The notes under the pieces are model-generated. The model was given only the letters and a program-made list of their open reading frames with translations, searched no databases and was not told where the DNA came from. DNA of 64,000 nucleotides, taken from Psychroserpens sp. Lineage in GTDB: Bacteria; Bacteroidota; Bacteroidia; Flavobacteriales; Flavobacteriaceae. The position numbers and the translations under genes are program-made. This document shows, in pieces, positions 1-64,000 of the stretch; the first letter of the stretch is position 1, and each line of letters begins with the position of its first letter. The stretch lies in contig JAWUWM010000050.1 of the NCBI GenBank assembly GCA_034111845.1, forward strand, positions 3,562 to 67,561, written 5' to 3'.

Positions 1-186
1 CCCTAGCCAATACACCTCATTAAATTGTAAACTAATTAAAAGAGCTAAGGCATGTATACCAATATGAAAATATAGATATTTAGATCGCAGTTTATGCTTG
101 TTCTTATGTTTTATCCAAGTATCTGGTTGCAATAAAAAGTCACCAATGAGATGTGCCAAAATTAGGGCTATAAAAAGTGCTATCAT
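1..186 (-). CDS. DUF3307-type membrane protein, 5' part only (runs off window start)
   Basis: Own translation from ATG 186: MIALFIALILAHLIGDFLLQPDTWIKHK...YLYFHIGIH. Has the HxxGDFxLQ motif. ATGA overlap with the satD stop. Confidence 0.8.
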   Translation of the reverse strand, partial: MIALFIALILAHLIGDFLLQPDTWIKHKNKHKLRSKYLYFHIGIHALALLISLQFNEVYWLG

Positions 187-785
187 ATCGCTTTAGTTTT
201 TGATTCATAGTAAGTGATGAGTGCTTTAAGTTCATCATAGCCACCACGCTTTAAACTTTGACTAATATTACCTTGAGTCGTTTTAAAATGACTGGCTAGT
301 TGTTTTTGGTTTTGTTTAGGATGTGTGAGTGCATATTCAATAAGTTGTGCAGTGATTTGAGTCCAATTATTAAAGGTGAATGATGCTAAATAAAGCATAA
401 GATTAAGTGTCTCATCTAAATCATTATGTTCTGTTTTTATAGCTAATAAGTTCTTTTTTAAGGATTCAAAGCATGTACCAGAGTTTATAAATGCGGTTCC
501 GTTAGATGAAGTAATAGTATCGCTAGTGTATGTTTTATCTCCAATGCCTATAGCTATCCTGAGGTCTAAATTAGCGGTGTGTTTTAAATGAGCTTTAATA
601 ACAACTGCAGCATACAATGCGCGTTGAGATGTTATTTCTAGTTGAAAACTATCACCTCTATAGATTTCCCAATCTTGTGGAGTTGATCCAAAAGAGCCCA
701 AAATAGTTTTAAGATGTGTCATCCAAAGTTGTGGTTGATGCGCTCTGGAGTTTACTACATCTGCTGTGATAATTGCTATTGCCAT
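183..785 (-). CDS. SatD-family protein (C-terminal HTH)
   Basis: IITADVVNSR, YRGDSFQ, RIAIGIG and NGTAF motifs; HTH-like QKQLASHFKTTQGNIS. Likely start is ATG 785, not 833. Confidence 0.8.
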   Translation of the reverse strand: MAIAIITADVVNSRAHQPQLWMTHLKTILGSFGSTPQDWEIYRGDSFQLEITSQRALYAAVVIKAHLKHTANLDLRIAIGIGDKTYTSDTITSSNGTAFINSGTCFESLKKNLLAIKTEHNDLDETLNLMLYLASFTFNNWTQITAQLIEYALTHPKQNQKQLASHFKTTQGNISQSLKRGGYDELKALITYYESKTKAI

Positions 786-824
786 GGTATAAATATATAA
801 TTTTTTCTTCGGAAATGCTAAAAT

Positions 825-898
825 ATAATCCAAATAGCTAATATTTTATAATATCATCTAAATAGATTATAAATTTAATTATTATTTAAATAGATTAT
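825..898. promoter_or_regulatory. Three 18-bp imperfect palindromes at 28-bp period upstream of satD
   Basis: ATAATCCAAATAGCTAAT (825), ATCATCTAAATAGATTAT (853), ATTATTTAAATAGATTAT (881). Consensus arms ATAATCTA/TAGATTAT. Confidence 0.6.
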
Positions 899-1091
899 AA
901 TTAGGTAGGTTGTCTGCTCTGTTTTTCGAAAATCACTTACTAGGTTACTTTTAGTACCAAAAGTAGGACGAAATAGCTCCTATTTGAAGTTGTTGAATTT
1001 CCGAAGTAATAAGACTTAAAATTTTAGGGATACGATTAGTAAATGGATCAATTATAAAATAGTTTTGCAGCACAAATTTAAATGAGAGTAT

Positions 1092-1535
1092 ATGAAGTTT
1101 TTAAAAGAATTTAAAGAGTTTGCGGTTAAAGGTAATATGATGGATATGGCTATTGGTATTATCATAGGAGCTGCCTTTAATAAAGTCATAGATGTGTTGG
1201 TTAAAAAGATCTTTATGCCACCATTATCATTGATGACACATGGACTGGAATTTCAGGATAAGCGCTATATATTAAGAGACGCAGTATACAATGCAAAAGG
1301 CGAAGCAACAATAAAGGAAGTCGCTATAGAATACGGGGTATTAGTTGAAACGTTTCTAGATTTTATAATTGTTGGATTCACCATTTTTCTAGTCGTAAAA
1401 GCGATGAATAGACTTAAAGAGAAAGCACAAGATCCCAAAAATGTGGTTGTAAAAACACCTAAGGATATCGAGCTGTTGTCTCAACTCACGGAGTTGATGG
1501 CAGAGCAAAATGCATTGTTGAAAAGTAAAGTGTAG
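1092..1535 (+). CDS. mscL: Large-conductance mechanosensitive channel
   Basis: FKEFAVKGNMMDMAIGIIIGAAF N-terminal signature. Confidence 0.95.
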   Translation: MKFLKEFKEFAVKGNMMDMAIGIIIGAAFNKVIDVLVKKIFMPPLSLMTHGLEFQDKRYILRDAVYNAKGEATIKEVAIEYGVLVETFLDFIIVGFTIFLVVKAMNRLKEKAQDPKNVVVKTPKDIELLSQLTELMAEQNALLKSKV

Positions 1536-1581
1536 TATTCTGTAACTGTATTATTGCGAGCAGAGCGAAGTAATAACCTTT

Positions 1582-1975
1582 CTAAAGCGCAATAACATTC
1601 CATATAAACAAGCCGGTCCAAAGCACAACTCTAATCCAATTTCGAGCTACTAACAACTCTAAGGTTTTGTCTGTAACAGAATTTGTACTTATCTGTTGAT
1701 GTAGCGGCACAAACTGTAAAAAGGTAGAAATCCATAAAGTAACAATGACGAGCATTCCGCAGATTGAAAAAACGTTCTGCTCTTGAAACACTGGAATCGT
1801 ATAAGTAATCAATTGCCCAAACATTAAAGGCATCACAATCAAAGCCATATTGGGCGTATAGCGACTATGCCATTTAAGAGGTGCAGTAGGAGGGTAGTGC
1901 TTAAAGTTAGGATAGACAGGTATTTAGGATGACGAGTCCAAAATCTATAAGTACTCTAGGTCGTTCTAAGTCCAT
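1582..1975 (-). pseudogene. Frameshifted small membrane protein
   Basis: ATG 1975 gives MDLERPRVLIDFGLVIL. The continuation PVYPNFKHY...KWHSRYTPNMALIVMPLMFGQL lies in another frame (junction near 1920). Confidence 0.55.
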
Positions 1976-2387
1976 AATCATCACTACTCACTTTTTTCCA
2001 AACGTGCTCGCTATTGAGTTTAAAACTTCCTATAAAATCGAAGTTACAATCGTTAGGTGCAATAATGGATAAGAAGGGTTGTTCTTTTTTATCTCGATAG
2101 AGGTGGTAAGGTTCACCTATAATAGGCTCAAAATTATAGCGTGCGTTATAAACGAGGTTGTTATATTCTAACTCTTCCATCATTTTATCGTAAGCAGCTT
2201 TAAGCTCTAAATATTTTGATTTAATTTGTTTGTTTGCTTTGAGGATGTTTCTGTTTTTCCAGGTGGAATTGTCAGAAATTTTTATAGCAGGAGCACCAAC
2301 ATTAGTTGCATAGGGTTTTAGCGCAGCATCATAGCGCTGCGTATCTTCATTAAATACAATCTGATCTGGTTTTTTGTCTTGAGACAT
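1956..2387 (-). CDS. DUF2452-like conserved protein
   Basis: LKPYATNVGAPAI, FEPIIGEPYHLY and FLSIIAP motifs. Start probably MSQDKK at 2387. Confidence 0.7.
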   Translation of the reverse strand: MSQDKKPDQIVFNEDTQRYDAALKPYATNVGAPAIKISDNSTWKNRNILKANKQIKSKYLELKAAYDKMMEELEYNNLVYNARYNFEPIIGEPYHLYRDKKEQPFLSIIAPNDCNFDFIGSFKLNSEHVWKKVSSDDYGLRTT

Positions 2388-2491
2388 AGAAGTGCTTTTG
2401 TTTTGCAAAGATAATGTTCAATTATTTCTCATAGAAGTTAATAGCACGTTAATTTTTTTACTAACTTTAAGAACTAACTAATGTAATTCAC

Positions 2492-2677
2492 ATGAATTTT
2501 ATAAAAAAAACAGGATTATCGAATGTCTTTTTGCTTGCATTGTGTGCTGCAATTATTGGTGTCGCTGAGTATTTGTTTCTAAGAGGCGATGAGTTACATG
2601 CTATATTTATCGGTCTTTGAGCACCAACATTACTTTTAGTAGTCATCTTCATAAAACAAATCAAGTATGGACGCTAA
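2492..2677 (+). pseudogene. Small 2-TM membrane protein with an in-frame TGA at 2618
   Basis: MNFIKKTGLSNVFLLALCAAIIGVAEYLFLRGDELHAIFIGL*APTLLLVVIFIKQIKYGR. The stop falls where Trp (IGLWAP) would fit. Confidence 0.55.
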
Positions 2678-2777
2678 CGCTATTGTATTATACTTCTCGG
2701 TATTTGTATCTCTATGTATTGTTATATGGGCAATTTGGATTATTCGCGCCTATGATAAAATAGTTAGGGATAAATAA
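2667..2777 (+). CDS. 36-aa single-TM peptide
   Basis: MDANAIVLYFSVFVSLCIVIWAIWIIRAYDKIVRDK; overlaps the end of the preceding ORF. Confidence 0.5.
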   Translation: MDANAIVLYFSVFVSLCIVIWAIWIIRAYDKIVRDK

Positions 2778-2834
2778 TTCTAAAGTTATTACGAGGAGTT
2801 TCAGTGGCAATCTAGCAAAGAAGTAATCTACTAA

Positions 2835-2981
2835 TTATTCACTCTTGGCCTTCTTTATAATTGCCCTCAAACGTTCTTTACGCAAGTCGGCTTCTTGTTT
2901 GAGTTTGTTCTTCTTTTGACCCATGAGCTTTGAGTGCTTGGATTTGTTGTTTCCGTTTTTTTGTCCTTTTGGCTTTGGCAT
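2835..2981 (-). CDS. 48-aa highly basic small protein
   Basis: MPKPKGQKNGNNKSKHSKLMGQKKNKLKQEADLRKERLRAIIKKAKSE. TATATTTG-like element just upstream on the minus strand. Confidence 0.6.
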   Translation of the reverse strand: MPKPKGQKNGNNKSKHSKLMGQKKNKLKQEADLRKERLRAIIKKAKSE

Positions 2982-3117
2982 GAGGCAAATATAATAAGAA
3001 TTTGAGAAGCGTGTTGAGATTTGTTCTTTTGACGGGTTTAGATTAGTTTGGTTAGCATATAACGACCATTTTTAGATACTCGCATAAAAAAACAATGAAT
3101 TTCAATACATCTATAAG

Positions 3118-3611
3118 AGGATCGATAAGGCTTTATATTTTTTTAACCAATACGCTTGAGACACAACTTCAGCAGCACACAAATACTACAGTATCTACGA
3201 TAAACTTAGGTCAAAGGTTCTGTTGATATAACAACACCTTTAGTTGTTTCAGTGGTGTCTCTATTGAAGATGAACAAACAGTCAAGAGTGCAACGTTCGC
3301 TACAAATAGAAATACTAAAAGAAGCTGCACAATCCACTAATCATGTTAATGTGTACATTATAGTTGCGACAAATTCTAGTGCAGCGTATCAAGAGGGTTT
3401 AGGATTATTATCTACTGCACGTTTATTTATATATAATAACCCTATTTTTTCATCAAATTCTCAACAGCTATCAGAAGGCTTAGAAAAAATGACTTTAGTG
3501 TCGTATAATCGGCCTTTAGAAGTACAGAGTCAACTTTGGCGAAGTTTGGGTACGTTTTACCAGCCTAGTTTGGTGTATAAGGTGCATTTGATTTTTGGAG
3601 TACAAAAGTGA
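3118..3611 (+). pseudogene. Degraded DUF4255/Pvc16-like protein
   Basis: C-terminal QLWRSLGTFYQPSLVYKV motif. Upstream (AGG)ATCGATAAGGCTTTA reads xIDKAL with a lost start and downstream stops. Confidence 0.55.
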
Positions 3612-3768
3612 GTGATTTGTAGTAAAATTAATTAGATAGGTTGTTGGTGCTTACTTGATTGTTTGCGTTTTTTTTTTTTTTTTCTCCTTTTGTTTTTAGT
3701 ATTGGTTGTGATTTATGAAAACATCTAATCATTCATAAAACAGAACATCTTAAACATTAGCTAAACAG

Positions 3769-4440
3769 CTAAACAAAACTCTTAGCTCGAAACTCTTTCA
3801 ATTTCTCAAACGTAATCTCTTCAAAATCTGCCACTATCAAATCAGCTTCCGAGTAATCCTGATTGGTATCATTTAAACTATTATATCCTACACAATAAAT
3901 GCCAGCAGCTTTTGCAGCAGTTATTCCGTTGGTTGAATCTTCAATAATGAAACATTCTTCTGGCGAATGGCCAGATAATTCCGCAGCCTTAATAAATATT
4001 TCAGGATGAGGCTTAGAGGCTTTTAAGTCGGCACCACTAATTTTAGCAGTGAAGTATTGGTCTAAATCAAAACGCTTAAAAATACGATTGATATTTTTCA
4101 TAGATGCCGAAGAGGCGAGGACCAAAGTCATACCTTGAGCATGATAATCTTTGATACGCTCTAAAACACCATCAAGTAACTGAAGGGATGTATCACTTTT
4201 AAATAGGGCTTTGAAGTGCTTACGTTTAATATCGGTTAACGTTTGGGCACACACCGGTAAATTAAAGTGTGAGATGAGTTGATTGCAAATGTTCATTGTC
4301 GATTGACCTGTAAAAGAAGCGTAGAGTGCATCTGACACATCGATGTTGATATCGTTAAACATGAGATAATAAGCTTTGTGATGAAGAGGCTCAGTATCTA
4401 CAATGACACCGTCCATATCAAATAATACAGCATTAAACAT
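3769..4440 (-). CDS. HAD-family phosphatase (beta-PGM/CbbY-like)
   Basis: FDMDGVIVDTE, KPHPEIF, EDSTNG. Confidence 0.9.
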   Translation of the reverse strand: MFNAVLFDMDGVIVDTEPLHHKAYYLMFNDINIDVSDALYASFTGQSTMNICNQLISHFNLPVCAQTLTDIKRKHFKALFKSDTSLQLLDGVLERIKDYHAQGMTLVLASSASMKNINRIFKRFDLDQYFTAKISGADLKASKPHPEIFIKAAELSGHSPEECFIIEDSTNGITAAKAAGIYCVGYNSLNDTNQDYSEADLIVADFEEITFEKLKEFRAKSFV

Positions 4441-4864
4441 TTAGTTGGGTTGAATTAATTAGCATTACGAATATATGTAATTAGGTGTTGATTATCGATA
4501 GGTTTGGTGGGGAAATCAGTTGAGTATTAGTTGATGTGCAAAAATATTCGATAAAATGTTCTTTTCGTTTTTGTTTATTTTTTTTTTTTATTTAAAATCC
4601 AATTTCCCACAATTTATTTCCTGTGATTCTTATGTTTTATAGTTGGTAATTCTTACAATAGATGCTTGAAAACTAAAGATTAAAGTTTTATTTGGTGTTT
4701 TGTCGAGTAATTTTTTAGAAATCTTAACGGTGAGTTACATTTGATTTTCCCTAATGATTACTAGTACCAGTTAATAACAGAATTTATATTTTTAGTGGCT
4801 TACCGTTTTTTTTAGTTGAAGCCTTCTAAAACGATGTTTAACATGTTTTTAAAAGATATTAGTA

Positions 4865-7800
4865 ATGAGTGGATTACGTATAGTTTTGTGCTTTTTGATG
4901 TTTTCTTTCTTCGGAAATGTAACCTCAAACGCACTTTCAGGAATTAGTAAGAGTGATATTATTTTAAATAACGAATCAGGATGTACTTATCATGATTTGC
5001 GCGCTTCAATTGGAAGTGCTGATTTTGATACTGATAATTTATTAGGTTTCAGTTTTAATGATTCTTTTGTCTTAAATGGCACTCAAAATAAAATTCATGA
5101 GACACCTTACTCAAGCAATACTGCGACCCTTAGAGCTATTGACAATTGTCCTACTTCGTTTTCTGTAAATAATGATGCAGGAACTTGTGGTGCAGTAGTT
5201 AATTTTACTCTCGCCCAAACACCAACTTCAGACGATATTAATAACAGTATGGAGCCGATATCTAGCCTATTTGATGGCGATACGTTTCCTATTGGAACTA
5301 CTACGGTTGTTTATGAAGAGCGCGATGCCTCTAATACAGCTACTGGAGAGTTTTGTAGTTTTGATGTCACGGTTGTCGATAATGAAAATCCAACAGCTTC
5401 TAACCTAGGAGCAGTAAACGTACAGTGTATAGGAGATGTGGTAGCAGCAAACATATTAGATGTTACAACAGAAGCAGATAACTGTGGTATTCCTGTAGTT
5501 GCTTATGTTGGTGATGTATCTGATGGAAACTTTAATCCAGAAGAAATTACAAGAACCTATAGTGTAACTGATGCTAGTGGAAACACGATTAACGTTACTC
5601 AAATCATTACAATTGAAGATACGACGCTTCCAACAGCTTCTAACCTAGGAGCAGTAAACGTACAGTGTATAGGAGATGTGGTAGCAGCAAACATATTAGA
5701 TGTTACAACAGAAGCAGATAACTGTGGTGTTCCTGTAGTTGCTCATGTTGGTGATGTATCTGATGGAAACTTTAATCCAGAAGAAATTACAAGAACCTAT
5801 AGTGTAACTGATGCTAGTGGAAACACGATTAACGTTACTCAAATCATTACAATTGAAGATACTATAGATCCTACAGTTGTTTGCCAAGACATCACTATTC
5901 AATTAGATGCTGCTGGTAATGCATCAATTGTAGCTTCTGATATAGACAATGGATCTGCTGATACTTGTACAGCTGTAACGCTTTCTGCTTCTCAGACTGC
6001 TTTTACCTGTGCAAACATTGGAACTAATAACGTAACACTTACCGTTACAGATGCTGCTGGTAATGATGCTACTTGTGTTGCCGTGGTAACTGTTGAAGAT
6101 AATATTGATCCAACGCCAGATGTAGCAAACTTACCAAATGTAACTGGTGAATGCGAAGTCACTACATTAACTCCGCCAACAGCCACAGATAATTGTGGAG
6201 GCACAATTACGGTAACCAACAATGCAAGTTTACCAATTTCAGGAGAAGGCACAACAACGATTTTAACTTGGACCTATGATGATGGTAATGGAAACATAAG
6301 TACACAAACTCAGAATGTAATTATTGATGATATTTCTGGTCCAGTTGCTCCAACGTTGTCAGTTATAACAGGACATTGTAGTGCTACAGTTCCAGTCCCC
6401 ACAACTACAGATGGATGCTCAGGAAGTATTACAGGAACAACATCAGATCCTTTAAACTATAATTCACAAGGTTCTTATGCGGTTACATGGAATTTTGATG
6501 ACGGAAATGGGAATTCTATTAATGTTGTTCAGAATATTGTAATTAACGATACAGTTGATCCAATTGCAGTTTGTCAAGATATAACGATTCAACTTGATGA
6601 TATCACAGGTTTAGCGACCATTACAGATGCTCAAATAGATAATGGTTCTTCAGATAATTGTGGTGTCGTTAATTTTACGTTATCACAAATGGAGTTTGAT
6701 TGTACTAATATTGGTTCAAATGTAATCGTATTAACTATTGATGATGGCAACGGAAATACAAATACGTGTACTTCTACAGTAACAGTAATAAGTCCAAATA
6801 TTACAGGAGGAACAGTCTTAGGGTTTTTAAATAATAATCAAACCATTGCAGATGAAAGTAACTTAGTAGAAGTTACTGCTTGTCCAGATGAGCCACAAAA
6901 TGGAGTTTTTAATTTATATGGACAAACAGGTAATGTTGTGTTTTGGGAATCATCTAATGATGGTGGTGTGACTTGGACAACTATTGCCAACACAACATCG
7001 TCATATTTTTACGCAGATATTCTTGAAACGACTTTGGTTAGAGCTGTTATTCAAATTGGTTCTTGCCAGGCAAATTCTTCAATAATTATTGTAGCAGTTA
7101 TTCCTCCTGACATTCCGCCAACGATTATTGGTCCAGATGAATTTACAATCTGTTTAGGAGAAGATATTACAGTAGAAGCTGAAAGTTCTTTTGGAATCAA
7201 TATTGATTTAGAAGAAGGGGGCACTTTTAACACTGCTAATCTTAATAATTTAGGATGGTTAGTAGATGGTACTGCTAGTTTCTCTGCTGGAGGAAATTCT
7301 ACTGATGCGACAAAATGGAAAGGTACTAATGGACCTAAGCAATTTGGTGGACAATGTTATAATACAACTGATGGTAAATTCGCCATAGCCTATGGTGTTA
7401 ATTATGAAACTACTTTAGAAACACCAATATTTAATACATTAGGATTATCAACAGCAACTTTAGAGTTTGATCAGGCATTTTATTTAAATGCAGGAGCGTC
7501 CTGTAAAGTTGAGCTATCTTTAGATGGAGGTATCACATATCCAATAATATTAGATCCTGGTCCAACCTATAATTATACAGGGCCAAGTGATTCAGGTTTT
7601 GTTATACAAAATATGCAGGGTAATAGTTGCGATAATGTGCCTTCCTCTTTTATAGATAATCATGTTTCTATGGATTTGCAAAATTATATCGGTCTTGTGG
7701 GTTTAAGGGTTAAATTTAGTTTAGATAGTAATCCAGGAAGTACTTGGGCATTAGAAAATATTATAATACCACAAGCTCCTGTTGATGAGATTATAGAATG

Positions 7801-10800
7801 GACAGATGGCACAGGAACAGTGGTTACCACAGGTTCAATAACTACGATTACACCTGTGACCCCTGGCGCACAAACATTTGGTGTAACGTCTTTAATTAAT
7901 GGTTGCAGAGCAGATGGTAATGAAGGTACTGAGTTTATATCTGTGAATGCTAGTTTGGCATATGCTGGAAGAAATATTACACCTATTACTGGAGAATGTG
8001 GACAAGACATCGTGAGTTTGAATGCTTATGATAATACATTAACTGCTGCTCAAAATATTGTCAATGGTGCTTATGATAATAATTATACTACTGGAACTTA
8101 TCCAGGAACAGGAGAAGCTGGTGTGTGGAATGTAGTTGCATCGCCTACAGGTTGTGGGAGTTCATTTTCATTTTCTAATCTTGGAGATCCAAGCGCAACG
8201 TTTTCAGGAGATCCTGGCACTTACACCTTATCTTGGACAGTTGATGGATGTGTAGGCACTGTCGATGTGACTTTAGATAGCTGTCAGAGTTTAGATTTTG
8301 ATGGTACAAACGATCATGTAGTTTTTGATAACAACTATAGTTTGTCTGGAGACTTTAGTGTATCGATTTGGGTGAAACCAGAATCTATTGGCGGTCAACA
8401 AACTATACTATCTAAAAGAGACCCTAATGCTATTGACACGGGTTATGATTTAAAAATCAATAATTCAGGACGATTAATTTTTAGTTATGACACTAGCAGT
8501 ATAAACTCGGGTTCTCACAATTTGAGTGATGACAGATGGTATTATATAACTATTGTTCATACTAATACTAGTTATGCTTTATATGTTGATGGTATTCAGC
8601 TTAATACAGCTAATGGTTCTGCTCCATCCGTCAATACTTCAGATTGTATTCTAGGAGCTACTGAAAGAACTAATGGAAAGAATAGATTCTTTAATGGATG
8701 GATAGATGAATTACGTATTTGGAACAAAGCACTCGATGTTAGTCAGTTGCGGGAAACAATGAATCAAGAAATTGAGGATAATATTGCGGTTCGAGGTGTT
8801 ACAGTACCAATAGATATTTCAGGTTTAGCTTGGGCAGATTTAGAGGGTTATTACCGTATGGATGTGAATTGCGGATTTTTAACAGCCTACAAAGGTATAA
8901 GAGGTCGATTAAGAAATATCAATTCTGCGCAGCAAGAAACTGCACCTATACCATATACATCAAGAGTAGATGGTCAAGATTGGGCTACGGATGATACATG
9001 GACACATTTTAGTGTTTGGGACGCTCCAAATAGCTTAGGAATTGATGGATTAACTCCTATTGATTGGAATATAGTTCAAACATCACATAATATCAACTCT
9101 GGCGATAAAGACATTACAGTATTAGGATTATTAGTAGATTCTAATGAGTTAAGTATTCAAGATCCAACTGCACCGTATAATGAAACAAATGTTGGTCAAA
9201 TGCTTTGGGTGACTCATTATTTAAAATTGGATGGAATAATCGATTTGGTTGGTGAATCTCAACTCGTTCAGAAGCGTTATGGTTACTATGATCATGATTT
9301 GAATCCAACTACAGCAGAAATATCTAACCAATTTAACGAGAGTATTTTAGATGTGACGAGTTCTGGTGTATTAGAGCGTGACCAACAAGGAACAACCAAC
9401 CTTTATAATTATAACTATTGGAGTTCACCAGTTAGTGCTTCTAGTACTACATCAAATAATAATCCATTTGGTATTGCTTCAGTACTAAGAGATGGTACAA
9501 CTTCTTTAACACCTTTAACTTTACAATGGACCACCGCTCAAGATGCGATTGGCAGTACATCACCAATTACACAAAGTAGTAGATGGCTATATGCTTATGA
9601 AAATTACCCTGTAGGCTCAACAATAGAAGAGGGTTATGCACAATGGCGAGATTTAGCAGAAACAGATGTTTTAGCAACTGGATTGAGTTTCACTTTGAAA
9701 GGAAGCGGAGCAGGAGACCCTGTCTTAGATGTTCAAAACTATGTCTTTGTGGGTAAGCCAAATAATGCAACAATCACAACACCTGTAACTATAGGAAACC
9801 AAGCATTCGTTGGTAATCCATATCCTTCTGCAATTGATGCAGATCAATTTATTAGAGATAACCTTCCCGGAGCTTCAGGTAATCCTGGTTCTACACAAAG
9901 TACTGACGGGACATTATACTTTTGGGAGCATTATACCTCTAATTTTACTCATGTACTTGAGGATTATGAGGGTGGTTATGCAACTTATAATTTGGCTGGT
10001 GGTAATCCTGCAGTCTCACCACCATTAATTAGTGGTAATGGAACTTCTACTAAGCTGCCAGGGCAGTACATACCTATTTCACAGGGTTTCTTTGTAACCG
10101 CAAGTAATACTGGGGGAGGTATTCAATTTAAAAATAGTCAACGTGTATTTGCAAGAGAAACAGAAGCAAGTTCACAATTCATTAGGTCTAGTAATCCTAA
10201 TATGTATACCTCACAACAAGATCCTAATCCAGCAATAAAAAGAGTCCGCTTAGATTTTATAACACAAGAAGGTGCAATACGTCCTCTTTTATTGGCATTT
10301 GTTTCTAACGATCAAGCTAGTGACGGATTTGATTTTGGCTACGATGCGGAAAATGCAGATGCAGAATTTTCTAATGATATGTTTTGGAGAATTGAAGATT
10401 TAAATTATACAGTCCAGGGTGTTGGAGATTTTGATGAAACCAAACAGTATCCATTAGGACTATTCTTAAACGCGACAGGTTCAATTGAAATTGCACTTAA
10501 AGGTTTAGAGAATTTCGATGAAGAGATCAATGTTTATATCTTTGATGCATTAATGGATAACTATTTTGATATTAATGATGCCAATTTTGAAATGATGCTA
10601 GATGCAGACAATTATTTGGATCGTTTTTATGTTGCATTTTCTTCGGAAGATTTCCTGTCTATAGAAGAAGAAGTCTCTAGTCAAACGATTATTAATTATT
10701 TAAATACTTCAAAAGAGCTGTATATCAAAATACCACAAATTTCCGAAGTAAAATCTATTCAATTGATGAATTTATTAGGTCAGGACATTCAAACTTGGAA

Positions 10801-10930
10801 TGCTATACAAGATTATGCTTATGATGGTAAAATTAGAATACCAGTAAAAGGTATTTCTGAAGGAACTTATATCATTAAAGTTAGCACAGGACTAACAGTA
10901 CATAGTAATAAAATTATTATCAATGAATGA
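4865..10930 (+). CDS. 2021-aa T9SS-secreted surface protein (HYR/Ig-like repeats, LamG, type A CTD)
   Basis: Signal peptide; FPIGTTTVVY HYR repeat; repeated DNC..VTxTxTDxxGN units; LamG (LDFDGTND...FNGWIDELRIWN); C-terminal NLLGQ...GTYIIKV...KIII. Confidence 0.9.
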   Translation: MSGLRIVLCFLMFSFFGNVTSNALSGISKSDIILNNESGCTYHDLRASIGSADFDTDNLLGFSFNDSFVLNGTQNKIHETPYSSNTATLRAIDNCPTSFSVNNDAGTCGAVVNFTLAQTPTSDDINNSMEPISSLFDGDTFPIGTTTVVYEERDASNTATGEFCSFDVTVVDNENPTASNLGAVNVQCIGDVVAANILDVTTEADNCGIPVVAYVGDVSDGNFNPEEITRTYSVTDASGNTINVTQIITIEDTTLPTASNLGAVNVQCIGDVVAANILDVTTEADNCGVPVVAHVGDVSDGNFNPEEITRTYSVTDASGNTINVTQIITIEDTIDPTVVCQDITIQLDAAGNASIVASDIDNGSADTCTAVTLSASQTAFTCANIGTNNVTLTVTDAAGNDATCVAVVTVEDNIDPTPDVANLPNVTGECEVTTLTPPTATDNCGGTITVTNNASLPISGEGTTTILTWTYDDGNGNISTQTQNVIIDDISGPVAPTLSVITGHCSATVPVPTTTDGCSGSITGTTSDPLNYNSQGSYAVTWNFDDGNGNSINVVQNIVINDTVDPIAVCQDITIQLDDITGLATITDAQIDNGSSDNCGVVNFTLSQMEFDCTNIGSNVIVLTIDDGNGNTNTCTSTVTVISPNITGGTVLGFLNNNQTIADESNLVEVTACPDEPQNGVFNLYGQTGNVVFWESSNDGGVTWTTIANTTSSYFYADILETTLVRAVIQIGSCQANSSIIIVAVIPPDIPPTIIGPDEFTICLGEDITVEAESSFGINIDLEEGGTFNTANLNNLGWLVDGTASFSAGGNSTDATKWKGTNGPKQFGGQCYNTTDGKFAIAYGVNYETTLETPIFNTLGLSTATLEFDQAFYLNAGASCKVELSLDGGITYPIILDPGPTYNYTGPSDSGFVIQNMQGNSCDNVPSSFIDNHVSMDLQNYIGLVGLRVKFSLDSNPGSTWALENIIIPQAPVDEIIEWTDGTGTVVTTGSITTITPVTPGAQTFGVTSLINGCRADGNEGTEFISVNASLAYAGRNITPITGECGQDIVSLNAYDNTLTAAQNIVNGAYDNNYTTGTYPGTGEAGVWNVVASPTGCGSSFSFSNLGDPSATFSGDPGTYTLSWTVDGCVGTVDVTLDSCQSLDFDGTNDHVVFDNNYSLSGDFSVSIWVKPESIGGQQTILSKRDPNAIDTGYDLKINNSGRLIFSYDTSSINSGSHNLSDDRWYYITIVHTNTSYALYVDGIQLNTANGSAPSVNTSDCILGATERTNGKNRFFNGWIDELRIWNKALDVSQLRETMNQEIEDNIAVRGVTVPIDISGLAWADLEGYYRMDVNCGFLTAYKGIRGRLRNINSAQQETAPIPYTSRVDGQDWATDDTWTHFSVWDAPNSLGIDGLTPIDWNIVQTSHNINSGDKDITVLGLLVDSNELSIQDPTAPYNETNVGQMLWVTHYLKLDGIIDLVGESQLVQKRYGYYDHDLNPTTAEISNQFNESILDVTSSGVLERDQQGTTNLYNYNYWSSPVSASSTTSNNNPFGIASVLRDGTTSLTPLTLQWTTAQDAIGSTSPITQSSRWLYAYENYPVGSTIEEGYAQWRDLAETDVLATGLSFTLKGSGAGDPVLDVQNYVFVGKPNNATITTPVTIGNQAFVGNPYPSAIDADQFIRDNLPGASGNPGSTQSTDGTLYFWEHYTSNFTHVLEDYEGGYATYNLAGGNPAVSPPLISGNGTSTKLPGQYIPISQGFFVTASNTGGGIQFKNSQRVFARETEASSQFIRSSNPNMYTSQQDPNPAIKRVRLDFITQEGAIRPLLLAFVSNDQASDGFDFGYDAENADAEFSNDMFWRIEDLNYTVQGVGDFDETKQYPLGLFLNATGSIEIALKGLENFDEEINVYIFDALMDNYFDINDANFEMMLDADNYLDRFYVAFSSEDFLSIEEEVSSQTIINYLNTSKELYIKIPQISEVKSIQLMNLLGQDIQTWNAIQDYAYDGKIRIPVKGISEGTYIIKVSTGLTVHSNKIIINE
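5389..5862 (+). repeat. Near-perfect tandem duplication, 240-bp period (80 aa)
   Basis: 5389-5622 vs 5629-5862 differ at only two positions that I could see (I>V, Y>H). Confidence 0.95.
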
Positions 10931-11059
10931 CTTTAAGGTAGATTTGTAGAATAAGTAAAAAGTGTATTTCATCGATTATTTATGTATTTTATGGATTTTA
11001 TGGATTTGTGTTTGTATATTAGACCATAACTAAATAACACTTCATTAATTCCCAAATCA

Positions 11060-11875
11060 ATGAAAACTCTATACTACTTATGTTTCGCTATGCTTTTTTT
11101 CGTACCTACTAAAAGCTTTTGCTCATCTACTGATGATGCTATTACCACAACAACTACTCAAGTCCAACGTGTTAGAATCGATGTAACCACAACAATGGGT
11201 TTTACACGACATCTACTGTTAGCATTTACACCCAATAATGCTGCATCAGATGATATAGATTACGGTTATGACGCTATAAATGGTGATAATTATTCAAATG
11301 ATAGTAGCTGGATGGTTGGCGATCAACGTTTGGTTATACAGGGAGTTGGAGCATTTCAAAATACCAAAGCTTATCCTATAGGTTTGTTTTTATCTAATGC
11401 TGGTGATGTAGAACTAACACTATCTGCACTCGAGCATTTTAATGAGCCCATAGAGGTCTATATTTATGATTCCCTTAATAACACGACAACCTCAATTTCT
11501 GATAGTAGTTTTATAGAAACTATGCCAGAAGGGGATAGTACCAATCGATTTTATATAACGTTCACTAGTACTATCACTGCAATGGTTTTTGCCGATAGTA
11601 CCTTGTCAACTTCAGAAACTCAATTAGAGACTCCACAAATTAATTATATCAGTTCTACCAAAAATCTTCAAATTAATGTGCCAAACGGTTTAGATGTTAG
11701 AGACATTCATCTTTATAATATTCTTGGACAGAAGGTTAAACAATGGTCTAATTTGAAATCAAATTCTTCTGGTAATTATACCATTTCTCTATCAAACATG
11801 TCTAAAGGTACTTATTTAGTTAGTTTTAAAACTAAAACTGGTAAATTCAATAAACGACTCATTATGTCTAAATGA
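11060..11875 (+). CDS. T9SS type A sorting-domain protein, paralogous to the C-terminus of the upstream large protein
   Basis: RVRIDV..RHLLLAF..ASDDIDYGYDA..IQGVGAF..YPIGLFL matches RVRLDF..RPLLLAF..ASDGFDFGYDA..VQGVGDF..YPLGLFL; CTD YNILGQ..GTYLV. Confidence 0.85.
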   Translation: MKTLYYLCFAMLFFVPTKSFCSSTDDAITTTTTQVQRVRIDVTTTMGFTRHLLLAFTPNNAASDDIDYGYDAINGDNYSNDSSWMVGDQRLVIQGVGAFQNTKAYPIGLFLSNAGDVELTLSALEHFNEPIEVYIYDSLNNTTTSISDSSFIETMPEGDSTNRFYITFTSTITAMVFADSTLSTSETQLETPQINYISSTKNLQINVPNGLDVRDIHLYNILGQKVKQWSNLKSNSSGNYTISLSNMSKGTYLVSFKTKTGKFNKRLIMSK

Positions 11876-12068
11876 TGTCATTTTGGCTTTTCGTGTTGTG
11901 ATTTTTTGTGCTGTTCTAAACATAGTAACGCCGCTAACGTATAGCACGCATAATGACTATTTTGTACCTAATAGACAAGGCTAATATAACATCATCAATA
12001 AAACACAGTCTGATATTGATTTTGATGCCATTCTTTTTTGTAATTTTAAGGTTACAAAATAAAGATGC

Positions 12069-13235
12069 ATGTCAAAGAATAAACTAGGATTAAATACCGT
12101 TTGTGCTCACGTAGGTGAAATAAAAGATGAGCAGTTTAAAGGCGCTATATCGCCAATCTATTTATCTACATCCTATGAGTTTGATGATGTTGATGTTAAG
12201 CGTTATCCACGATATTTTAATACACCTAATCAAGAGTTTTTAGCTAAAAAAATAGCAGCACTCGAGCATACCGAAACAGCTATGATTTTTAGTAGTGGTA
12301 TGGCAGCGATTAGCCACATGTTTCTCGCTTTTTTACAAAAAGGAGACCATATCGTTGTTCAAAACACCTTATATGGAGGTACGAGTAATTTTATTCGTGA
12401 GGAATTTCATAAATATGGTATTGATTTTACGTTTACTAATGGTTATGCAGTTTCAGACTTTGAAGCAGCAATTCAATCTAACACGAAATTGATTCATATT
12501 GAGACACCCTCTAACCCCTTATTGACGATTACAGATATAAAAGGTGTTGCCGATTTGGCAAAATCGAAAGGGATCGTTACGACAATTGATAATACATTTG
12601 CAAGTCCTATAAATCAAAACCCATTAAATTTTGGTATTGATGTCGTTATGCACTCAGCTACAAAATATTTAGGAGGTCATAGTGATATTTCTGCGGGCGC
12701 AGTCGCGAGTACTACAGCTCACATGGATCGTATTTGGAATGTCTCAAAAAATCTAGGTGGAAACTTAAGTGATATGACCGTTTGGATGTTAGAGCGTAGC
12801 ATGAAAACATTGGCGCTTCGGGTCAAAAAGCAAACAAAAAACGCGCGTAAACTAGCCAAGTTTCTAGACAAGCATGAGGCGATTTCTAAGGTCTATTATC
12901 CAGGTTTAAAAAGTCATCCAGAACATCAATTAGCAAAAGAGCAGATGCATGATTTTGGAGCCATGTTATCTTTTGAGTTGATGCACGGTATTGATGCAAT
13001 GTCATTTATGAAACAACTTAATTTAATCAAACCTTCGATGAGTTTGGCAGGTGTTGAGAGCACTATGCTATTACCCTCGCAAACGTCTCATGCACTATTA
13101 ACTCAAGAGGAACGCGACGCTGTTGGTATTAGTGATCAATTGATTCGATTCTCAGTAGGTATAGAAACATTAAAAGATTTAAAAGCAGATATTCAACACG
13201 CAATAACACATACTAAAACCACTTCTTTTGCATAA
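12069..13235 (+). CDS. Cys/Met metabolism PLP-dependent enzyme (cystathionine gamma-synthase/lyase family)
   Basis: FSSGMAAI, ETPSNP, DNTFASP, HSATKYLGGHSD. Confidence 0.9.
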   Translation: MSKNKLGLNTVCAHVGEIKDEQFKGAISPIYLSTSYEFDDVDVKRYPRYFNTPNQEFLAKKIAALEHTETAMIFSSGMAAISHMFLAFLQKGDHIVVQNTLYGGTSNFIREEFHKYGIDFTFTNGYAVSDFEAAIQSNTKLIHIETPSNPLLTITDIKGVADLAKSKGIVTTIDNTFASPINQNPLNFGIDVVMHSATKYLGGHSDISAGAVASTTAHMDRIWNVSKNLGGNLSDMTVWMLERSMKTLALRVKKQTKNARKLAKFLDKHEAISKVYYPGLKSHPEHQLAKEQMHDFGAMLSFELMHGIDAMSFMKQLNLIKPSMSLAGVESTMLLPSQTSHALLTQEERDAVGISDQLIRFSVGIETLKDLKADIQHAITHTKTTSFA

Positions 13236-14118
13236 AAATAATAAACATTCTGAGGGTTACGATTTTGAGCTTTTAGTAAAAAGCACACCTGAATTAGAAG
13301 AATTTGTATTTACTAATTCCTACGGAAATGTAACTATCGACTTCGCTAAGCCTAAAGCAGTAAAATTGTTAAATACTGCTTTATTGAAGGCGCATTACGG
13401 AATTAACTATTGGGAATTCCCTGATGCCAATTTATGTCCGCCAATTCCTGGTCGCGCAGAATACATTCATATATTGAATAATTTGCTAAAAAAACCGAGA
13501 GTTAAAGAGGATATAACTATTCTGGATATTGGAACAGGAGCCACCTGCATTTATCCACTATTAGGACAAGCAGAGTATGGATGGCGTTTTATCGCTTCGG
13601 AAATTGACAAACAAGCAATGAAATCTGCCCAAAAAATATTAATTAAAAATAAGTTCACTAAATCTATAACATTACGATATCAAGATAACGAACAAAATAT
13701 CCTCACCGGAATTTTAAAACCTAATGAAAAGGTGAGTGCTGTGATGTGCAATCCACCTTTTTATAAAGACGAAGCAGAAGCCAATGAAAGCACATTACTA
13801 AAACAAAAAGGATTAGGAAAGCAAACCGATACAGTGGTTCGTAATTTTAGTGGTACTGAAAAAGAATTGTGGTATCCAGGAGGAGAGAAAGCCTTTGTGC
13901 ACAATTATCTATATCAAAGTTCACTTCTAAAAACTAATTGCTTTTGGTATACCTGTTTGGTATCTAAAACGCAACACGTTTTAAGTATGGAAACCTCATT
14001 AAAAAAATTGGGAGCGACAGATTTTAAAATCCTACAAATTGCTTTAGGTAATAAAATAAGTAGAGTAGTAGCTTGGACGTTTTTAACTGAGGAGGAGCAG
14101 AAGGCTTTTGTTGGATAG
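13228..14118 (+). CDS. rlmF: 23S rRNA m6A1618 methyltransferase
   Basis: LCPPIPGRAEYIH, LDIGTGATCIYPLLG, MCNPPFY, GGEKAF; TTG start. Confidence 0.88.
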   Translation: MHKNNKHSEGYDFELLVKSTPELEEFVFTNSYGNVTIDFAKPKAVKLLNTALLKAHYGINYWEFPDANLCPPIPGRAEYIHILNNLLKKPRVKEDITILDIGTGATCIYPLLGQAEYGWRFIASEIDKQAMKSAQKILIKNKFTKSITLRYQDNEQNILTGILKPNEKVSAVMCNPPFYKDEAEANESTLLKQKGLGKQTDTVVRNFSGTEKELWYPGGEKAFVHNYLYQSSLLKTNCFWYTCLVSKTQHVLSMETSLKKLGATDFKILQIALGNKISRVVAWTFLTEEEQKAFVG

Positions 14119-14146
14119 ATTAGCTCAAAACTTTTAAAAAAAAGAC

Positions 14147-14245
14147 GTCTTTGCGAGAAGTGAGTCACAAACTGGAAAGCAGACTCATATAGTATACGCA
14201 ATCTAGTAATAGATTGTTTGTTGCTAAAAATGGCTTCGTAATGAC
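14147..14245. repeat. Degenerate GTCATTGCGAG...GCAATCT/AGATTGC...CGCAATGAC-type palindromic intergenic repeat
   Basis: GTCTTTGCGAG...GCAATCTAGTAATAGATTGT...TTCGTAATGAC. A half copy (TTATTGCGAGCAGAGCGAAGTAAT) lies at about 1551-1574. Confidence 0.5.
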
Positions 14246-14278
14246 GACAACAAATATTCGTAATGACGACAACAAATA
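14235..14278. repeat. Perfect 22-bp tandem duplication
   Basis: TTCGTAATGACGACAACAAATA x2, just upstream of bshB1. Confidence 0.9.
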
Positions 14279-14286
14279 AAAGATAG

Positions 14287-15003
14287 ATGAAATTAGATAT
14301 ACTCGCATTTGGAGCACATCCAGATGATATAGAATTAGGATGTGGAGGAACGATAGCCAAAGAAATTGCTAACGGTAAAAAAATAGGTCTTATAGATTTA
14401 ACTCGTGGCGAATTAGGAACTCGTGGTACAGTTCAAACTAGAGATCAAGAAGCTAATGATGCAGCAAAAATAATGGGTGTTACAGTACGAGAGAATTTAG
14501 GGTTTTCAGATGGATTTTTTATAAATGATAAAGAACACCAACTCAAAATCATTGAAATGGTTCGTAAATATCAACCAGATGTTGTGTTGTGTAATGCGAT
14601 AGACGATCGGCATATAGACCATGAAAAAGGAAGTAAATTAGTTAGTGATGCTTGTTTTTTAAGTGGTCTCCTTAAAATAGAAACAGCACTTGACGGGAAA
14701 CCACAAGATAAATGGAGACCAAACCTAGTATACCACTATATTCAATGGAAGATTATCGAGCCAGATTTTGTAGTAGATATCTCAAACTATATAGACGTTA
14801 AAATGGAAGCTGTTGCTGCTTATAAAACGCAGTTCTATGATCCAAATAATACAGAGCCTGAAACACCAATAACAAGTAAAAACTTTATAGATGGCATAAA
14901 ATATCGAGCTAGCGATTTAGGTCGTTTAGTAGGTACAGAGTTTGCTGAAGGTTTTACAGTAGAACGACATGTTGCTGTGGATAGCTTGTTTGACTTGATA
15001 TAA
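14287..15003 (+). CDS. bshB1: Bacillithiol biosynthesis deacetylase
   Basis: FGAHPDDIELGCGG, DLTRGELGTRG, DRHIDH. Confidence 0.9.
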   Translation: MKLDILAFGAHPDDIELGCGGTIAKEIANGKKIGLIDLTRGELGTRGTVQTRDQEANDAAKIMGVTVRENLGFSDGFFINDKEHQLKIIEMVRKYQPDVVLCNAIDDRHIDHEKGSKLVSDACFLSGLLKIETALDGKPQDKWRPNLVYHYIQWKIIEPDFVVDISNYIDVKMEAVAAYKTQFYDPNNTEPETPITSKNFIDGIKYRASDLGRLVGTEFAEGFTVERHVAVDSLFDLI

Positions 15004-15009
15004 AGCGAT

Positions 15010-15760
15010 ATGGGTTGGAAATGTTCACTCGTTATTATTGAGAATAAAGACGGTTTTATTGATGATCGTGTACTCTTAAATAGGTATTGGTAAGGGAGAT
15101 TATATCTTTGATTCTCAATGTGCTTTGTATGAATGTATGTGTCCAGACGATGAGTCTATCAATATTGCATACCACAACGGGAATATTATCATTAGCGATG
15201 ACAATCAACCCACTGCAATACCATTAAAGCGTGCTGAAAATTTAGATTTAACAACTTTCGAAATAGCTTTAATTAAATTGTTTCCAACTTCGGAAATTAT
15301 AACAGTGGCTTGCCATAGTGCAATTAATTATCATGGCTATTCTGTGGTAGACAGCGGTGTGAAAATACGATTTAAAACACTATCGTCAGATGATGATAAA
15401 ATGGTATTTGGTTCTCCTATTGAAGATGAGATAAAGATCTATGAGACTTCTGTTTTAAAGTGTGGTATTAATTATTGGTCCTATGACAATGATTCTGAGG
15501 CTATGTGTACTGAAGACCAATTAATGGAAGACTTCACATTTAAAATAGCTGCCAGACGATTAGGTGTTAATCTTGATGCTGACGATGGAGACGAATTGAT
15601 GGAACGTGTCGTATTTAAGAAATATATTAAAGCTAAATCAGAAGTAACATCCACTAATTATAAAGCTGAAGCTAAAAAAGTAACTTGGATAAAATAGGCT
15701 ATTATCATTAGAGTGATAATTGTCTGGCAAAATCTCAAGCGCACTGTTTTTAGTGAATAG
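15010..15760 (+). pseudogene. Hypothetical protein (MGWKxS N-terminus) with a frameshift and a premature stop
   Basis: ATG 15010 MGWKCSLVIIENK is out of frame with ORF 15125-15697. After TAG 15695 the frame continues AIIIRVIIVWQ.. (TM-like) to 15760. Confidence 0.6.
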
Positions 15761-15894
15761 TTATTGCATTTCGGTTTATTGGTGTTCTTCACCATCAAAT
15801 TTAATTTCTAATTTTTAAAAAAGTTAAGGCTCAAAAATAATAAAGTTAGCGCAGACTGTTTGCTGCCAATTTTAGCAGACATAAAGAATTAAAA

Positions 15895-16503
15895 TTATTC
15901 TATTTCTTCTTTCTTCTTGGGAGTGTAAATAATAATGATTTGAATAATTATAGCAAGAAAGGCTAATAGGTAAATTTCTATTTGTGTGAAAATTTCAAGT
16001 TTGTCAACAGCCTTATTACTAATGGACATTTGTCTTTTACCTTCACGTAATTGAATTTTAGATAAGTCATACAAGTTTTCTTGAATGTTTGAGATAGTAT
16101 TAAAAAAAAGTATTTTTTCACTAAAATTAGAACCTACTAATGCGTTTTCAGAAGATTTTAAGATTTCAAAATCACTTTTAAGATTATTTAGCGTCTTTTT
16201 TTCTTTTGTGGTGAGCTTTGTTTGCTCAAATCTAGAAACGAGTCCTGTGATGTTTTTGTCTAATTGTGAACTTCTATTATTAAAAAAAGTAGTGTCTGTT
16301 AGGGCAGCAGCCATTTCTTTCTCTTGTACAGCTTTAGATAAATCAAAAAGTAAATCACTGGCAACAACTCTATCTTCATATATTGTAACAACAGCATCTC
16401 TTACTCTCACAAAATTATTTTTGTCAATAAGGTTTGTCATTACGATAAGAACGAATACAATGAGGATTCCAAGAATCCATTTTATTTTATTTAAAAAGCT
16501 CAT
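15895..16503 (-). CDS. Stand-alone MCP-type four-helix-bundle membrane protein
   Basis: TM - TIYEDRVVA...TKLTTKE - TM architecture. Confidence 0.75.
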   Translation of the reverse strand: MSFLNKIKWILGILIVFVLIVMTNLIDKNNFVRVRDAVVTIYEDRVVASDLLFDLSKAVQEKEMAAALTDTTFFNNRSSQLDKNITGLVSRFEQTKLTTKEKKTLNNLKSDFEILKSSENALVGSNFSEKILFFNTISNIQENLYDLSKIQLREGKRQMSISNKAVDKLEIFTQIEIYLLAFLAIIIQIIIIYTPKKKEEIE

Positions 16504-16804
16504 AATAGAGATTTAGTTTAGTTAAAATCGAATAATAAAGATAATGAAGTTTGGAATTATAAATTGATTAAAAATGTTAGAAAATGCTTAAATTTTAATT
16601 GATTTTAGAGTGGCTTTTTTTGTTAATAATTAGTCTGTAAAATTTATAAAAAGTTTATGATCAAAATGTTGACGTGCAATAGTAACACGAGTATGTTAAT
16701 TATTTAAATTAATATTATAAACGCTAGTGTCACTTAGACAGTGTTTATATGTTATTTTTATAATAATTTTAAAAAAAAGTCTTTGTAGTAACTGTGAATT
16801 ATTT

Positions 16805-16812
16805 TACATTTG
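16805..16812 (+). promoter_or_regulatory. Bacteroidota -7 promoter element for tRNA-His
   Basis: TACATTTG, with TTTG (-33) at about 16782. Confidence 0.7.
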
Positions 16813-16839
16813 CACACGCATCGAGAAATGCGTCCAAAT

Positions 16840-16914
16840 GGTGGTTGTAGCTCAGTTGGTTAGAGCGTCGGTTTGTGGTACCGAAGGTCGCCGGTTCGAG
16901 ACCGGTCTTCCACC
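16840..16914 (+). tRNA. tRNA-His(GTG)
   Basis: G(-1)GTGGTTGTAGCTCAG..., anticodon arm TCGGT-TTGTGGT-ACCGA, T arm GCCGGTTCGAGACCGGT, discriminator C. Confidence 0.95.
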
Positions 16915-16923
16915 CAGAATATC

Positions 16924-16953
16924 AAAGCTTCTCAGAAATGAGGAGCTTTTTTT
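16924..16953 (+). terminator. Intrinsic terminator after tRNA-His
   Basis: AAAGCTTCTCA-GAAA-TGAGGAGCTTT followed by a T run. Confidence 0.8.
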
Positions 16954-17051
16954 GTATAACTAACTCAAAGTGTAGGGATTAGTTTTATTTACTAACTTTT
17001 AATATATGTCTAGTTTAGTCTAATGTAAACCAGTTTTCTAACTATATAATT

Positions 17052-17084
17052 AAAAAGTCTTCAATTTTCATTGAAGACTTTTTT
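17052..17084. terminator. Bidirectional intrinsic terminator
   Basis: AAAAAGTCTTCAAT-TTTC-ATTGAAGACTTTTT. Confidence 0.8.
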
Positions 17085-17102
17085 ATTGAAGGGAGCGTTA
17101 AT

Positions 17103-18230
17103 CTATCGTTCACTAGCATTTTTTAAATCGGCTTGTGGATTTTTAACAAAAGGGTATACAAATTGCTTTGCAAAGCCTATAGGATGTTTGACATCGCCTA
17201 ATTCTGTGCTTTCACGCCAATTTGTACCTTGGTCATAATAAGTACCAAAAATCATATCGATAAAAGGAAAGTGAATCGCAAAGTTTTTATCATATGCTTT
17301 TGGATTATCAGAGTGATGCCAATGATGAAATTGTGGTGTTACAAAGACATATTTTAAAAAGCCAAAGTTTATTCTTGTATTGGCATGTGCTAAAACTGCT
17401 TGAAATGACCCAATAACGATATACGTGAAAAATACTGAACTATCGAAACCACACACACACATAGATTTGTATAAACGACATAGATAGCACAACAACTAAA
17501 TCAAAGAAATGTGTACGTGAACCTGCTAGCCAATCTAAGTTTTTTGTTGAATGGTACACGGCATGAAAACGCTATAAATACGGAATCTTATGAAAGAAAT
17601 AGTGCGCTGTATATTGAAATAAGTCTGATACTAAAAAGGCTACATATAATTGTGGTAAAAATGGTATGGATAGGATGGTGTTTTGAAAGCCTTCTAAATC
17701 TATGTTTCTAAAAATGGTCATTGCTGGAAATTGAACTATAACACCAATTATTTGAATGAATAAAAGACTCACTATGAAATAGACCAAGTCTGTTCTCCAT
17801 TCTTCATGTAACTTCGTTTGGTTGAGTCGTTTTGGTAGAAATAATTCTATTGGAATAAATACAATTGCATAGACTAAGACATCAATAAGTAGCCAGTCTA
17901 AACCAATAGTAAACGATTTATCTTGAATACCAGAACCTTCTGGTAGTGCTGTGTCAATTAAAATGGTTGCAGCAATTATGAGTGTTGATGTGAAACCATA
18001 GCGTTTTTTATTTCTTAAAATAAAACTTGTAAATGTAAATGATAGTATTAAAGCTCCTAGAATTGACTATTTTACAATTTGTGGGTTATAGATGGCTCTA
18101 AAGTCTTTGGTTGTAATTGTCTTTGGAAAGTAAGCACAGATTAAAAACCTTAGAGAGACCAATGTCTAGAAGAACGGATAGGTATCCGTTAATTTTAGCT
18201 TATATTTAGTCTTGGAGATTTGTTTGTCAT
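17103..18230 (-). pseudogene. Sterol desaturase/fatty acid hydroxylase family pseudogene
   Basis: Fragments YTAHYFFH, YL*RFHAVYHS..DWLAGSRTH, HAN and TPQFHHWHH are split across frames with stops. Confidence 0.85.
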
Positions 18231-18257
18231 TGTTATAGTTTAAAAATGGAAAAAAAT

Positions 18258-18292
18258 AAAGGTCCAAGATATTAAATTTATCTTGAACCTTT
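18258..18292 (-). terminator. Hairpin terminator downstream of the M28 genes
   Basis: AAAGGTCCAAGATA...TATCTTGAACCTTT flanked by A/T runs. Confidence 0.6.
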
Positions 18293-18299
18293 TTTTGTT

Positions 18300-18408
18300 T
18301 ATGCGTAAGCGATAGAAGCGTTATCCTTTTTGTCTTTACAAAAAGATTTAAGCGGATAGCGCGGTTTTTAATCGCTCCTTAGAGCGCGTAAAAATACGCC
18401 CAAATACG
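18300..18408. repeat. GC-richer structured intergenic element (possible miniature repeat)
   Basis: GCG..TATCC-TTTTTGT..ACAAAAAG..GGATAGCGC nested inverted repeats. Single copy in the window. Confidence 0.35.
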
Positions 18409-18409
18409 C

Positions 18410-19972
18410 CTACTTAGTTTCTGCTTTATCTGCAATTATTCTAGCATCGCGATTTGCAACTTCCCACGCTGTGTAAAATACCAATCGTGTTCTGTTTTCT
18501 AATAAATCATATTGGATTTTATCTGGCGTATCACTTGGTTTATGATAATCGTCATGCGTCCCGTTGAAATAGAAAATTACAGGAATGTTGTTCTTAGCGA
18601 AGTTATAATGGTCACTTCTGTAATAGAAACGGTTTGGATCATTTTCATCATTATAGGTGTAATCTAAGATGATATTGGTGTATTTTGTATTTGCTTCTTC
18701 GGAAATGTTATGCAATTCTGTACTGAGTTTGTCACTTCCAATAAGATAGACGTAGTTTCTGTCTCCTTCACGTTTGGGATCTGTTCGTCCAATCATATCA
18801 ATGTTTAAATCGGCAACTGTATTTTTTAATGGGAAAATAGGATCATTATCTGTATAATGTCTAGATCCTAAAAGTCCTTTTTCTTCTCCTGTAACATGTA
18901 AAAATAGGATAGATCGTTTTGGTCCATCACCATTATCTGCAGCAGCTTTGAATGCTTCTGCTATTTCTAGAATAGCTACAGTACCAGATCCATCGTCATC
19001 TGCACCATTGTAAATTTCACCGTCTTTAATCCCTTCGTGGTCTAGGTGTGCAGAGATGACAAGAACCTCATCTGGTTTTTCTGTTCCTTTTAAAAATGCG
19101 ACAACGTTTTCAGACTCTACTGGCTCAGTTTGACTTTTAATATCAGTAACTATTTTTGTTGCTATCGTTTTTGGAGTGTCAGAATCCATAATCTCTGCAT
19201 AGATTGATTTTCCTAGTTTTTCACTAGTCACCATAAATAACATAGCCGGTTCTTTACTTTTCAGTGAAATTCTACCAGCAGCGCCAGATGCTGCAATTCT
19301 TTGATAATAGGCGCCATATTGTGCAATCATTTGTTGATTAACAAAAAGTGTTGCTTTTGCTCCATTATCTTTAGCTGCGTCTCGTTTTGATGAGATTGAC
19401 GCTCTACCAGAACTCCATTTAGTATCTTCGGTTGTTCCTGAGGTTATGTAATTTCCATCAGAATCCTTAGGTTCACCAGCCTTTATGAGAACTATTTTTC
19501 CTTTAACATCTAGGTCTTTATAATCTGAGTAGTTTTCTGAGTCAATACCGTAACCAGCATAAACCACTTCATTAATATCTAATTGTTGAGTATCTGCATT
19601 ACCCAGAATTAAAAAGTCTGTGTAGTGTTCCATTGCGGATTCATTAATGATCATGTCTACTTCCGGCGCTTTTTGTTTTTCTAAAGGGACTTCTTGAAAG
19701 TAGTCATCACCAGAAAGTGGTGAAGGAATACCCATATTGACATATTGATCTTTTAAATAGTTAACCGCTTTCTTTTGACCTGGTTCTCCTGTATCACGTC
19801 CTTCAAAGTCATCTGAAGCATAGATATAAAGCATATCTTTTAGTTCTTGAGACGTTATGGTATTACCGTAAACTGTTGGGTCTGCAGGAGCTTTATTTAC
19901 AGCTTTTTTGTTGGAGCTACCACAGCCTATTAAAAGTAATCCAGCAGCTAGGATATTAAAAGATTTTTTCAT
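18410..19972 (-). CDS. M28 metallopeptidase lipoprotein with PA domain
   Basis: Lipobox LIGC; SAHLDH, NGADDDGSG, GEEKGLLGS, RSDH, YH motifs; YAGYGI..DVKGK PA insert. Confidence 0.92.
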   Translation of the reverse strand: MKKSFNILAAGLLLIGCGSSNKKAVNKAPADPTVYGNTITSQELKDMLYIYASDDFEGRDTGEPGQKKAVNYLKDQYVNMGIPSPLSGDDYFQEVPLEKQKAPEVDMIINESAMEHYTDFLILGNADTQQLDINEVVYAGYGIDSENYSDYKDLDVKGKIVLIKAGEPKDSDGNYITSGTTEDTKWSSGRASISSKRDAAKDNGAKATLFVNQQMIAQYGAYYQRIAASGAAGRISLKSKEPAMLFMVTSEKLGKSIYAEIMDSDTPKTIATKIVTDIKSQTEPVESENVVAFLKGTEKPDEVLVISAHLDHEGIKDGEIYNGADDDGSGTVAILEIAEAFKAAADNGDGPKRSILFLHVTGEEKGLLGSRHYTDNDPIFPLKNTVADLNIDMIGRTDPKREGDRNYVYLIGSDKLSTELHNISEEANTKYTNIILDYTYNDENDPNRFYYRSDHYNFAKNNIPVIFYFNGTHDDYHKPSDTPDKIQYDLLENRTRLVFYTAWEVANRDARIIADKAETK

Positions 19973-20069
19973 TAAATATTTGTTTCGTGAATTTATGATA
20001 CGATATTACGAAAAATCTGAATAAGTTTTTGTGAAGACTATTAGTCTTTATAGAAATTTTAACAAGCTG

Positions 20070-21104
20070 TTAATAGTCTTGATCAACGACGATTCTTTTA
20101 TCAGAATTTGCCAAATACCAAGCGGTTGCAAAAATTAATTTTGTTCGCTTTTCAAGTAATTCGTAGTCAATTTTTTCTGGTGTATCTGTAGGTTGATGAT
20201 AATCATCATGTTCGCCATTAAAATAGAAAATTACAGGTACTCCTTTTTGGGCAAAATTGTAGTGGTCTGACCTAAAGTAATATTGGTTAGGGTCATTATC
20301 ACTATTGAGTTTGTAATCTAACTCTAGCTTTGTAAACTCTGTATTTGCAGCTTCAGAAATATAGTGCAGTTGTGTACTTAAACGATCTGAACCAATAAGA
20401 TATATATAATTGGGATTATTTTCGTGGGCATCATCTATACGACCTATCATATCTATATTAAGATTGGCAACTGTATTTCTCATTGAAAATACTGGGTACT
20501 TGGTGTAGTATTTGGAGCCTTTTAGTCCAACTTCTTCGCCAGTAAGGTGTAAAAAAACAATACTACGTTTTGGGCCACTACCTTCTAAGGCTGCTTTTTG
20601 AAACGCCTGAGCCATTTCCATCACCGCAGCAGTACCAGATCCATTGTCATCTGCACCATTATATATTTCGGTATCTGTGTAGCCTTCGTGATCTGAATGT
20701 GCAGATATTACAATGACTTCTTCTGGAAATTCTCTACCTTTCACATAAGCGATGACGTTTTGAGATTTTTTTAGATCTTCAGAAAAGAAAGACTTTGGTA
20801 CGTTTTGGTAATATTTAGACCCTAATGGTGATGCTATTTTTTCCTTTATATAATAATCCTTTAAGTATTTAGAAGCTTTATGATGACCGGGTTCTCCAGT
20901 TTTTCGACCTTGAAATTCATCTGTTGAAAAGTCATAAACGTGCGCTTTAAGGTCTTCTTTAGAAATGGTGTTGAGATAGATGTATACAGTTTGTTCATCT
21001 TCAAAAACAATACTTTCTTTGAGTTTATCTATTTTTTCGTTATGACGCAAAGTAGCGCATGAACCAACAAGAGTAAGGGATAAAGCAATAAGGTAAAGTT
21101 TCAT
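20070..21104 (-). CDS. M28 metallopeptidase lipoprotein
   Basis: VGSC lipobox; SAHSDH, GADDNGSG, GEEVG, RSDH. Paralog of the adjacent gene without the PA domain. Confidence 0.92.
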   Translation of the reverse strand: MKLYLIALSLTLVGSCATLRHNEKIDKLKESIVFEDEQTVYIYLNTISKEDLKAHVYDFSTDEFQGRKTGEPGHHKASKYLKDYYIKEKIASPLGSKYYQNVPKSFFSEDLKKSQNVIAYVKGREFPEEVIVISAHSDHEGYTDTEIYNGADDNGSGTAAVMEMAQAFQKAALEGSGPKRSIVFLHLTGEEVGLKGSKYYTKYPVFSMRNTVANLNIDMIGRIDDAHENNPNYIYLIGSDRLSTQLHYISEAANTEFTKLELDYKLNSDNDPNQYYFRSDHYNFAQKGVPVIFYFNGEHDDYHQPTDTPEKIDYELLEKRTKLIFATAWYLANSDKRIVVDQDY

Positions 21105-21181
21105 TTGGGGATAATAAACTTAATTAAATTTAAATAAAATGAAAATTAAGGTAATACTGGAGTGTTACCTTAATTTAATTA

Positions 21182-21520
21182 TTACATGTCTATATCATCA
21201 ATTTCTAAACCATCGAGTTCTTCAATTGATTCTTCTTCAAGTTGTTCTTCTTTCTCCTCCATTTTATCTGTGTTTCCAACTTCAGAGGTGCTAAATACTG
21301 CTTTATAAGTTGTAAGCGCTAGGGCGATAATAGTCATTAGAAAGATTAACTGAATTGGTTTTTTGAAATGCTGTTTATCCTTAGAAGTAAACAAAGCGAG
21401 CAGTCCAAAGACTAAAGCAGCTATAGCTGGTATAAATGCAATATTAAATAACGGTGTTACTGCTAGTATGAGTGCTAAAATGGCAGTAATAAAACCAAAA
21501 ATTAAAAATAACTTCTTCAT
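21182..21520 (-). CDS. Hypothetical 3-TM protein with acidic tail
   Basis: Hydrophobic segments; E/D-rich C-terminus. Confidence 0.7.
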   Translation of the reverse strand: MKKLFLIFGFITAILALILAVTPLFNIAFIPAIAALVFGLLALFTSKDKQHFKKPIQLIFLMTIIALALTTYKAVFSTSEVGNTDKMEEKEEQLEEESIEELDGLEIDDIDM

Positions 21521-21524
21521 ATAA

Positions 21525-22307
21525 TTAGTGTTTTAAACCTGTTGCTGATTTGATTTTTAATTCTCCACTTCCAACTGCTATTTTAAATTTAGCGTAGACT
21601 GGTATTTTGTTTTGATCTGCTGTAAGCCACAAAATATTGCCATTACTCCCTTTAAGAACAGTACTATTGTTTATTGAAATTCCCAATTTGTAACATTCTT
21701 TTTTACCTATAGCTGTATTTATAGTTTCTTTGCCTAATAATTTAATTGTCACAACACTTTCTTTGGTATCAAAGAGTACTGTGAAGTTTTGACTATCACC
21801 AATACTAGCTTTGTGTATATCTAAGTTTCTTATCTGATAAAGTGTTGTTACTAAATCACGAGTTGAAGCCCCTATTTTAAAAGATTTATTTTCTTCCCAT
21901 ATGGTCCCATCACTTCTCGTTTTGCGCATTGTACTCGCAACAGTTCTAGTTTTATGATTGAACTTATACTTCATGAATTTGTCATGACCACCTTCACTAA
22001 TATCTCTATTATATAAATACGGTGTTAATGTTTTTGGGCTTACATAACTTTCATATAAATCTCTAATTTTAAAGAAACTGTCCCATTTACTGTAGGTTGT
22101 GGCAGTACATTTTAATTTTAATAAGGTGGATTTTGATGTCTTTACAGCACTAGTCTCCATAGTGACTTGAGCTAGCTCATTAAGTAGTCCAGACATGTTG
22201 TAGGATGCAGCAAAGGTTAGTTTTTCACCCGCAGCAATAGCATTGTTTTGAGAAGACGCACTAGACAAAACACATATAATAAAAGCTGGTATTAAAAGTA
22301 ATCTCAT
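21525..22307 (-). CDS. DUF3108-like periplasmic protein
   Basis: GEKLTF..Y, FFKIRDLYESY, WLTADQNKIPV; signal peptide. Confidence 0.75.
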   Translation of the reverse strand: MRLLLIPAFIICVLSSASSQNNAIAAGEKLTFAASYNMSGLLNELAQVTMETSAVKTSKSTLLKLKCTATTYSKWDSFFKIRDLYESYVSPKTLTPYLYNRDISEGGHDKFMKYKFNHKTRTVASTMRKTRSDGTIWEENKSFKIGASTRDLVTTLYQIRNLDIHKASIGDSQNFTVLFDTKESVVTIKLLGKETINTAIGKKECYKLGISINNSTVLKGSNGNILWLTADQNKIPVYAKFKIAVGSGELKIKSATGLKH

Positions 22308-22428
22308 AATTATTAGTTTGGTTTAATAACGTATTAATAAGCATTTATTGTGCCAAAATACAATGCTTTCTAATATCTAACTAATTTTTTTATTGAAGTT
22401 TCAATTGATATAATTACTTAGTCTTAAA

Positions 22429-22471
22429 TGATATTTATCATAATTTACTTTGAGGATACTTAGTAACTTAG
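22429..22471 (+). promoter_or_regulatory. Regulon box + -7 element (usp)
   Basis: TGATATTTATCA 22429-22440, 23 bp, TAACTTAG at 22464. Confidence 0.85.
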
Positions 22472-22495
22472 TATTGAACCCAATTGGTTTGAATT

Positions 22496-23332
22496 ATGAA
22501 AAAAATATTATTACCCACAGATTTTTCTGAGAACTCTATCAACGCTATACATTACGCACTAAATTTATTTGAACATGATACATGTACTTTTTTTATACTT
22601 CATGTAAAAAGTTCAACATCCTATACTACTGATGATTTAATGCTTGCAGGCAGTGAAAGTCTTTATGACTCCATAGTCAAAGGCACAAAAGATCAACTTG
22701 ATAACTTAGTTGCTAGATTGAAAAAACAGTTTAATAATAAGAATTTTCAATATGAAACGATTGTAGATTATGATATTTTAATCGCAGCGATAAAGCAAGT
22801 TAAAACATCAAAACAGATAGATTTAATAGTGATGGGAAGTAATGGTGTTACTGGTGCAAAAGAAGTTGTTTTTGGGAGCAATACCATCAATGTTATCAGA
22901 AATGTTGATTCTGATATATTAGTTATTCCTGAGGGTTTTCAATTTGAGAAACTAAAAGAGATTTTACTTCCACTAGATTCTTTTGATTCTATGGGTGGTA
23001 AAGCGTTTTCTAAAATATTAAAATTCGTTAAAGCTTACTCTAGTAAATTACATGTTTTAAGAATAAATCAAAATGGGATCACACTAGATGTTCAAAATAA
23101 TGACTTAAAGAATATTGCATATTTTTTAAAAGATTTTCCCGGAATTTATCATAATATTAATGGCGTACCTATGCATTTTGCAGTTAGTAATTATATTCAA
23201 ACGCATGCCATAGGTTTAACAATACTTATTGAACAGAAAGAACTACTCTTTGAGCGTTTTTTTATGGGCTCTTCAACCACAAAAATTGGAAATAATATTG
23301 AAGTTCCACTTTTAGTGTTTCATAGTAGTTAA
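22496..23332 (+). CDS. Universal stress protein (tandem USP)
   Basis: KILLPTDFSENS, DLIVMGSNG..FGSNT. Confidence 0.93.
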   Translation: MKKILLPTDFSENSINAIHYALNLFEHDTCTFFILHVKSSTSYTTDDLMLAGSESLYDSIVKGTKDQLDNLVARLKKQFNNKNFQYETIVDYDILIAAIKQVKTSKQIDLIVMGSNGVTGAKEVVFGSNTINVIRNVDSDILVIPEGFQFEKLKEILLPLDSFDSMGGKAFSKILKFVKAYSSKLHVLRINQNGITLDVQNNDLKNIAYFLKDFPGIYHNINGVPMHFAVSNYIQTHAIGLTILIEQKELLFERFFMGSSTTKIGNNIEVPLLVFHSS

Positions 23333-23422
23333 TAATTGGTTTTAATGAACAACTAAAAAAGGCTCTATGGTAAATTTAAGAGGCCTAATTATACTATTCT
23401 GATTCTGTTTATTTCGCTATTT

Positions 23423-24094
23423 TTACTGATGAATAATGTTTTCAGTTTTTTCTTCTTTTATAATTAAGGGTGTTATTAATTGCTCTTCTTCCAATATTGC
23501 AATAGCTAATTTCACATAATCATTTACTGTTTTTTCAATAGATCTTGGGTCTGTGATGTTGATGTAGCCTTTCCATATAAGTTCTCTGTCTTTTGTTGGG
23601 CAAATACAATACATTGAGGTTTCTGCCTTATAAATTTTATATTCTTCATAGTAGTCTGGATTATAGACTATATCTTGATGTATTAAATAGTCATCTTTAA
23701 ATTTTAGATATGTTTCACCGTAATTTTTATAATCTCTTTTATAAACTGTTTTATCTTCAACACCCGTAATTTTAGTGAGGATTATAGTGTCAAACCCATC
23801 TTCAATAAGCTTGCTTTCTAGAGAATCTAAGTCTGCTTCTGTCATTCTATCAGTTTTTGAAGTATGATCTAATACATTCAAACTGATAACAGCTTCAGTA
23901 CCTCTGAGTTCTAGTTCATTTTTTAGTTTTTCTTCGAATTGCTGCCTCGCAGCCTTGTCTGAAGTCAAGCCAACTATCAGTACTTTATAAGGTTCGTACG
24001 TATCTATATTTGGATTTTTCCAACGCTCTACTAATTGTGTTGAAGAGCAACTGATTAAAAGAGCAGTTGCAATTATTGCTAGTGATTTTTTCAT
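23423..24094 (-). CDS. Hypothetical lipoprotein
   Basis: LISC lipobox, KVLIVG, ELIWKG. Confidence 0.75.
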   Translation of the reverse strand: MKKSLAIIATALLISCSSTQLVERWKNPNIDTYEPYKVLIVGLTSDKAARQQFEEKLKNELELRGTEAVISLNVLDHTSKTDRMTEADLDSLESKLIEDGFDTIILTKITGVEDKTVYKRDYKNYGETYLKFKDDYLIHQDIVYNPDYYEEYKIYKAETSMYCICPTKDRELIWKGYINITDPRSIEKTVNDYVKLAIAILEEEQLITPLIIKEEKTENIIHQ

Positions 24095-24111
24095 AACAAT
24101 TGATATCTAAG

Positions 24112-24561
24112 TTATTCTCTATCTAATAGGTGTCTTTGTTTGTCTTCCTTTTTGATGTCTTTTATAATTCTAAAGAGTTCAGATTTCATTAACTTATACT
24201 CTTTTAGGAAGTCGGTAATTGCTATGATTAAATCGCTGTGTTCTTTGGTGTAAGCTTTTTCTTGTTCCACCTGGTTTATACCATCAATCATTATTTGTAG
24301 TTCATTTTCATGAACCTTAACTGCTTCTATAAGAATATTATTTCGTTTTTGAGATTTATTAATTACATCGACAATTTCTTTAGTATCAGAAAATTTTCCT
24401 GACTCAATTATTAAAGAAGTAAACGATGTTATAAGGTATTCAAAAAACAGATGTTCATCTTTTATAAAACTTAATTCAGATAGCCATTCTTTTGATGCTT
24501 GGTGTATTTCATCAGCACTTAGCCATTGTACATATTTAACCTGTGTTTGTATAGTTTTCAT
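24112..24561 (-). CDS. Conserved helical hypothetical protein
   Basis: HQASKEWLSELSFIKDE...HENEL; resembles the split gene at 25181-25592. Confidence 0.75.
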   Translation of the reverse strand: MKTIQTQVKYVQWLSADEIHQASKEWLSELSFIKDEHLFFEYLITSFTSLIIESGKFSDTKEIVDVINKSQKRNNILIEAVKVHENELQIMIDGINQVEQEKAYTKEHSDLIIAITDFLKEYKLMKSELFRIIKDIKKEDKQRHLLDRE

Positions 24562-24577
24562 TATTTGTTTTTTTTAA

Positions 24578-24619
24578 AGAAAGCAGAGTAAAGTCTCTCT
24601 AACTTTAATCTGCTTTCTG
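24578..24619 (-). terminator. Hairpin after hsp20
   Basis: AGAAAGCAGA-GTAAAG..CTTTAA-TCTGCTTTCT. Confidence 0.55.
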
Positions 24620-24624
24620 GATGA

Positions 24625-25074
24625 TTACAAAACCTCAATTATTTTTTTAGACTTTTCTTTAGCCTCCTCTATCTTTTGAAGATTTAGTTTTAGAATACCA
24701 TTTTTGTAAGTAGCTTTTACATCTTGATTGGTATTAACTGATACCGGAAGTTTTAATGACCTTTTAAAGGAATTGTAACTAAACTCTTTACGAGTGTAAT
24801 CTTCTTCTTTTTCTTCGACTTCTTTTTCCTTTTGGCCACATACATTGAGTGTGTTGTCCTCAATAGTAACTTCAAAATCCTTTTTTGAAAATCCAGGGGC
24901 TGCAAATTCAATTTCATAATCTTGATCGTGTTCTTTGACGTTCATTGCAGGCATTAAACTGTCTTCGTCTAAAAAGTCATGGTTAAAAAAATGATCAGTA
25001 CTTAAAAAACTTTTAAGACTCTCGTTGTTCCATGGAAATAATCTATTTCCGTTGTTAAATTTTAGTATTGACAT
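24625..25074 (-). CDS. Hsp20/alpha-crystallin small heat-shock protein
   Basis: PAMNVKE..APGF..REFSYNSFKRS..ATYKNGIL. Confidence 0.95.
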   Translation of the reverse strand: MSILKFNNGNRLFPWNNESLKSFLSTDHFFNHDFLDEDSLMPAMNVKEHDQDYEIEFAAPGFSKKDFEVTIEDNTLNVCGQKEKEVEEKEEDYTRKEFSYNSFKRSLKLPVSVNTNQDVKATYKNGILKLNLQKIEEAKEKSKKIIEVL

Positions 25075-25112
25075 AATAATAGAATTTAGATGTTAAACTT
25101 TAATTTATATCT

Positions 25113-25155
25113 CTAAATTACTACTTAAGTGCGTTTTGTGAAATGATAAATATCA
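25113..25155 (-). promoter_or_regulatory. Regulon box + -7 element (hsp20)
   Basis: TGATAAATATCA 25144-25155, 23 bp, TAATTTAG (minus, 25120). Confidence 0.85.
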
Positions 25156-25180
25156 GTTTGATGAAATTTTTAGTAAGAAA

Positions 25181-25592
25181 TTAAACATTTTTAATTGTAC
25201 TTTTTAAGTATTGAAATATCTGTGATTTAAGGTTTTCAACATCTGTAATAAAATTGTGCGATTTACGCTCTAATTTATCTTGCGTTTTAATAAAAAACAT
25301 ATCGCACTCTAAATCATTACATTCTATTTTATTTGTAATTTTATTACTATGGGATTTTAATTCAAGTAATAAATTTTCTATTCGAATTGTATGTAAATCA
25401 ATTTTTTTTATCAAAAATCATAAGTGTTTCAAATAGATTCATGACTCTTGGTTTAAAAATTCTAGCTTCAATTAAGAATTTACAGAACCTTAATTCTTCA
25501 TCTAATTTCATTAATTTTTGTTTGAATTGACTTGTATTATAAAGCAATTCATCAATAGCTTTGTTACTGTTATATTCTAAATGTGCTTCCAT
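25181..25592 (-). pseudogene. Hypothetical protein split by +1 in an A8 tract
   Basis: GAT AAA AAA AAT TGA. Deleting one A (T8 at 25402-25409) fuses ORFs 25398-25592 and 25181-25414. Confidence 0.75.
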
Positions 25593-25603
25593 TGTTTCTT
25601 AGA

Positions 25604-26977
25604 TTAAATCATTACTTTTTCAATGTCTGTTAATTTTGGGATCTTTGCTTTCCACCCATATACATCTTCTATTTTTACTCTAAAAGCATCTAATGCAGTA
25701 GGTTCTCCATGAATTAAATAAACTTTTTCAGGAATATTTTTAATGTCACTCATCCAGTTTATTAAATCCTGTTGATCTCCATGAGCAGATAAACTTTCAA
25801 TATTTTTTATAGTAGCTTTTACGGAATAATATTTACCAAAAAAGCGAATTTCGTGTGCGCCTTCTAGTAGCTGCCTACCGCGAGTACCTTCAGCTTGGTA
25901 GCCAACCAGTAAAACTGTAGTTGATGGTTTATCAATGAGTTGTTGCAAATAGGTGAGCACTCGTCCTCCTGTGACCATACCACTTCCTGCAATAACAATT
26001 TTAGATCGCTTATCATCAATAGTTTCCCACGTTTCTTTATAAGATTGGATGATATTAACATGATTACACATCGCGTTGTAATCTTGTACGGATAATTTAT
26101 GCCATTTAGGGAAACGTTGAAATACATCTAAAACGTTGTTTCCCATAGGACTATCAATAAAAATAGGAATGTTTGGAATCTTATGTTCTTTATATAATTT
26201 CCAGAGGATATACATTAGGGTTTGCAGTCGTTCTACAGCAAAACTTGGAATGATTAAATTTCCATTATTATGAATAGTGTTTTTAATAATTTCAGTTAGA
26301 ATATCTTCGGTGTGGTCTATTGGATGCAATTTATTTCCGTAAGTGCTTTCTATAAATAAAAAATCTGCCCATTCTGGAGTTTTTGGAGTATTGAGGAGGT
26401 AATCATTTTGTCTGCCAATATCTCCTGAAAACACAAAGCGCTTGCCATTGATATCGATCTCTATGAATGTTGCACCTATAATGTGACCATTATATTGAAA
26501 ACGATATGAAATATGCTCTGAAAGTTTAATCCATTTATCTTCAATCTCTACCTCAAATAATTTTAGGGTATTCTCGGCATCTTTGATAGTATAGAAAGGC
26601 AGGGCAGGATGGTGTTTGCTGTATTTTTCTTTGTTAGCTTTATTGGCTTCTTCTTCATGAATTTTAGCGCTATCCTTTAATATGATTTTTGCTATTGCTA
26701 GAGTTGGTGCTGTGCCAATAATTTTTCCTGAAAAGCCTTGTTGTATTAAGCGGGGTAAATAGCCAACATGGTCTAAGTGTCCATGAGTTAATAACACAAT
26801 GTCAATGGAGGAAACATCAGTTGGAAGATCGCTCCAGTTTAATTCTCTGAGCCCCTTAAGACCTTGGAACATACCACAATCAACTAGTATGTTTTTTTCT
26901 GTAGTTTCAATTAGAAATTTTGAACCAGTGACAACTCCAGCTGCTCCTAAAAAGTTAATTTTTACAAAGTTTTCCAT
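25604..26977 (-). CDS. MBL-fold beta-CASP ribonuclease
   Basis: THGHLDH, GHIIG, SGDIG, ESTYG, PSFAVERLQ, SAHGD, HGE. Confidence 0.93.
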   Translation of the reverse strand: MENFVKINFLGAAGVVTGSKFLIETTEKNILVDCGMFQGLKGLRELNWSDLPTDVSSIDIVLLTHGHLDHVGYLPRLIQQGFSGKIIGTAPTLAIAKIILKDSAKIHEEEANKANKEKYSKHHPALPFYTIKDAENTLKLFEVEIEDKWIKLSEHISYRFQYNGHIIGATFIEIDINGKRFVFSGDIGRQNDYLLNTPKTPEWADFLFIESTYGNKLHPIDHTEDILTEIIKNTIHNNGNLIIPSFAVERLQTLMYILWKLYKEHKIPNIPIFIDSPMGNNVLDVFQRFPKWHKLSVQDYNAMCNHVNIIQSYKETWETIDDKRSKIVIAGSGMVTGGRVLTYLQQLIDKPSTTVLLVGYQAEGTRGRQLLEGAHEIRFFGKYYSVKATIKNIESLSAHGDQQDLINWMSDIKNIPEKVYLIHGEPTALDAFRVKIEDVYGWKAKIPKLTDIEKVMI

Positions 26978-26990
26978 TTTGATTGTTTAT

Positions 26991-27830
26991 TTATCCACAT
27001 AGTTGTGAAATTTCATTTAGAATTTTCTTTTTCCTTATTTCAGATATTCCTAAATGATCTAAAAAGAAACGGTCCTTCATTAATGCTCTACAGAGGACGA
27101 TATCTCTACTTAATAAAAATTGCTTTTCTCTATTTGTAAGCAATGTAGATACCGTTATTGGATATAAACCTAATTTATCAATTCTATCTTTTAGACCATT
27201 ATTTTTTGGGTAATCCCAGCTTAATAGATACAAACCACAGCAATTACCATATTGTAAGGCATCTTTTGTAAATCTCGTGTTTGTTACGACCCAACCAGGA
27301 GCAAGTGAGGCTGATTTTTTTAAGCTATTATTCCACTTTTCTTTAACATCCTGATATCTTGAGTTGATATATAAAGGGATTTTGACATTACAGTTTAGAC
27401 CTTGTTCACCATGAAATTTACATTCTATAATTGTTGCTTCAGAATTTTTGAAGGCTATAACATCTATTTCATGTGATACACACTTGCCTTGCAATGTAGT
27501 GCTAACTTCAGTTTTATATCCTGAATGATTTAACATAGCACTTACAAAACGTTCAAACGGAAAACCAGTTGGTCCGAGTTCATATATTGCCTTTTTGAGT
27601 TTATACTTGGAAGCGAGATGACTTTTGTTTTTTTTAAGTAAAGCAAAAGCTCTATTGTAAATCTCCTTAGTAGAAATGCCTTGATATAATTCATCACGAA
27701 CCTTATCTAGAATTTGATTAACAATCGTATTTTTTGCCCCAGTTTTTTTTAAAGAGGAACGCAATTTATCCAGTGAGAATTTTACTTTTTCACCAGAGGA
27801 TTTAATGATTTCGATATCTTGAATTTCCAT
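26991..27830 (-). CDS. ATP-cone + PD-(D/E)xK restriction-endonuclease-like protein
   Basis: IIKSSGEKVKFSLDKL..STKEI ATP-cone; FPFERFV..HEIDV..IIECKFH; TNTRFT. Confidence 0.85.
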   Translation of the reverse strand: MEIQDIEIIKSSGEKVKFSLDKLRSSLKKTGAKNTIVNQILDKVRDELYQGISTKEIYNRAFALLKKNKSHLASKYKLKKAIYELGPTGFPFERFVSAMLNHSGYKTEVSTTLQGKCVSHEIDVIAFKNSEATIIECKFHGEQGLNCNVKIPLYINSRYQDVKEKWNNSLKKSASLAPGWVVTNTRFTKDALQYGNCCGLYLLSWDYPKNNGLKDRIDKLGLYPITVSTLLTNREKQFLLSRDIVLCRALMKDRFFLDHLGISEIRKKKILNEISQLCG

Positions 27831-27908
27831 TCTAATGTTTTTAAAACCGCCAAAACCAATATTGCTTTTGACGATTTAACTTCATTAACTAATAAACTAT
27901 ATCTCGTT

Positions 27909-28316
27909 TTAAGTCGACTCAAAGAAGTCTCTTACCCAGGCTTTTACTTGATTTTCTGTCATACTATCAGTCTTTGTTGTTCTTTTTATTTTTGTACTCA
28001 AAAGTTTATAATTGTTATGTAATTCGTCACGAAACTTTTCATTTGTTCCTGCAGGGCCAAAAAGAACTAAAGCATCACTGTCATTAATCTTAGTTGTGAT
28101 ATCTGTAAAATACTGTTTGAGTTGATGTTTTTCACGTTCTAAATATTTACTATCTTGGACAACGTCTTGTGGGCCACCTTTTTGACGTGTTCCTGAGCCA
28201 CCATGATTATTATAGTGCTCTATGTTTGATGAAACAATTTGTAACGTTTCCTCTTCATTTTCTATGGTTACAATGAGAGCCTTGTCTTTGTCTAACCAGA
28301 TGCCTGTTTTTTTCAT
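27909..28316 (-). CDS. Hypothetical protein, eRF1-middle-domain/host-attachment-like
   Basis: GIWLD..ALIV, Gly-rich loop GGSGTRQKGGPQD, ..YF..I....ALVLFGP. Confidence 0.65.
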   Translation of the reverse strand: MKKTGIWLDKDKALIVTIENEEETLQIVSSNIEHYNNHGGSGTRQKGGPQDVVQDSKYLEREKHQLKQYFTDITTKINDSDALVLFGPAGTNEKFRDELHNNYKLLSTKIKRTTKTDSMTENQVKAWVRDFFEST

Positions 28317-28328
28317 TTTAAATATGTT

Positions 28329-35433: not shown

Positions 35434-37310
35434 AATTGCGCTTTGTTTGGAAGTTCTATCGTAAAGATTGATCCTTCATGTTCTTTACTTTCAAAAGTAA
35501 TAGTTCCATTTAAATGTCCTAAGTGATCTTTCACGATATTTAAACCGATACCTGTGCCTTGCAAAAGCAATGCGTTTTCTGCTCTAAAATAGCGGTTAAA
35601 TATATTTTTTTGATCTTTTTTTGGAATCCCAATTCCGTTATCTTTGATTTTGAAGATGGTGTTGCCTTCATTTTGCGAAATACTAACATCTATAATTGTG
35701 TTTTCTGAAGAATATTTAATAGCATTATAGATTAAATTTGATAACACCAATTCTATAATTTTTTCATCTTGGTATAATGAAACTTCGTCAATATTATCTG
35801 GATAATTAATTTGTTGGCCATCTTTTAATAACATATTAGCGTTATAAATAACTTCATTTAAAACCTTACTCAATTTAAATGTTGTAAAATTATAATTGAT
35901 TTTACCTTTCTCTAATTTTTCTACAGAAAGGAAATCATTCAAAATTTTATTGAGATATTGAACTTTATCTGTGATTGTTTTTATATGTTTCTCACGTTTC
36001 TCTTGTTGCTCGGTTAATTTGTATTTACTCAATAATATTGTTGAGGTTAAAATACCACTAAGCGGTGTTTTGAATTCATGAGACACCATAGATAGGAACT
36101 TGGTTTTTAGGTCGTTGAGTTCTTTTTCTGCGGTTAAAGCGGTTTGTAACTCTTTAGTTCTTAGAGCGACGGTGTTTTCTAATTTTTCTGTATAGTTTTT
36201 TTGTTCTGTGATGTCTAAAATAATAGCAAAGTATACTCTTTTATCCATTAATTGAGACATTTGCAAATGTACTTCTACAGGATATGTCGAACCATCTTTT
36301 CTTTGATGTACCGTTTCAAATTCAATTTTATTAACGAGTTTGTTAGTTAATGGGGCAATTATTTCTTTAAATTGTTGTTCGTTAAGATTAGGTTTAATGT
36401 CATCGGGTCTCATAGTTTTAAGCTCATCTAAACTGTAGCCTATGTTTTTTTGAGCTCCATAATTTGCATTTATAAAATGCAATGTATCTTCTTCAAATAC
36501 AAATATTTCATTTAAAGACTCGTCAAACATTGCAGATAAATGATTGCTTTCTTGATCAGCTCTTTTACGTGCGGTGATGTCATTTTGAATCCCTATAAAA
36601 TGGGTCACATTTCCTTTTTTATCTTTTATGGGTGTAACGTACAAATCGTTCCAAAATAAACGTCCATCCTTGTTATAGTTCCGAATTATTGCATGACAAC
36701 TTTCTCCTTTTTTAATTGCATTACGAAGTATTACGGTGCCTTCCTGATCTTTATCATCTGCTTGTAAAAACCTACAATTTTTATGCAATATTTCTTCGGA
36801 AGAGTAACCTGTTAATTTTTCGAATGCAGAGTTAAAATAAATAATAGGGTTGTCTTCTAGAGAAGCATCTGTAATAATGATACCATTGCTTGCTGATTCT
36901 AATGCTTGGCTTTTAAGCATTAGATTTTTTTCAATTTCTTTTCTCTCTGTAATATCTATAACTAAAGCCATTACATAGTTTTTACCATAAATGGTAAAAG
37001 GATTTAGACTCGCTTCTATGGGGAAAACATTACCATCCTTTTTAGTGCCAAAAATATCACGACCATGTCCCATTTGACGTTGTTCGTTATTTTTGATAAA
37101 GCCTTTAAAATGGTCACCATGTTTTGCATGATAATTTTTAGGGATTAGAATGTTAAGAGGCTGTTTGAGTAGTTCTTTACCATTATATCCAAACATCATC
37201 GTTGCAGCTTCATTAGCTTCAACAATATTTTGATGCTCATCAACTACAACAACACCTTCTGAAATAGAGTTTAAAAGGATATTGAAAATATCTTGATCTT
37301 GTTTAAACAT
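35430..37310 (-). CDS. Cytoplasmic sensor histidine kinase: FixL-like PAS + LOV + PAS + HisKA + HATPase
   Basis: PAS1 NILIP..HAKH..GHGR..KKDG..FP; PAS2 NCRFLQ/RNY/FWN/GIQ; SHEFKTPL (H411); NAIKYS, DNGIGI, GTGIGL; no TM segments. Confidence 0.93.
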   Translation of the reverse strand: MFKQDQDIFNILLNSISEGVVVVDEHQNIVEANEAATMMFGYNGKELLKQPLNILIPKNYHAKHGDHFKGFIKNNEQRQMGHGRDIFGTKKDGNVFPIEASLNPFTIYGKNYVMALVIDITERKEIEKNLMLKSQALESASNGIIITDASLEDNPIIYFNSAFEKLTGYSSEEILHKNCRFLQADDKDQEGTVILRNAIKKGESCHAIIRNYNKDGRLFWNDLYVTPIKDKKGNVTHFIGIQNDITARKRADQESNHLSAMFDESLNEIFVFEEDTLHFINANYGAQKNIGYSLDELKTMRPDDIKPNLNEQQFKEIIAPLTNKLVNKIEFETVHQRKDGSTYPVEVHLQMSQLMDKRVYFAIILDITEQKNYTEKLENTVALRTKELQTALTAEKELNDLKTKFLSMVSHEFKTPLSGILTSTILLSKYKLTEQQEKREKHIKTITDKVQYLNKILNDFLSVEKLEKGKINYNFTTFKLSKVLNEVIYNANMLLKDGQQINYPDNIDEVSLYQDEKIIELVLSNLIYNAIKYSSENTIIDVSISQNEGNTIFKIKDNGIGIPKKDQKNIFNRYFRAENALLLQGTGIGLNIVKDHLGHLNGTITFESKEHEGSIFTIELPNKAQL

Positions 37311-37408
37311 GTTTTGAAAGCTGCATTTTAAGAAAATAAATATAAAGATAACTAAAACTATTAAATTATAAAAATGATTATTTTTTAGTTTGAGTCTGTT
37401 GTTATAAC

Positions 37409-37451
37409 TGATTTATATCATTCTTTAAGTCTAAGGTTACATCTAATTTTA
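37409..37451 (+). promoter_or_regulatory. Regulon box + -7 element (terB-like/DUF302/trx operon)
   Basis: TGATTTATATCA 37409-37420, 23 bp, TAATTTTA at 37444. Confidence 0.85.
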
Positions 37452-37474
37452 CCACGTAAATAAAAACACAAAAC

Positions 37475-37885
37475 ATGTCAACTAAAAATAAAATGACGCT
37501 TAGATTTTATCAAAACCTTGGAAAACTTTTTTATGCTATTGCTGCCTCTGATGGCAGTGTTAGAAGCACAGAGATTGATAAGTTAAAGGCTTTTGTGAAT
37601 AAAGAGTGGTTGGATGTTGATGAGGTCAATGACGCCTTTGGTACTGATGGGGCATATCAAATAGAGGTTGTTTTTGACTGGTTATATGAGAATGAAGAAC
37701 TCTACGTAAATTCTTGTTTTAACGATTTTATAAGCTATAAAAAAGAACAAAGTCATCTGTTTACAGATGAGGTTAAAAAACTGATCTTAAAAACAGCGTC
37801 GTCTATTGCATATGCATTTTCTGGCATTAATAAGTCAGAATTGATCATGATTGCAAAACTGGATTTAGAACTTAGAAAAGCATAA
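37475..37885 (+). CDS. TerB-like protein
   Basis: LFYAIAASDGSVRSTE..L...IA.A..G..KSE. Confidence 0.7.
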   Translation: MSTKNKMTLRFYQNLGKLFYAIAASDGSVRSTEIDKLKAFVNKEWLDVDEVNDAFGTDGAYQIEVVFDWLYENEELYVNSCFNDFISYKKEQSHLFTDEVKKLILKTASSIAYAFSGINKSELIMIAKLDLELRKA

Positions 37886-37887
37886 CT

Positions 37888-38286
37888 ATGAGATATTATT
37901 TTACTAAGATTGTAAATGGGGGTTTTGAAGTTATAGAAAATAAAATAGTAGCGTTATTAAAAAATGAAGGGTTTGGGGTGCTTACATATATTGATATGCA
38001 AAGAACTTTAAAAGAAAAGCTTAATGTAGAATTTAAAAAATATAAAATTCTTGGTGCCTGCAATCCACCATTTGCATTAAAGGCCTTGGAGGCAGAGGAT
38101 AAAATTGGTACGATATTGCCTTGCAATATTATTATTCAAGAACATGAACTCAATACTATTGAAGTTTCAGCAATAAATCCTTTAGTGTCAATGCAAGCTG
38201 TAAATAATGATAGACTTAAAAAAGTAGCTCAAGAGGTAAGTTCTAAGCTCGAAAATGTTATAAATAATTTAGAAGATGAAAAGTAA
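37888..38286 (+). CDS. DUF302 protein
   Basis: EGFGVLTYID, ILGACNP, LPCNI. Confidence 0.88.
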   Translation: MRYYFTKIVNGGFEVIENKIVALLKNEGFGVLTYIDMQRTLKEKLNVEFKKYKILGACNPPFALKALEAEDKIGTILPCNIIIQEHELNTIEVSAINPLVSMQAVNNDRLKKVAQEVSSKLENVINNLEDEK

Positions 38287-38575
38287 ATTTAATGAGTTAT
38301 TAAATTCTGAAATACCAGTTTTAATAGATTTTTTTGCTGATCGGTGCGGACCGTGTAAAACTTTGACGCCAGTTTTAGAACAAGTAAAAGAAGAACTTGG
38401 AGATGCAGTAAAAATCATAAAGATTGATGTGGATAAAAACCAACCGTTAGCAGCGAAGTACCAAGTACGCGGTGTGCCAACCATGTTATTGTTTAAAAAT
38501 GGTAAACAAGTATGGCGTGAATCTGGAGTGCTTCAAAAAAATGAGATTATAAAAGTTATAAAATCAAATTACTAG
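38276..38575 (+). CDS. trxA: Thioredoxin (RCGPC active site)
   Basis: IDFFADRCGPCK, KIDVD, VPT. Confidence 0.85.
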   Translation: MKSKFNELLNSEIPVLIDFFADRCGPCKTLTPVLEQVKEELGDAVKIIKIDVDKNQPLAAKYQVRGVPTMLLFKNGKQVWRESGVLQKNEIIKVIKSNY

Positions 38576-38579
38576 ATAG

Positions 38580-38728
38580 ATGAGCATACATATACAAGTA
38601 AAAAAGGAGATATTGTAGAGATGATTTTGCTACTAGGGGATTCTATGTGTGTCAAGTAAATTGCTGAAACACTTTTAGAAAACTATGAATGATATAATGA
38701 TGTTAGAGGCATGTTTGGTAATACATAG
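38580..38728 (+). pseudogene. deoD: 5' remnant of purine nucleoside phosphorylase
   Basis: MSIHIQVKKGDIVEMILLLGDSMCVK*IAETLLENYE*YNDVRGMFGNT* matches the DeoD N-terminus (..LLPGDPLRAK.IAE.FL....N.VRGM.G.TG). Confidence 0.75.
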
Positions 38729-38741
38729 TTTTCGCTGTGTA

Positions 38742-38784
38742 TGATGAATATCATTTTGTATAAATGTTTACACTACTAATTTTG
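38742..38784 (+). promoter_or_regulatory. Regulon box + -7 element (WG-S2P-ABC operon)
   Basis: TGATGAATATCA 38742-38753, 23 bp, perfect TAATTTTG at 38777. Confidence 0.9.
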
Positions 38785-38810
38785 TGGTATCACTTTTAAA
38801 TTTTTAAATC

Positions 38811-39425
38811 ATGAAAAAAGCAATAATTTTATTTTTTGTCATTATAATAATTCCACTTTTTGGATTCTCACAATCTATTGAGAATCTTGATTACATATCG
38901 CCATTTCATGATGACATTGCTGTTGTCAAAAAGGAAAATCAATGGGCTTTTATTAACAATAAAGGTGATATTATAGTCGATTTTAGAGATGATTTAGTCA
39001 CTACAAAATTTGCTGATGCAAACTATCCAATATTTAGTGATGAAAGATGCTTAATTAAGCAAATCAAAGATGGTATTTCCTACTTTGGTTATATAGATAC
39101 TTCTGGGAAAACTATTATAGAGCCTCAATTTTTAAATGCAGCCAATTTTAGCAACGGTAAAGCAATAGTGCTAGAACTAGTTAAAGAACTAGTTGGTGAA
39201 AATAAAGCCTTAGGTAAAAATGTAGTTTACCACAAGTATTATGAAGCGACTATAGATACCAATGGCGAGATTAAAAATTATCTAACTCAAAAGGCTATTA
39301 ATATCGTTTTAGATAAGGAATTCACGCGAAAGCCACCTCAAATTATTTCCAAACATATTTCAGATAATCTATTTGCTGTTAAGTATAAAAATAATAAATG
39401 GACAATCATCACAATTAATGAATAA
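38811..39425 (+). CDS. WG-repeat protein
   Basis: Signal peptide; WAFINNKG, FGYIDTSG..IEPQF..A..FSNG. Confidence 0.8.
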   Translation: MKKAIILFFVIIIIPLFGFSQSIENLDYISPFHDDIAVVKKENQWAFINNKGDIIVDFRDDLVTTKFADANYPIFSDERCLIKQIKDGISYFGYIDTSGKTIIEPQFLNAANFSNGKAIVLELVKELVGENKALGKNVVYHKYYEATIDTNGEIKNYLTQKAINIVLDKEFTRKPPQIISKHISDNLFAVKYKNNKWTIITINE

Positions 39426-39446
39426 TATCATATCCAAGAATTTAGA

Positions 39447-40538
39447 ATGAAAGCGAATTTAAATTTAGGAAGTGTTTTTGGAATCAAAATAAAAGTACAC
39501 TGGACGTTTTTCTTTTTATTTGCTTGGATTGTTTTTGGCGAGCTAAAACGAGGTGGTAGCACAGGCAGTATTTTGTTCAATATAGCTTTTGTATTAGCAG
39601 TTTTTCTATGCGTCGTATTACATGAATTCGGTCATGCCTTAACAGCCAACCGTTTTGGCGTTAAAACTGAAAAAATAACACTGCTTCCAATAGGAGGAAT
39701 GGCACGTTTTGATAAAATTCCAGAGTCTCCAAAGCAAGAAATTCTCATAGTCATTGCAGGACCTTTGGTTAATGTTGCTATAGCGATTTTACTTTATTTT
39801 ATTGTTCCAGTTCATGAGCTATTTAATCACAGTTTTACAGATACGTATGAAATATTTGTAAGTTTCACATTTCAGAATTTTTTATTCTTTTTATTTATTG
39901 TGAATGTTGGTTTAGCGTTGTTTAATATGATTCCTGCTTTTCCAATGGATGGTGGACGACTATTAAGAGCCCTATTAGCTCTCAAAATGAATCGTGCTAA
40001 AGCCACACAGATAGCAGCAAGTCTAGGTCAATTTATCGCAGTTTTGTTTTTATTAGTTGGGCTATTATACAACCCGTTTCTAATCTTTATAGCCTTGTTT
40101 GTCTTTTTGGGAGCTTACGGTGAAAATCAAATGGTACAACATATGGCATTGCTAAAAGGTCATACTGTTGAAGAAGCAATGCTTCTCAATATTTCAACAT
40201 TTAATCCTAAAGATTCTATAGATCTTATCGTTAATAAATTAATTTCTGGAACTGAAATTAACTTTGCTGTAGTTGAAGAAGGCAAAGTTAAAGGGATTTT
40301 ATATCACAGACAAATTATTGAGAATTCTAATAAGAATATTTTAATAGAAGATGTGATGGATACAAACTTTAAAACTGTAAAGAATACAGATGATCTCAAA
40401 TCAATATATCATCTTATTTATTTTGAAAAACAAAGATTTCTTCCAGTTGTAAACCAAGGCAAACTAGTTGGAGCTATTGATGCTATAAATTTAAATGAAT
40501 ATATATTATTACAATCAAAATTAGCTTATTTGAAATGA
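39447..40538 (+). CDS. Site-2 protease (M50) with CBS pair
   Basis: [21 protein letters not shown]; C-terminal CBS domains. Confidence 0.92.
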
Positions 40539-41614
40539 AAGTTTGGAGTTATATTATTGCCTTTTTTTTGCTGCTCTCTTGTTCTGGTAAGAAGAAAGGT
40601 ATCTTACCAACAGAAGGCCCTTTGACAGAGTCTGTCTATTCTTCAGTAACCATACAGCCAGATAGTTTATATCAAGTATTTTCTAGTGTTTCAGGGATTT
40701 TAGAATTTAATTTCGTAGAAGAAGGTGATGTCATTCCGAAGCATAAAAAGCTATTTCAAATTACAAATAACACTCCCAAACTGAATACTCAAAATGCAAA
40801 GTATGTATTAGATTTAGCCAAAGAAAATTATAATGGAAGTGCTACTGTTTTGACCAGTATTAAGGATGAAATAGTGGCAGCAAGATTGAAATTCAAAAAT
40901 GATTCTATTAATTATTTCAGACAAAAAAATCTTTGGGATCAGAATATTGGTTCCAAAGTACAATATGATACTAAAAAACTTAATTATGAGCTAGCTTTAA
41001 ATCAATTAACACTTCTAAAAAATAGATTGAATAGGACTACAAACCAATTGCATACAGCTGTTAAACAAGCACAGAATAATTACCAAACATCATCTATAGC
41101 CACAAAAGATTTTACAATTAAAAGTAAAATTAATGGAAAGGTATATGCATTATATAAAGAGCCTGGAGAAATTGTTACAAGTATGGAGCCATTGGCGTCT
41201 ATTGGAAGTGCGGAAGACTTTGTGATTGAACTATTAGTTGATGAAGTAGATATTGTGCAAATCGCTAAAAAACAAGCCGTTTTAATCCATTTAGATGCCT
41301 ATGAAGACGTGGTTTTTAAAGGAGAAGTGTTCAAAATATATCCTAAAAAAGACGAAAGAAACCAAACATTTACGGTAGAAGCTATTTTTAAAGATACTCC
41401 AAAAGTTATGTATCCAGGTCTTTCTGGTGAGGCAAATATTATTATTGGTGAAAAAGAAAATGTATTAACCATACCTAAATCATATTTGATTCAAAATAAT
41501 AAAGTGAAAACCGGTGACGGATTGATTACAATTAAAACTGGATTACAAAATATGGAGTTTATTGAAATTCTTTCTGGAATTACTAAAGACACTTATATCT
41601 ATAAACCAGAATAA
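40535..41614 (+). CDS. Periplasmic adaptor (membrane fusion protein)
   Basis: Lipobox LLSC, VEEGD, coiled coil, IKSKING..EPGE, VDEVDI. Confidence 0.88.
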
Positions 41615-42876
41615 TGACGAACTGGAATGTCATATTAAGCATTGCCAAAACACATTTGCTCACTAAAATAAAGCAAACGTCTATTGCAGCGCTTGGTGTC
41701 ACTTTTGGTATTGGTTCCTATATCACATTAGTGTGTTTTATGACAGGTTTAAATACGATGTTAGATGATTTAATGTTGAATCAAACACCACATATTCATG
41801 TCTATAATGAAATTGAACCTTCAAAAAAACAACCTGTGTCTTTATATGATAAGTTTACTGAAAGTTTTAATGTGGTTCGGTCTATTAAGCCAAAATTAAG
41901 TCAGAAAAAAATCCACAACGCATTACCTATTATTAAATATTTAGAGACTAATAAGGATGTACGAGGCGCTCTTCCGCAGGTAAAAACACAAATATTCTAC
42001 GTAGCTGGATCGATAGAAATTGGTGGAAATCTAACTGGTGTTAACCCAATAGACGAAGCAAAACTTTTTAACATGGGAGATTATATTGTTGAGGGGTCTG
42101 CGGAAGCATTGCAAACTACAGATAACGGAATTTTGTTAGGTATTGGGGTTGCTAATAAAATGTCTCTAAAAGTTGGAGATCGGGTGCAAATTAGTCCAAT
42201 TAATGGTGGTGTTTTTCCATTAAAAATCGTGGGGTTTTATCAAAGTGGCGTTGCAGATTTAGATGCCATTCAAAGTTTTACTGCGATTAAAACAGTACAA
42301 CGCATCTTGGGAGAGGCCAAAAATTACATTACAGATATTAATGTCAAGCTATATGATATTGAATACGCTATTCCATTAGCTAAAAAAATTGAAAAGCAAT
42401 TTAATCTAAAAGCAGTTGATATTAAGAGTGCGAATGCACAGTTTGATACTGGAACTACCATTAGAAATCTTATAACATACGCAGTATCTATAACATTGCT
42501 CATCGTTGCAGGATTTGGTATATATAACATTTTAAATATGCTCATTTATGAGAAAATGAATGATATCGCCATTTTAAAAGCAACTGGATTCTCTGGTAAA
42601 GATGTACAGCTTATTTTTATGAGTCAAGCAATTATCATTGGTTTTGTAGGCGGAGTTTTAGGTTTGATTGTCGGCTTTGGATTGACAAGTTTTATTAGTA
42701 CGATCCCTTTTGAAACAGAAGCGTTACCCACGGTAGAGACCTATCCCATAAATATGGATCCTAAGTTTTTTGTCATTGGTTTTTCATTTGCTATGGTTTC
42801 CACATGTCTTGCAGGTTATTTGCCAGCTAAGAAAGCCAAAAAAATAGATCCAGTTAAAATTATAAGAGGACAGTAA
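41614..42876 (+). CDS. ABC permease (MacB/LolE/FtsX type)
   Basis: GVTFGI, large periplasmic domain, EKMNDIAILKATG, GYLPA. Confidence 0.88.
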   Translation: MTNWNVILSIAKTHLLTKIKQTSIAALGVTFGIGSYITLVCFMTGLNTMLDDLMLNQTPHIHVYNEIEPSKKQPVSLYDKFTESFNVVRSIKPKLSQKKIHNALPIIKYLETNKDVRGALPQVKTQIFYVAGSIEIGGNLTGVNPIDEAKLFNMGDYIVEGSAEALQTTDNGILLGIGVANKMSLKVGDRVQISPINGGVFPLKIVGFYQSGVADLDAIQSFTAIKTVQRILGEAKNYITDINVKLYDIEYAIPLAKKIEKQFNLKAVDIKSANAQFDTGTTIRNLITYAVSITLLIVAGFGIYNILNMLIYEKMNDIAILKATGFSGKDVQLIFMSQAIIIGFVGGVLGLIVGFGLTSFISTIPFETEALPTVETYPINMDPKFFVIGFSFAMVSTCLAGYLPAKKAKKIDPVKIIRGQ

Positions 42877-42877
42877 T

Positions 42878-43552
42878 ATGAGTTTTGTATTAGAAGTAAA
42901 ACATGTCAATAAATATTTCAAAAAGCCTGTATTGTTTCATGTTTTAAAAGATATCAATTTTCAAATTAAAAAAGGAGAGTTCGCTTCTATAATGGGGAAA
43001 TCTGGTTGTGGGAAATCTACGTTGCTCTATATTCTGTCCACTATGGATACAGATTATGAAGGTGAATTGCATTTGGAGAATCAGTTAATTACAGAACAAG
43101 ACGGTACACACTTGTCGTATCTGCGCAATAAACATATAGGTTTTGTGTTTCAGTTTCATTATTTACTCTCAGAATTTTCGGTATTAGAAAATGTGATGCT
43201 TCCTGCTAAGAAATTGGGTGAGAAATCATATCAAGAAATTGAGCATGATGCCATAGAAAAACTTAAGATGCTCAATATAGATCATTTATCGAAAAAAAGA
43301 GCATCACAAGTTTCTGGAGGTGAGAAACAACGTGTTGCTATTGCTCGTGCTCTAATAAACAATCCTTCAATAATTATGGGAGATGAGCCTACTGGGAATT
43401 TAGATAGCCACAATGCAGAAAACGTATTCAATATTTTCAAGCAGTTGAGTGATGAAAAGGGGTTATCCTTACTCATTGTAACACATGACCAAGATTTCGC
43501 AAATAAGACAGATAGAATTATCCAAATGGGAGATGGGAGAATAATTGATTAA
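42878..43552 (+). CDS. ABC ATPase (LolD/MacB type)
   Basis: GKSGCGKST, SGGEKQR, DEPTGNLD, VTHD. Confidence 0.93.
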   Translation: MSFVLEVKHVNKYFKKPVLFHVLKDINFQIKKGEFASIMGKSGCGKSTLLYILSTMDTDYEGELHLENQLITEQDGTHLSYLRNKHIGFVFQFHYLLSEFSVLENVMLPAKKLGEKSYQEIEHDAIEKLKMLNIDHLSKKRASQVSGGEKQRVAIARALINNPSIIMGDEPTGNLDSHNAENVFNIFKQLSDEKGLSLLIVTHDQDFANKTDRIIQMGDGRIID

Positions 43553-43561
43553 ACCAGTTAT

Positions 43562-43604
43562 TGATATTCATCATTTACTCATTTGAAAATGTTTTGTATC
43601 GTTG
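43562..43604 (+). promoter_or_regulatory. Regulon box + -7-like element (tetR remnant)
   Basis: TGATATTCATCA 43562-43573, 23 bp, TATCGTTG at 43597. Confidence 0.7.
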
Positions 43605-43635
43605 TTAATCAAGTGTTTAGTAGCTATGTAGTTGA

Positions 43636-43801
<166 letters not shown>

Positions 43802-43806
43802 CGGGA

Positions 43807-44330
43807 ATGAATATAGTGCAGGAAAAGAAATAGGAACTTTAGAGCAACTAAACGCCACAGCTATTAAGAAAAGTCAGTTTGTCATTGGTAAACTTTTTCG
43901 TTTTGGGTTATTGGAATGGGTTTATTAACCGTTGGGTTAATTTTGGCAAGACTTATTTTTAATGTCCCTATAATTGGTAGTTTGCCACTCATGTATTTCT
44001 ATACATCGATTTATATTTTTGTAATTTTAGGTATTGGATTATTTATCTCAAATTTTACAGACACACAGCAGCAAGCCATGCTTATTGCTTGGTTTTTTAC
44101 TGTTATTTTTTACTTTAATGAGTGGTTTATTTATACCAATTGAAAGTATGCCAGAATGGGCTCAAACAGTAACAGAATTTAATCCAATAAAATATTTTGT
44201 AGAAATCATGCGAATGGTCATGCTTAAAGGTTCTGGCTTTAGGGCTTTTCTTCCACAATTATTAAAAATAGTACTGTATGCTATTGTTATGAACAGATTA
44301 GCAATTTGGAGTTATAGGATAACTACCTAA
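43807..44330 (+). pseudogene. C-terminal remnant of an ABC-2 type permease
   Basis: EKEIGTLEQLN, TQQQAM, LMSGLFIPIESMPEWAQ..NPIKYF..MLKG across three frames. Confidence 0.85.
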
Positions 44331-44404
44331 AATATTAAGTAAAAATAGATATCATTATTCAAATAGAAGATGGTAGAATACTTGGGTGAGATGTCTTTTT
44401 TTAA

Positions 44405-44448
44405 TGATATTAATCATTTTAGGTTATACTGTTTTTAGTTTACTTTAT
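44405..44448 (+). promoter_or_regulatory. Regulon box (cbpA operon)
   Basis: TGATATTAATCA 44405-44416; TACTTTAT at 24-bp spacing. Confidence 0.75.
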
Positions 44449-44474
44449 AATCAGTAATTTTAAGATTAATACCC

Positions 44475-44687
44475 ATGAAAACACTGCAAGATATAGAAAT
44501 TCAGATTATTAGGTTAACGACTAGTATAGAAGTTAACTACCCAGAACTCTATGTGACTTTAGATGAAAATCCAATTACTATTCCATCAAAGACTCATCCA
44601 GATATGAATATCACTATCATGGAAGACTATTTAGAAAGTCTCAAACAGATATTGAGGCAATACACTAAAACTCATAACAAGAAGTAA
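44475..44687 (+). CDS. 70-aa hypothetical protein
   Basis: NYPELY..LDENPITIP..DYLESLK; overlaps the start of the J-domain gene. Confidence 0.75.
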   Translation: MKTLQDIEIQIIRLTTSIEVNYPELYVTLDENPITIPSKTHPDMNITIMEDYLESLKQILRQYTKTHNKK

Positions 44688-45571
44688 TGTCGTATATAGA
44701 CTATTATAAAATACTAGACATTTCAAAAGGTGCGACTAAAGCCGATATCAAGAAAGCCTATCGCAAACAAGCTCGTAAATACCATCCAGATTTAAATCCA
44801 AATGATAAGGAAGCAGAAAAGAAGTTCAAAGAAATTAATGAAGCTAATGAAGTCTTAAGCAATCCAGAAAATCGTAAAAAGTATGATGATCATGGAGAGC
44901 ATTGGCAACATGCAGATGAATTCGAAAAAGCAAAACAGAAAAACCAGTATCAAAGGAGTTCTCAAGGTCCTCAAGGAGGTTATTCAGAAGACGATTTTTC
45001 AGATTTCTTTGGATCTATGTTTGGTGGTGGTTCACCGAGAGGCGGTGGCAGAGATGTCAAGTTTAGAGGCCAAGATTTTAATGCACAGCTACAACTTAAT
45101 CTTAAAGATGTATACACTGAGCATAAACAAACATTAACGGTAAACAAAAAAAACATTCGAATCACTATTCCTGCTGGAGTAGTAAATGGTCAAATTATAA
45201 AAATAAAAGGTTATGGTGGGAAAGGTATTAATGGAGGTCCCAACGGTGATTTGCTAATTGAGTTTTCTATTGTGAATCAATCCCAATTTAAAAGAGACGG
45301 TCAAAACTTATATGCTTTAGTCAATTTAGAGTTATATAAAGCACTTTTAGGTGGTGAAATTATGGTTAATACTTTCGACGGAAAAGTAAAATTAAAAATA
45401 AAGCCAGAAACTGAAAATGGGACAAAAGTAAAACTCAAAGAAAAGGGGTTTCCGAAGTATAAAAAAGAAGGACAATTTGGCGACTTATTTATAACCTATA
45501 ACATAACAACACCCAAAAACCTGACAGCTAAAGAAAAGGAACTATTTACCGAACTTTCAAAACTACGATAA
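44687..45571 (+). CDS. cbpA: DnaJ class B chaperone (CbpA-like)
   Basis: J domain with HPD, G/F region, no Zn finger, C-terminal domain; followed by cbpM. Confidence 0.85.
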   Translation: MSYIDYYKILDISKGATKADIKKAYRKQARKYHPDLNPNDKEAEKKFKEINEANEVLSNPENRKKYDDHGEHWQHADEFEKAKQKNQYQRSSQGPQGGYSEDDFSDFFGSMFGGGSPRGGGRDVKFRGQDFNAQLQLNLKDVYTEHKQTLTVNKKNIRITIPAGVVNGQIIKIKGYGGKGINGGPNGDLLIEFSIVNQSQFKRDGQNLYALVNLELYKALLGGEIMVNTFDGKVKLKIKPETENGTKVKLKEKGFPKYKKEGQFGDLFITYNITTPKNLTAKEKELFTELSKLR

Positions 45572-45572
45572 C

Positions 45573-45869
45573 ATGGACACATCACATCTTATATCAATCC
45601 AACAGTTTTGTATACATTACAAAGTTCCTGAAGATTTTATAAATACACTTCATGAATACGATTTGGTTGAAATTACCATAACAGATAATGACAACTTTTT
45701 AAAAACCAATCAACTAAACGCTATCGAAAAAATGATGCGCTTGCATTATGAACTTCATATTAATATTGAAGGCATTGACGCTATTTATAATTTATTAAAG
45801 CAAGTTGAGCTTCTACAATTAGAAATTAGAACATTAAAAAATAAGTTAAATTCTTATGAGGACTTATAA
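45573..45869 (+). CDS. cbpM: Chaperone modulator CbpM
   Basis: FCIHYKV..F...L..YDL..RLHYELHINIEGID. Confidence 0.85.
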   Translation: MDTSHLISIQQFCIHYKVPEDFINTLHEYDLVEITITDNDNFLKTNQLNAIEKMMRLHYELHINIEGIDAIYNLLKQVELLQLEIRTLKNKLNSYEDL

Positions 45870-45897
45870 ATTCTTTACTCTAGCAGTAATAGAAAAC

Positions 45898-46286
45898 ATG
45901 AAAGATTGGATTAACGTTATTTCATTTGTTTGGAGTATGGTATGATTTTAGTCATACTTATTATAATTTTAGGCGAGTTTGAGTTGCTGAGAGGTTATTT
46001 GAAAAAGAAGATATCAAATACGGTTATACGCTATAATGCACAAAAAGGTATTGAAATTTTAGGTTATGTACTACTTGTCTTCTTGATGATCACTTATTTT
46101 TCTGGTGCAATAAAAGATTTCACTATTATCATAGGTTTATTTGCAGCAGGATTGGCCTTTACATTACAGGAATTAATATTAAGTATAGCAGGCTCTATTT
46201 ATATTTTTCTTTTAAAAGTTTATAATCCTGGAGACCGCATTGAAATTAATGGTATTATTGAGCGTTGTGCTAAGTGTTTATGTTAG
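45898..46286 (+). pseudogene. Truncated MscS mechanosensitive channel
   Basis: GLFAAGLAFTLQELILSIAG..YNPGDRIEING then an abrupt end; the 5' end is frameshifted. Confidence 0.8.
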
Positions 46287-46487
46287 TCTATATTGGATGT
46301 AGTTTACGGTTTTTATAGGTGTAAATTTAATTCAATCGGCATTTACAAAATGGTGTTTATTAGAAACCATTCTAGTAAAATGGTGTGTTAAAATGAAAGT
46401 GTTTCTTACTCGTCTTGTTAATTTATGAATGCAATTTTTTATGGTAGTAAGATTGATTTTTTTAAATTTAGCTGAAAGTAATTTTTA

Positions 46488-48458
46488 ATGAAAGAACATA
46501 AGAAAGAGCACTATAGCCACAATCAAATTTTTGGAAAGAAAACTGAACTGTATTATGCTATTTTATGTGGCATCTTTCTGTTCACAGGTTTTTTAATTGA
46601 AAAATTATTTGACTTACCGCATTGGGTGTCTCACTCAAGTTATATCATATCCTATTTTTTTGGAGGCTATTTTATCACTATTGAAGCTTTTAAGAAAATT
46701 ACAAAGGGAGGTTTTGATATTGATTTTTTAATGATTGCTGCAGCTGTAGGAGCTGCTTATATTGGCAGTTGGGCAGAAGGCGCTCTGCTTTTGTTTCTTT
46801 TTAGTTTAGGGCATGCCTTAGAGCATTATGCCATGAATAAAGCAAAAAAATCTATTGAGGCGTTGGGTGAATTATCACCAAAAACAGCCTTGGTAAAAAG
46901 AGGTGATAAGCGAGAAGAAATACCTATAATAGATTTACAAATAAATGATGTTATTGTTGTTAAACCCAACACTAAGATAGCAGCCGATGGCGTTATTATT
47001 AGTGGTAGCAGTAGTATTAATCAAGCACCAATAACTGGAGAAAGTATTCCAGTTGATAAAACATTTATAGACGACACTACCAACTTACCACAGTTTGACC
47101 AGATTGATAGAAAATATATTGTTTTTACAGGGACGATAAATGGAAATCAACTTCTAAATGTATTGGTACTTAAGATAAGCGAAGATTCAACCGTTTCTAG
47201 ATTGATTAAAATGGTTAGTGAGGTTGAAACTCAAAAATCGCCAACACAACGACTTACCAAAAAATTCGAGAAAAAGTACGTGCCTTTGGTGATTATATTA
47301 GTCATTTTATTATGTTTTGCGTTTGTGTTAATTGACGAAAATTTTAATGATAGTTTATATCGAGCAATAACTGTTTTAGTAGCAGCAAGTCCTTGTGCTT
47401 TGGCAATTTCAACACCAAGTGCTGTGTTAAGTGGCATTGCAAGAGCAGCCCAAAAAGGTGTTTTAATTAAAGGCGGAAAGGCTTTAGAAGATTTGGGAGA
47501 AATTACAACGATTGCATTTGATAAGACAGGAACTTTAACCGAAGGGAAGCCAAAACTCACTAATATCATTTCATTAAATAATTTTGATGAGTATGAATTT
47601 GTTCAATTAGTGCTTGAAGTAGAAAGTTTAAGCAATCACCCATTGGCAAAGGCGATAGCGAAGGATTTAAAAGAACAGTATAAGGTTGAATGTCAAAATA
47701 GAGCGTCAAACGTTAATGCTATTCAAGGCCAAGGAATACAAGCAACTTATAATGGAAATACTGTTTTCATCGGAAATATAAAATTGATGGAAAATTCAGC
47801 TATAAAAGTAGATTCAAGTATTATTTACAACATCGATAATCTTTTAAAAAATGGACATACAGTAATGCTTGTAGCTTTTAAATCAGAAATTATAGGATTA
47901 GTAAGTGTCATGGATCTTCCAAGAAAAACAGCTGCAAGTACATTGTTGAGATTGAAAGAAATAGGTATTAAGCATATGATCATGCTCACTGGAGATCACC
48001 AAAATGTTGGTGATGCTATTGCTAAACAAATTGGGCTCACAGAAGCCAAAGGGAATTTATTACCAGAGGATAAAGTAGAAGCTATAAAAACTTTAATTGA
48101 AAGAGATAAAAAAATAGCCATGGTAGGAGATGGTGTTAATGATGCGCCAGCTATGGCATTAAGCACTGTAAGTATTGCTATGGGTGCCGCGGGAAGTGAT
48201 GTGGCTCTAGAGACAGCAGATGTGGCTTTAATGTCTGATAAAATCGAAAATTTACCATTTGTGATTGGTTTGAGTAGAGAATCGAAGCGCATCATCACAC
48301 AGAATATTTTTATCAGTCTAGGTGTCGTCGTTTTATTAGTACCAGTAACTGTTTTAGGACTAACAAATATTGGTTTAGCGGTCGCTTTTCATGAAGGATC
48401 TACTATTGTAGTTGTTTTAAATGCACTGCGATTACTTCGTTTTAAAATGGATTACTAG
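46488..48458 (+). CDS. Heavy-metal P1B-type ATPase (SPC/HEGST, P1B-4-like)
   Basis: TGES, ASPCAL, DKTGT, HP, GDGVNDAP, HEGST. Confidence 0.92.
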   Translation: MKEHKKEHYSHNQIFGKKTELYYAILCGIFLFTGFLIEKLFDLPHWVSHSSYIISYFFGGYFITIEAFKKITKGGFDIDFLMIAAAVGAAYIGSWAEGALLLFLFSLGHALEHYAMNKAKKSIEALGELSPKTALVKRGDKREEIPIIDLQINDVIVVKPNTKIAADGVIISGSSSINQAPITGESIPVDKTFIDDTTNLPQFDQIDRKYIVFTGTINGNQLLNVLVLKISEDSTVSRLIKMVSEVETQKSPTQRLTKKFEKKYVPLVIILVILLCFAFVLIDENFNDSLYRAITVLVAASPCALAISTPSAVLSGIARAAQKGVLIKGGKALEDLGEITTIAFDKTGTLTEGKPKLTNIISLNNFDEYEFVQLVLEVESLSNHPLAKAIAKDLKEQYKVECQNRASNVNAIQGQGIQATYNGNTVFIGNIKLMENSAIKVDSSIIYNIDNLLKNGHTVMLVAFKSEIIGLVSVMDLPRKTAASTLLRLKEIGIKHMIMLTGDHQNVGDAIAKQIGLTEAKGNLLPEDKVEAIKTLIERDKKIAMVGDGVNDAPAMALSTVSIAMGAAGSDVALETADVALMSDKIENLPFVIGLSRESKRIITQNIFISLGVVVLLVPVTVLGLTNIGLAVAFHEGSTIVVVLNALRLLRFKMDY

Positions 48459-48476
48459 ATACTGTAATAATCAAAC

Positions 48477-48519
48477 TGATATCTCTCATAGTTTATAAAA
48501 CAGGCATAATTTATATTTA
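48477..48519 (+). promoter_or_regulatory. Regulon box (1 mismatch) + -7 element
   Basis: TGATATCTCTCA 48477-48488, 23 bp, TATATTTA at 48512. Confidence 0.75.
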
Positions 48520-48533
48520 TTGAAAATTATAGG

Positions 48534-49127
48534 ATGCTCACATTCAAAAACTTCAATATTGCAGATTGGTTTTCATTTTATAGAATAGCAGCAGCACCTT
48601 TTCTGTTGGCGCTTATTTGGTATGACCAACGATTAATTTTTACATGGTTACTTTTAATGAGCTATTCTACAGATGCTATAGACGGCTTTTTAGCACGTAA
48701 ATTTAAAATCACGAGTCCTAGAGGTTCACAGCTCGATTCTTTTGGAGATCAAATAACCTTAATTGTTGGTCTCATTGGTTTATATTATTTTGAAACTGAA
48801 TTTATTAAAACCAATCTTGTTTTAATAGGTGTTGTGTTTATACCTTATATTATTCAAATGATTATTGCCTATTCAAAATATGGAAAAGCTACAGCGTTCC
48901 ATACTTATTTAGCAAAATTATCTGCCGTAATACAAAGCGCTTTTATTTTATGGTCACTATTTTTCTCTCCTAATTATTCTCTATTTTACATTATGATCGG
49001 TATTGGTTTACTAGAAACCTTTGAAGAAATCACACTCATCTTTATGTATGATAACTGGGCTTCAGACGTAAAAGGAACTTATTGGGCTTATAAAGATAAA
49101 AGACGTTTAAAAAAAGGAAAGTCATGA
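48534..49127 (+). CDS. CDP-alcohol phosphatidyltransferase family
   Basis: DAIDGFLAR..GSQLDSFGD motif. Confidence 0.9.
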   Translation: MLTFKNFNIADWFSFYRIAAAPFLLALIWYDQRLIFTWLLLMSYSTDAIDGFLARKFKITSPRGSQLDSFGDQITLIVGLIGLYYFETEFIKTNLVLIGVVFIPYIIQMIIAYSKYGKATAFHTYLAKLSAVIQSAFILWSLFFSPNYSLFYIMIGIGLLETFEEITLIFMYDNWASDVKGTYWAYKDKRRLKKGKS

Positions 49128-50341
49128 GAAGCTATTCACTTTTTACAATACTACTATTATGCAGTGCTATTGTTTGTATAGATATATTGGCTTTTTATTG
49201 GTTGCAATCTATTACAACACTTATAGTCTCTTCTTTTTTAAAAACCACTATCAATGTGCTTTTTTTGCTATTTACATTTGGTTTGGTAACTGGCATTATC
49301 TTATTAAAGATGCAATTAGATAATATGGATCCAAAGCGAAAACATATTCTCATATCGTCAATTTACGGTCTTGCAGTATCGTCGTTCATTCCAAAACTTC
49401 TTTTTGTTGTCATCATTTCGATTTTTTATGTAGCCAATTATATGTTTTCTGAAACCGAATCATTAATCATTGTGCCCGTTATTGGATTATTATCTGGATT
49501 TATTCCGTTTTTCATCATTGTGAATGGGATCTTTAAATTAGCATATCGTTTTAAGGTTCATCATCATAAAGTGAAATTTCAAAACTTACCGAAAGCATTT
49601 AACGGATTAAAAATTGTACAGCTATCTGATATTCATATAGGTAGTTTTAATTATAGGTATCATATTTTAGATCCGGTCATAGAACAGATTAATCACCTTA
49701 AACCTGATTATATATTTGTTACTGGCGATCTTGTAAACAACTATTCATGGGAATTACGTGGATGGGATAACGTGTTTAAAAACCTGAAAGCAACGTATGG
49801 AAAGTATGCCATATTAGGTAATCATGATTATGGAGATTACAGTGAATGGGCCAGTGATGAAGCTAAACAACATAACTTTGATGAGATTAAACAGTTTTAT
49901 GAATCTATTGATTTTAAACTCTTGTTAAATGAATCATTAACCGTATCACAGAAAGATCAAGAGATCGCTTTGATAGGAGTAGAGAATTGGGGAAAACCAC
50001 CTTTTAAGCAATATGGAGATTTAGAGAAAGCATTAGATCCTGTCAAGGAGGTGTCTTTTAAAATTATTTTGTCTCATGACCCAACACACTGGACTGAAGA
50101 AATTCTTAAACATACTGATATTGACCTCACTTTATCTGGCCATACTCATGGTATGCAAGCAGGTTTTGAGCGCAAGAACTTTCAGTGGAGTCCCATAAAA
50201 TATAAGTTTAAGCATTGGGCAGGTCTATATAGACATAACCAACAATATCTTTACGTAAACAGAGGTTTAGGATGGTTAGGTTTTCCTGGGCGTTTAGGGA
50301 TGCGACCAGAGATAACTTGTTTAGAATTAATCTGTACTTAA
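49124..50341 (+). CDS. Membrane-anchored metallophosphoesterase
   Basis: SDIH, TGDLVN, LGNHD, LSH, SGHTHG. Confidence 0.9.
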   Translation: MRSYSLFTILLLCSAIVCIDILAFYWLQSITTLIVSSFLKTTINVLFLLFTFGLVTGIILLKMQLDNMDPKRKHILISSIYGLAVSSFIPKLLFVVIISIFYVANYMFSETESLIIVPVIGLLSGFIPFFIIVNGIFKLAYRFKVHHHKVKFQNLPKAFNGLKIVQLSDIHIGSFNYRYHILDPVIEQINHLKPDYIFVTGDLVNNYSWELRGWDNVFKNLKATYGKYAILGNHDYGDYSEWASDEAKQHNFDEIKQFYESIDFKLLLNESLTVSQKDQEIALIGVENWGKPPFKQYGDLEKALDPVKEVSFKIILSHDPTHWTEEILKHTDIDLTLSGHTHGMQAGFERKNFQWSPIKYKFKHWAGLYRHNQQYLYVNRGLGWLGFPGRLGMRPEITCLELICT

Positions 50342-50352
50342 TAGTTCATTAC

Positions 50353-50395
50353 TGATTTTTATCATAGTTTGAAACTAGGCCCATATCTAACTTGT
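50353..50395 (+). promoter_or_regulatory. Regulon box + -7-like element
   Basis: TGATTTTTATCA 50353-50364, 23 bp, TAACTTGT at 50388. Confidence 0.8.
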
Positions 50396-50417
50396 CAAGA
50401 TTATATATAGTTATATT

Positions 50418-50924
50418 ATGTCAAGAACAAAGAAAGTATTAGTTCTAGTATTATCCGTATTAGGGTTACTGTTTTTGTTAGCAGTTTGGTATAAATATTC
50501 ATATGCTATGGATAAAGCGGAAGCATTTGAAGTGAATTCAGTAAAATATCCGCAAAAGCTCCTAATTGCAACTCAAGGAAGTGAATTTAAGGATGAGGTT
50601 ACTCTCAATGTGATTAATCACTTTAAAGATGATTCTATATTTATTAGTGTCATAGATATTTCCGCTTTAAAAGTAGTCAAACCAGAAGAATATGATGCGC
50701 TTTTGTTGATTCATACATGGGAAAACTGGAAGCCACCAATTGATGTTGACGTTTTTATTAATAGAACTAAAGATTACAAAGATAGAATAGTAGTTATAAC
50801 AACTTCGGGAGAAGGGTCTTATAAAATGTTAGATATAGATGCTATTACGGGTGAATCAAAAATTGAAAATATTTTGCCTTTTACCCAGAAAGCTATTTAT
50901 AAAATTGAGCCAATATTAAATTAA
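50418..50924 (+). CDS. Hypothetical membrane-anchored protein (flavodoxin-like fold possible)
   Basis: N-terminal TM; LLIATQGSEFK, TTSGEG. Confidence 0.7.
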   Translation: MSRTKKVLVLVLSVLGLLFLLAVWYKYSYAMDKAEAFEVNSVKYPQKLLIATQGSEFKDEVTLNVINHFKDDSIFISVIDISALKVVKPEEYDALLLIHTWENWKPPIDVDVFINRTKDYKDRIVVITTSGEGSYKMLDIDAITGESKIENILPFTQKAIYKIEPILN

Positions 50925-50943
50925 AATGTGAAAATTTCAAACA

Positions 50944-51399
50944 ATGATTAGAACACTAAAAGAAAAAGAGAGCATTAAAGTTTTAGAAATAAATTACATT
51001 GGTAACTTATCTTATATCTACCAAAATAGACCTTTTATAGCGCCAATCACTTATTTTTTTGACAAAGCTAATAATGTGATTATTGGTTATTCTGCCGAAG
51101 GACATAAAGTAAACGCCATGCGTAAAAATAACAATGTGTCTCTTGGCGTTTCAAACGTTAATTCTGTGAATTCTTGGGAATCTGTTTTAGCTCAAGGTGC
51201 TTTTTTAGAGCTTTCTGGAAGTGAGGCAAAATCACAGTTACATATATTTTCTCTTGGTGTGAAAGATTTAATTATTAATAAAGAACATAGAAAGCTAGAC
51301 TTTATAAGTGAATTTTCAAGTAAAATCTATAAAGATGATCTCCCTGTTGTTTTTCAAATTAAAATTGAAGAAATTACAGGCAAAATGAGACGTAATTAA
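50944..51399 (+). CDS. Pyridoxamine 5'-phosphate oxidase-like (FMN split-barrel) protein
   Basis: IGNL..PFIAPITY..EGHKV.AMRKN..V..WESV..G..EITG. Confidence 0.85.
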   Translation: MIRTLKEKESIKVLEINYIGNLSYIYQNRPFIAPITYFFDKANNVIIGYSAEGHKVNAMRKNNNVSLGVSNVNSVNSWESVLAQGAFLELSGSEAKSQLHIFSLGVKDLIINKEHRKLDFISEFSSKIYKDDLPVVFQIKIEEITGKMRRN

Positions 51400-51414
51400 T
51401 TAAAATTATCATAA

Positions 51415-52293
51415 ATGAAATACATATATATCATCATACTATTAGTAGTGTTTACAAACTGTAAAAATGATAAAAGAGAGGAGAGCAATAATGGCGTTGA
51501 AGAAATTACTGAGACTAAACCAGTAATAGAAGATTCTTTGCAACGCATTGATTTAGACATTAAGGCTCCAGACAAATCTATTACAATTGAATTAAAACAA
51601 AAACAGTTCATTGAAAAAGTAGATGAAAGGAAAGATTTGCAAAAATTGATCATTGATAAAAGGTATCTCATAGAGAAGGAGGAGTATACAATTAATTTTA
51701 AATATCCGATACTTAATGAGTCTCTTAAACCAACTAACAGAAATTTTAATGATTTTATTAATGAGTATTATGTGAATGTGACTAAAACAGAGTCAGATAT
51801 ATTAGAAAACAAGTTATTGTGTGATAGTATAGAGGCTTTAAAATTCAGAGAAGAACGGTTTATAGATTACAAAATCTATAATGTTAACGATCAACTAGTA
51901 AGTGTGCTTTTTTATAAAGAGAATTTTTATTCGGGAGCAATGCATCCCAGTTATTCTTTTGATGGTTTTAATTTTGATTTGAATAGAGGTGTTTTTATGA
52001 ATTATGAGGACTTTTTTAATTTAGGGTCTGAAGAAGAATTAGTACTATTAATAAATGAAAAAATAAATGAGGAAATAGGAAAAGGAGACTTGTATTACGA
52101 TTGTTGGGAATTGTCCTCAGATGATTTTTTTGAGAGTAAAAATAATTTCGTGCTTAATGATAACTATGTAGAGTTTTATTTTGATGATTGCGTCATGTGT
52201 CCTTCTTACACAGGTACTTATTCTATAGAACTCCCGTTAATAGAATTATTATCAGTTTTGAAAAAATTTGATGCAAACCCTTTAGTTTTTTAG
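51415..52293 (+). CDS. RsiV/DUF3298-like lipoprotein
   Basis: FTNC lipobox, YSGAMHP, NFDL..G, F.F....PSY.G. Confidence 0.75.
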   Translation: MKYIYIIILLVVFTNCKNDKREESNNGVEEITETKPVIEDSLQRIDLDIKAPDKSITIELKQKQFIEKVDERKDLQKLIIDKRYLIEKEEYTINFKYPILNESLKPTNRNFNDFINEYYVNVTKTESDILENKLLCDSIEALKFREERFIDYKIYNVNDQLVSVLFYKENFYSGAMHPSYSFDGFNFDLNRGVFMNYEDFFNLGSEEELVLLINEKINEEIGKGDLYYDCWELSSDDFFESKNNFVLNDNYVEFYFDDCVMCPSYTGTYSIELPLIELLSVLKKFDANPLVF

Positions 52294-52329
52294 TAAAAAT
52301 TGAATAACCTAGAATGAAATGAAAATCTA

Positions 52330-52593
52330 ATGAAAACAAAAGCTTATAAAAATTGTCAAAGTTGTGGTATGCCAATAAGCAAAGACCCAGAAAAGGGGGC
52401 GACAAATTTAGATGGAACAAAAAGTAATTTATACTGCAGTTACTGTTATCAAAATGGTGAGTTTACTTTTAAAGGCACAATGAAAGAGATGCAAATTTTT
52501 TGTAAACAAAAAATGAGAGAAGATGGGTTTTCTAAATTTATAGCGTGGTTATTTACAAGAGGTATTCCTAGACTTCAACGCTGGAAAAAGTAA
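52330..52593 (+). CDS. Zinc-ribbon protein
   Basis: CQSCGMP..YCSYCY..G.F..IPRLQRW. Confidence 0.85.
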   Translation: MKTKAYKNCQSCGMPISKDPEKGATNLDGTKSNLYCSYCYQNGEFTFKGTMKEMQIFCKQKMREDGFSKFIAWLFTRGIPRLQRWKK

Positions 52594-52601
52594 TAATTTA
52601 C

Positions 52602-53449
52602 TCATGCACTAGCTAATACCTCAATAAGTTTTTTACAACCACCTTGTTTTATATATTCCGTGTGATCCTCTAAATTCTTGAATTTTTTACCACAAATATC
52701 ACTGCACAACATGTTGTTATCAGTTGTCTTATTAAAAGCTTTCAGTATTCTTTTCGCTGTTTTATTATTGAAGAATGGTGGGTTTTTGTCAGGGTTCTCT
52801 CGGCACCAATCTAACATACGCTTCCATATAGTTGCACTTAAAGCTCCACAAGCATTACCACTCAAACCAAGTCCGCCAGCAAATCCAGAAACCATCAAAA
52901 TTTCGTGATCACTAGCGTTCATTTGTTTCAAAACTTCAGACGTACAACTTAATGGTTGTTTTGCGATATCAATATCTGCAGACAGGCTTTTAGTAGCAGT
53001 ATCTAATGCTTCTGGAGCCCATTGTTCAGTGAGATTAAAGCAACGCGTATTATTCATGCCTCGTAGTGTGGTTTTAACATAAATTTTGTCATTCCTAAAA
53101 TGGTAGTGAGATTATAACCAATAATGTCTTTGCAATCTGTAGCTTCTGATGCTTTTGCGAAAGAGCTGATAATGTTTTTCGTCGCATTAACTGCAACAGA
53201 GATCGCTTTGTCAAGGTCTTTATGCTTTCTAAAGGATTCTGCTCCAATTGCTAAAGATGCTCCCCAAAGCATACCGCATTGATAACCTTGATTCAAAATG
53301 CCACCAGCTAAAGGATTCAAAGCACGTTCTTCATCTTTCATAGGGTATTCAAATTCACGATTTAATATATAAGCAAAAGTTCTAGAACAGGTTTGATATT
53401 TTTTAAAAACGTCTTTTGCGTCATTTATGTTTTTTATAGATGTTTTCAT
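52602..53449 (-). pseudogene. Tandem C-GCAxxG-C-C redox protein, probably one gene split by a 1-nt deletion
   Basis: Both ORFs carry C..GG..G..CG..A..C motifs. Adding one A at 53072-53075 joins them (LKTTLRGMNNTRC). Two translationally coupled genes (ATGA overlap) cannot be excluded. Confidence 0.6.
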
Positions 53450-53694
53450 TGTATTCGGTATTAAATTTATTCTTAAGATACTGCTTGTAATAAAAGTAGA
53501 CAATGACATATCTCACTATATAACAGAGGTTCTCAGTAATAAATTTATAGGGTGTGAATCTCAAAGTGAGAGATAGTATTAATTATATATTCTGAAAAGG
53601 GCAGCAACAAAAACCTTGGAAGTAACACAATAAAATAGATGAGAATAAAATTTGATATTCAATTTCTCTAATCAATTTTTTAAAAAAGTGTTTA

Positions 53695-53737
53695 TGACTT
53701 ATGTTATTTTATAAGCAGCTGATAATGAGTATTTTTA
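53695..53737 (+). promoter_or_regulatory. Degenerate regulon box + -7 element
   Basis: TGACTTATGTTA 53695-53706, 23 bp, TATTTTTA at 53730. Confidence 0.55.
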
Positions 53738-53763
53738 ATGTCTAATTTAAAAATGTAATACTC

Positions 53764-54195
53764 ATGAAGACTATAACTATTTTACTTATTACACTCTGTT
53801 CAATAGTCTCTTTTAGTCAAACAGAGAATGAAGGTGATATACTAATTAATAAGACTCAGCGGGATCATACCTATTATGCTGGAGAAACCTTCACAGTAAA
53901 TACTGTGGTGCAGAGATACTTGGTCATCGCTGTTGGAAATCTTATTATTAATGATAGTATTAACGAAAACTTGACTGCAGTTGGAGTAGAATATTTTCTC
54001 AACAGTTATATAGCAGATGATTTTCGTATAGCCGCAGGAAGGGCTATTATTGACTCATAAATAGGTGACGATTTAGTTGCTTTTGGTGGGGAAGCTATAC
54101 TTACAGAAAATGCCATAATACAAGGAGGCCTTATTTATGTTACCGGAAATATTGAAATAAATGGTGAAGTAATTTGTGGTGCAATTTTACAGTAA
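53764..54195 (+). pseudogene. Truncated secreted beta-helix (bactofilin-like repeat) protein
   Basis: Signal peptide; YYAG..V....AVG..I..DFRIAAG; frame continues past TAA 54058 (IGDDLVAFGG..IQGGL..G..EINGEV). Confidence 0.7.
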
Positions 54196-54650
54196 AACAG
54201 CAAGAATTTTAAAGGCCCTTCTAATTATTATAGATTACGCCAAGGACTATTCGACCGCGTACATGGAAATGGGTAAATGGTTTATGGAGGGAAAATTAAA
54301 GTGCAAAAAATTCATTGTTAATGGAATATGAAATTTTAATGAAGCATTTCTTAGGTTGTTTTCGGGATAAAATTTAGGTAAACTGATCCTAAAAGTTTCA
54401 TAGCAAGCGTTGGGTGTTTTAAGGATGGTATGTGTTAAGGTGTATGTTTCTAGTGAATTTGAGGTGTAAAAAAACCTAACGAGAACTATTTTCAAGTAGA
54501 AGATCTTATTCTCGATACAAATTTCACTATTTATCAATATCGAAATTCACTCGAATTGATAAATTTTATTAAAATGAACAACGAGTTAATAGATGTAACA
54601 AATCACAAACAATTTATTCTTTCAGGTATCTTTATGCATTTCCTTCTTAA

Positions 54651-54890
54651 TCATTTCTTAAGTAATCGAAAATTTTCCCGAAGAAAAACATAAACTTTTA
54701 ATGCATGAAGTATTAGTGCAATTCCCCAGCCCATCATTGGCCATTTTGCCCAGAAATAATCTGGTGACCAGAATAAATTAATGATAATGAGTAATGTATT
54801 TATAAATATATACACGTATACATGATTTCTAAACGCAATTTTTGCTTCAACGCGTTGTTTTGCATTTTGATATGCATCATTTGTTTTCAT
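54651..54890 (-). CDS. 2TM-domain protein
   Basis: Y..AK.RV....F..H...Y..IN..L..IN...WA.WP..GWG.AL..HA..V. Confidence 0.85.
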   Translation of the reverse strand: MKTNDAYQNAKQRVEAKIAFRNHVYVYIFINTLLIIINLFWSPDYFWAKWPMMGWGIALILHALKVYVFLRENFRLLKK

Positions 54891-54941
54891 GATAGATGTT
54901 TTTTATGATGTATTGTTTCCAAATAATTTTTTAAGTCGTCA

Positions 54942-55009
54942 TAAATTTACAAGGATAACCTTAGTAAATAAATGATTTATATCAGTAAAAACGGATATGA
55001 TGGTTATCA
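54942..55009. promoter_or_regulatory. Two adjacent regulon boxes at a divergent junction
   Basis: TGATTTATATCA 54973-54984 (23 bp to TAAATTTA, minus); TGATGGTTATCA 54998-55009 (nearest TAATTTTA only 18 bp away). Confidence 0.75.
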
Positions 55010-55041
55010 TATATTATTAGATAGTATTAATTTTAGTCAAA

Positions 55042-55543
55042 ATGACGGAAAATGAGATGAGGTATACTGAAATTATAGATTGGCTATTAGAAGGTGATGT
55101 ATAGATACAATACCAAGTGCATCGTGATTTGCTTTCTAGAAATCGCGATGACCTTCAACAAAGAATAGAAAAAAAGTTTTTGGTGCTCAATTTTTATCTA
55201 GGCGTCAAGAAAAAGGGCATTAGGGAAAAGCATTTTATAAACCCAAATGGACATCATCCACTATACGCTAATGGCCTTAAGAAATCTTTGTATGTCACAC
55301 CTGATGTTTTTCTGATAAAAGAATCTATAGATATCATTTTGACTACCTGTAAATCTAAAGATGGTGGTATTCTTCCTAATGCAAAAAAAACGTGATGTTT
55401 GTTTAAATGGCATGGCTTTTAATTATATGATTTATTTCAAAGTTGAAGCTGAAAAACTACAATATGTTATCGACTGCTTACTAAACGAACTTATGCTAGA
55501 TGACGGTTTTAAAGTCCGACTAATAAAACTGGAAGTGTATTAA
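55042..55543 (+). pseudogene. Degraded terpene-cyclase/prenyltransferase-repeat-like protein
   Basis: IIDWLLEGDV*IQYQVHRDLL, then DGG, DVCLNGM..NY..YF and L.E.M.D.GF in broken frames. Confidence 0.6.
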
Positions 55544-55570
55544 GTATGAAGATTTTATTCGTATTTTATG

Positions 55571-56059
55571 TTAATAGCCTAACTTATTCTTTAATGTCGG
55601 TACTTCCCATTTTATCATTTCCTTTAAAAAGTCATCTACTTTTTCTATTATCAGTTTTTTTGTAATATCATCTGGACTGTAAATTTCTAGCTCGATACTA
55701 CTATTCTCTAAAGATATTTGCTCTACATATGGAAATAGAATGAATGTATGCACATCTCCAGTATACGACTCTGAAAACACTAAAGCTCCTCCTTGCATAA
55801 ACTGATAGGCCGGAATTTGATTGGTAGATTCTATAAGCTCTTTTGGAAACGAATCAAATGTAATATTTATGGCTTCATTTGTGCCAATCCAATTGAGTTC
55901 TTGAACTTTCCAACCAATATCATATTGTTTGCAAATTGCGTTTAAAGTGTTAATAATTATACTTTTGGTTTTAGTTTGCCAAATCGTCTTTTTATCTACA
56001 ACGGTTTTAATAGATACCTTGTAATCATTAATGCGTTCTTGTAAATGTTCTATTTTCAT
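55571..56059 (-). CDS. Hypothetical protein
   Basis: Intact 162-aa ORF with GGALVFS..Y.G; no motif recognised. Confidence 0.7.
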   Translation of the reverse strand: MKIEHLQERINDYKVSIKTVVDKKTIWQTKTKSIIINTLNAICKQYDIGWKVQELNWIGTNEAINITFDSFPKELIESTNQIPAYQFMQGGALVFSESYTGDVHTFILFPYVEQISLENSSIELEIYSPDDITKKLIIEKVDDFLKEMIKWEVPTLKNKLGY

Positions 56060-56330
56060 AATAAATAGTTATGATGTTATTGTTAAGTTATTTAAACATA
56101 AAAAGGTCAGAATCGAGCCAATTACAGCGAGAATAAACCAGAAAATCACTAAAAATAGATTCGCTTCTATATCTTGTCAAAATTGACTCAAAATCATAGC
56201 TATTAGAAAAAAAAAACCAATTGTACTTGCCTTGACAAGTAGTATTCCTATTAATTGACATCCATAACTTTTCAAAATAACCTGATGTTAAAAATCTACT
56301 TTTTGAGCTAAATTTTTCTCTCAATTACAA

Positions 56331-56735
56331 TTATAGTTTTTCAAGAAAATATTTCATGAGGTCTTCTGTAGATACAATGCCTACAATATTTTTACCCTCA
56401 ACTATTGGGACTGCACGAAATTTTCCTTTTGAAAGTACGGAGGCTATTTCTTTAATCGTGGTATCAGGTCTTGATGAATAGGGGTTGGAGGTCATAATAT
56501 CCTTAACCAAGAGTTCGGTGTATATAGAATTATTATCATCAAGACCAGCACCTTTAATTCTGTACATAAAATCAATTAAACTTACCATTCCAACCAGCTT
56601 GCCATTTTCGGTAACAGGAATGTGATGGTGAAATTTTTTTTTCTCATAAATGTGCTTAACATCTATGATTTCTTGTTTTGGAGAAACACAAACGACATTT
56701 TTTGTCATGATTGAAGATACAGGTGTAGATTTCAT
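56331..56735 (-). CDS. CBS-pair protein
   Basis: VSSIMT..HHIPV..GKLVGMVS; VKDIMT..AVPIV..VGIVS.ED. Confidence 0.92.
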   Translation of the reverse strand: MKSTPVSSIMTKNVVCVSPKQEIIDVKHIYEKKKFHHHIPVTENGKLVGMVSLIDFMYRIKGAGLDDNNSIYTELLVKDIMTSNPYSSRPDTTIKEIASVLSKGKFRAVPIVEGKNIVGIVSTEDLMKYFLEKL

Positions 56736-56759
56736 AATATATAAGTATTAAAACTAAAG

Positions 56760-56833
56760 CCAAATTAAATTAAAGTCTACTAAAAACTCATGATTAATAT
56801 CATTTTTAAGCACATGCTTAAGTAATATATTTA
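56760..56833. promoter_or_regulatory. One regulon box serving two divergent promoters
   Basis: TGATTAATATCA 56791-56802; TAATTTGG (minus, 56767) and TATATTTA (plus, 56826), each 23 bp away. Confidence 0.85.
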
Positions 56834-56950
56834 GTTCTAAATTAAAACCATTTTTAGAATATGAAACGAGCATGCAAAAAGTTTTATTATTCCAAAGGAA
56901 TGATTAATAGCAACAGCATGTAATTTTTAAAACATAATAAATAAATACAT

Positions 56951-57325
56951 ATGAAAACTAGAACCATGTTGGAGCTGCTCACGTTATCAACGAGTATCTA
57001 CCATTTTGCAAAAGAAGCACAACTTATGGATAGAATTAATGAGTTATCTGATAAGGGTAAAGATGGTATTAACAAAGTAGCTTCAGATTCACAATTAGGT
57101 GAAGATGGTAATGAACTTGAATTTATTGATAAGTTTATTCTTAAAGCAAATCAAGTAAAGGAAGAACTTGAGCAAAAAATTGAAGAGCAGGTTATTCAAA
57201 TTTACAAAAAAATGAATATTGCGCATTTAGATGACATAACAGCGCTCAATGAAAAGGTTAATAAAATAGATAAGGAAAATGCGCTATTAGAAGCACGTTT
57301 AATTCGTTTAGAAGCAAAGGAATAA
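56951..57325 (+). CDS. Phasin-like coiled-coil protein
   Basis: Helical; ..KKMNIAH.DDI..L..K..LE C-terminus; directly upstream of the UbiB kinase. Confidence 0.6.
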   Translation: MKTRTMLELLTLSTSIYHFAKEAQLMDRINELSDKGKDGINKVASDSQLGEDGNELEFIDKFILKANQVKEELEQKIEEQVIQIYKKMNIAHLDDITALNEKVNKIDKENALLEARLIRLEAKE

Positions 57326-57326
57326 G

Positions 57327-59030
57327 ATGGGAGTTTTTAGGATAATCAGTAATAGATACAATTCGGTTGCTAGATATAATCAAATTATAAAGGTCTTGGT
57401 TAAATATGGCTTTGATGACTTGGTCTTTTATATGAGAAAGGAAAAACGATATCAGTTTTTTCAAAAATTCATTCCCAGATCTTCAAAGAAGCGCGCTATG
57501 CTGCATACAAAATGGGAAAAAATGCGTTTGGTTTGTGAAGAGCTTGGGCCAACATTTGTGAAGTTCGGACAAATAATGAGTAATCGACCTGATTTGATTC
57601 CGTTTGATTTAGTTTTTGAGTTAGAGAAATTACAAAATAACGTTCCGCCAATACCTGAAAATCAAGCTAAAGAAATTGTAGAGTCTCAACTTAAAGATAA
57701 GGTAGAAAATTTATTTGCTTGGTTTGATCCTACACCTTATGCATCTGCTTCAATGGCGCAAGTACATAAAGTAATAATGAAGACTGGGGAGCGAATTATT
57801 CTAAAAATTCAACGACCAGGTATTCGCGAAATTATTTTTGAAGACATAAAAGTGATGTATACTATAGCTGCTGTTCTAGAAAATCGAATCCCTTCTTTAA
57901 AAAGTTTTGATCCTGTTGGATTAGTTAAAAACTTTGAAGAATCAATTTTAAAGGAGCTCGATTTTATTAATGAATCTATAAATGTTCAACGATTTTATAA
58001 TAATATAAATAATGATACCGGTAAAGATCAATTTGCCTGTGCACCCAAAGTTTATCAGGATTATACTACAGATAAAATACTGGCATTAGAATTTATGTCT
58101 GGTATTAAAATAAATAAAATAAAAGAGTTAGAAGATTCTGGAGTTGATACTAAGATTATTGGTAAGCGATTAACTACTACTTATTTTAAACAAATTTTTG
58201 AGTATGGATTTTTTCATGCAGATCCACATCCAGGTAATTTATTGGTCATGCCAAATGGTTCTATTTGTTATTTAGATTTTGGAATGATGGGTAGTATTCT
58301 GCCTAGGGATATTGAAGTATTCGGACAATTATTCATGTCAATTATAAAGAAGGACGTCTATAAAATCATCAAAGTACTGCAAAAACTATCCAGTAATTCT
58401 GCCATTACTAATATGAGAGATTTAGAATTTGATCTCAATGAATTTGTAGAGAAAAACTATGTAAGGACTATTCATAAAAATGAAATGAGTACAGTGCTAC
58501 TCGAACTAAAGGATATAATAGTGGCACATGGTTTAAAAGTACCAACTTATTTTTATCTTTTTGCTAGATCATTGGTGACTATAGAGGGCGTGATAGAAAA
58601 ACTAAACCCAGATTTGCAACAGTTTAATATGGTTCGTCCATATTTAATTAAAAGTGTGTCTAAAAATTATAACCCATTAAAGATGGGTGAAAAAGTGCTT
58701 AACTCTATGTATGAGTTGAGTAATTATATGGAAGATTTCCCAGGAGATTTAAAAAATGCTATTCGCAAAATAAATAGTGGACAAGTAAAAGTAGACTTAA
58801 CCCACAAGGGTATTGATCCAATGGTGCATACGTTACAAAGGATAGCAAAACAATTGGTTAGTGCTTTCATAGCTGTGGCTTTAGTCGTTGGTTCATCACT
58901 ATTTATTATTAATGATGTAAAACCGTTATGGAGCGAAACGTCTGTTTTTGGTATTTTTGGTATTCTACTAGCAGGTATAATTATTTTTGGATTGTTAATG
59001 AACTTTAAAAAAGGGGATTATGATAACTAA
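57327..59030 (+). CDS. ABC1/UbiB (AarF) atypical kinase
   Basis: LGPTFVKFGQ, ASASMAQVH, KIQRPG, ELDF..E, FHADPHPGN, DFG. Confidence 0.93.
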   Translation: MGVFRIISNRYNSVARYNQIIKVLVKYGFDDLVFYMRKEKRYQFFQKFIPRSSKKRAMLHTKWEKMRLVCEELGPTFVKFGQIMSNRPDLIPFDLVFELEKLQNNVPPIPENQAKEIVESQLKDKVENLFAWFDPTPYASASMAQVHKVIMKTGERIILKIQRPGIREIIFEDIKVMYTIAAVLENRIPSLKSFDPVGLVKNFEESILKELDFINESINVQRFYNNINNDTGKDQFACAPKVYQDYTTDKILALEFMSGIKINKIKELEDSGVDTKIIGKRLTTTYFKQIFEYGFFHADPHPGNLLVMPNGSICYLDFGMMGSILPRDIEVFGQLFMSIIKKDVYKIIKVLQKLSSNSAITNMRDLEFDLNEFVEKNYVRTIHKNEMSTVLLELKDIIVAHGLKVPTYFYLFARSLVTIEGVIEKLNPDLQQFNMVRPYLIKSVSKNYNPLKMGEKVLNSMYELSNYMEDFPGDLKNAIRKINSGQVKVDLTHKGIDPMVHTLQRIAKQLVSAFIAVALVVGSSLFIINDVKPLWSETSVFGIFGILLAGIIIFGLLMNFKKGDYDN

Positions 59031-59033
59031 CAA

Positions 59034-59067
59034 TTAAAAAGCATCTCTAGTAGGAAATGCTTTTTAA
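59034..59067. terminator. Bidirectional terminator
   Basis: TTAAAAAGCAT..ATGCTTTTTAA between convergent genes. Confidence 0.75.
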
Positions 59068-59087
59068 TATTGTGTTTTCTATATAAA

Positions 59088-59690
59088 TCAAGCTTTGCTC
59101 ACAAATGCTTGTTTTAAATGCGTAAATGCCTCAGAAATTTCACTTTGAAAATGCTCCAATTTCGTCTCTTCTTTTTTAGTGTAATTTGATTTAAAGTCAT
59201 CAACGAATTTTTTAAACTCTTGTTTTCCTTTTTCAAAAGATGCTTTAGTATCTGTTTTACCTTGATTTAATTTTTCTTCTAAAATTTCAAGACTAATTTT
59301 AAATTGTTCAATTTCAATTAAAACAATTGCATACATGCGTTTAAATGTTTCATTGGTTTTAATCTCTACTTCAATTTCATGCAATTTTAGCAGTAATTGT
59401 TTTTTTTGTTCTTTAAATGTTTCTAATGATTGTGCTTTACCAAGTGCTAATTGTACTCGAAGTTCGTCAAATTTAGTATGTAGATTATCTGCCTTTTCTT
59501 TACCAGTTTTAGCTTTAAATTTGCTATCATGAATAAATAAGTTGAGTTTCTTTTTTAATTCTTCATACTTGTCTTGCGCTTCGGCTTTGCCTAGTGCTGC
59601 TTTTACTTGAAACTCCTCTATCTCAATAGTTGTTTTTTTTAGAGCTTCAACAATCTTGTCTATAAAGTGAGTGTTTTGCGCTGTTTCCAT
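59088..59690 (-). CDS. Hypothetical coiled-coil protein
   Basis: Internal repeat EEFQVKAALGKAEA / DELRVQLALGKAQS. Confidence 0.75.
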   Translation of the reverse strand: METAQNTHFIDKIVEALKKTTIEIEEFQVKAALGKAEAQDKYEELKKKLNLFIHDSKFKAKTGKEKADNLHTKFDELRVQLALGKAQSLETFKEQKKQLLLKLHEIEVEIKTNETFKRMYAIVLIEIEQFKISLEILEEKLNQGKTDTKASFEKGKQEFKKFVDDFKSNYTKKEETKLEHFQSEISEAFTHLKQAFVSKA

Positions 59691-59745
59691 AATAATTAGA
59701 TTTTATATTCAATATAAATATCAACACAATCCTTGTAAAATTCTA

Positions 59746-59757
59746 TGATATATATCA
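59746..59757 (-). promoter_or_regulatory. Regulon box (coiled-coil gene)
   Basis: TGATATATATCA; -7 degenerate (GATATTTA at 23 bp). Confidence 0.7.
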
Positions 59758-59890
59758 ATTAGTAGAAAGTTTTTGAATTTCAACTCAAAACTAATTGGGA
59801 TGAATGAATGCAAAGAGCAATCGATATTTTGTTAAATAAGATAAACAGGCGAGTCTGTTTGAATATTATTTTTTAATCTTTTTCTAGATG

Positions 59891-59933
59891 TGATAAAAAT
59901 CATTTTAATGATGGGACTTGATAATTAATTTTA
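59891..59933 (+). promoter_or_regulatory. Regulon box + -7 element (mgtC-like)
   Basis: TGATAAAAATCA 59891-59902, 23 bp, TAATTTTA at 59926. Confidence 0.85.
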
Positions 59934-59955
59934 CCCTAATTAATCAGCAATACTA

Positions 59956-61257
59956 ATGGGAGACTTTTTAACGTTAACAGATAAATTGGAACTCACACAA
60001 TTTGATTTTTTAGTCAGATTGGTAGTTTCTTTAGGCATCGGTCTTGTAATTGGTTTAGAGCGTGAGTTTTCAAGTAATAATAAAAATGAAATTTTTGCGG
60101 GTTTACGTACGATGTCTATTGTGTCGTTAACTGGTTTTGTCTGTGCCTTTTTAAGTTTTACATTTTTTCCTTGGATGTTTCTTGCAGGTTTTTTTAGTAT
60201 TGTACTTATTGTCGCTATTTCCTATTGGGTAACCTCAAAAAAAGGTGATATTGGAAGTACTTCAGAGTTTGCTACCATAATCACCTACATTTTGGGAGGT
60301 TTAACCTTATTAGGTCATATTGAATATAGTTTGGCATTAACAGTAATAATAGTTGTATTACTATCTCTAAAACTTAAATTTCAAAATATAATAGGGCAAA
60401 TTACGGAAGATGAGTTATCTGCTTTTATTAGGTTTGTTATTATTGCTTTGTTGATTTTACCTTTTCTTCCAAATGAAAAATATGGTCCATATAATGTAAT
60501 AAACCCAAGAGAAATTGGATGGGTTGTAGTATTAACTTCTGGTATTGGGTTTGTTGGTTATTTTTTGATGAAGTTTTTAAATTCAAAAAGAGGATTGCTT
60601 TTAACGGGCATTTTAGGAGGAATGGTATCTAGTACAGTTGTTTCTTGGGTGTTTTCTAAAAGGAGTAAAGAAAACCCTATATTGTCTAGTAGCTATGCTA
60701 TTGCAATTTTTGCAGCAGCAACAGTTATGATAGTTCGAGTATTGGTCTGGGTTTATATATTTAATAAATCAATGGTCAAAGGTTTATTACTACCAATTGT
60801 AATTATGATTTTGGCTGCTTTAAGTGTAACGCTTTACTTTTATAAAAAACAACATAGTAAACCATCTGATTCTGAAAAAATTCCTTTAGGTGAACCATTA
60901 AATATTAGAGATGCTGTTTTTTTTGGAATATTATATACTGGAATTTTAATATTGGTAAGTTATGCAAGTACCGAATATGGAGACAAAGGAATTTATATTT
61001 CAAGTGCTATAAGTGCACTTACAGATATTGATGCAATTACGATATCAATGTCTAAATTAGGAGGAAGCAACATTAACTATCTTACTGCTCAAAATGCTAT
61101 ACTATTAGCTATTTTAACAAACACTATTATTAAAATTAGCTTATCACTTTGGTTTGGGTCTAAACAGTTAAAAAAATATGTGTTAGTTGGTTATGGGTTG
61201 ATTTTTTTAGCAGGAGTAATAGGCTTTGTAATATTAAATAATAATTCACTATTTTAA
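59956..61257 (+). CDS. MgtC/SapB + DUF4010 membrane protein
   Basis: GLVIGLERE..AGLRT, G.TSE, LPFLPN..GPY..NP, GG..SST, DIDAI. Confidence 0.88.
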   Translation: MGDFLTLTDKLELTQFDFLVRLVVSLGIGLVIGLEREFSSNNKNEIFAGLRTMSIVSLTGFVCAFLSFTFFPWMFLAGFFSIVLIVAISYWVTSKKGDIGSTSEFATIITYILGGLTLLGHIEYSLALTVIIVVLLSLKLKFQNIIGQITEDELSAFIRFVIIALLILPFLPNEKYGPYNVINPREIGWVVVLTSGIGFVGYFLMKFLNSKRGLLLTGILGGMVSSTVVSWVFSKRSKENPILSSSYAIAIFAAATVMIVRVLVWVYIFNKSMVKGLLLPIVIMILAALSVTLYFYKKQHSKPSDSEKIPLGEPLNIRDAVFFGILYTGILILVSYASTEYGDKGIYISSAISALTDIDAITISMSKLGGSNINYLTAQNAILLAILTNTIIKISLSLWFGSKQLKKYVLVGYGLIFLAGVIGFVILNNNSLF

Positions 61258-61299
61258 TTTCCAAGCTTATTCATAATTAAATAGTATTTCAATTTGTTA

Positions 61300-62280
61300 T
61301 CAGTCTTTAGTTTTAGTCTCTTTTTTTTCTAGTTTTCTAAAATAACTTCTCGTTAGAAAGTTGTGCTTAAGAGCCTCCATATTCTGGTTAAATTTATCTG
61401 TACCTTCATTTATATTCTCTAAAGTAGATTTTAAACTTTTTACGAGCAAAGTATCTCTAACAATATAATTATAAGTCCCTTCGCTAGAATTGAAATCTTC
61501 AACAGCAGCATTGATGTTTTGTAACACACTTTCAATTTCTGTGCTAGATGTCTCAAGATTATCTACAATAGTTTTTAGCTTTCCTCCAGAAATTGTATCA
61601 TTGATTAACATACCAAGAACTGTATGATCATTTGTTTTAATTGACGACATAATAGCCTTCAATTCATTAATAGTACTAGAAGCACCATAACTAGCGTTTT
61701 TAAGATTAGTAATAGATTGTTTTAGGTCTTTTGCCATTATAGTGTCATTGAGTAGCATACCAATAGTCCCCTTACCTTTAGTAATATTATTAGTGATTTT
61801 TAAGAGATCTGAAGTTAGAATTGCTGCGTTTTCAGTACTAGTGTTTAGTGTGCTTAAAATGTCATCAGTACCAATTTTACTGTAAGATTCAATGATATCT
61901 CCATTACTTATAACTTCGGAAATTCCCTTTCCTGGAACAATGTTTACAATCATATTACCAACTAATCCATCTGACCCAATTGTAGCAATTGCATCTTTCT
62001 TGATATGAGTGATGATTTTTTCATCAATATTCATATCAATTTTTATGGTAGAATCATTAATCATTGTAATGTCTTTAACAGTTCCAATTTCAATTCCAGA
62101 ATATCTTACGTTATTCCCTTTTTGTAAACCATTAACATTCTGAAAAAAGGCACTTATGGTAAATATTTTTTTAAACATGTTTTGGCGTTGACCAATGAGG
62201 TAAACACCAACAATAAAAAGAATAGTTCCTATGAGAACGAAAACTCCTAATCGTAGTTTTTGTGAGTTTGTTTTTTTCAT
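61300..62280 (-). CDS. MCE/MlaD-family protein
   Basis: TM, GLQKGNNVRYSGIEIGTV, DGLVG. Confidence 0.9.
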   Translation of the reverse strand: MKKTNSQKLRLGVFVLIGTILFIVGVYLIGQRQNMFKKIFTISAFFQNVNGLQKGNNVRYSGIEIGTVKDITMINDSTIKIDMNIDEKIITHIKKDAIATIGSDGLVGNMIVNIVPGKGISEVISNGDIIESYSKIGTDDILSTLNTSTENAAILTSDLLKITNNITKGKGTIGMLLNDTIMAKDLKQSITNLKNASYGASSTINELKAIMSSIKTNDHTVLGMLINDTISGGKLKTIVDNLETSSTEIESVLQNINAAVEDFNSSEGTYNYIVRDTLLVKSLKSTLENINEGTDKFNQNMEALKHNFLTRSYFRKLEKKETKTKD

Positions 62281-62376
62281 GTGCTTCTATGTATTTTTTT
62301 TTAAAAACTATCACATGCTGTTCGCAATTAATCATTTTCTTGTGATAATGCATGTGTTATGTTCGTTTCATAATCA

Positions 62377-63138
62377 TTAATGTTTAAAAAAGACTTTAAT
62401 TTTTGGGTCTTTATGATTTGATAATTCTTGATAAGTTCCAACAACATAATCGATACCATTAATAAGTAATATCATTCGATCTGAAATGACTCTTGCGCAA
62501 TCCACATCATGGGTAATAATGATTGATGAGGTATTGTATTTTTTCTGAATCTCTTGCATTAGAATTATGATTTCTTTAGCAGTAATAGGATCTAGGCCAC
62601 TCGTTGGTTCATCGTATAAGATAATTTTAGGTTGTAGAATTAAAGTTCGTGCCAATGCAACACGTCGTTTCATACCACCAGATAATTCAGAAGGCATCAA
62701 ATCTATAGCACTAACCAAACCCACGCTTTCTAATGCCTCTATGACGAGTTTTTCAGTATTAAAATTGGATTCAAACTTTTTACAGTGTCTTCTCAATGGG
62801 AATTCTAAATTTTCTCGTACAGTCATGGAGTCATATAGAGCACTACCTTGAAATAGAAATCCAATATCTGCTCTTAAAATATCTAAAGCCTCTTGAGTTA
62901 ATTTAGTAATGTCTTTTTGCATTACTGAAATCGAGCCATTATCTGCCTCCATTAAACCTACCAAGCATTTAATCATTACCGATTTCCCAGAACCTGATTT
63001 TCCCATGATTACTAAGCTCTCTCCTTGTTGAAGCTGCATGTTAAAACCATTTAATACATGATTGTCTCCAAAACTCTTGTGTAGGTTTTTAATTTCCAAA
63101 ACAATGTTTTGGTTTGATATGTTGTTGGATTCTATCAT
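62377..63138 (-). CDS. MlaF-type ABC ATPase
   Basis: GKSGSGKS, LYDSMTV, PSELSGGMKRRV, YDEPTSGLDP. Confidence 0.9.
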   Translation of the reverse strand: MIESNNISNQNIVLEIKNLHKSFGDNHVLNGFNMQLQQGESLVIMGKSGSGKSVMIKCLVGLMEADNGSISVMQKDITKLTQEALDILRADIGFLFQGSALYDSMTVRENLEFPLRRHCKKFESNFNTEKLVIEALESVGLVSAIDLMPSELSGGMKRRVALARTLILQPKIILYDEPTSGLDPITAKEIIILMQEIQKKYNTSSIIITHDVDCARVISDRMILLINGIDYVVGTYQELSNHKDPKIKVFFKH

Positions 63139-63917
63139 AAATCGTAAAAAATATCGGTTACAAATACAGCTATAAAGTCTATAATAAATAGTAATAAGGA
63201 GGTAAGAACTACTGCAGTGTTTGCAGCTCTACCAACACCTGCAGTTCCTTTTTCGCAGTAATAACCTTTATAACAACCTACAATTCCAATGGCCAATCCA
63301 AAAAAGAAAGATTTTATTGTTGCAGGAATGATATCACCAAATTCTAATGAATCAAATACCTGACTAAAGTAAAGTGTGAATGATACATTTCCTTTTGCGT
63401 TTTCTACTAAAAAGGAGCCAAACAATGCAATTGCATCTCCCATAATTACTAAAATAGGGAGCATTAGTGTAATGGCTAAAATGCGAGTAACAACCAAATA
63501 TTTAAAAGGATTAGTGCCAGAAACCTCCATAGCATCAATTTGCTCAGTGACTTTCATAGAGCCAATTTCTGCTCCAATACCTGAACCAATTCGTCCAGCA
63601 CAAACCAAGGCTGTAAGAATAGGTCCAATCTCCCTTACAATTGAAATACTCACCATAGATGGCATCCATGATACAGCACCAAACTCCATAAGTGTTGGTC
63701 TTGTTTGTAGCGTTAGAACTAGACCTATAATGAAACCTGTAATACCGACTAACAACAAGGACTTATTTCCCATATTGTAGCATTGGTTTAATAATTCTTT
63801 AAACTCAAATGGGCGCTTAAATAATTCTTTAAAAAAGCGAGCGGTAAAATATGAAATATCTCCTATTTCGATTAAAAAGGAATCAAACTGCACTTTTAAA
63901 TTATGAATACCTGACAT
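63135..63917 (-). CDS. MlaE-type permease
   Basis: VREIGP, AGRIGSGIGAEIGSMKVTEQIDA, GVGRA. Confidence 0.92.
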   Translation of the reverse strand: MSGIHNLKVQFDSFLIEIGDISYFTARFFKELFKRPFEFKELLNQCYNMGNKSLLLVGITGFIIGLVLTLQTRPTLMEFGAVSWMPSMVSISIVREIGPILTALVCAGRIGSGIGAEIGSMKVTEQIDAMEVSGTNPFKYLVVTRILAITLMLPILVIMGDAIALFGSFLVENAKGNVSFTLYFSQVFDSLEFGDIIPATIKSFFFGLAIGIVGCYKGYYCEKGTAGVGRAANTAVVLTSLLLFIIDFIAVFVTDIFYDL

Positions 63918-63938
63918 ACTTTATTATAATCATCTTAT

Positions 63939-63981
63939 CAAATATATGAGAATTGGGTAGTGGTAAAAATGATATTAATCA
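63939..63981 (-). promoter_or_regulatory. Regulon box + -7 element (mla operon)
   Basis: TGATATTAATCA 63970-63981, 23 bp, perfect TATATTTG (minus, 63946). Confidence 0.9.
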
Positions 63982-64000
63982 TGTCGCCATCTAATATAGG

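Follow-up and report, generated by a model that had tools for sequence, protein, structure and literature searches.

What reads the palindrome that recurs throughout the intergenic DNA of a ~45-kb stress-gene cluster in a sea-ice flavobacterium, whose genome has a G+C content of 33%? The window, by which we mean the whole analysed stretch of 64,000 nucleotides, contains 24 perfect TGAT-N4-ATCA boxes, compared with 2.46 ± 1.61 expected from dinucleotide shuffles. None of 100 shuffles reached 24, confirming that the enrichment is real and far above chance. All 17 perfect boxes listed in the initial annotation were recovered, and three more were found at 36745 and 37231 (both inside the kinase gene described below) and at 54868. 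The near-matches that it gave at 30141, 34346 and 48477 carry one mismatch and that at 53695 carries two, and all the listed boxes are intergenic in our own ORF map. In the first 22.3 kb, from which the arrangement had been said to be missing, the four boxes all fall in coding sequence, and none of them is paired with a -7 element. Genome-wide, the boxes are not equally dense in other intergenic DNA, with 2.64 per kb in the cluster and 0.042 per kb in the rest of the genome, a 63-fold difference; their density in coding sequence is 0.051 per kb both inside and outside the cluster. The cluster extends about 5 kb beyond the window end, with further sites at window-equivalent positions 64848, 67781 and 68909. 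It encodes at least seven tandem USPs, Hsp20, HPF, CbpA/DnaJ, CBS proteins, a heavy-metal P-type ATPase, a beta-CASP RNase and MlaEFD.

Each box was considered as part of a composite comprising the box, a 23-bp spacer and a -7 element of the form TAnnTT(T)(G/A) (Table 1). Perfect boxes followed by TAnnTT occur in the cluster at 15 sites with a spacer of exactly 23 bp and at no more than two sites for any other spacer between 8 and 40, with no enrichment at spacings other than 23. Outside the cluster the spacer histogram is flat, with 0-8 sites per spacing. If one mismatch in the box or a -7-like octamer is accepted, the window has 21 promoter instances distributed over 20 boxes, slightly more than the 18 boxes for which this spacing was originally reported; the perfect TAnnTTTG elements at 32430, 34322, 38777 and 63946 were verified. 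The distance from box end to ATG is 45-58 nt at 16 promoters.

Table 1. Composite sites and regulatory genes of the window, with matrix scores where available.
Positions	Strand	Elements	Genes and remarks	Score
22429-22471	+	box TGATATTTATCA; -7 TAACTTAG (22464-22471)	tandem-USP gene 22496-23332; box end to ATG 55 nt	23.6
25113-25155	-	box; -7 TAATTTAG	Hsp20 24625-25074, then genes 24112-24561 and 23423-24094	31.8
29207-29249	-	box; -7 TATTTTTA	operon of USP 28329-29183, 135-aa protein, ATP-cone/Mrr-like protein, beta-CASP RNase (to 25604)	30.5
30110-30152	-	one-mismatch box; weak -7 TAATTTCC	USP 29255-30085	16.5
31896-31938	-	box; -7 TAAATTTA	USPs 31022-31870 and 30161-31006	31.8
32423-32465	-	box; perfect -7 TACATTTG	ribosome hibernation factor HPF 32096-32398	
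32998-33040	-	box; -7 TATCTTAG	orphan promoter; no ORF of at least 80 aa for ~630 nt downstream	
34315-34357	-	one-mismatch box TGACGAATATCA; perfect -7 TAGATTTG	USP 33453-34295, membrane protein 33053-33439	
34381-35433	-		candidate box reader; Response_reg, cNMP_binding and HTH_Crp_2 fusion; recognition helix ATETLIR	
35430-37310	-		partner histidine kinase; predicted haem-PAS, LOV, third PAS, HisKA, HATPase; 4-nt overlap with regulator gene	
37409-37451	+	box; -7 TAATTTTA	37475-37885, DUF302, thioredoxin	32.2
38742-38784	+	box; perfect -7 TAATTTTG	operon 38811-43552: WG-repeat protein, M50-CBS protease, HlyD, ABC permease/ATPase	
43562-43604	+	perfect box; weak -7 TATCGTTG	frameshifted remnants downstream	10.2
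44405-44447	+	box; -7-like TTACTTTA	70-aa ORF (44475), DnaJ/CbpA-like protein, MerR_2 gene	
48477-48519	+	one-mismatch box; -7 TATATTTA	CDP-alcohol phosphatidyltransferase, metallophosphoesterase	
50353-50395	+	box; -7 TAACTTGT	50418-52593: unknown protein, Pyridox_ox_2, DUF3298-like, Zn-ribbon	
53695-53737	+	degenerate box (2 mismatches); -7 TATTTTTA	98-aa ORF 53764-54060, 57 nt downstream; weak candidate	8.5
54942-54984	-	box; -7 TAAATTTA	79-aa membrane protein 54651-54890	27.9
56760-56833	both	single box (56791-56802); -7 elements 23 bp off on both strands	CBS-pair gene 56331-56735; phasin-like/UbiB operon 56951-59030	
59715-59757	-	box; GATATTTA	gene 59088-59690	
59891-59933	+	box; -7 TAATTTTA	MgtC/DUF4010 gene 59956-61257	28.0
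63939-63981	-	box; perfect -7 TATATTTG	mlaE-mlaF-mlaD (63917 down to 61300)	

According to start-site mapping in Flavobacterium psychrophilum, TAnnTTTG occupies -12 to -5 (PMC9723704), and with the 23-bp gap the box therefore spans -47 to -36 with its centre at -41.5, the class II position that the initial annotation had inferred. Its description of the flanks also fits the 69 sites compared, with T on the promoter-proximal side in 67 and C (39) or A (25) on the distal side. The further suggestion that an activator replaces the -33 element did not hold in that form. A conserved T-T-T following the box agrees with the -33 TTTG at three of its four positions, and the element may be weakened rather than replaced, a tentative reading since no generic -33 is visible in the other promoters of this genome.

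The composite is conserved in related genomes, where box and -7 element are found upstream of orthologous genes with a spacer that varies in sequence but is fixed in length. Such footprints precede the orthologues of hsp20, three USPs, mlaE, WG, CBS, p200 and p136. Box and -7 are kept in four relatives at the Hsp20 promoter, and box, spacer length and -7 in three at 59715-59757; a 16-nt block, ATCTGATATATATCAT, is invariant in six genomes at 31896-31938, and the TGAC box variant at 34315-34357 recurs in the orthologous promoters. Paired sites, in which one box serves two divergent promoters as at 56760-56833, are common in relatives. Around 80 regulator orthologues from other Flavobacteriaceae genera, a spacing of 23 was observed 202 times and other spacings 2-15 times. 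With a matrix trained only on relatives, the 13 best genome-wide matches all fell in this cluster.

The fusion protein encoded at 34381-35433 is the sole Crp-type gene product of the island and, judged from its sequence and setting, is most likely the reader of the boxes. M. tuberculosis CRP, GlxR, FixK2 and an FNR-type regulator all match the C-terminal half of the protein, whose helix G-I-A-T-E-T-L-I-R does not vary within the genus, with E-[ST]-L-I-R holding family-wide. The adjacent kinase has a FixL-like PAS1 (residues 11-127) that aligns with the FixL/DosP haem-PAS (E 5e-14), H64 and R84 falling on the haem His and Arg of FixL, followed by a LOV domain (residues 131-260, NCRFLQ; E 2e-36). 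PAS1 is a putative haem domain resembling the FixL oxygen sensor, with the strict haem motif H-x16-GxGR present in only 29 of 42 short kinases. The two genes adjoin in 68 of 79 loci. One point against this reading is that no composite promoter precedes their operon. The kinase gene is divergent from the box at 37409, which lies about 100 nt upstream of it.

The receiver-Crp gene is present in 17 of 36 species of the genus, and the number of composites per genome follows it, with 9-31 where it is present (n = 17) against 1-11 where it is absent (n = 19), although co-occurrence cannot distinguish a reader from a passenger because the island, regulator and targets together, is acquired or lost as a unit. 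The sites cluster on the contig that carries the regulator.

We consider it probable that the boxes are class II sites for a dimeric CRP/FNR-family activator, read chiefly by the fusion protein and controlling a hypoxia or dormancy regulon; all computational tests that we ran agree with a CRP/FNR-family class II regulon. The activator would bind with its centre at about -41.5 of sigma-A promoters that have a good Bacteroidota -7 element and only a partial -33, and would touch RNA polymerase directly, which would account for the invariant 23-bp distance. The soluble, co-transcribed kinase would phosphorylate the FixJ-like receiver of the regulator, with falling oxygen as the input through the haem-PAS and light, through a LOV domain acquired in this lineage, as a second. 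The active regulator would then turn on some 22 promoters and about 50 genes of the ~45-kb accessory cluster during hypoxic growth arrest or dormancy, and the operons for cbb3 oxidase, ccoI and hemN in other parts of the genome may respond too.

The regulon had been described for this cluster, where the sites are indeed concentrated, but it is not confined to it. On other contigs the same composite is found upstream of ccoS-ccoNO-ccoP-ccoG (FixS-CcoNO-CcoP-CcoG), ccoI (a CcoI-type ATPase) and hemN, and likewise of clpB and of CBS genes. The cco genes, ccoI and hemN are classic FixK/FNR low-oxygen targets. These outlying sites bear on a different reading, in which a stand-alone Crp/Fnr paralogue is the main reader and the fusion has other targets or only modulates. 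The genus holds such a paralogue linked to the cco genes, and in one relative (G016) the ccoS-type site is kept in the absence of the fusion, with the Crp gene 3 kb away, so the box must also be recognised by one or more further Crp/Fnr paralogues. Furthermore, genomes without the fusion retain more composites than a reversed-pattern control (0-5 per genome), and a second, intact paralogue in this genome (C97:16261-16842) has an E..R recognition helix, AKESVVR. However, the cco-linked copy in this genome contains several in-frame stops, no composite was found near the C97 gene in a genome-wide matrix scan, and the fusion gene is the only Crp-type gene of this island. Moreover, some 14 additional sites per genome are restricted to genomes with the fusion gene, around which they lie. 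We therefore regard a stand-alone paralogue as an unlikely main reader. The original assignment to a single activator, the 34381-35433 protein, stands as regards the position of its gene within the cluster and the composite counts that track it, while additional readers are possible.

It is much less plausible that the palindrome is a repressor operator overlapping the upstream promoter region and silencing the cluster until release. RNA polymerase could be blocked by a palindrome next to the -33 region, and some CRP-family proteins do repress, but repressor operators need not keep one position, and the distance seen here is constant to the base pair in more than 200 sites across genera. The geometry is that of class II activation, one site symmetrically serves two divergent promoters, and the canonical activated targets ccoNO and hemN bear the same site. 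There is virtually no likelihood that the arrangement reflects promoter duplication with the seven or more paralogous USP genes, or an AT-rich artefact of a 33% G+C genome, without shared regulation, since this is already contradicted by the shuffles (just 2.5 boxes), the fixed spacing, spacers that share no common sequence, the mostly unrelated target genes, footprints in orthologous promoters that keep only box and -7, the sites in other genera and a coding box density that is equal inside and outside the cluster.

Taking the fusion protein as the chief reader, the system is best read as a FixL-FixJ-FixK cascade reduced to two proteins that would drive a USP/Hsp20/HPF hypoxia-dormancy regulon. 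Like the rhizobial and Caulobacter systems (for example FixLJ-FixK2 of B. diazoefficiens), it has a predicted haem-PAS kinase and a Crp/FNR-type activator without an Fe-S cluster, which in FixK acts at a TTGA-N6-TCAA-type box at about -41.5 on cbb3 genes (fixNOQP/ccoNOQP), fixGHIS, hemN and stress proteins. In contrast to these systems, the receiver is fused to the FixK-like module with no LuxR-type FixJ output and no fixK relay, the kinase adds a LOV domain, the promoters use the Bacteroidota -7, and the flanks are [A/C]TGAT..ATCAT instead of TTGAT..ATCAA. We found no published study of the system, and its likely regulator, a receiver fused to a FixK-like DNA-binding protein, is unstudied.

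Class II promoters of E. coli FNR (and P. aeruginosa Anr) share the core TGAT-N4-ATCA, and those of FNR have the same 23 bp from core to the first base of the -10/-7 element and the -41.5 centre; the Glu and Arg of the E-x3-R recognition helix are also common to both. The sigma factor and the -33/-7 promoter type differ, and the regulator here lacks the N-terminal Cys cluster and so cannot sense oxygen by an Fe-S centre. Ser212 of FNR, which reads the outer T of TTGAT, is replaced by Ile, which would fit the loss of that T here.

The M. tuberculosis DosS/DosT-DosR system combines a haem-sensor kinase with a regulon of tandem USPs, the alpha-crystallin HspX, a CBS-pair protein, a P-type ATPase and an S30AE/HPF-type ribosome factor. 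DosR is of the NarL/LuxR type and uses another motif, and its kinases sense through GAF and not PAS domains, so the likeness is one of gene content only. A parallel in gene content, Crp-type regulator and repeated intergenic motif is the lxa locus of Burkholderia cenocepacia, a 50-gene accessory cluster activated by low oxygen, with six USPs, an alpha-crystallin Hsp, a metal-dependent RNase, a cation ATPase and ABC transporters, a Crp/Anr-like regulator adjoining a two-component system, and TGA-N6-TCA at 17 intergenic points (Sass et al. 2013, PMC3721108). In that locus BCAM0287 (Crp) and BCAM0288 (response regulator) are two adjacent genes, whose counterparts here make up one protein; phylum and promoter type differ, and low-oxygen induction, demonstrated in Burkholderia, is proposed here by inference.

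Two sites lack an evident intact target. The orphan promoter at 32998-33040 matched no Rfam family and possibly drives a non-coding RNA. Downstream of 43562-43604, the remnants resemble, by eye, a frameshifted ABC-2-type permease.

A pattern search found 24 perfect TGAT-N4-ATCA boxes in the window, against 2.46 +/- 1.61 (maximum 7) in dinucleotide-preserving shuffles, and recovered all 17 perfect boxes that the initial annotation had listed. Twenty lie between 22.4 and 64 kb, 18 of them intergenic; the four between 1 and 22.3 kb all fall within coding sequence, which agrees with its remark that it had not noticed the arrangement in the intergenic DNA there. When each box is oriented toward the gene that it faces, a TAnnTT(T)(G/A) octamer begins exactly 23 bp past it, and the distance from box end to start codon is 45-58 nt at 16 promoters. 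Counting box-to-TAnnTT spacers of 8-40 bp across the whole genome gave 15 cluster sites at 23 bp and at most two at any other value, bearing out the annotated spacing; outside the cluster the histogram was flat (0-8). Intergenic box density was 2.64 per kb in the cluster versus 0.042 per kb over the remainder of the 3.3-Mb assembly, and coding density was 0.051 per kb in both alike. Equal box density in intergenic DNA genome-wide, which the initial annotation had named as refuting its proposed regulon, is therefore not what is observed.

A sequence logo from 69 sites in six genomes reads a-a-[C/A]-TGAT-w-w-A-T-ATCA-T-T-T, followed by 20 unconstrained positions and TA-a-t-TT-t-[A/G]. The box consensus approximates the 14-bp palindrome ATGATATATATCAT, its proximal half being the more conserved. 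The promoter-proximal flank is T in 67 of the 69 sites; on the distal side C (39 sites) and A (25 sites) prevail, so the annotated difference from the FNR consensus TTGAT..ATCAA holds. The downstream consensus fits TAnnTTTG, the Bacteroidota sigma-A -7 element, with four perfect copies in the window. The T-T-T after the box stands in the place of the Bacteroidota -33 TTTG and matches three of its four bases, with G at the fourth position in 11 of 69 sites; from these bases we read the -33 element as probably weakened rather than absent. An alignment of 326 other TAnnTTTG promoters of the genome gave no position-fixed TTG or -33 signal. An A-rich peak 7-8 nt after the -7 element is found at box promoters and at generic promoters, is indistinguishable from an A-rich leader and was therefore of no use as a proxy for the start site.

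The same geometry is conserved in relatives. A position matrix trained only on sites from five related genomes was run on the source genome, and its 13 best genome-wide hits were all within the cluster; three further sites lie just beyond the window end (Table). Upstream alignments of orthologous hsp20, three universal stress protein (USP) genes, mlaE and the WG-repeat, CBS, p200 and p136 genes each show two conserved islands, the box and the -7 element, and between them a spacer whose sequence has diverged at constant length. Orthologues of the regulator, a fusion of a receiver with a Crp protein, occur at 587 or more loci across Flavobacteriaceae genera including Flaviramulus, Algibacter, Mariniflexile, Gelidibacter, Winogradskyella, Aquimarina, Arenibacter, Maribacter, Zobellia, Aequorivita, Lutibacter and Gillisia. 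Around 80 of these loci (+/-10 kb each, 1.5 Mb in total) we counted 202 composites at a spacing of 23 bp versus 2-15 at every other spacing from 10 to 39 bp, and thus the 23-bp rule is family-wide.

The position of the box relative to transcription can be predicted by analogy. In Flavobacterium psychrophilum, transcription start sites mapped across the genome put the sigma-A box TAnnTTTG at -12 to -5 (Guerin et al. 2021, PMC9723704). Given the 23-bp gap, the 12-bp palindromic box would span -47 to -36 and be centred at -41.5, the class II position of CRP/FNR activators. At class II promoters of Escherichia coli FNR the TGAT..ATCA core likewise occupies -47 to -36, and 23 bp separate it from a -10 hexamer that begins at -12. 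One palindrome has -7 elements on both strands (Table); paired sites of this kind recur in relatives, and the arrangement fits a symmetric dimer that would serve two divergent promoters.

Genes behind box promoters were assigned to families by Pfam and NCBIfam scans. They include at least seven tandem USPs, Hsp20 and the ribosome hibernation factor HPF; DUF302 and thioredoxin proteins; an M50-CBS protease with an HlyD/ABC exporter; a CbpA-like DnaJ with a MerR_2 partner; a CDP-alcohol phosphatidyltransferase and a metallophosphoesterase; a Pyridox_ox_2 protein, a CBS pair and a UbiB/ABC1 kinase; MgtC/DUF4010 and MlaEFD; and an operon with a beta-CASP RNase as its last gene. A heavy-metal P-type ATPase downstream of DnaJ/MerR_2 has no box of its own, and we assume that it belongs to that operon. 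On other contigs, composites precede cbb3 oxidase and maturation genes and hemN (Table), as well as clpB and the genes of three CBS proteins. Control of hemN and of the genes for the cbb3 oxidase and its maturation is the hallmark of FixK, FNR and Anr. Oxygen limitation induces these genes in F. psychrophilum (PMC9723704). Their composites are the strongest indication that the TGAT-N4-ATCA box may be the low-oxygen box of the Flavobacteriaceae.

The regulator contains Response_reg, cNMP_binding and HTH_Crp_2 domains. PF00027 (1e-16) and PF13545 (1.6e-14) both score above cut-off, giving the protein the cNMP-binding-type beta-roll effector and the C-terminal Crp-type helix-turn-helix of the CRP/FNR family, and residues 150-346 (the C-terminal ~190) match chains of Mycobacterium tuberculosis CRP, GlxR, FixK2 and an FNR-type regulator; among these structure matches no solved chain spans both the receiver and the Crp half. 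The recognition helix ATETLIR does not vary among 11 orthologues from the genus, and 63 of 79 family members have E[ST]LIR. In ATETLIR, Glu and Arg are four positions apart, as they are in the recognition helices of CRP (RETVGR) and FNR (VETISR). The N-terminal 120 residues form a full-length receiver (PF00072, 3.9e-28) with an invariant Asp52, the predicted phospho-acceptor, in the motif CDIMMP; this residue and the adjacent kinase gene point to a two-component response regulator. The protein lacks the N-terminal Cys cluster with which FNR-type proteins bind [4Fe-4S], the receiver standing there instead, and it scores below cut-off for both NCBIfam Fnr (66.9 bits vs 228) and the FixK equivalog NF050806 (69.5 bits vs 300), which places it outside FNR proper and outside both equivalogs. 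It is thus a CRP/FNR-family protein by its domains, would be FixK-like in its proposed action, and is not a FixK equivalog. Public records label its orthologues only 'response regulator', the nearest named ones being from Psychroserpens species (89-91% identity), with those of P. burtonensis and P. luteus at 89-90%. The operon of kinase and regulator lacks a composite promoter of its own; some 100 nt separate the kinase start codon from the box at 37409 upstream of it, and this box could, speculatively, act from a class I-like distance.

The regulator gene is present in 17 of 36 species of the genus. Strict composites number 9-31 per genome (mean ~19.5) in these 17 and 1-11 (mean ~5.7) in the 19 others, with 0-5 for a reversed-pattern control in the same 36 relatives; the species share kinship, and the co-occurrence is accordingly no statistical proof. 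Composite sites are concentrated on the contig that carries the regulator. The island's own copy of mlaE is found only in genomes that also have the regulator, and regulator and targets therefore travel together as one accessory module; as the whole island comes and goes together, co-occurrence cannot separate loss of the regulator from loss of the sites. No tRNA gene was seen inside the island, which runs from 22.4 kb to the window equivalent of ~69 kb. A second receiver-Crp paralogue, 43-44% identical, is present in two relatives, and in one of them several composite sites lie within 40 kb of it (Table), a sign that the module, box geometry included, may have been duplicated.

A rival reading assigns the island sites mainly to a stand-alone Crp/Fnr paralogue. 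The ccoS box promoter is conserved in G016, a relative without the fusion gene, and at least one other Crp/Fnr protein must for that reason, to judge by the promoter, read the same box. G016 has a stand-alone Crp gene 3 kb from its ccoS site, the equivalent gene adjoins cco sites in two further relatives (G031, G017), and an intact paralogue on contig C97 also has the E..R helix. Against this, the cco-linked paralogue of the source genome, beside the ccoI and ccoS promoters, is broken by several in-frame stops, whereas its counterparts are open (Table). The stops mark either a pseudogene or an error in the draft assembly; if they are real, the cco and hemN boxes of the source genome may now be read by the fusion instead. 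On balance we consider a stand-alone main reader of the island sites unlikely. A model in which the boxes serve a repressor, to be set beside box centres predicted at the class II activator position, is very improbable. Chance and promoter duplication were rejected on the shuffles, the spacer counts, the footprints at orthologous promoters and the coding and intergenic densities. An alternative sigma factor was rejected because the downstream element is the sigma-A -7 motif.

The fusion protein, our preferred reader, is encoded next to its likely kinase: the two genes overlap by 4 nt, and the kinase is adjacent and co-directional in 68 of 79 orthologous loci. Kinase residues 11-127 match the haem-PAS domains of FixL (2cmn, 1dp6) and DosP (E 5e-14 to 1e-12); in the alignment, the proximal haem-ligand His and the distal Arg of FixL correspond to H64 and R84, giving a predicted haem site. 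Residues 131-260 (PAS2) match LOV domains, namely Pseudomonas putida short LOV proteins, YtvA, aureochrome and phototropin (E 2e-36 to 1e-24), and the translation contains the flavin-adduct Cys motif NCRFLQ, hence a predicted photosensor. The third PAS domain gave no informative match. The commonest orthologous kinase is ~413 aa long and comprises haem-PAS, HisKA and HATPase; H-x16-GxGR lies near residue 64 in 29 of 42 kinases of this length, and NCRFLQ is confined to nine kinases of ~626 aa. The haem-type PAS is therefore the conserved sensor, and by this comparison the LOV and third PAS domains are predicted insertions, LOV being a lineage-specific addition. That the PAS nearest HisKA is the conserved sensor in the ~413-aa kinases, which have no LOV, was ruled out by the H-x16-GxGR motif near residue 64. 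The kinases of G017 and G031 (loci L023 and L013) align only from residue 137, without the haem-PAS, in their best tblastn segment, and those of three other relatives (G007, G035 and G036) align over their full length. Sensor-domain composition thus seems to vary within the genus.

The closest mechanistic relative of the pair is FixL-FixJ-FixK. Both systems share a haem-PAS kinase with aligned His and Arg, here predicted by sequence similarity, and a box that precedes hemN and the genes for the cbb3 oxidase and its maturation. In contrast to FixLJ-FixK, there is no separate FixJ (REC-LuxR) to activate fixK; receiver and Crp form one polypeptide, and fusing a FixJ-type receiver to a FixK-type output removes the transcriptional relay. 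The island's gene content also recalls the mycobacterial DosR regulon. The Burkholderia lxa locus has 50 genes, among them six USPs, an alpha-crystallin, a metal-dependent RNase, a cation ATPase and transporters; its Anr-like Crp gene BCAM0287 adjoins the two-component pair BCAM0288/0289, and a TGA-N6-TCA motif occurs at 17 intergenic points (Sass et al. 2013, PMC3721108). The receiver and FixK-type output that are fused here thus link genes that are adjacent but separate in the lxa locus.

Collectively, the comparative evidence gives good support to a predicted regulon of the FNR/FixK class II type. We propose that the receiver-FixK fusion would activate the unusual Bacteroidota sigma-A holoenzyme in class II fashion, working from exactly the same distance as FNR does with sigma-70, and that it would command a self-contained, horizontally exchangeable 45-kb 'dormancy island' carried by half of the species of the genus. 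One kinase in the sea-ice lineage would integrate oxygen (haem-PAS) and blue light (LOV). This joint reading is tentative, a serious possibility that stops a little short of probable. Full-text literature searches found no study of the regulator, the box or the cluster in Bacteroidota, and PMC8510549 deals solely with MalR-like Crp homologues of a Flavobacteriales MAG. New here are the base-pair-exact 23-bp rule, both genome-wide and family-wide, the size and content of the island and the LOV insertion in the kinase.

In the sea and in sea ice, Flavobacteriaceae play a major part in breaking down algal matter, and they regularly meet oxygen-poor particles and brine channels. To our knowledge, their low-oxygen sensing and survival are essentially unstudied. 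The 22 data sets containing window positions 28300-38290 were all DNA metagenomes (ice, seawater, sediment), and the assembly itself looks like a metagenome-assembled genome of sea-ice and seawater origin. The cluster offers a complete, testable circuit of sensor, regulator, ~22 promoters whose geometry is exact to the base pair and, as output, USPs, Hsp20, the ribosome hibernation factor and the cbb3 oxidase. Bacteroidota sigma-A reads -33/-7 rather than -35/-10 promoters, and the circuit is a clean natural system for studying how an activator contacts the RNA polymerase of this phylum. One prediction of the conserved 23-bp rule is that the geometry of class II contacts would be older than the divergence of the -33/-7 and -35/-10 types.

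Features of the island, its surroundings and related loci. Plain coordinates are window positions; G000 is the source genome, other G numbers are related genomes of the genus, and C numbers are contigs (those without a G number are of the source genome).
Feature	Position	Strand	Observation
Regulator gene	34381-35433	-	
Kinase gene	35430-37310	-	
Near-match boxes	30141, 34346, 48477		one mismatch
Near-match box	53695		two mismatches
Two-sided palindrome	56791	both	-7 elements 23 bp off
Site beyond window end	64848 (equivalent)		before HMA/peroxiredoxin/L,D-transpeptidase operon
Site beyond window end	67781 (equivalent)		before unknown gene
Site beyond window end	68909 (equivalent)		before 2-hydroxyacid dehydrogenase
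Orphan promoter	33029 (32400-33040)	-	high-scoring box and -7 element, then ~630 nt without ORF of 80 aa or more
Promoter before gene pieces	43562 (43562-44330)		perfect box, weak -7 element, out-of-frame pieces; ORFs 43916-44143 and 44034-44330
Box triplet	54868, 54973, 54998 (54868-55010)		three perfect boxes in 140 bp; only 54973 (minus orientation) has a -7 partner
Protein of USP/ATP-cone/beta-CASP operon	27909-28316	-	135 aa, no Pfam or NCBIfam match
tRNA-His	16841		tRNA gene nearest to island
Flavo-1 RNA (RF01705)	18297-18370	+	45.1 bits vs gathering score 42; outside regulon
Long ORF	4865-10930	+	2021 aa; upstream of cluster
Composite	C110:28962		before ccoS (FixS), then CcoNO, CcoP, CcoG
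Composite	C110:26458		before CcoI-type ATPase
Composite	C41:33443		before HemN (TIGR00538, 393.8 bits vs cut-off 325)
Stand-alone Crp/Fnr paralogue	G000:C110:25942-26430		several in-frame stops
Open counterparts beside cco sites	G016:C1:112898, G031:C2:114954, G017:C20:260406		
Second receiver-Crp paralogue	G017:C15:395007-396065, G022:C3:423869-424927		
Composite sites near second paralogue	G017:C15:355234-400834		

Several local features of the window deserve mention. The predicted transcript from the orphan promoter at 33029, which adjoins hpf, is a candidate regulon-controlled non-coding RNA; Rfam gave no family downstream of this promoter, nor anywhere between 22 and 64 kb. The pieces behind the 43562 box resemble, by eye, the C-terminal part of an ABC-2-type permease and appear to be what is left of a gene whose promoter has survived. 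Within the box triplet, the box at 54868 lies inside the very 79-aa ORF that it would control.
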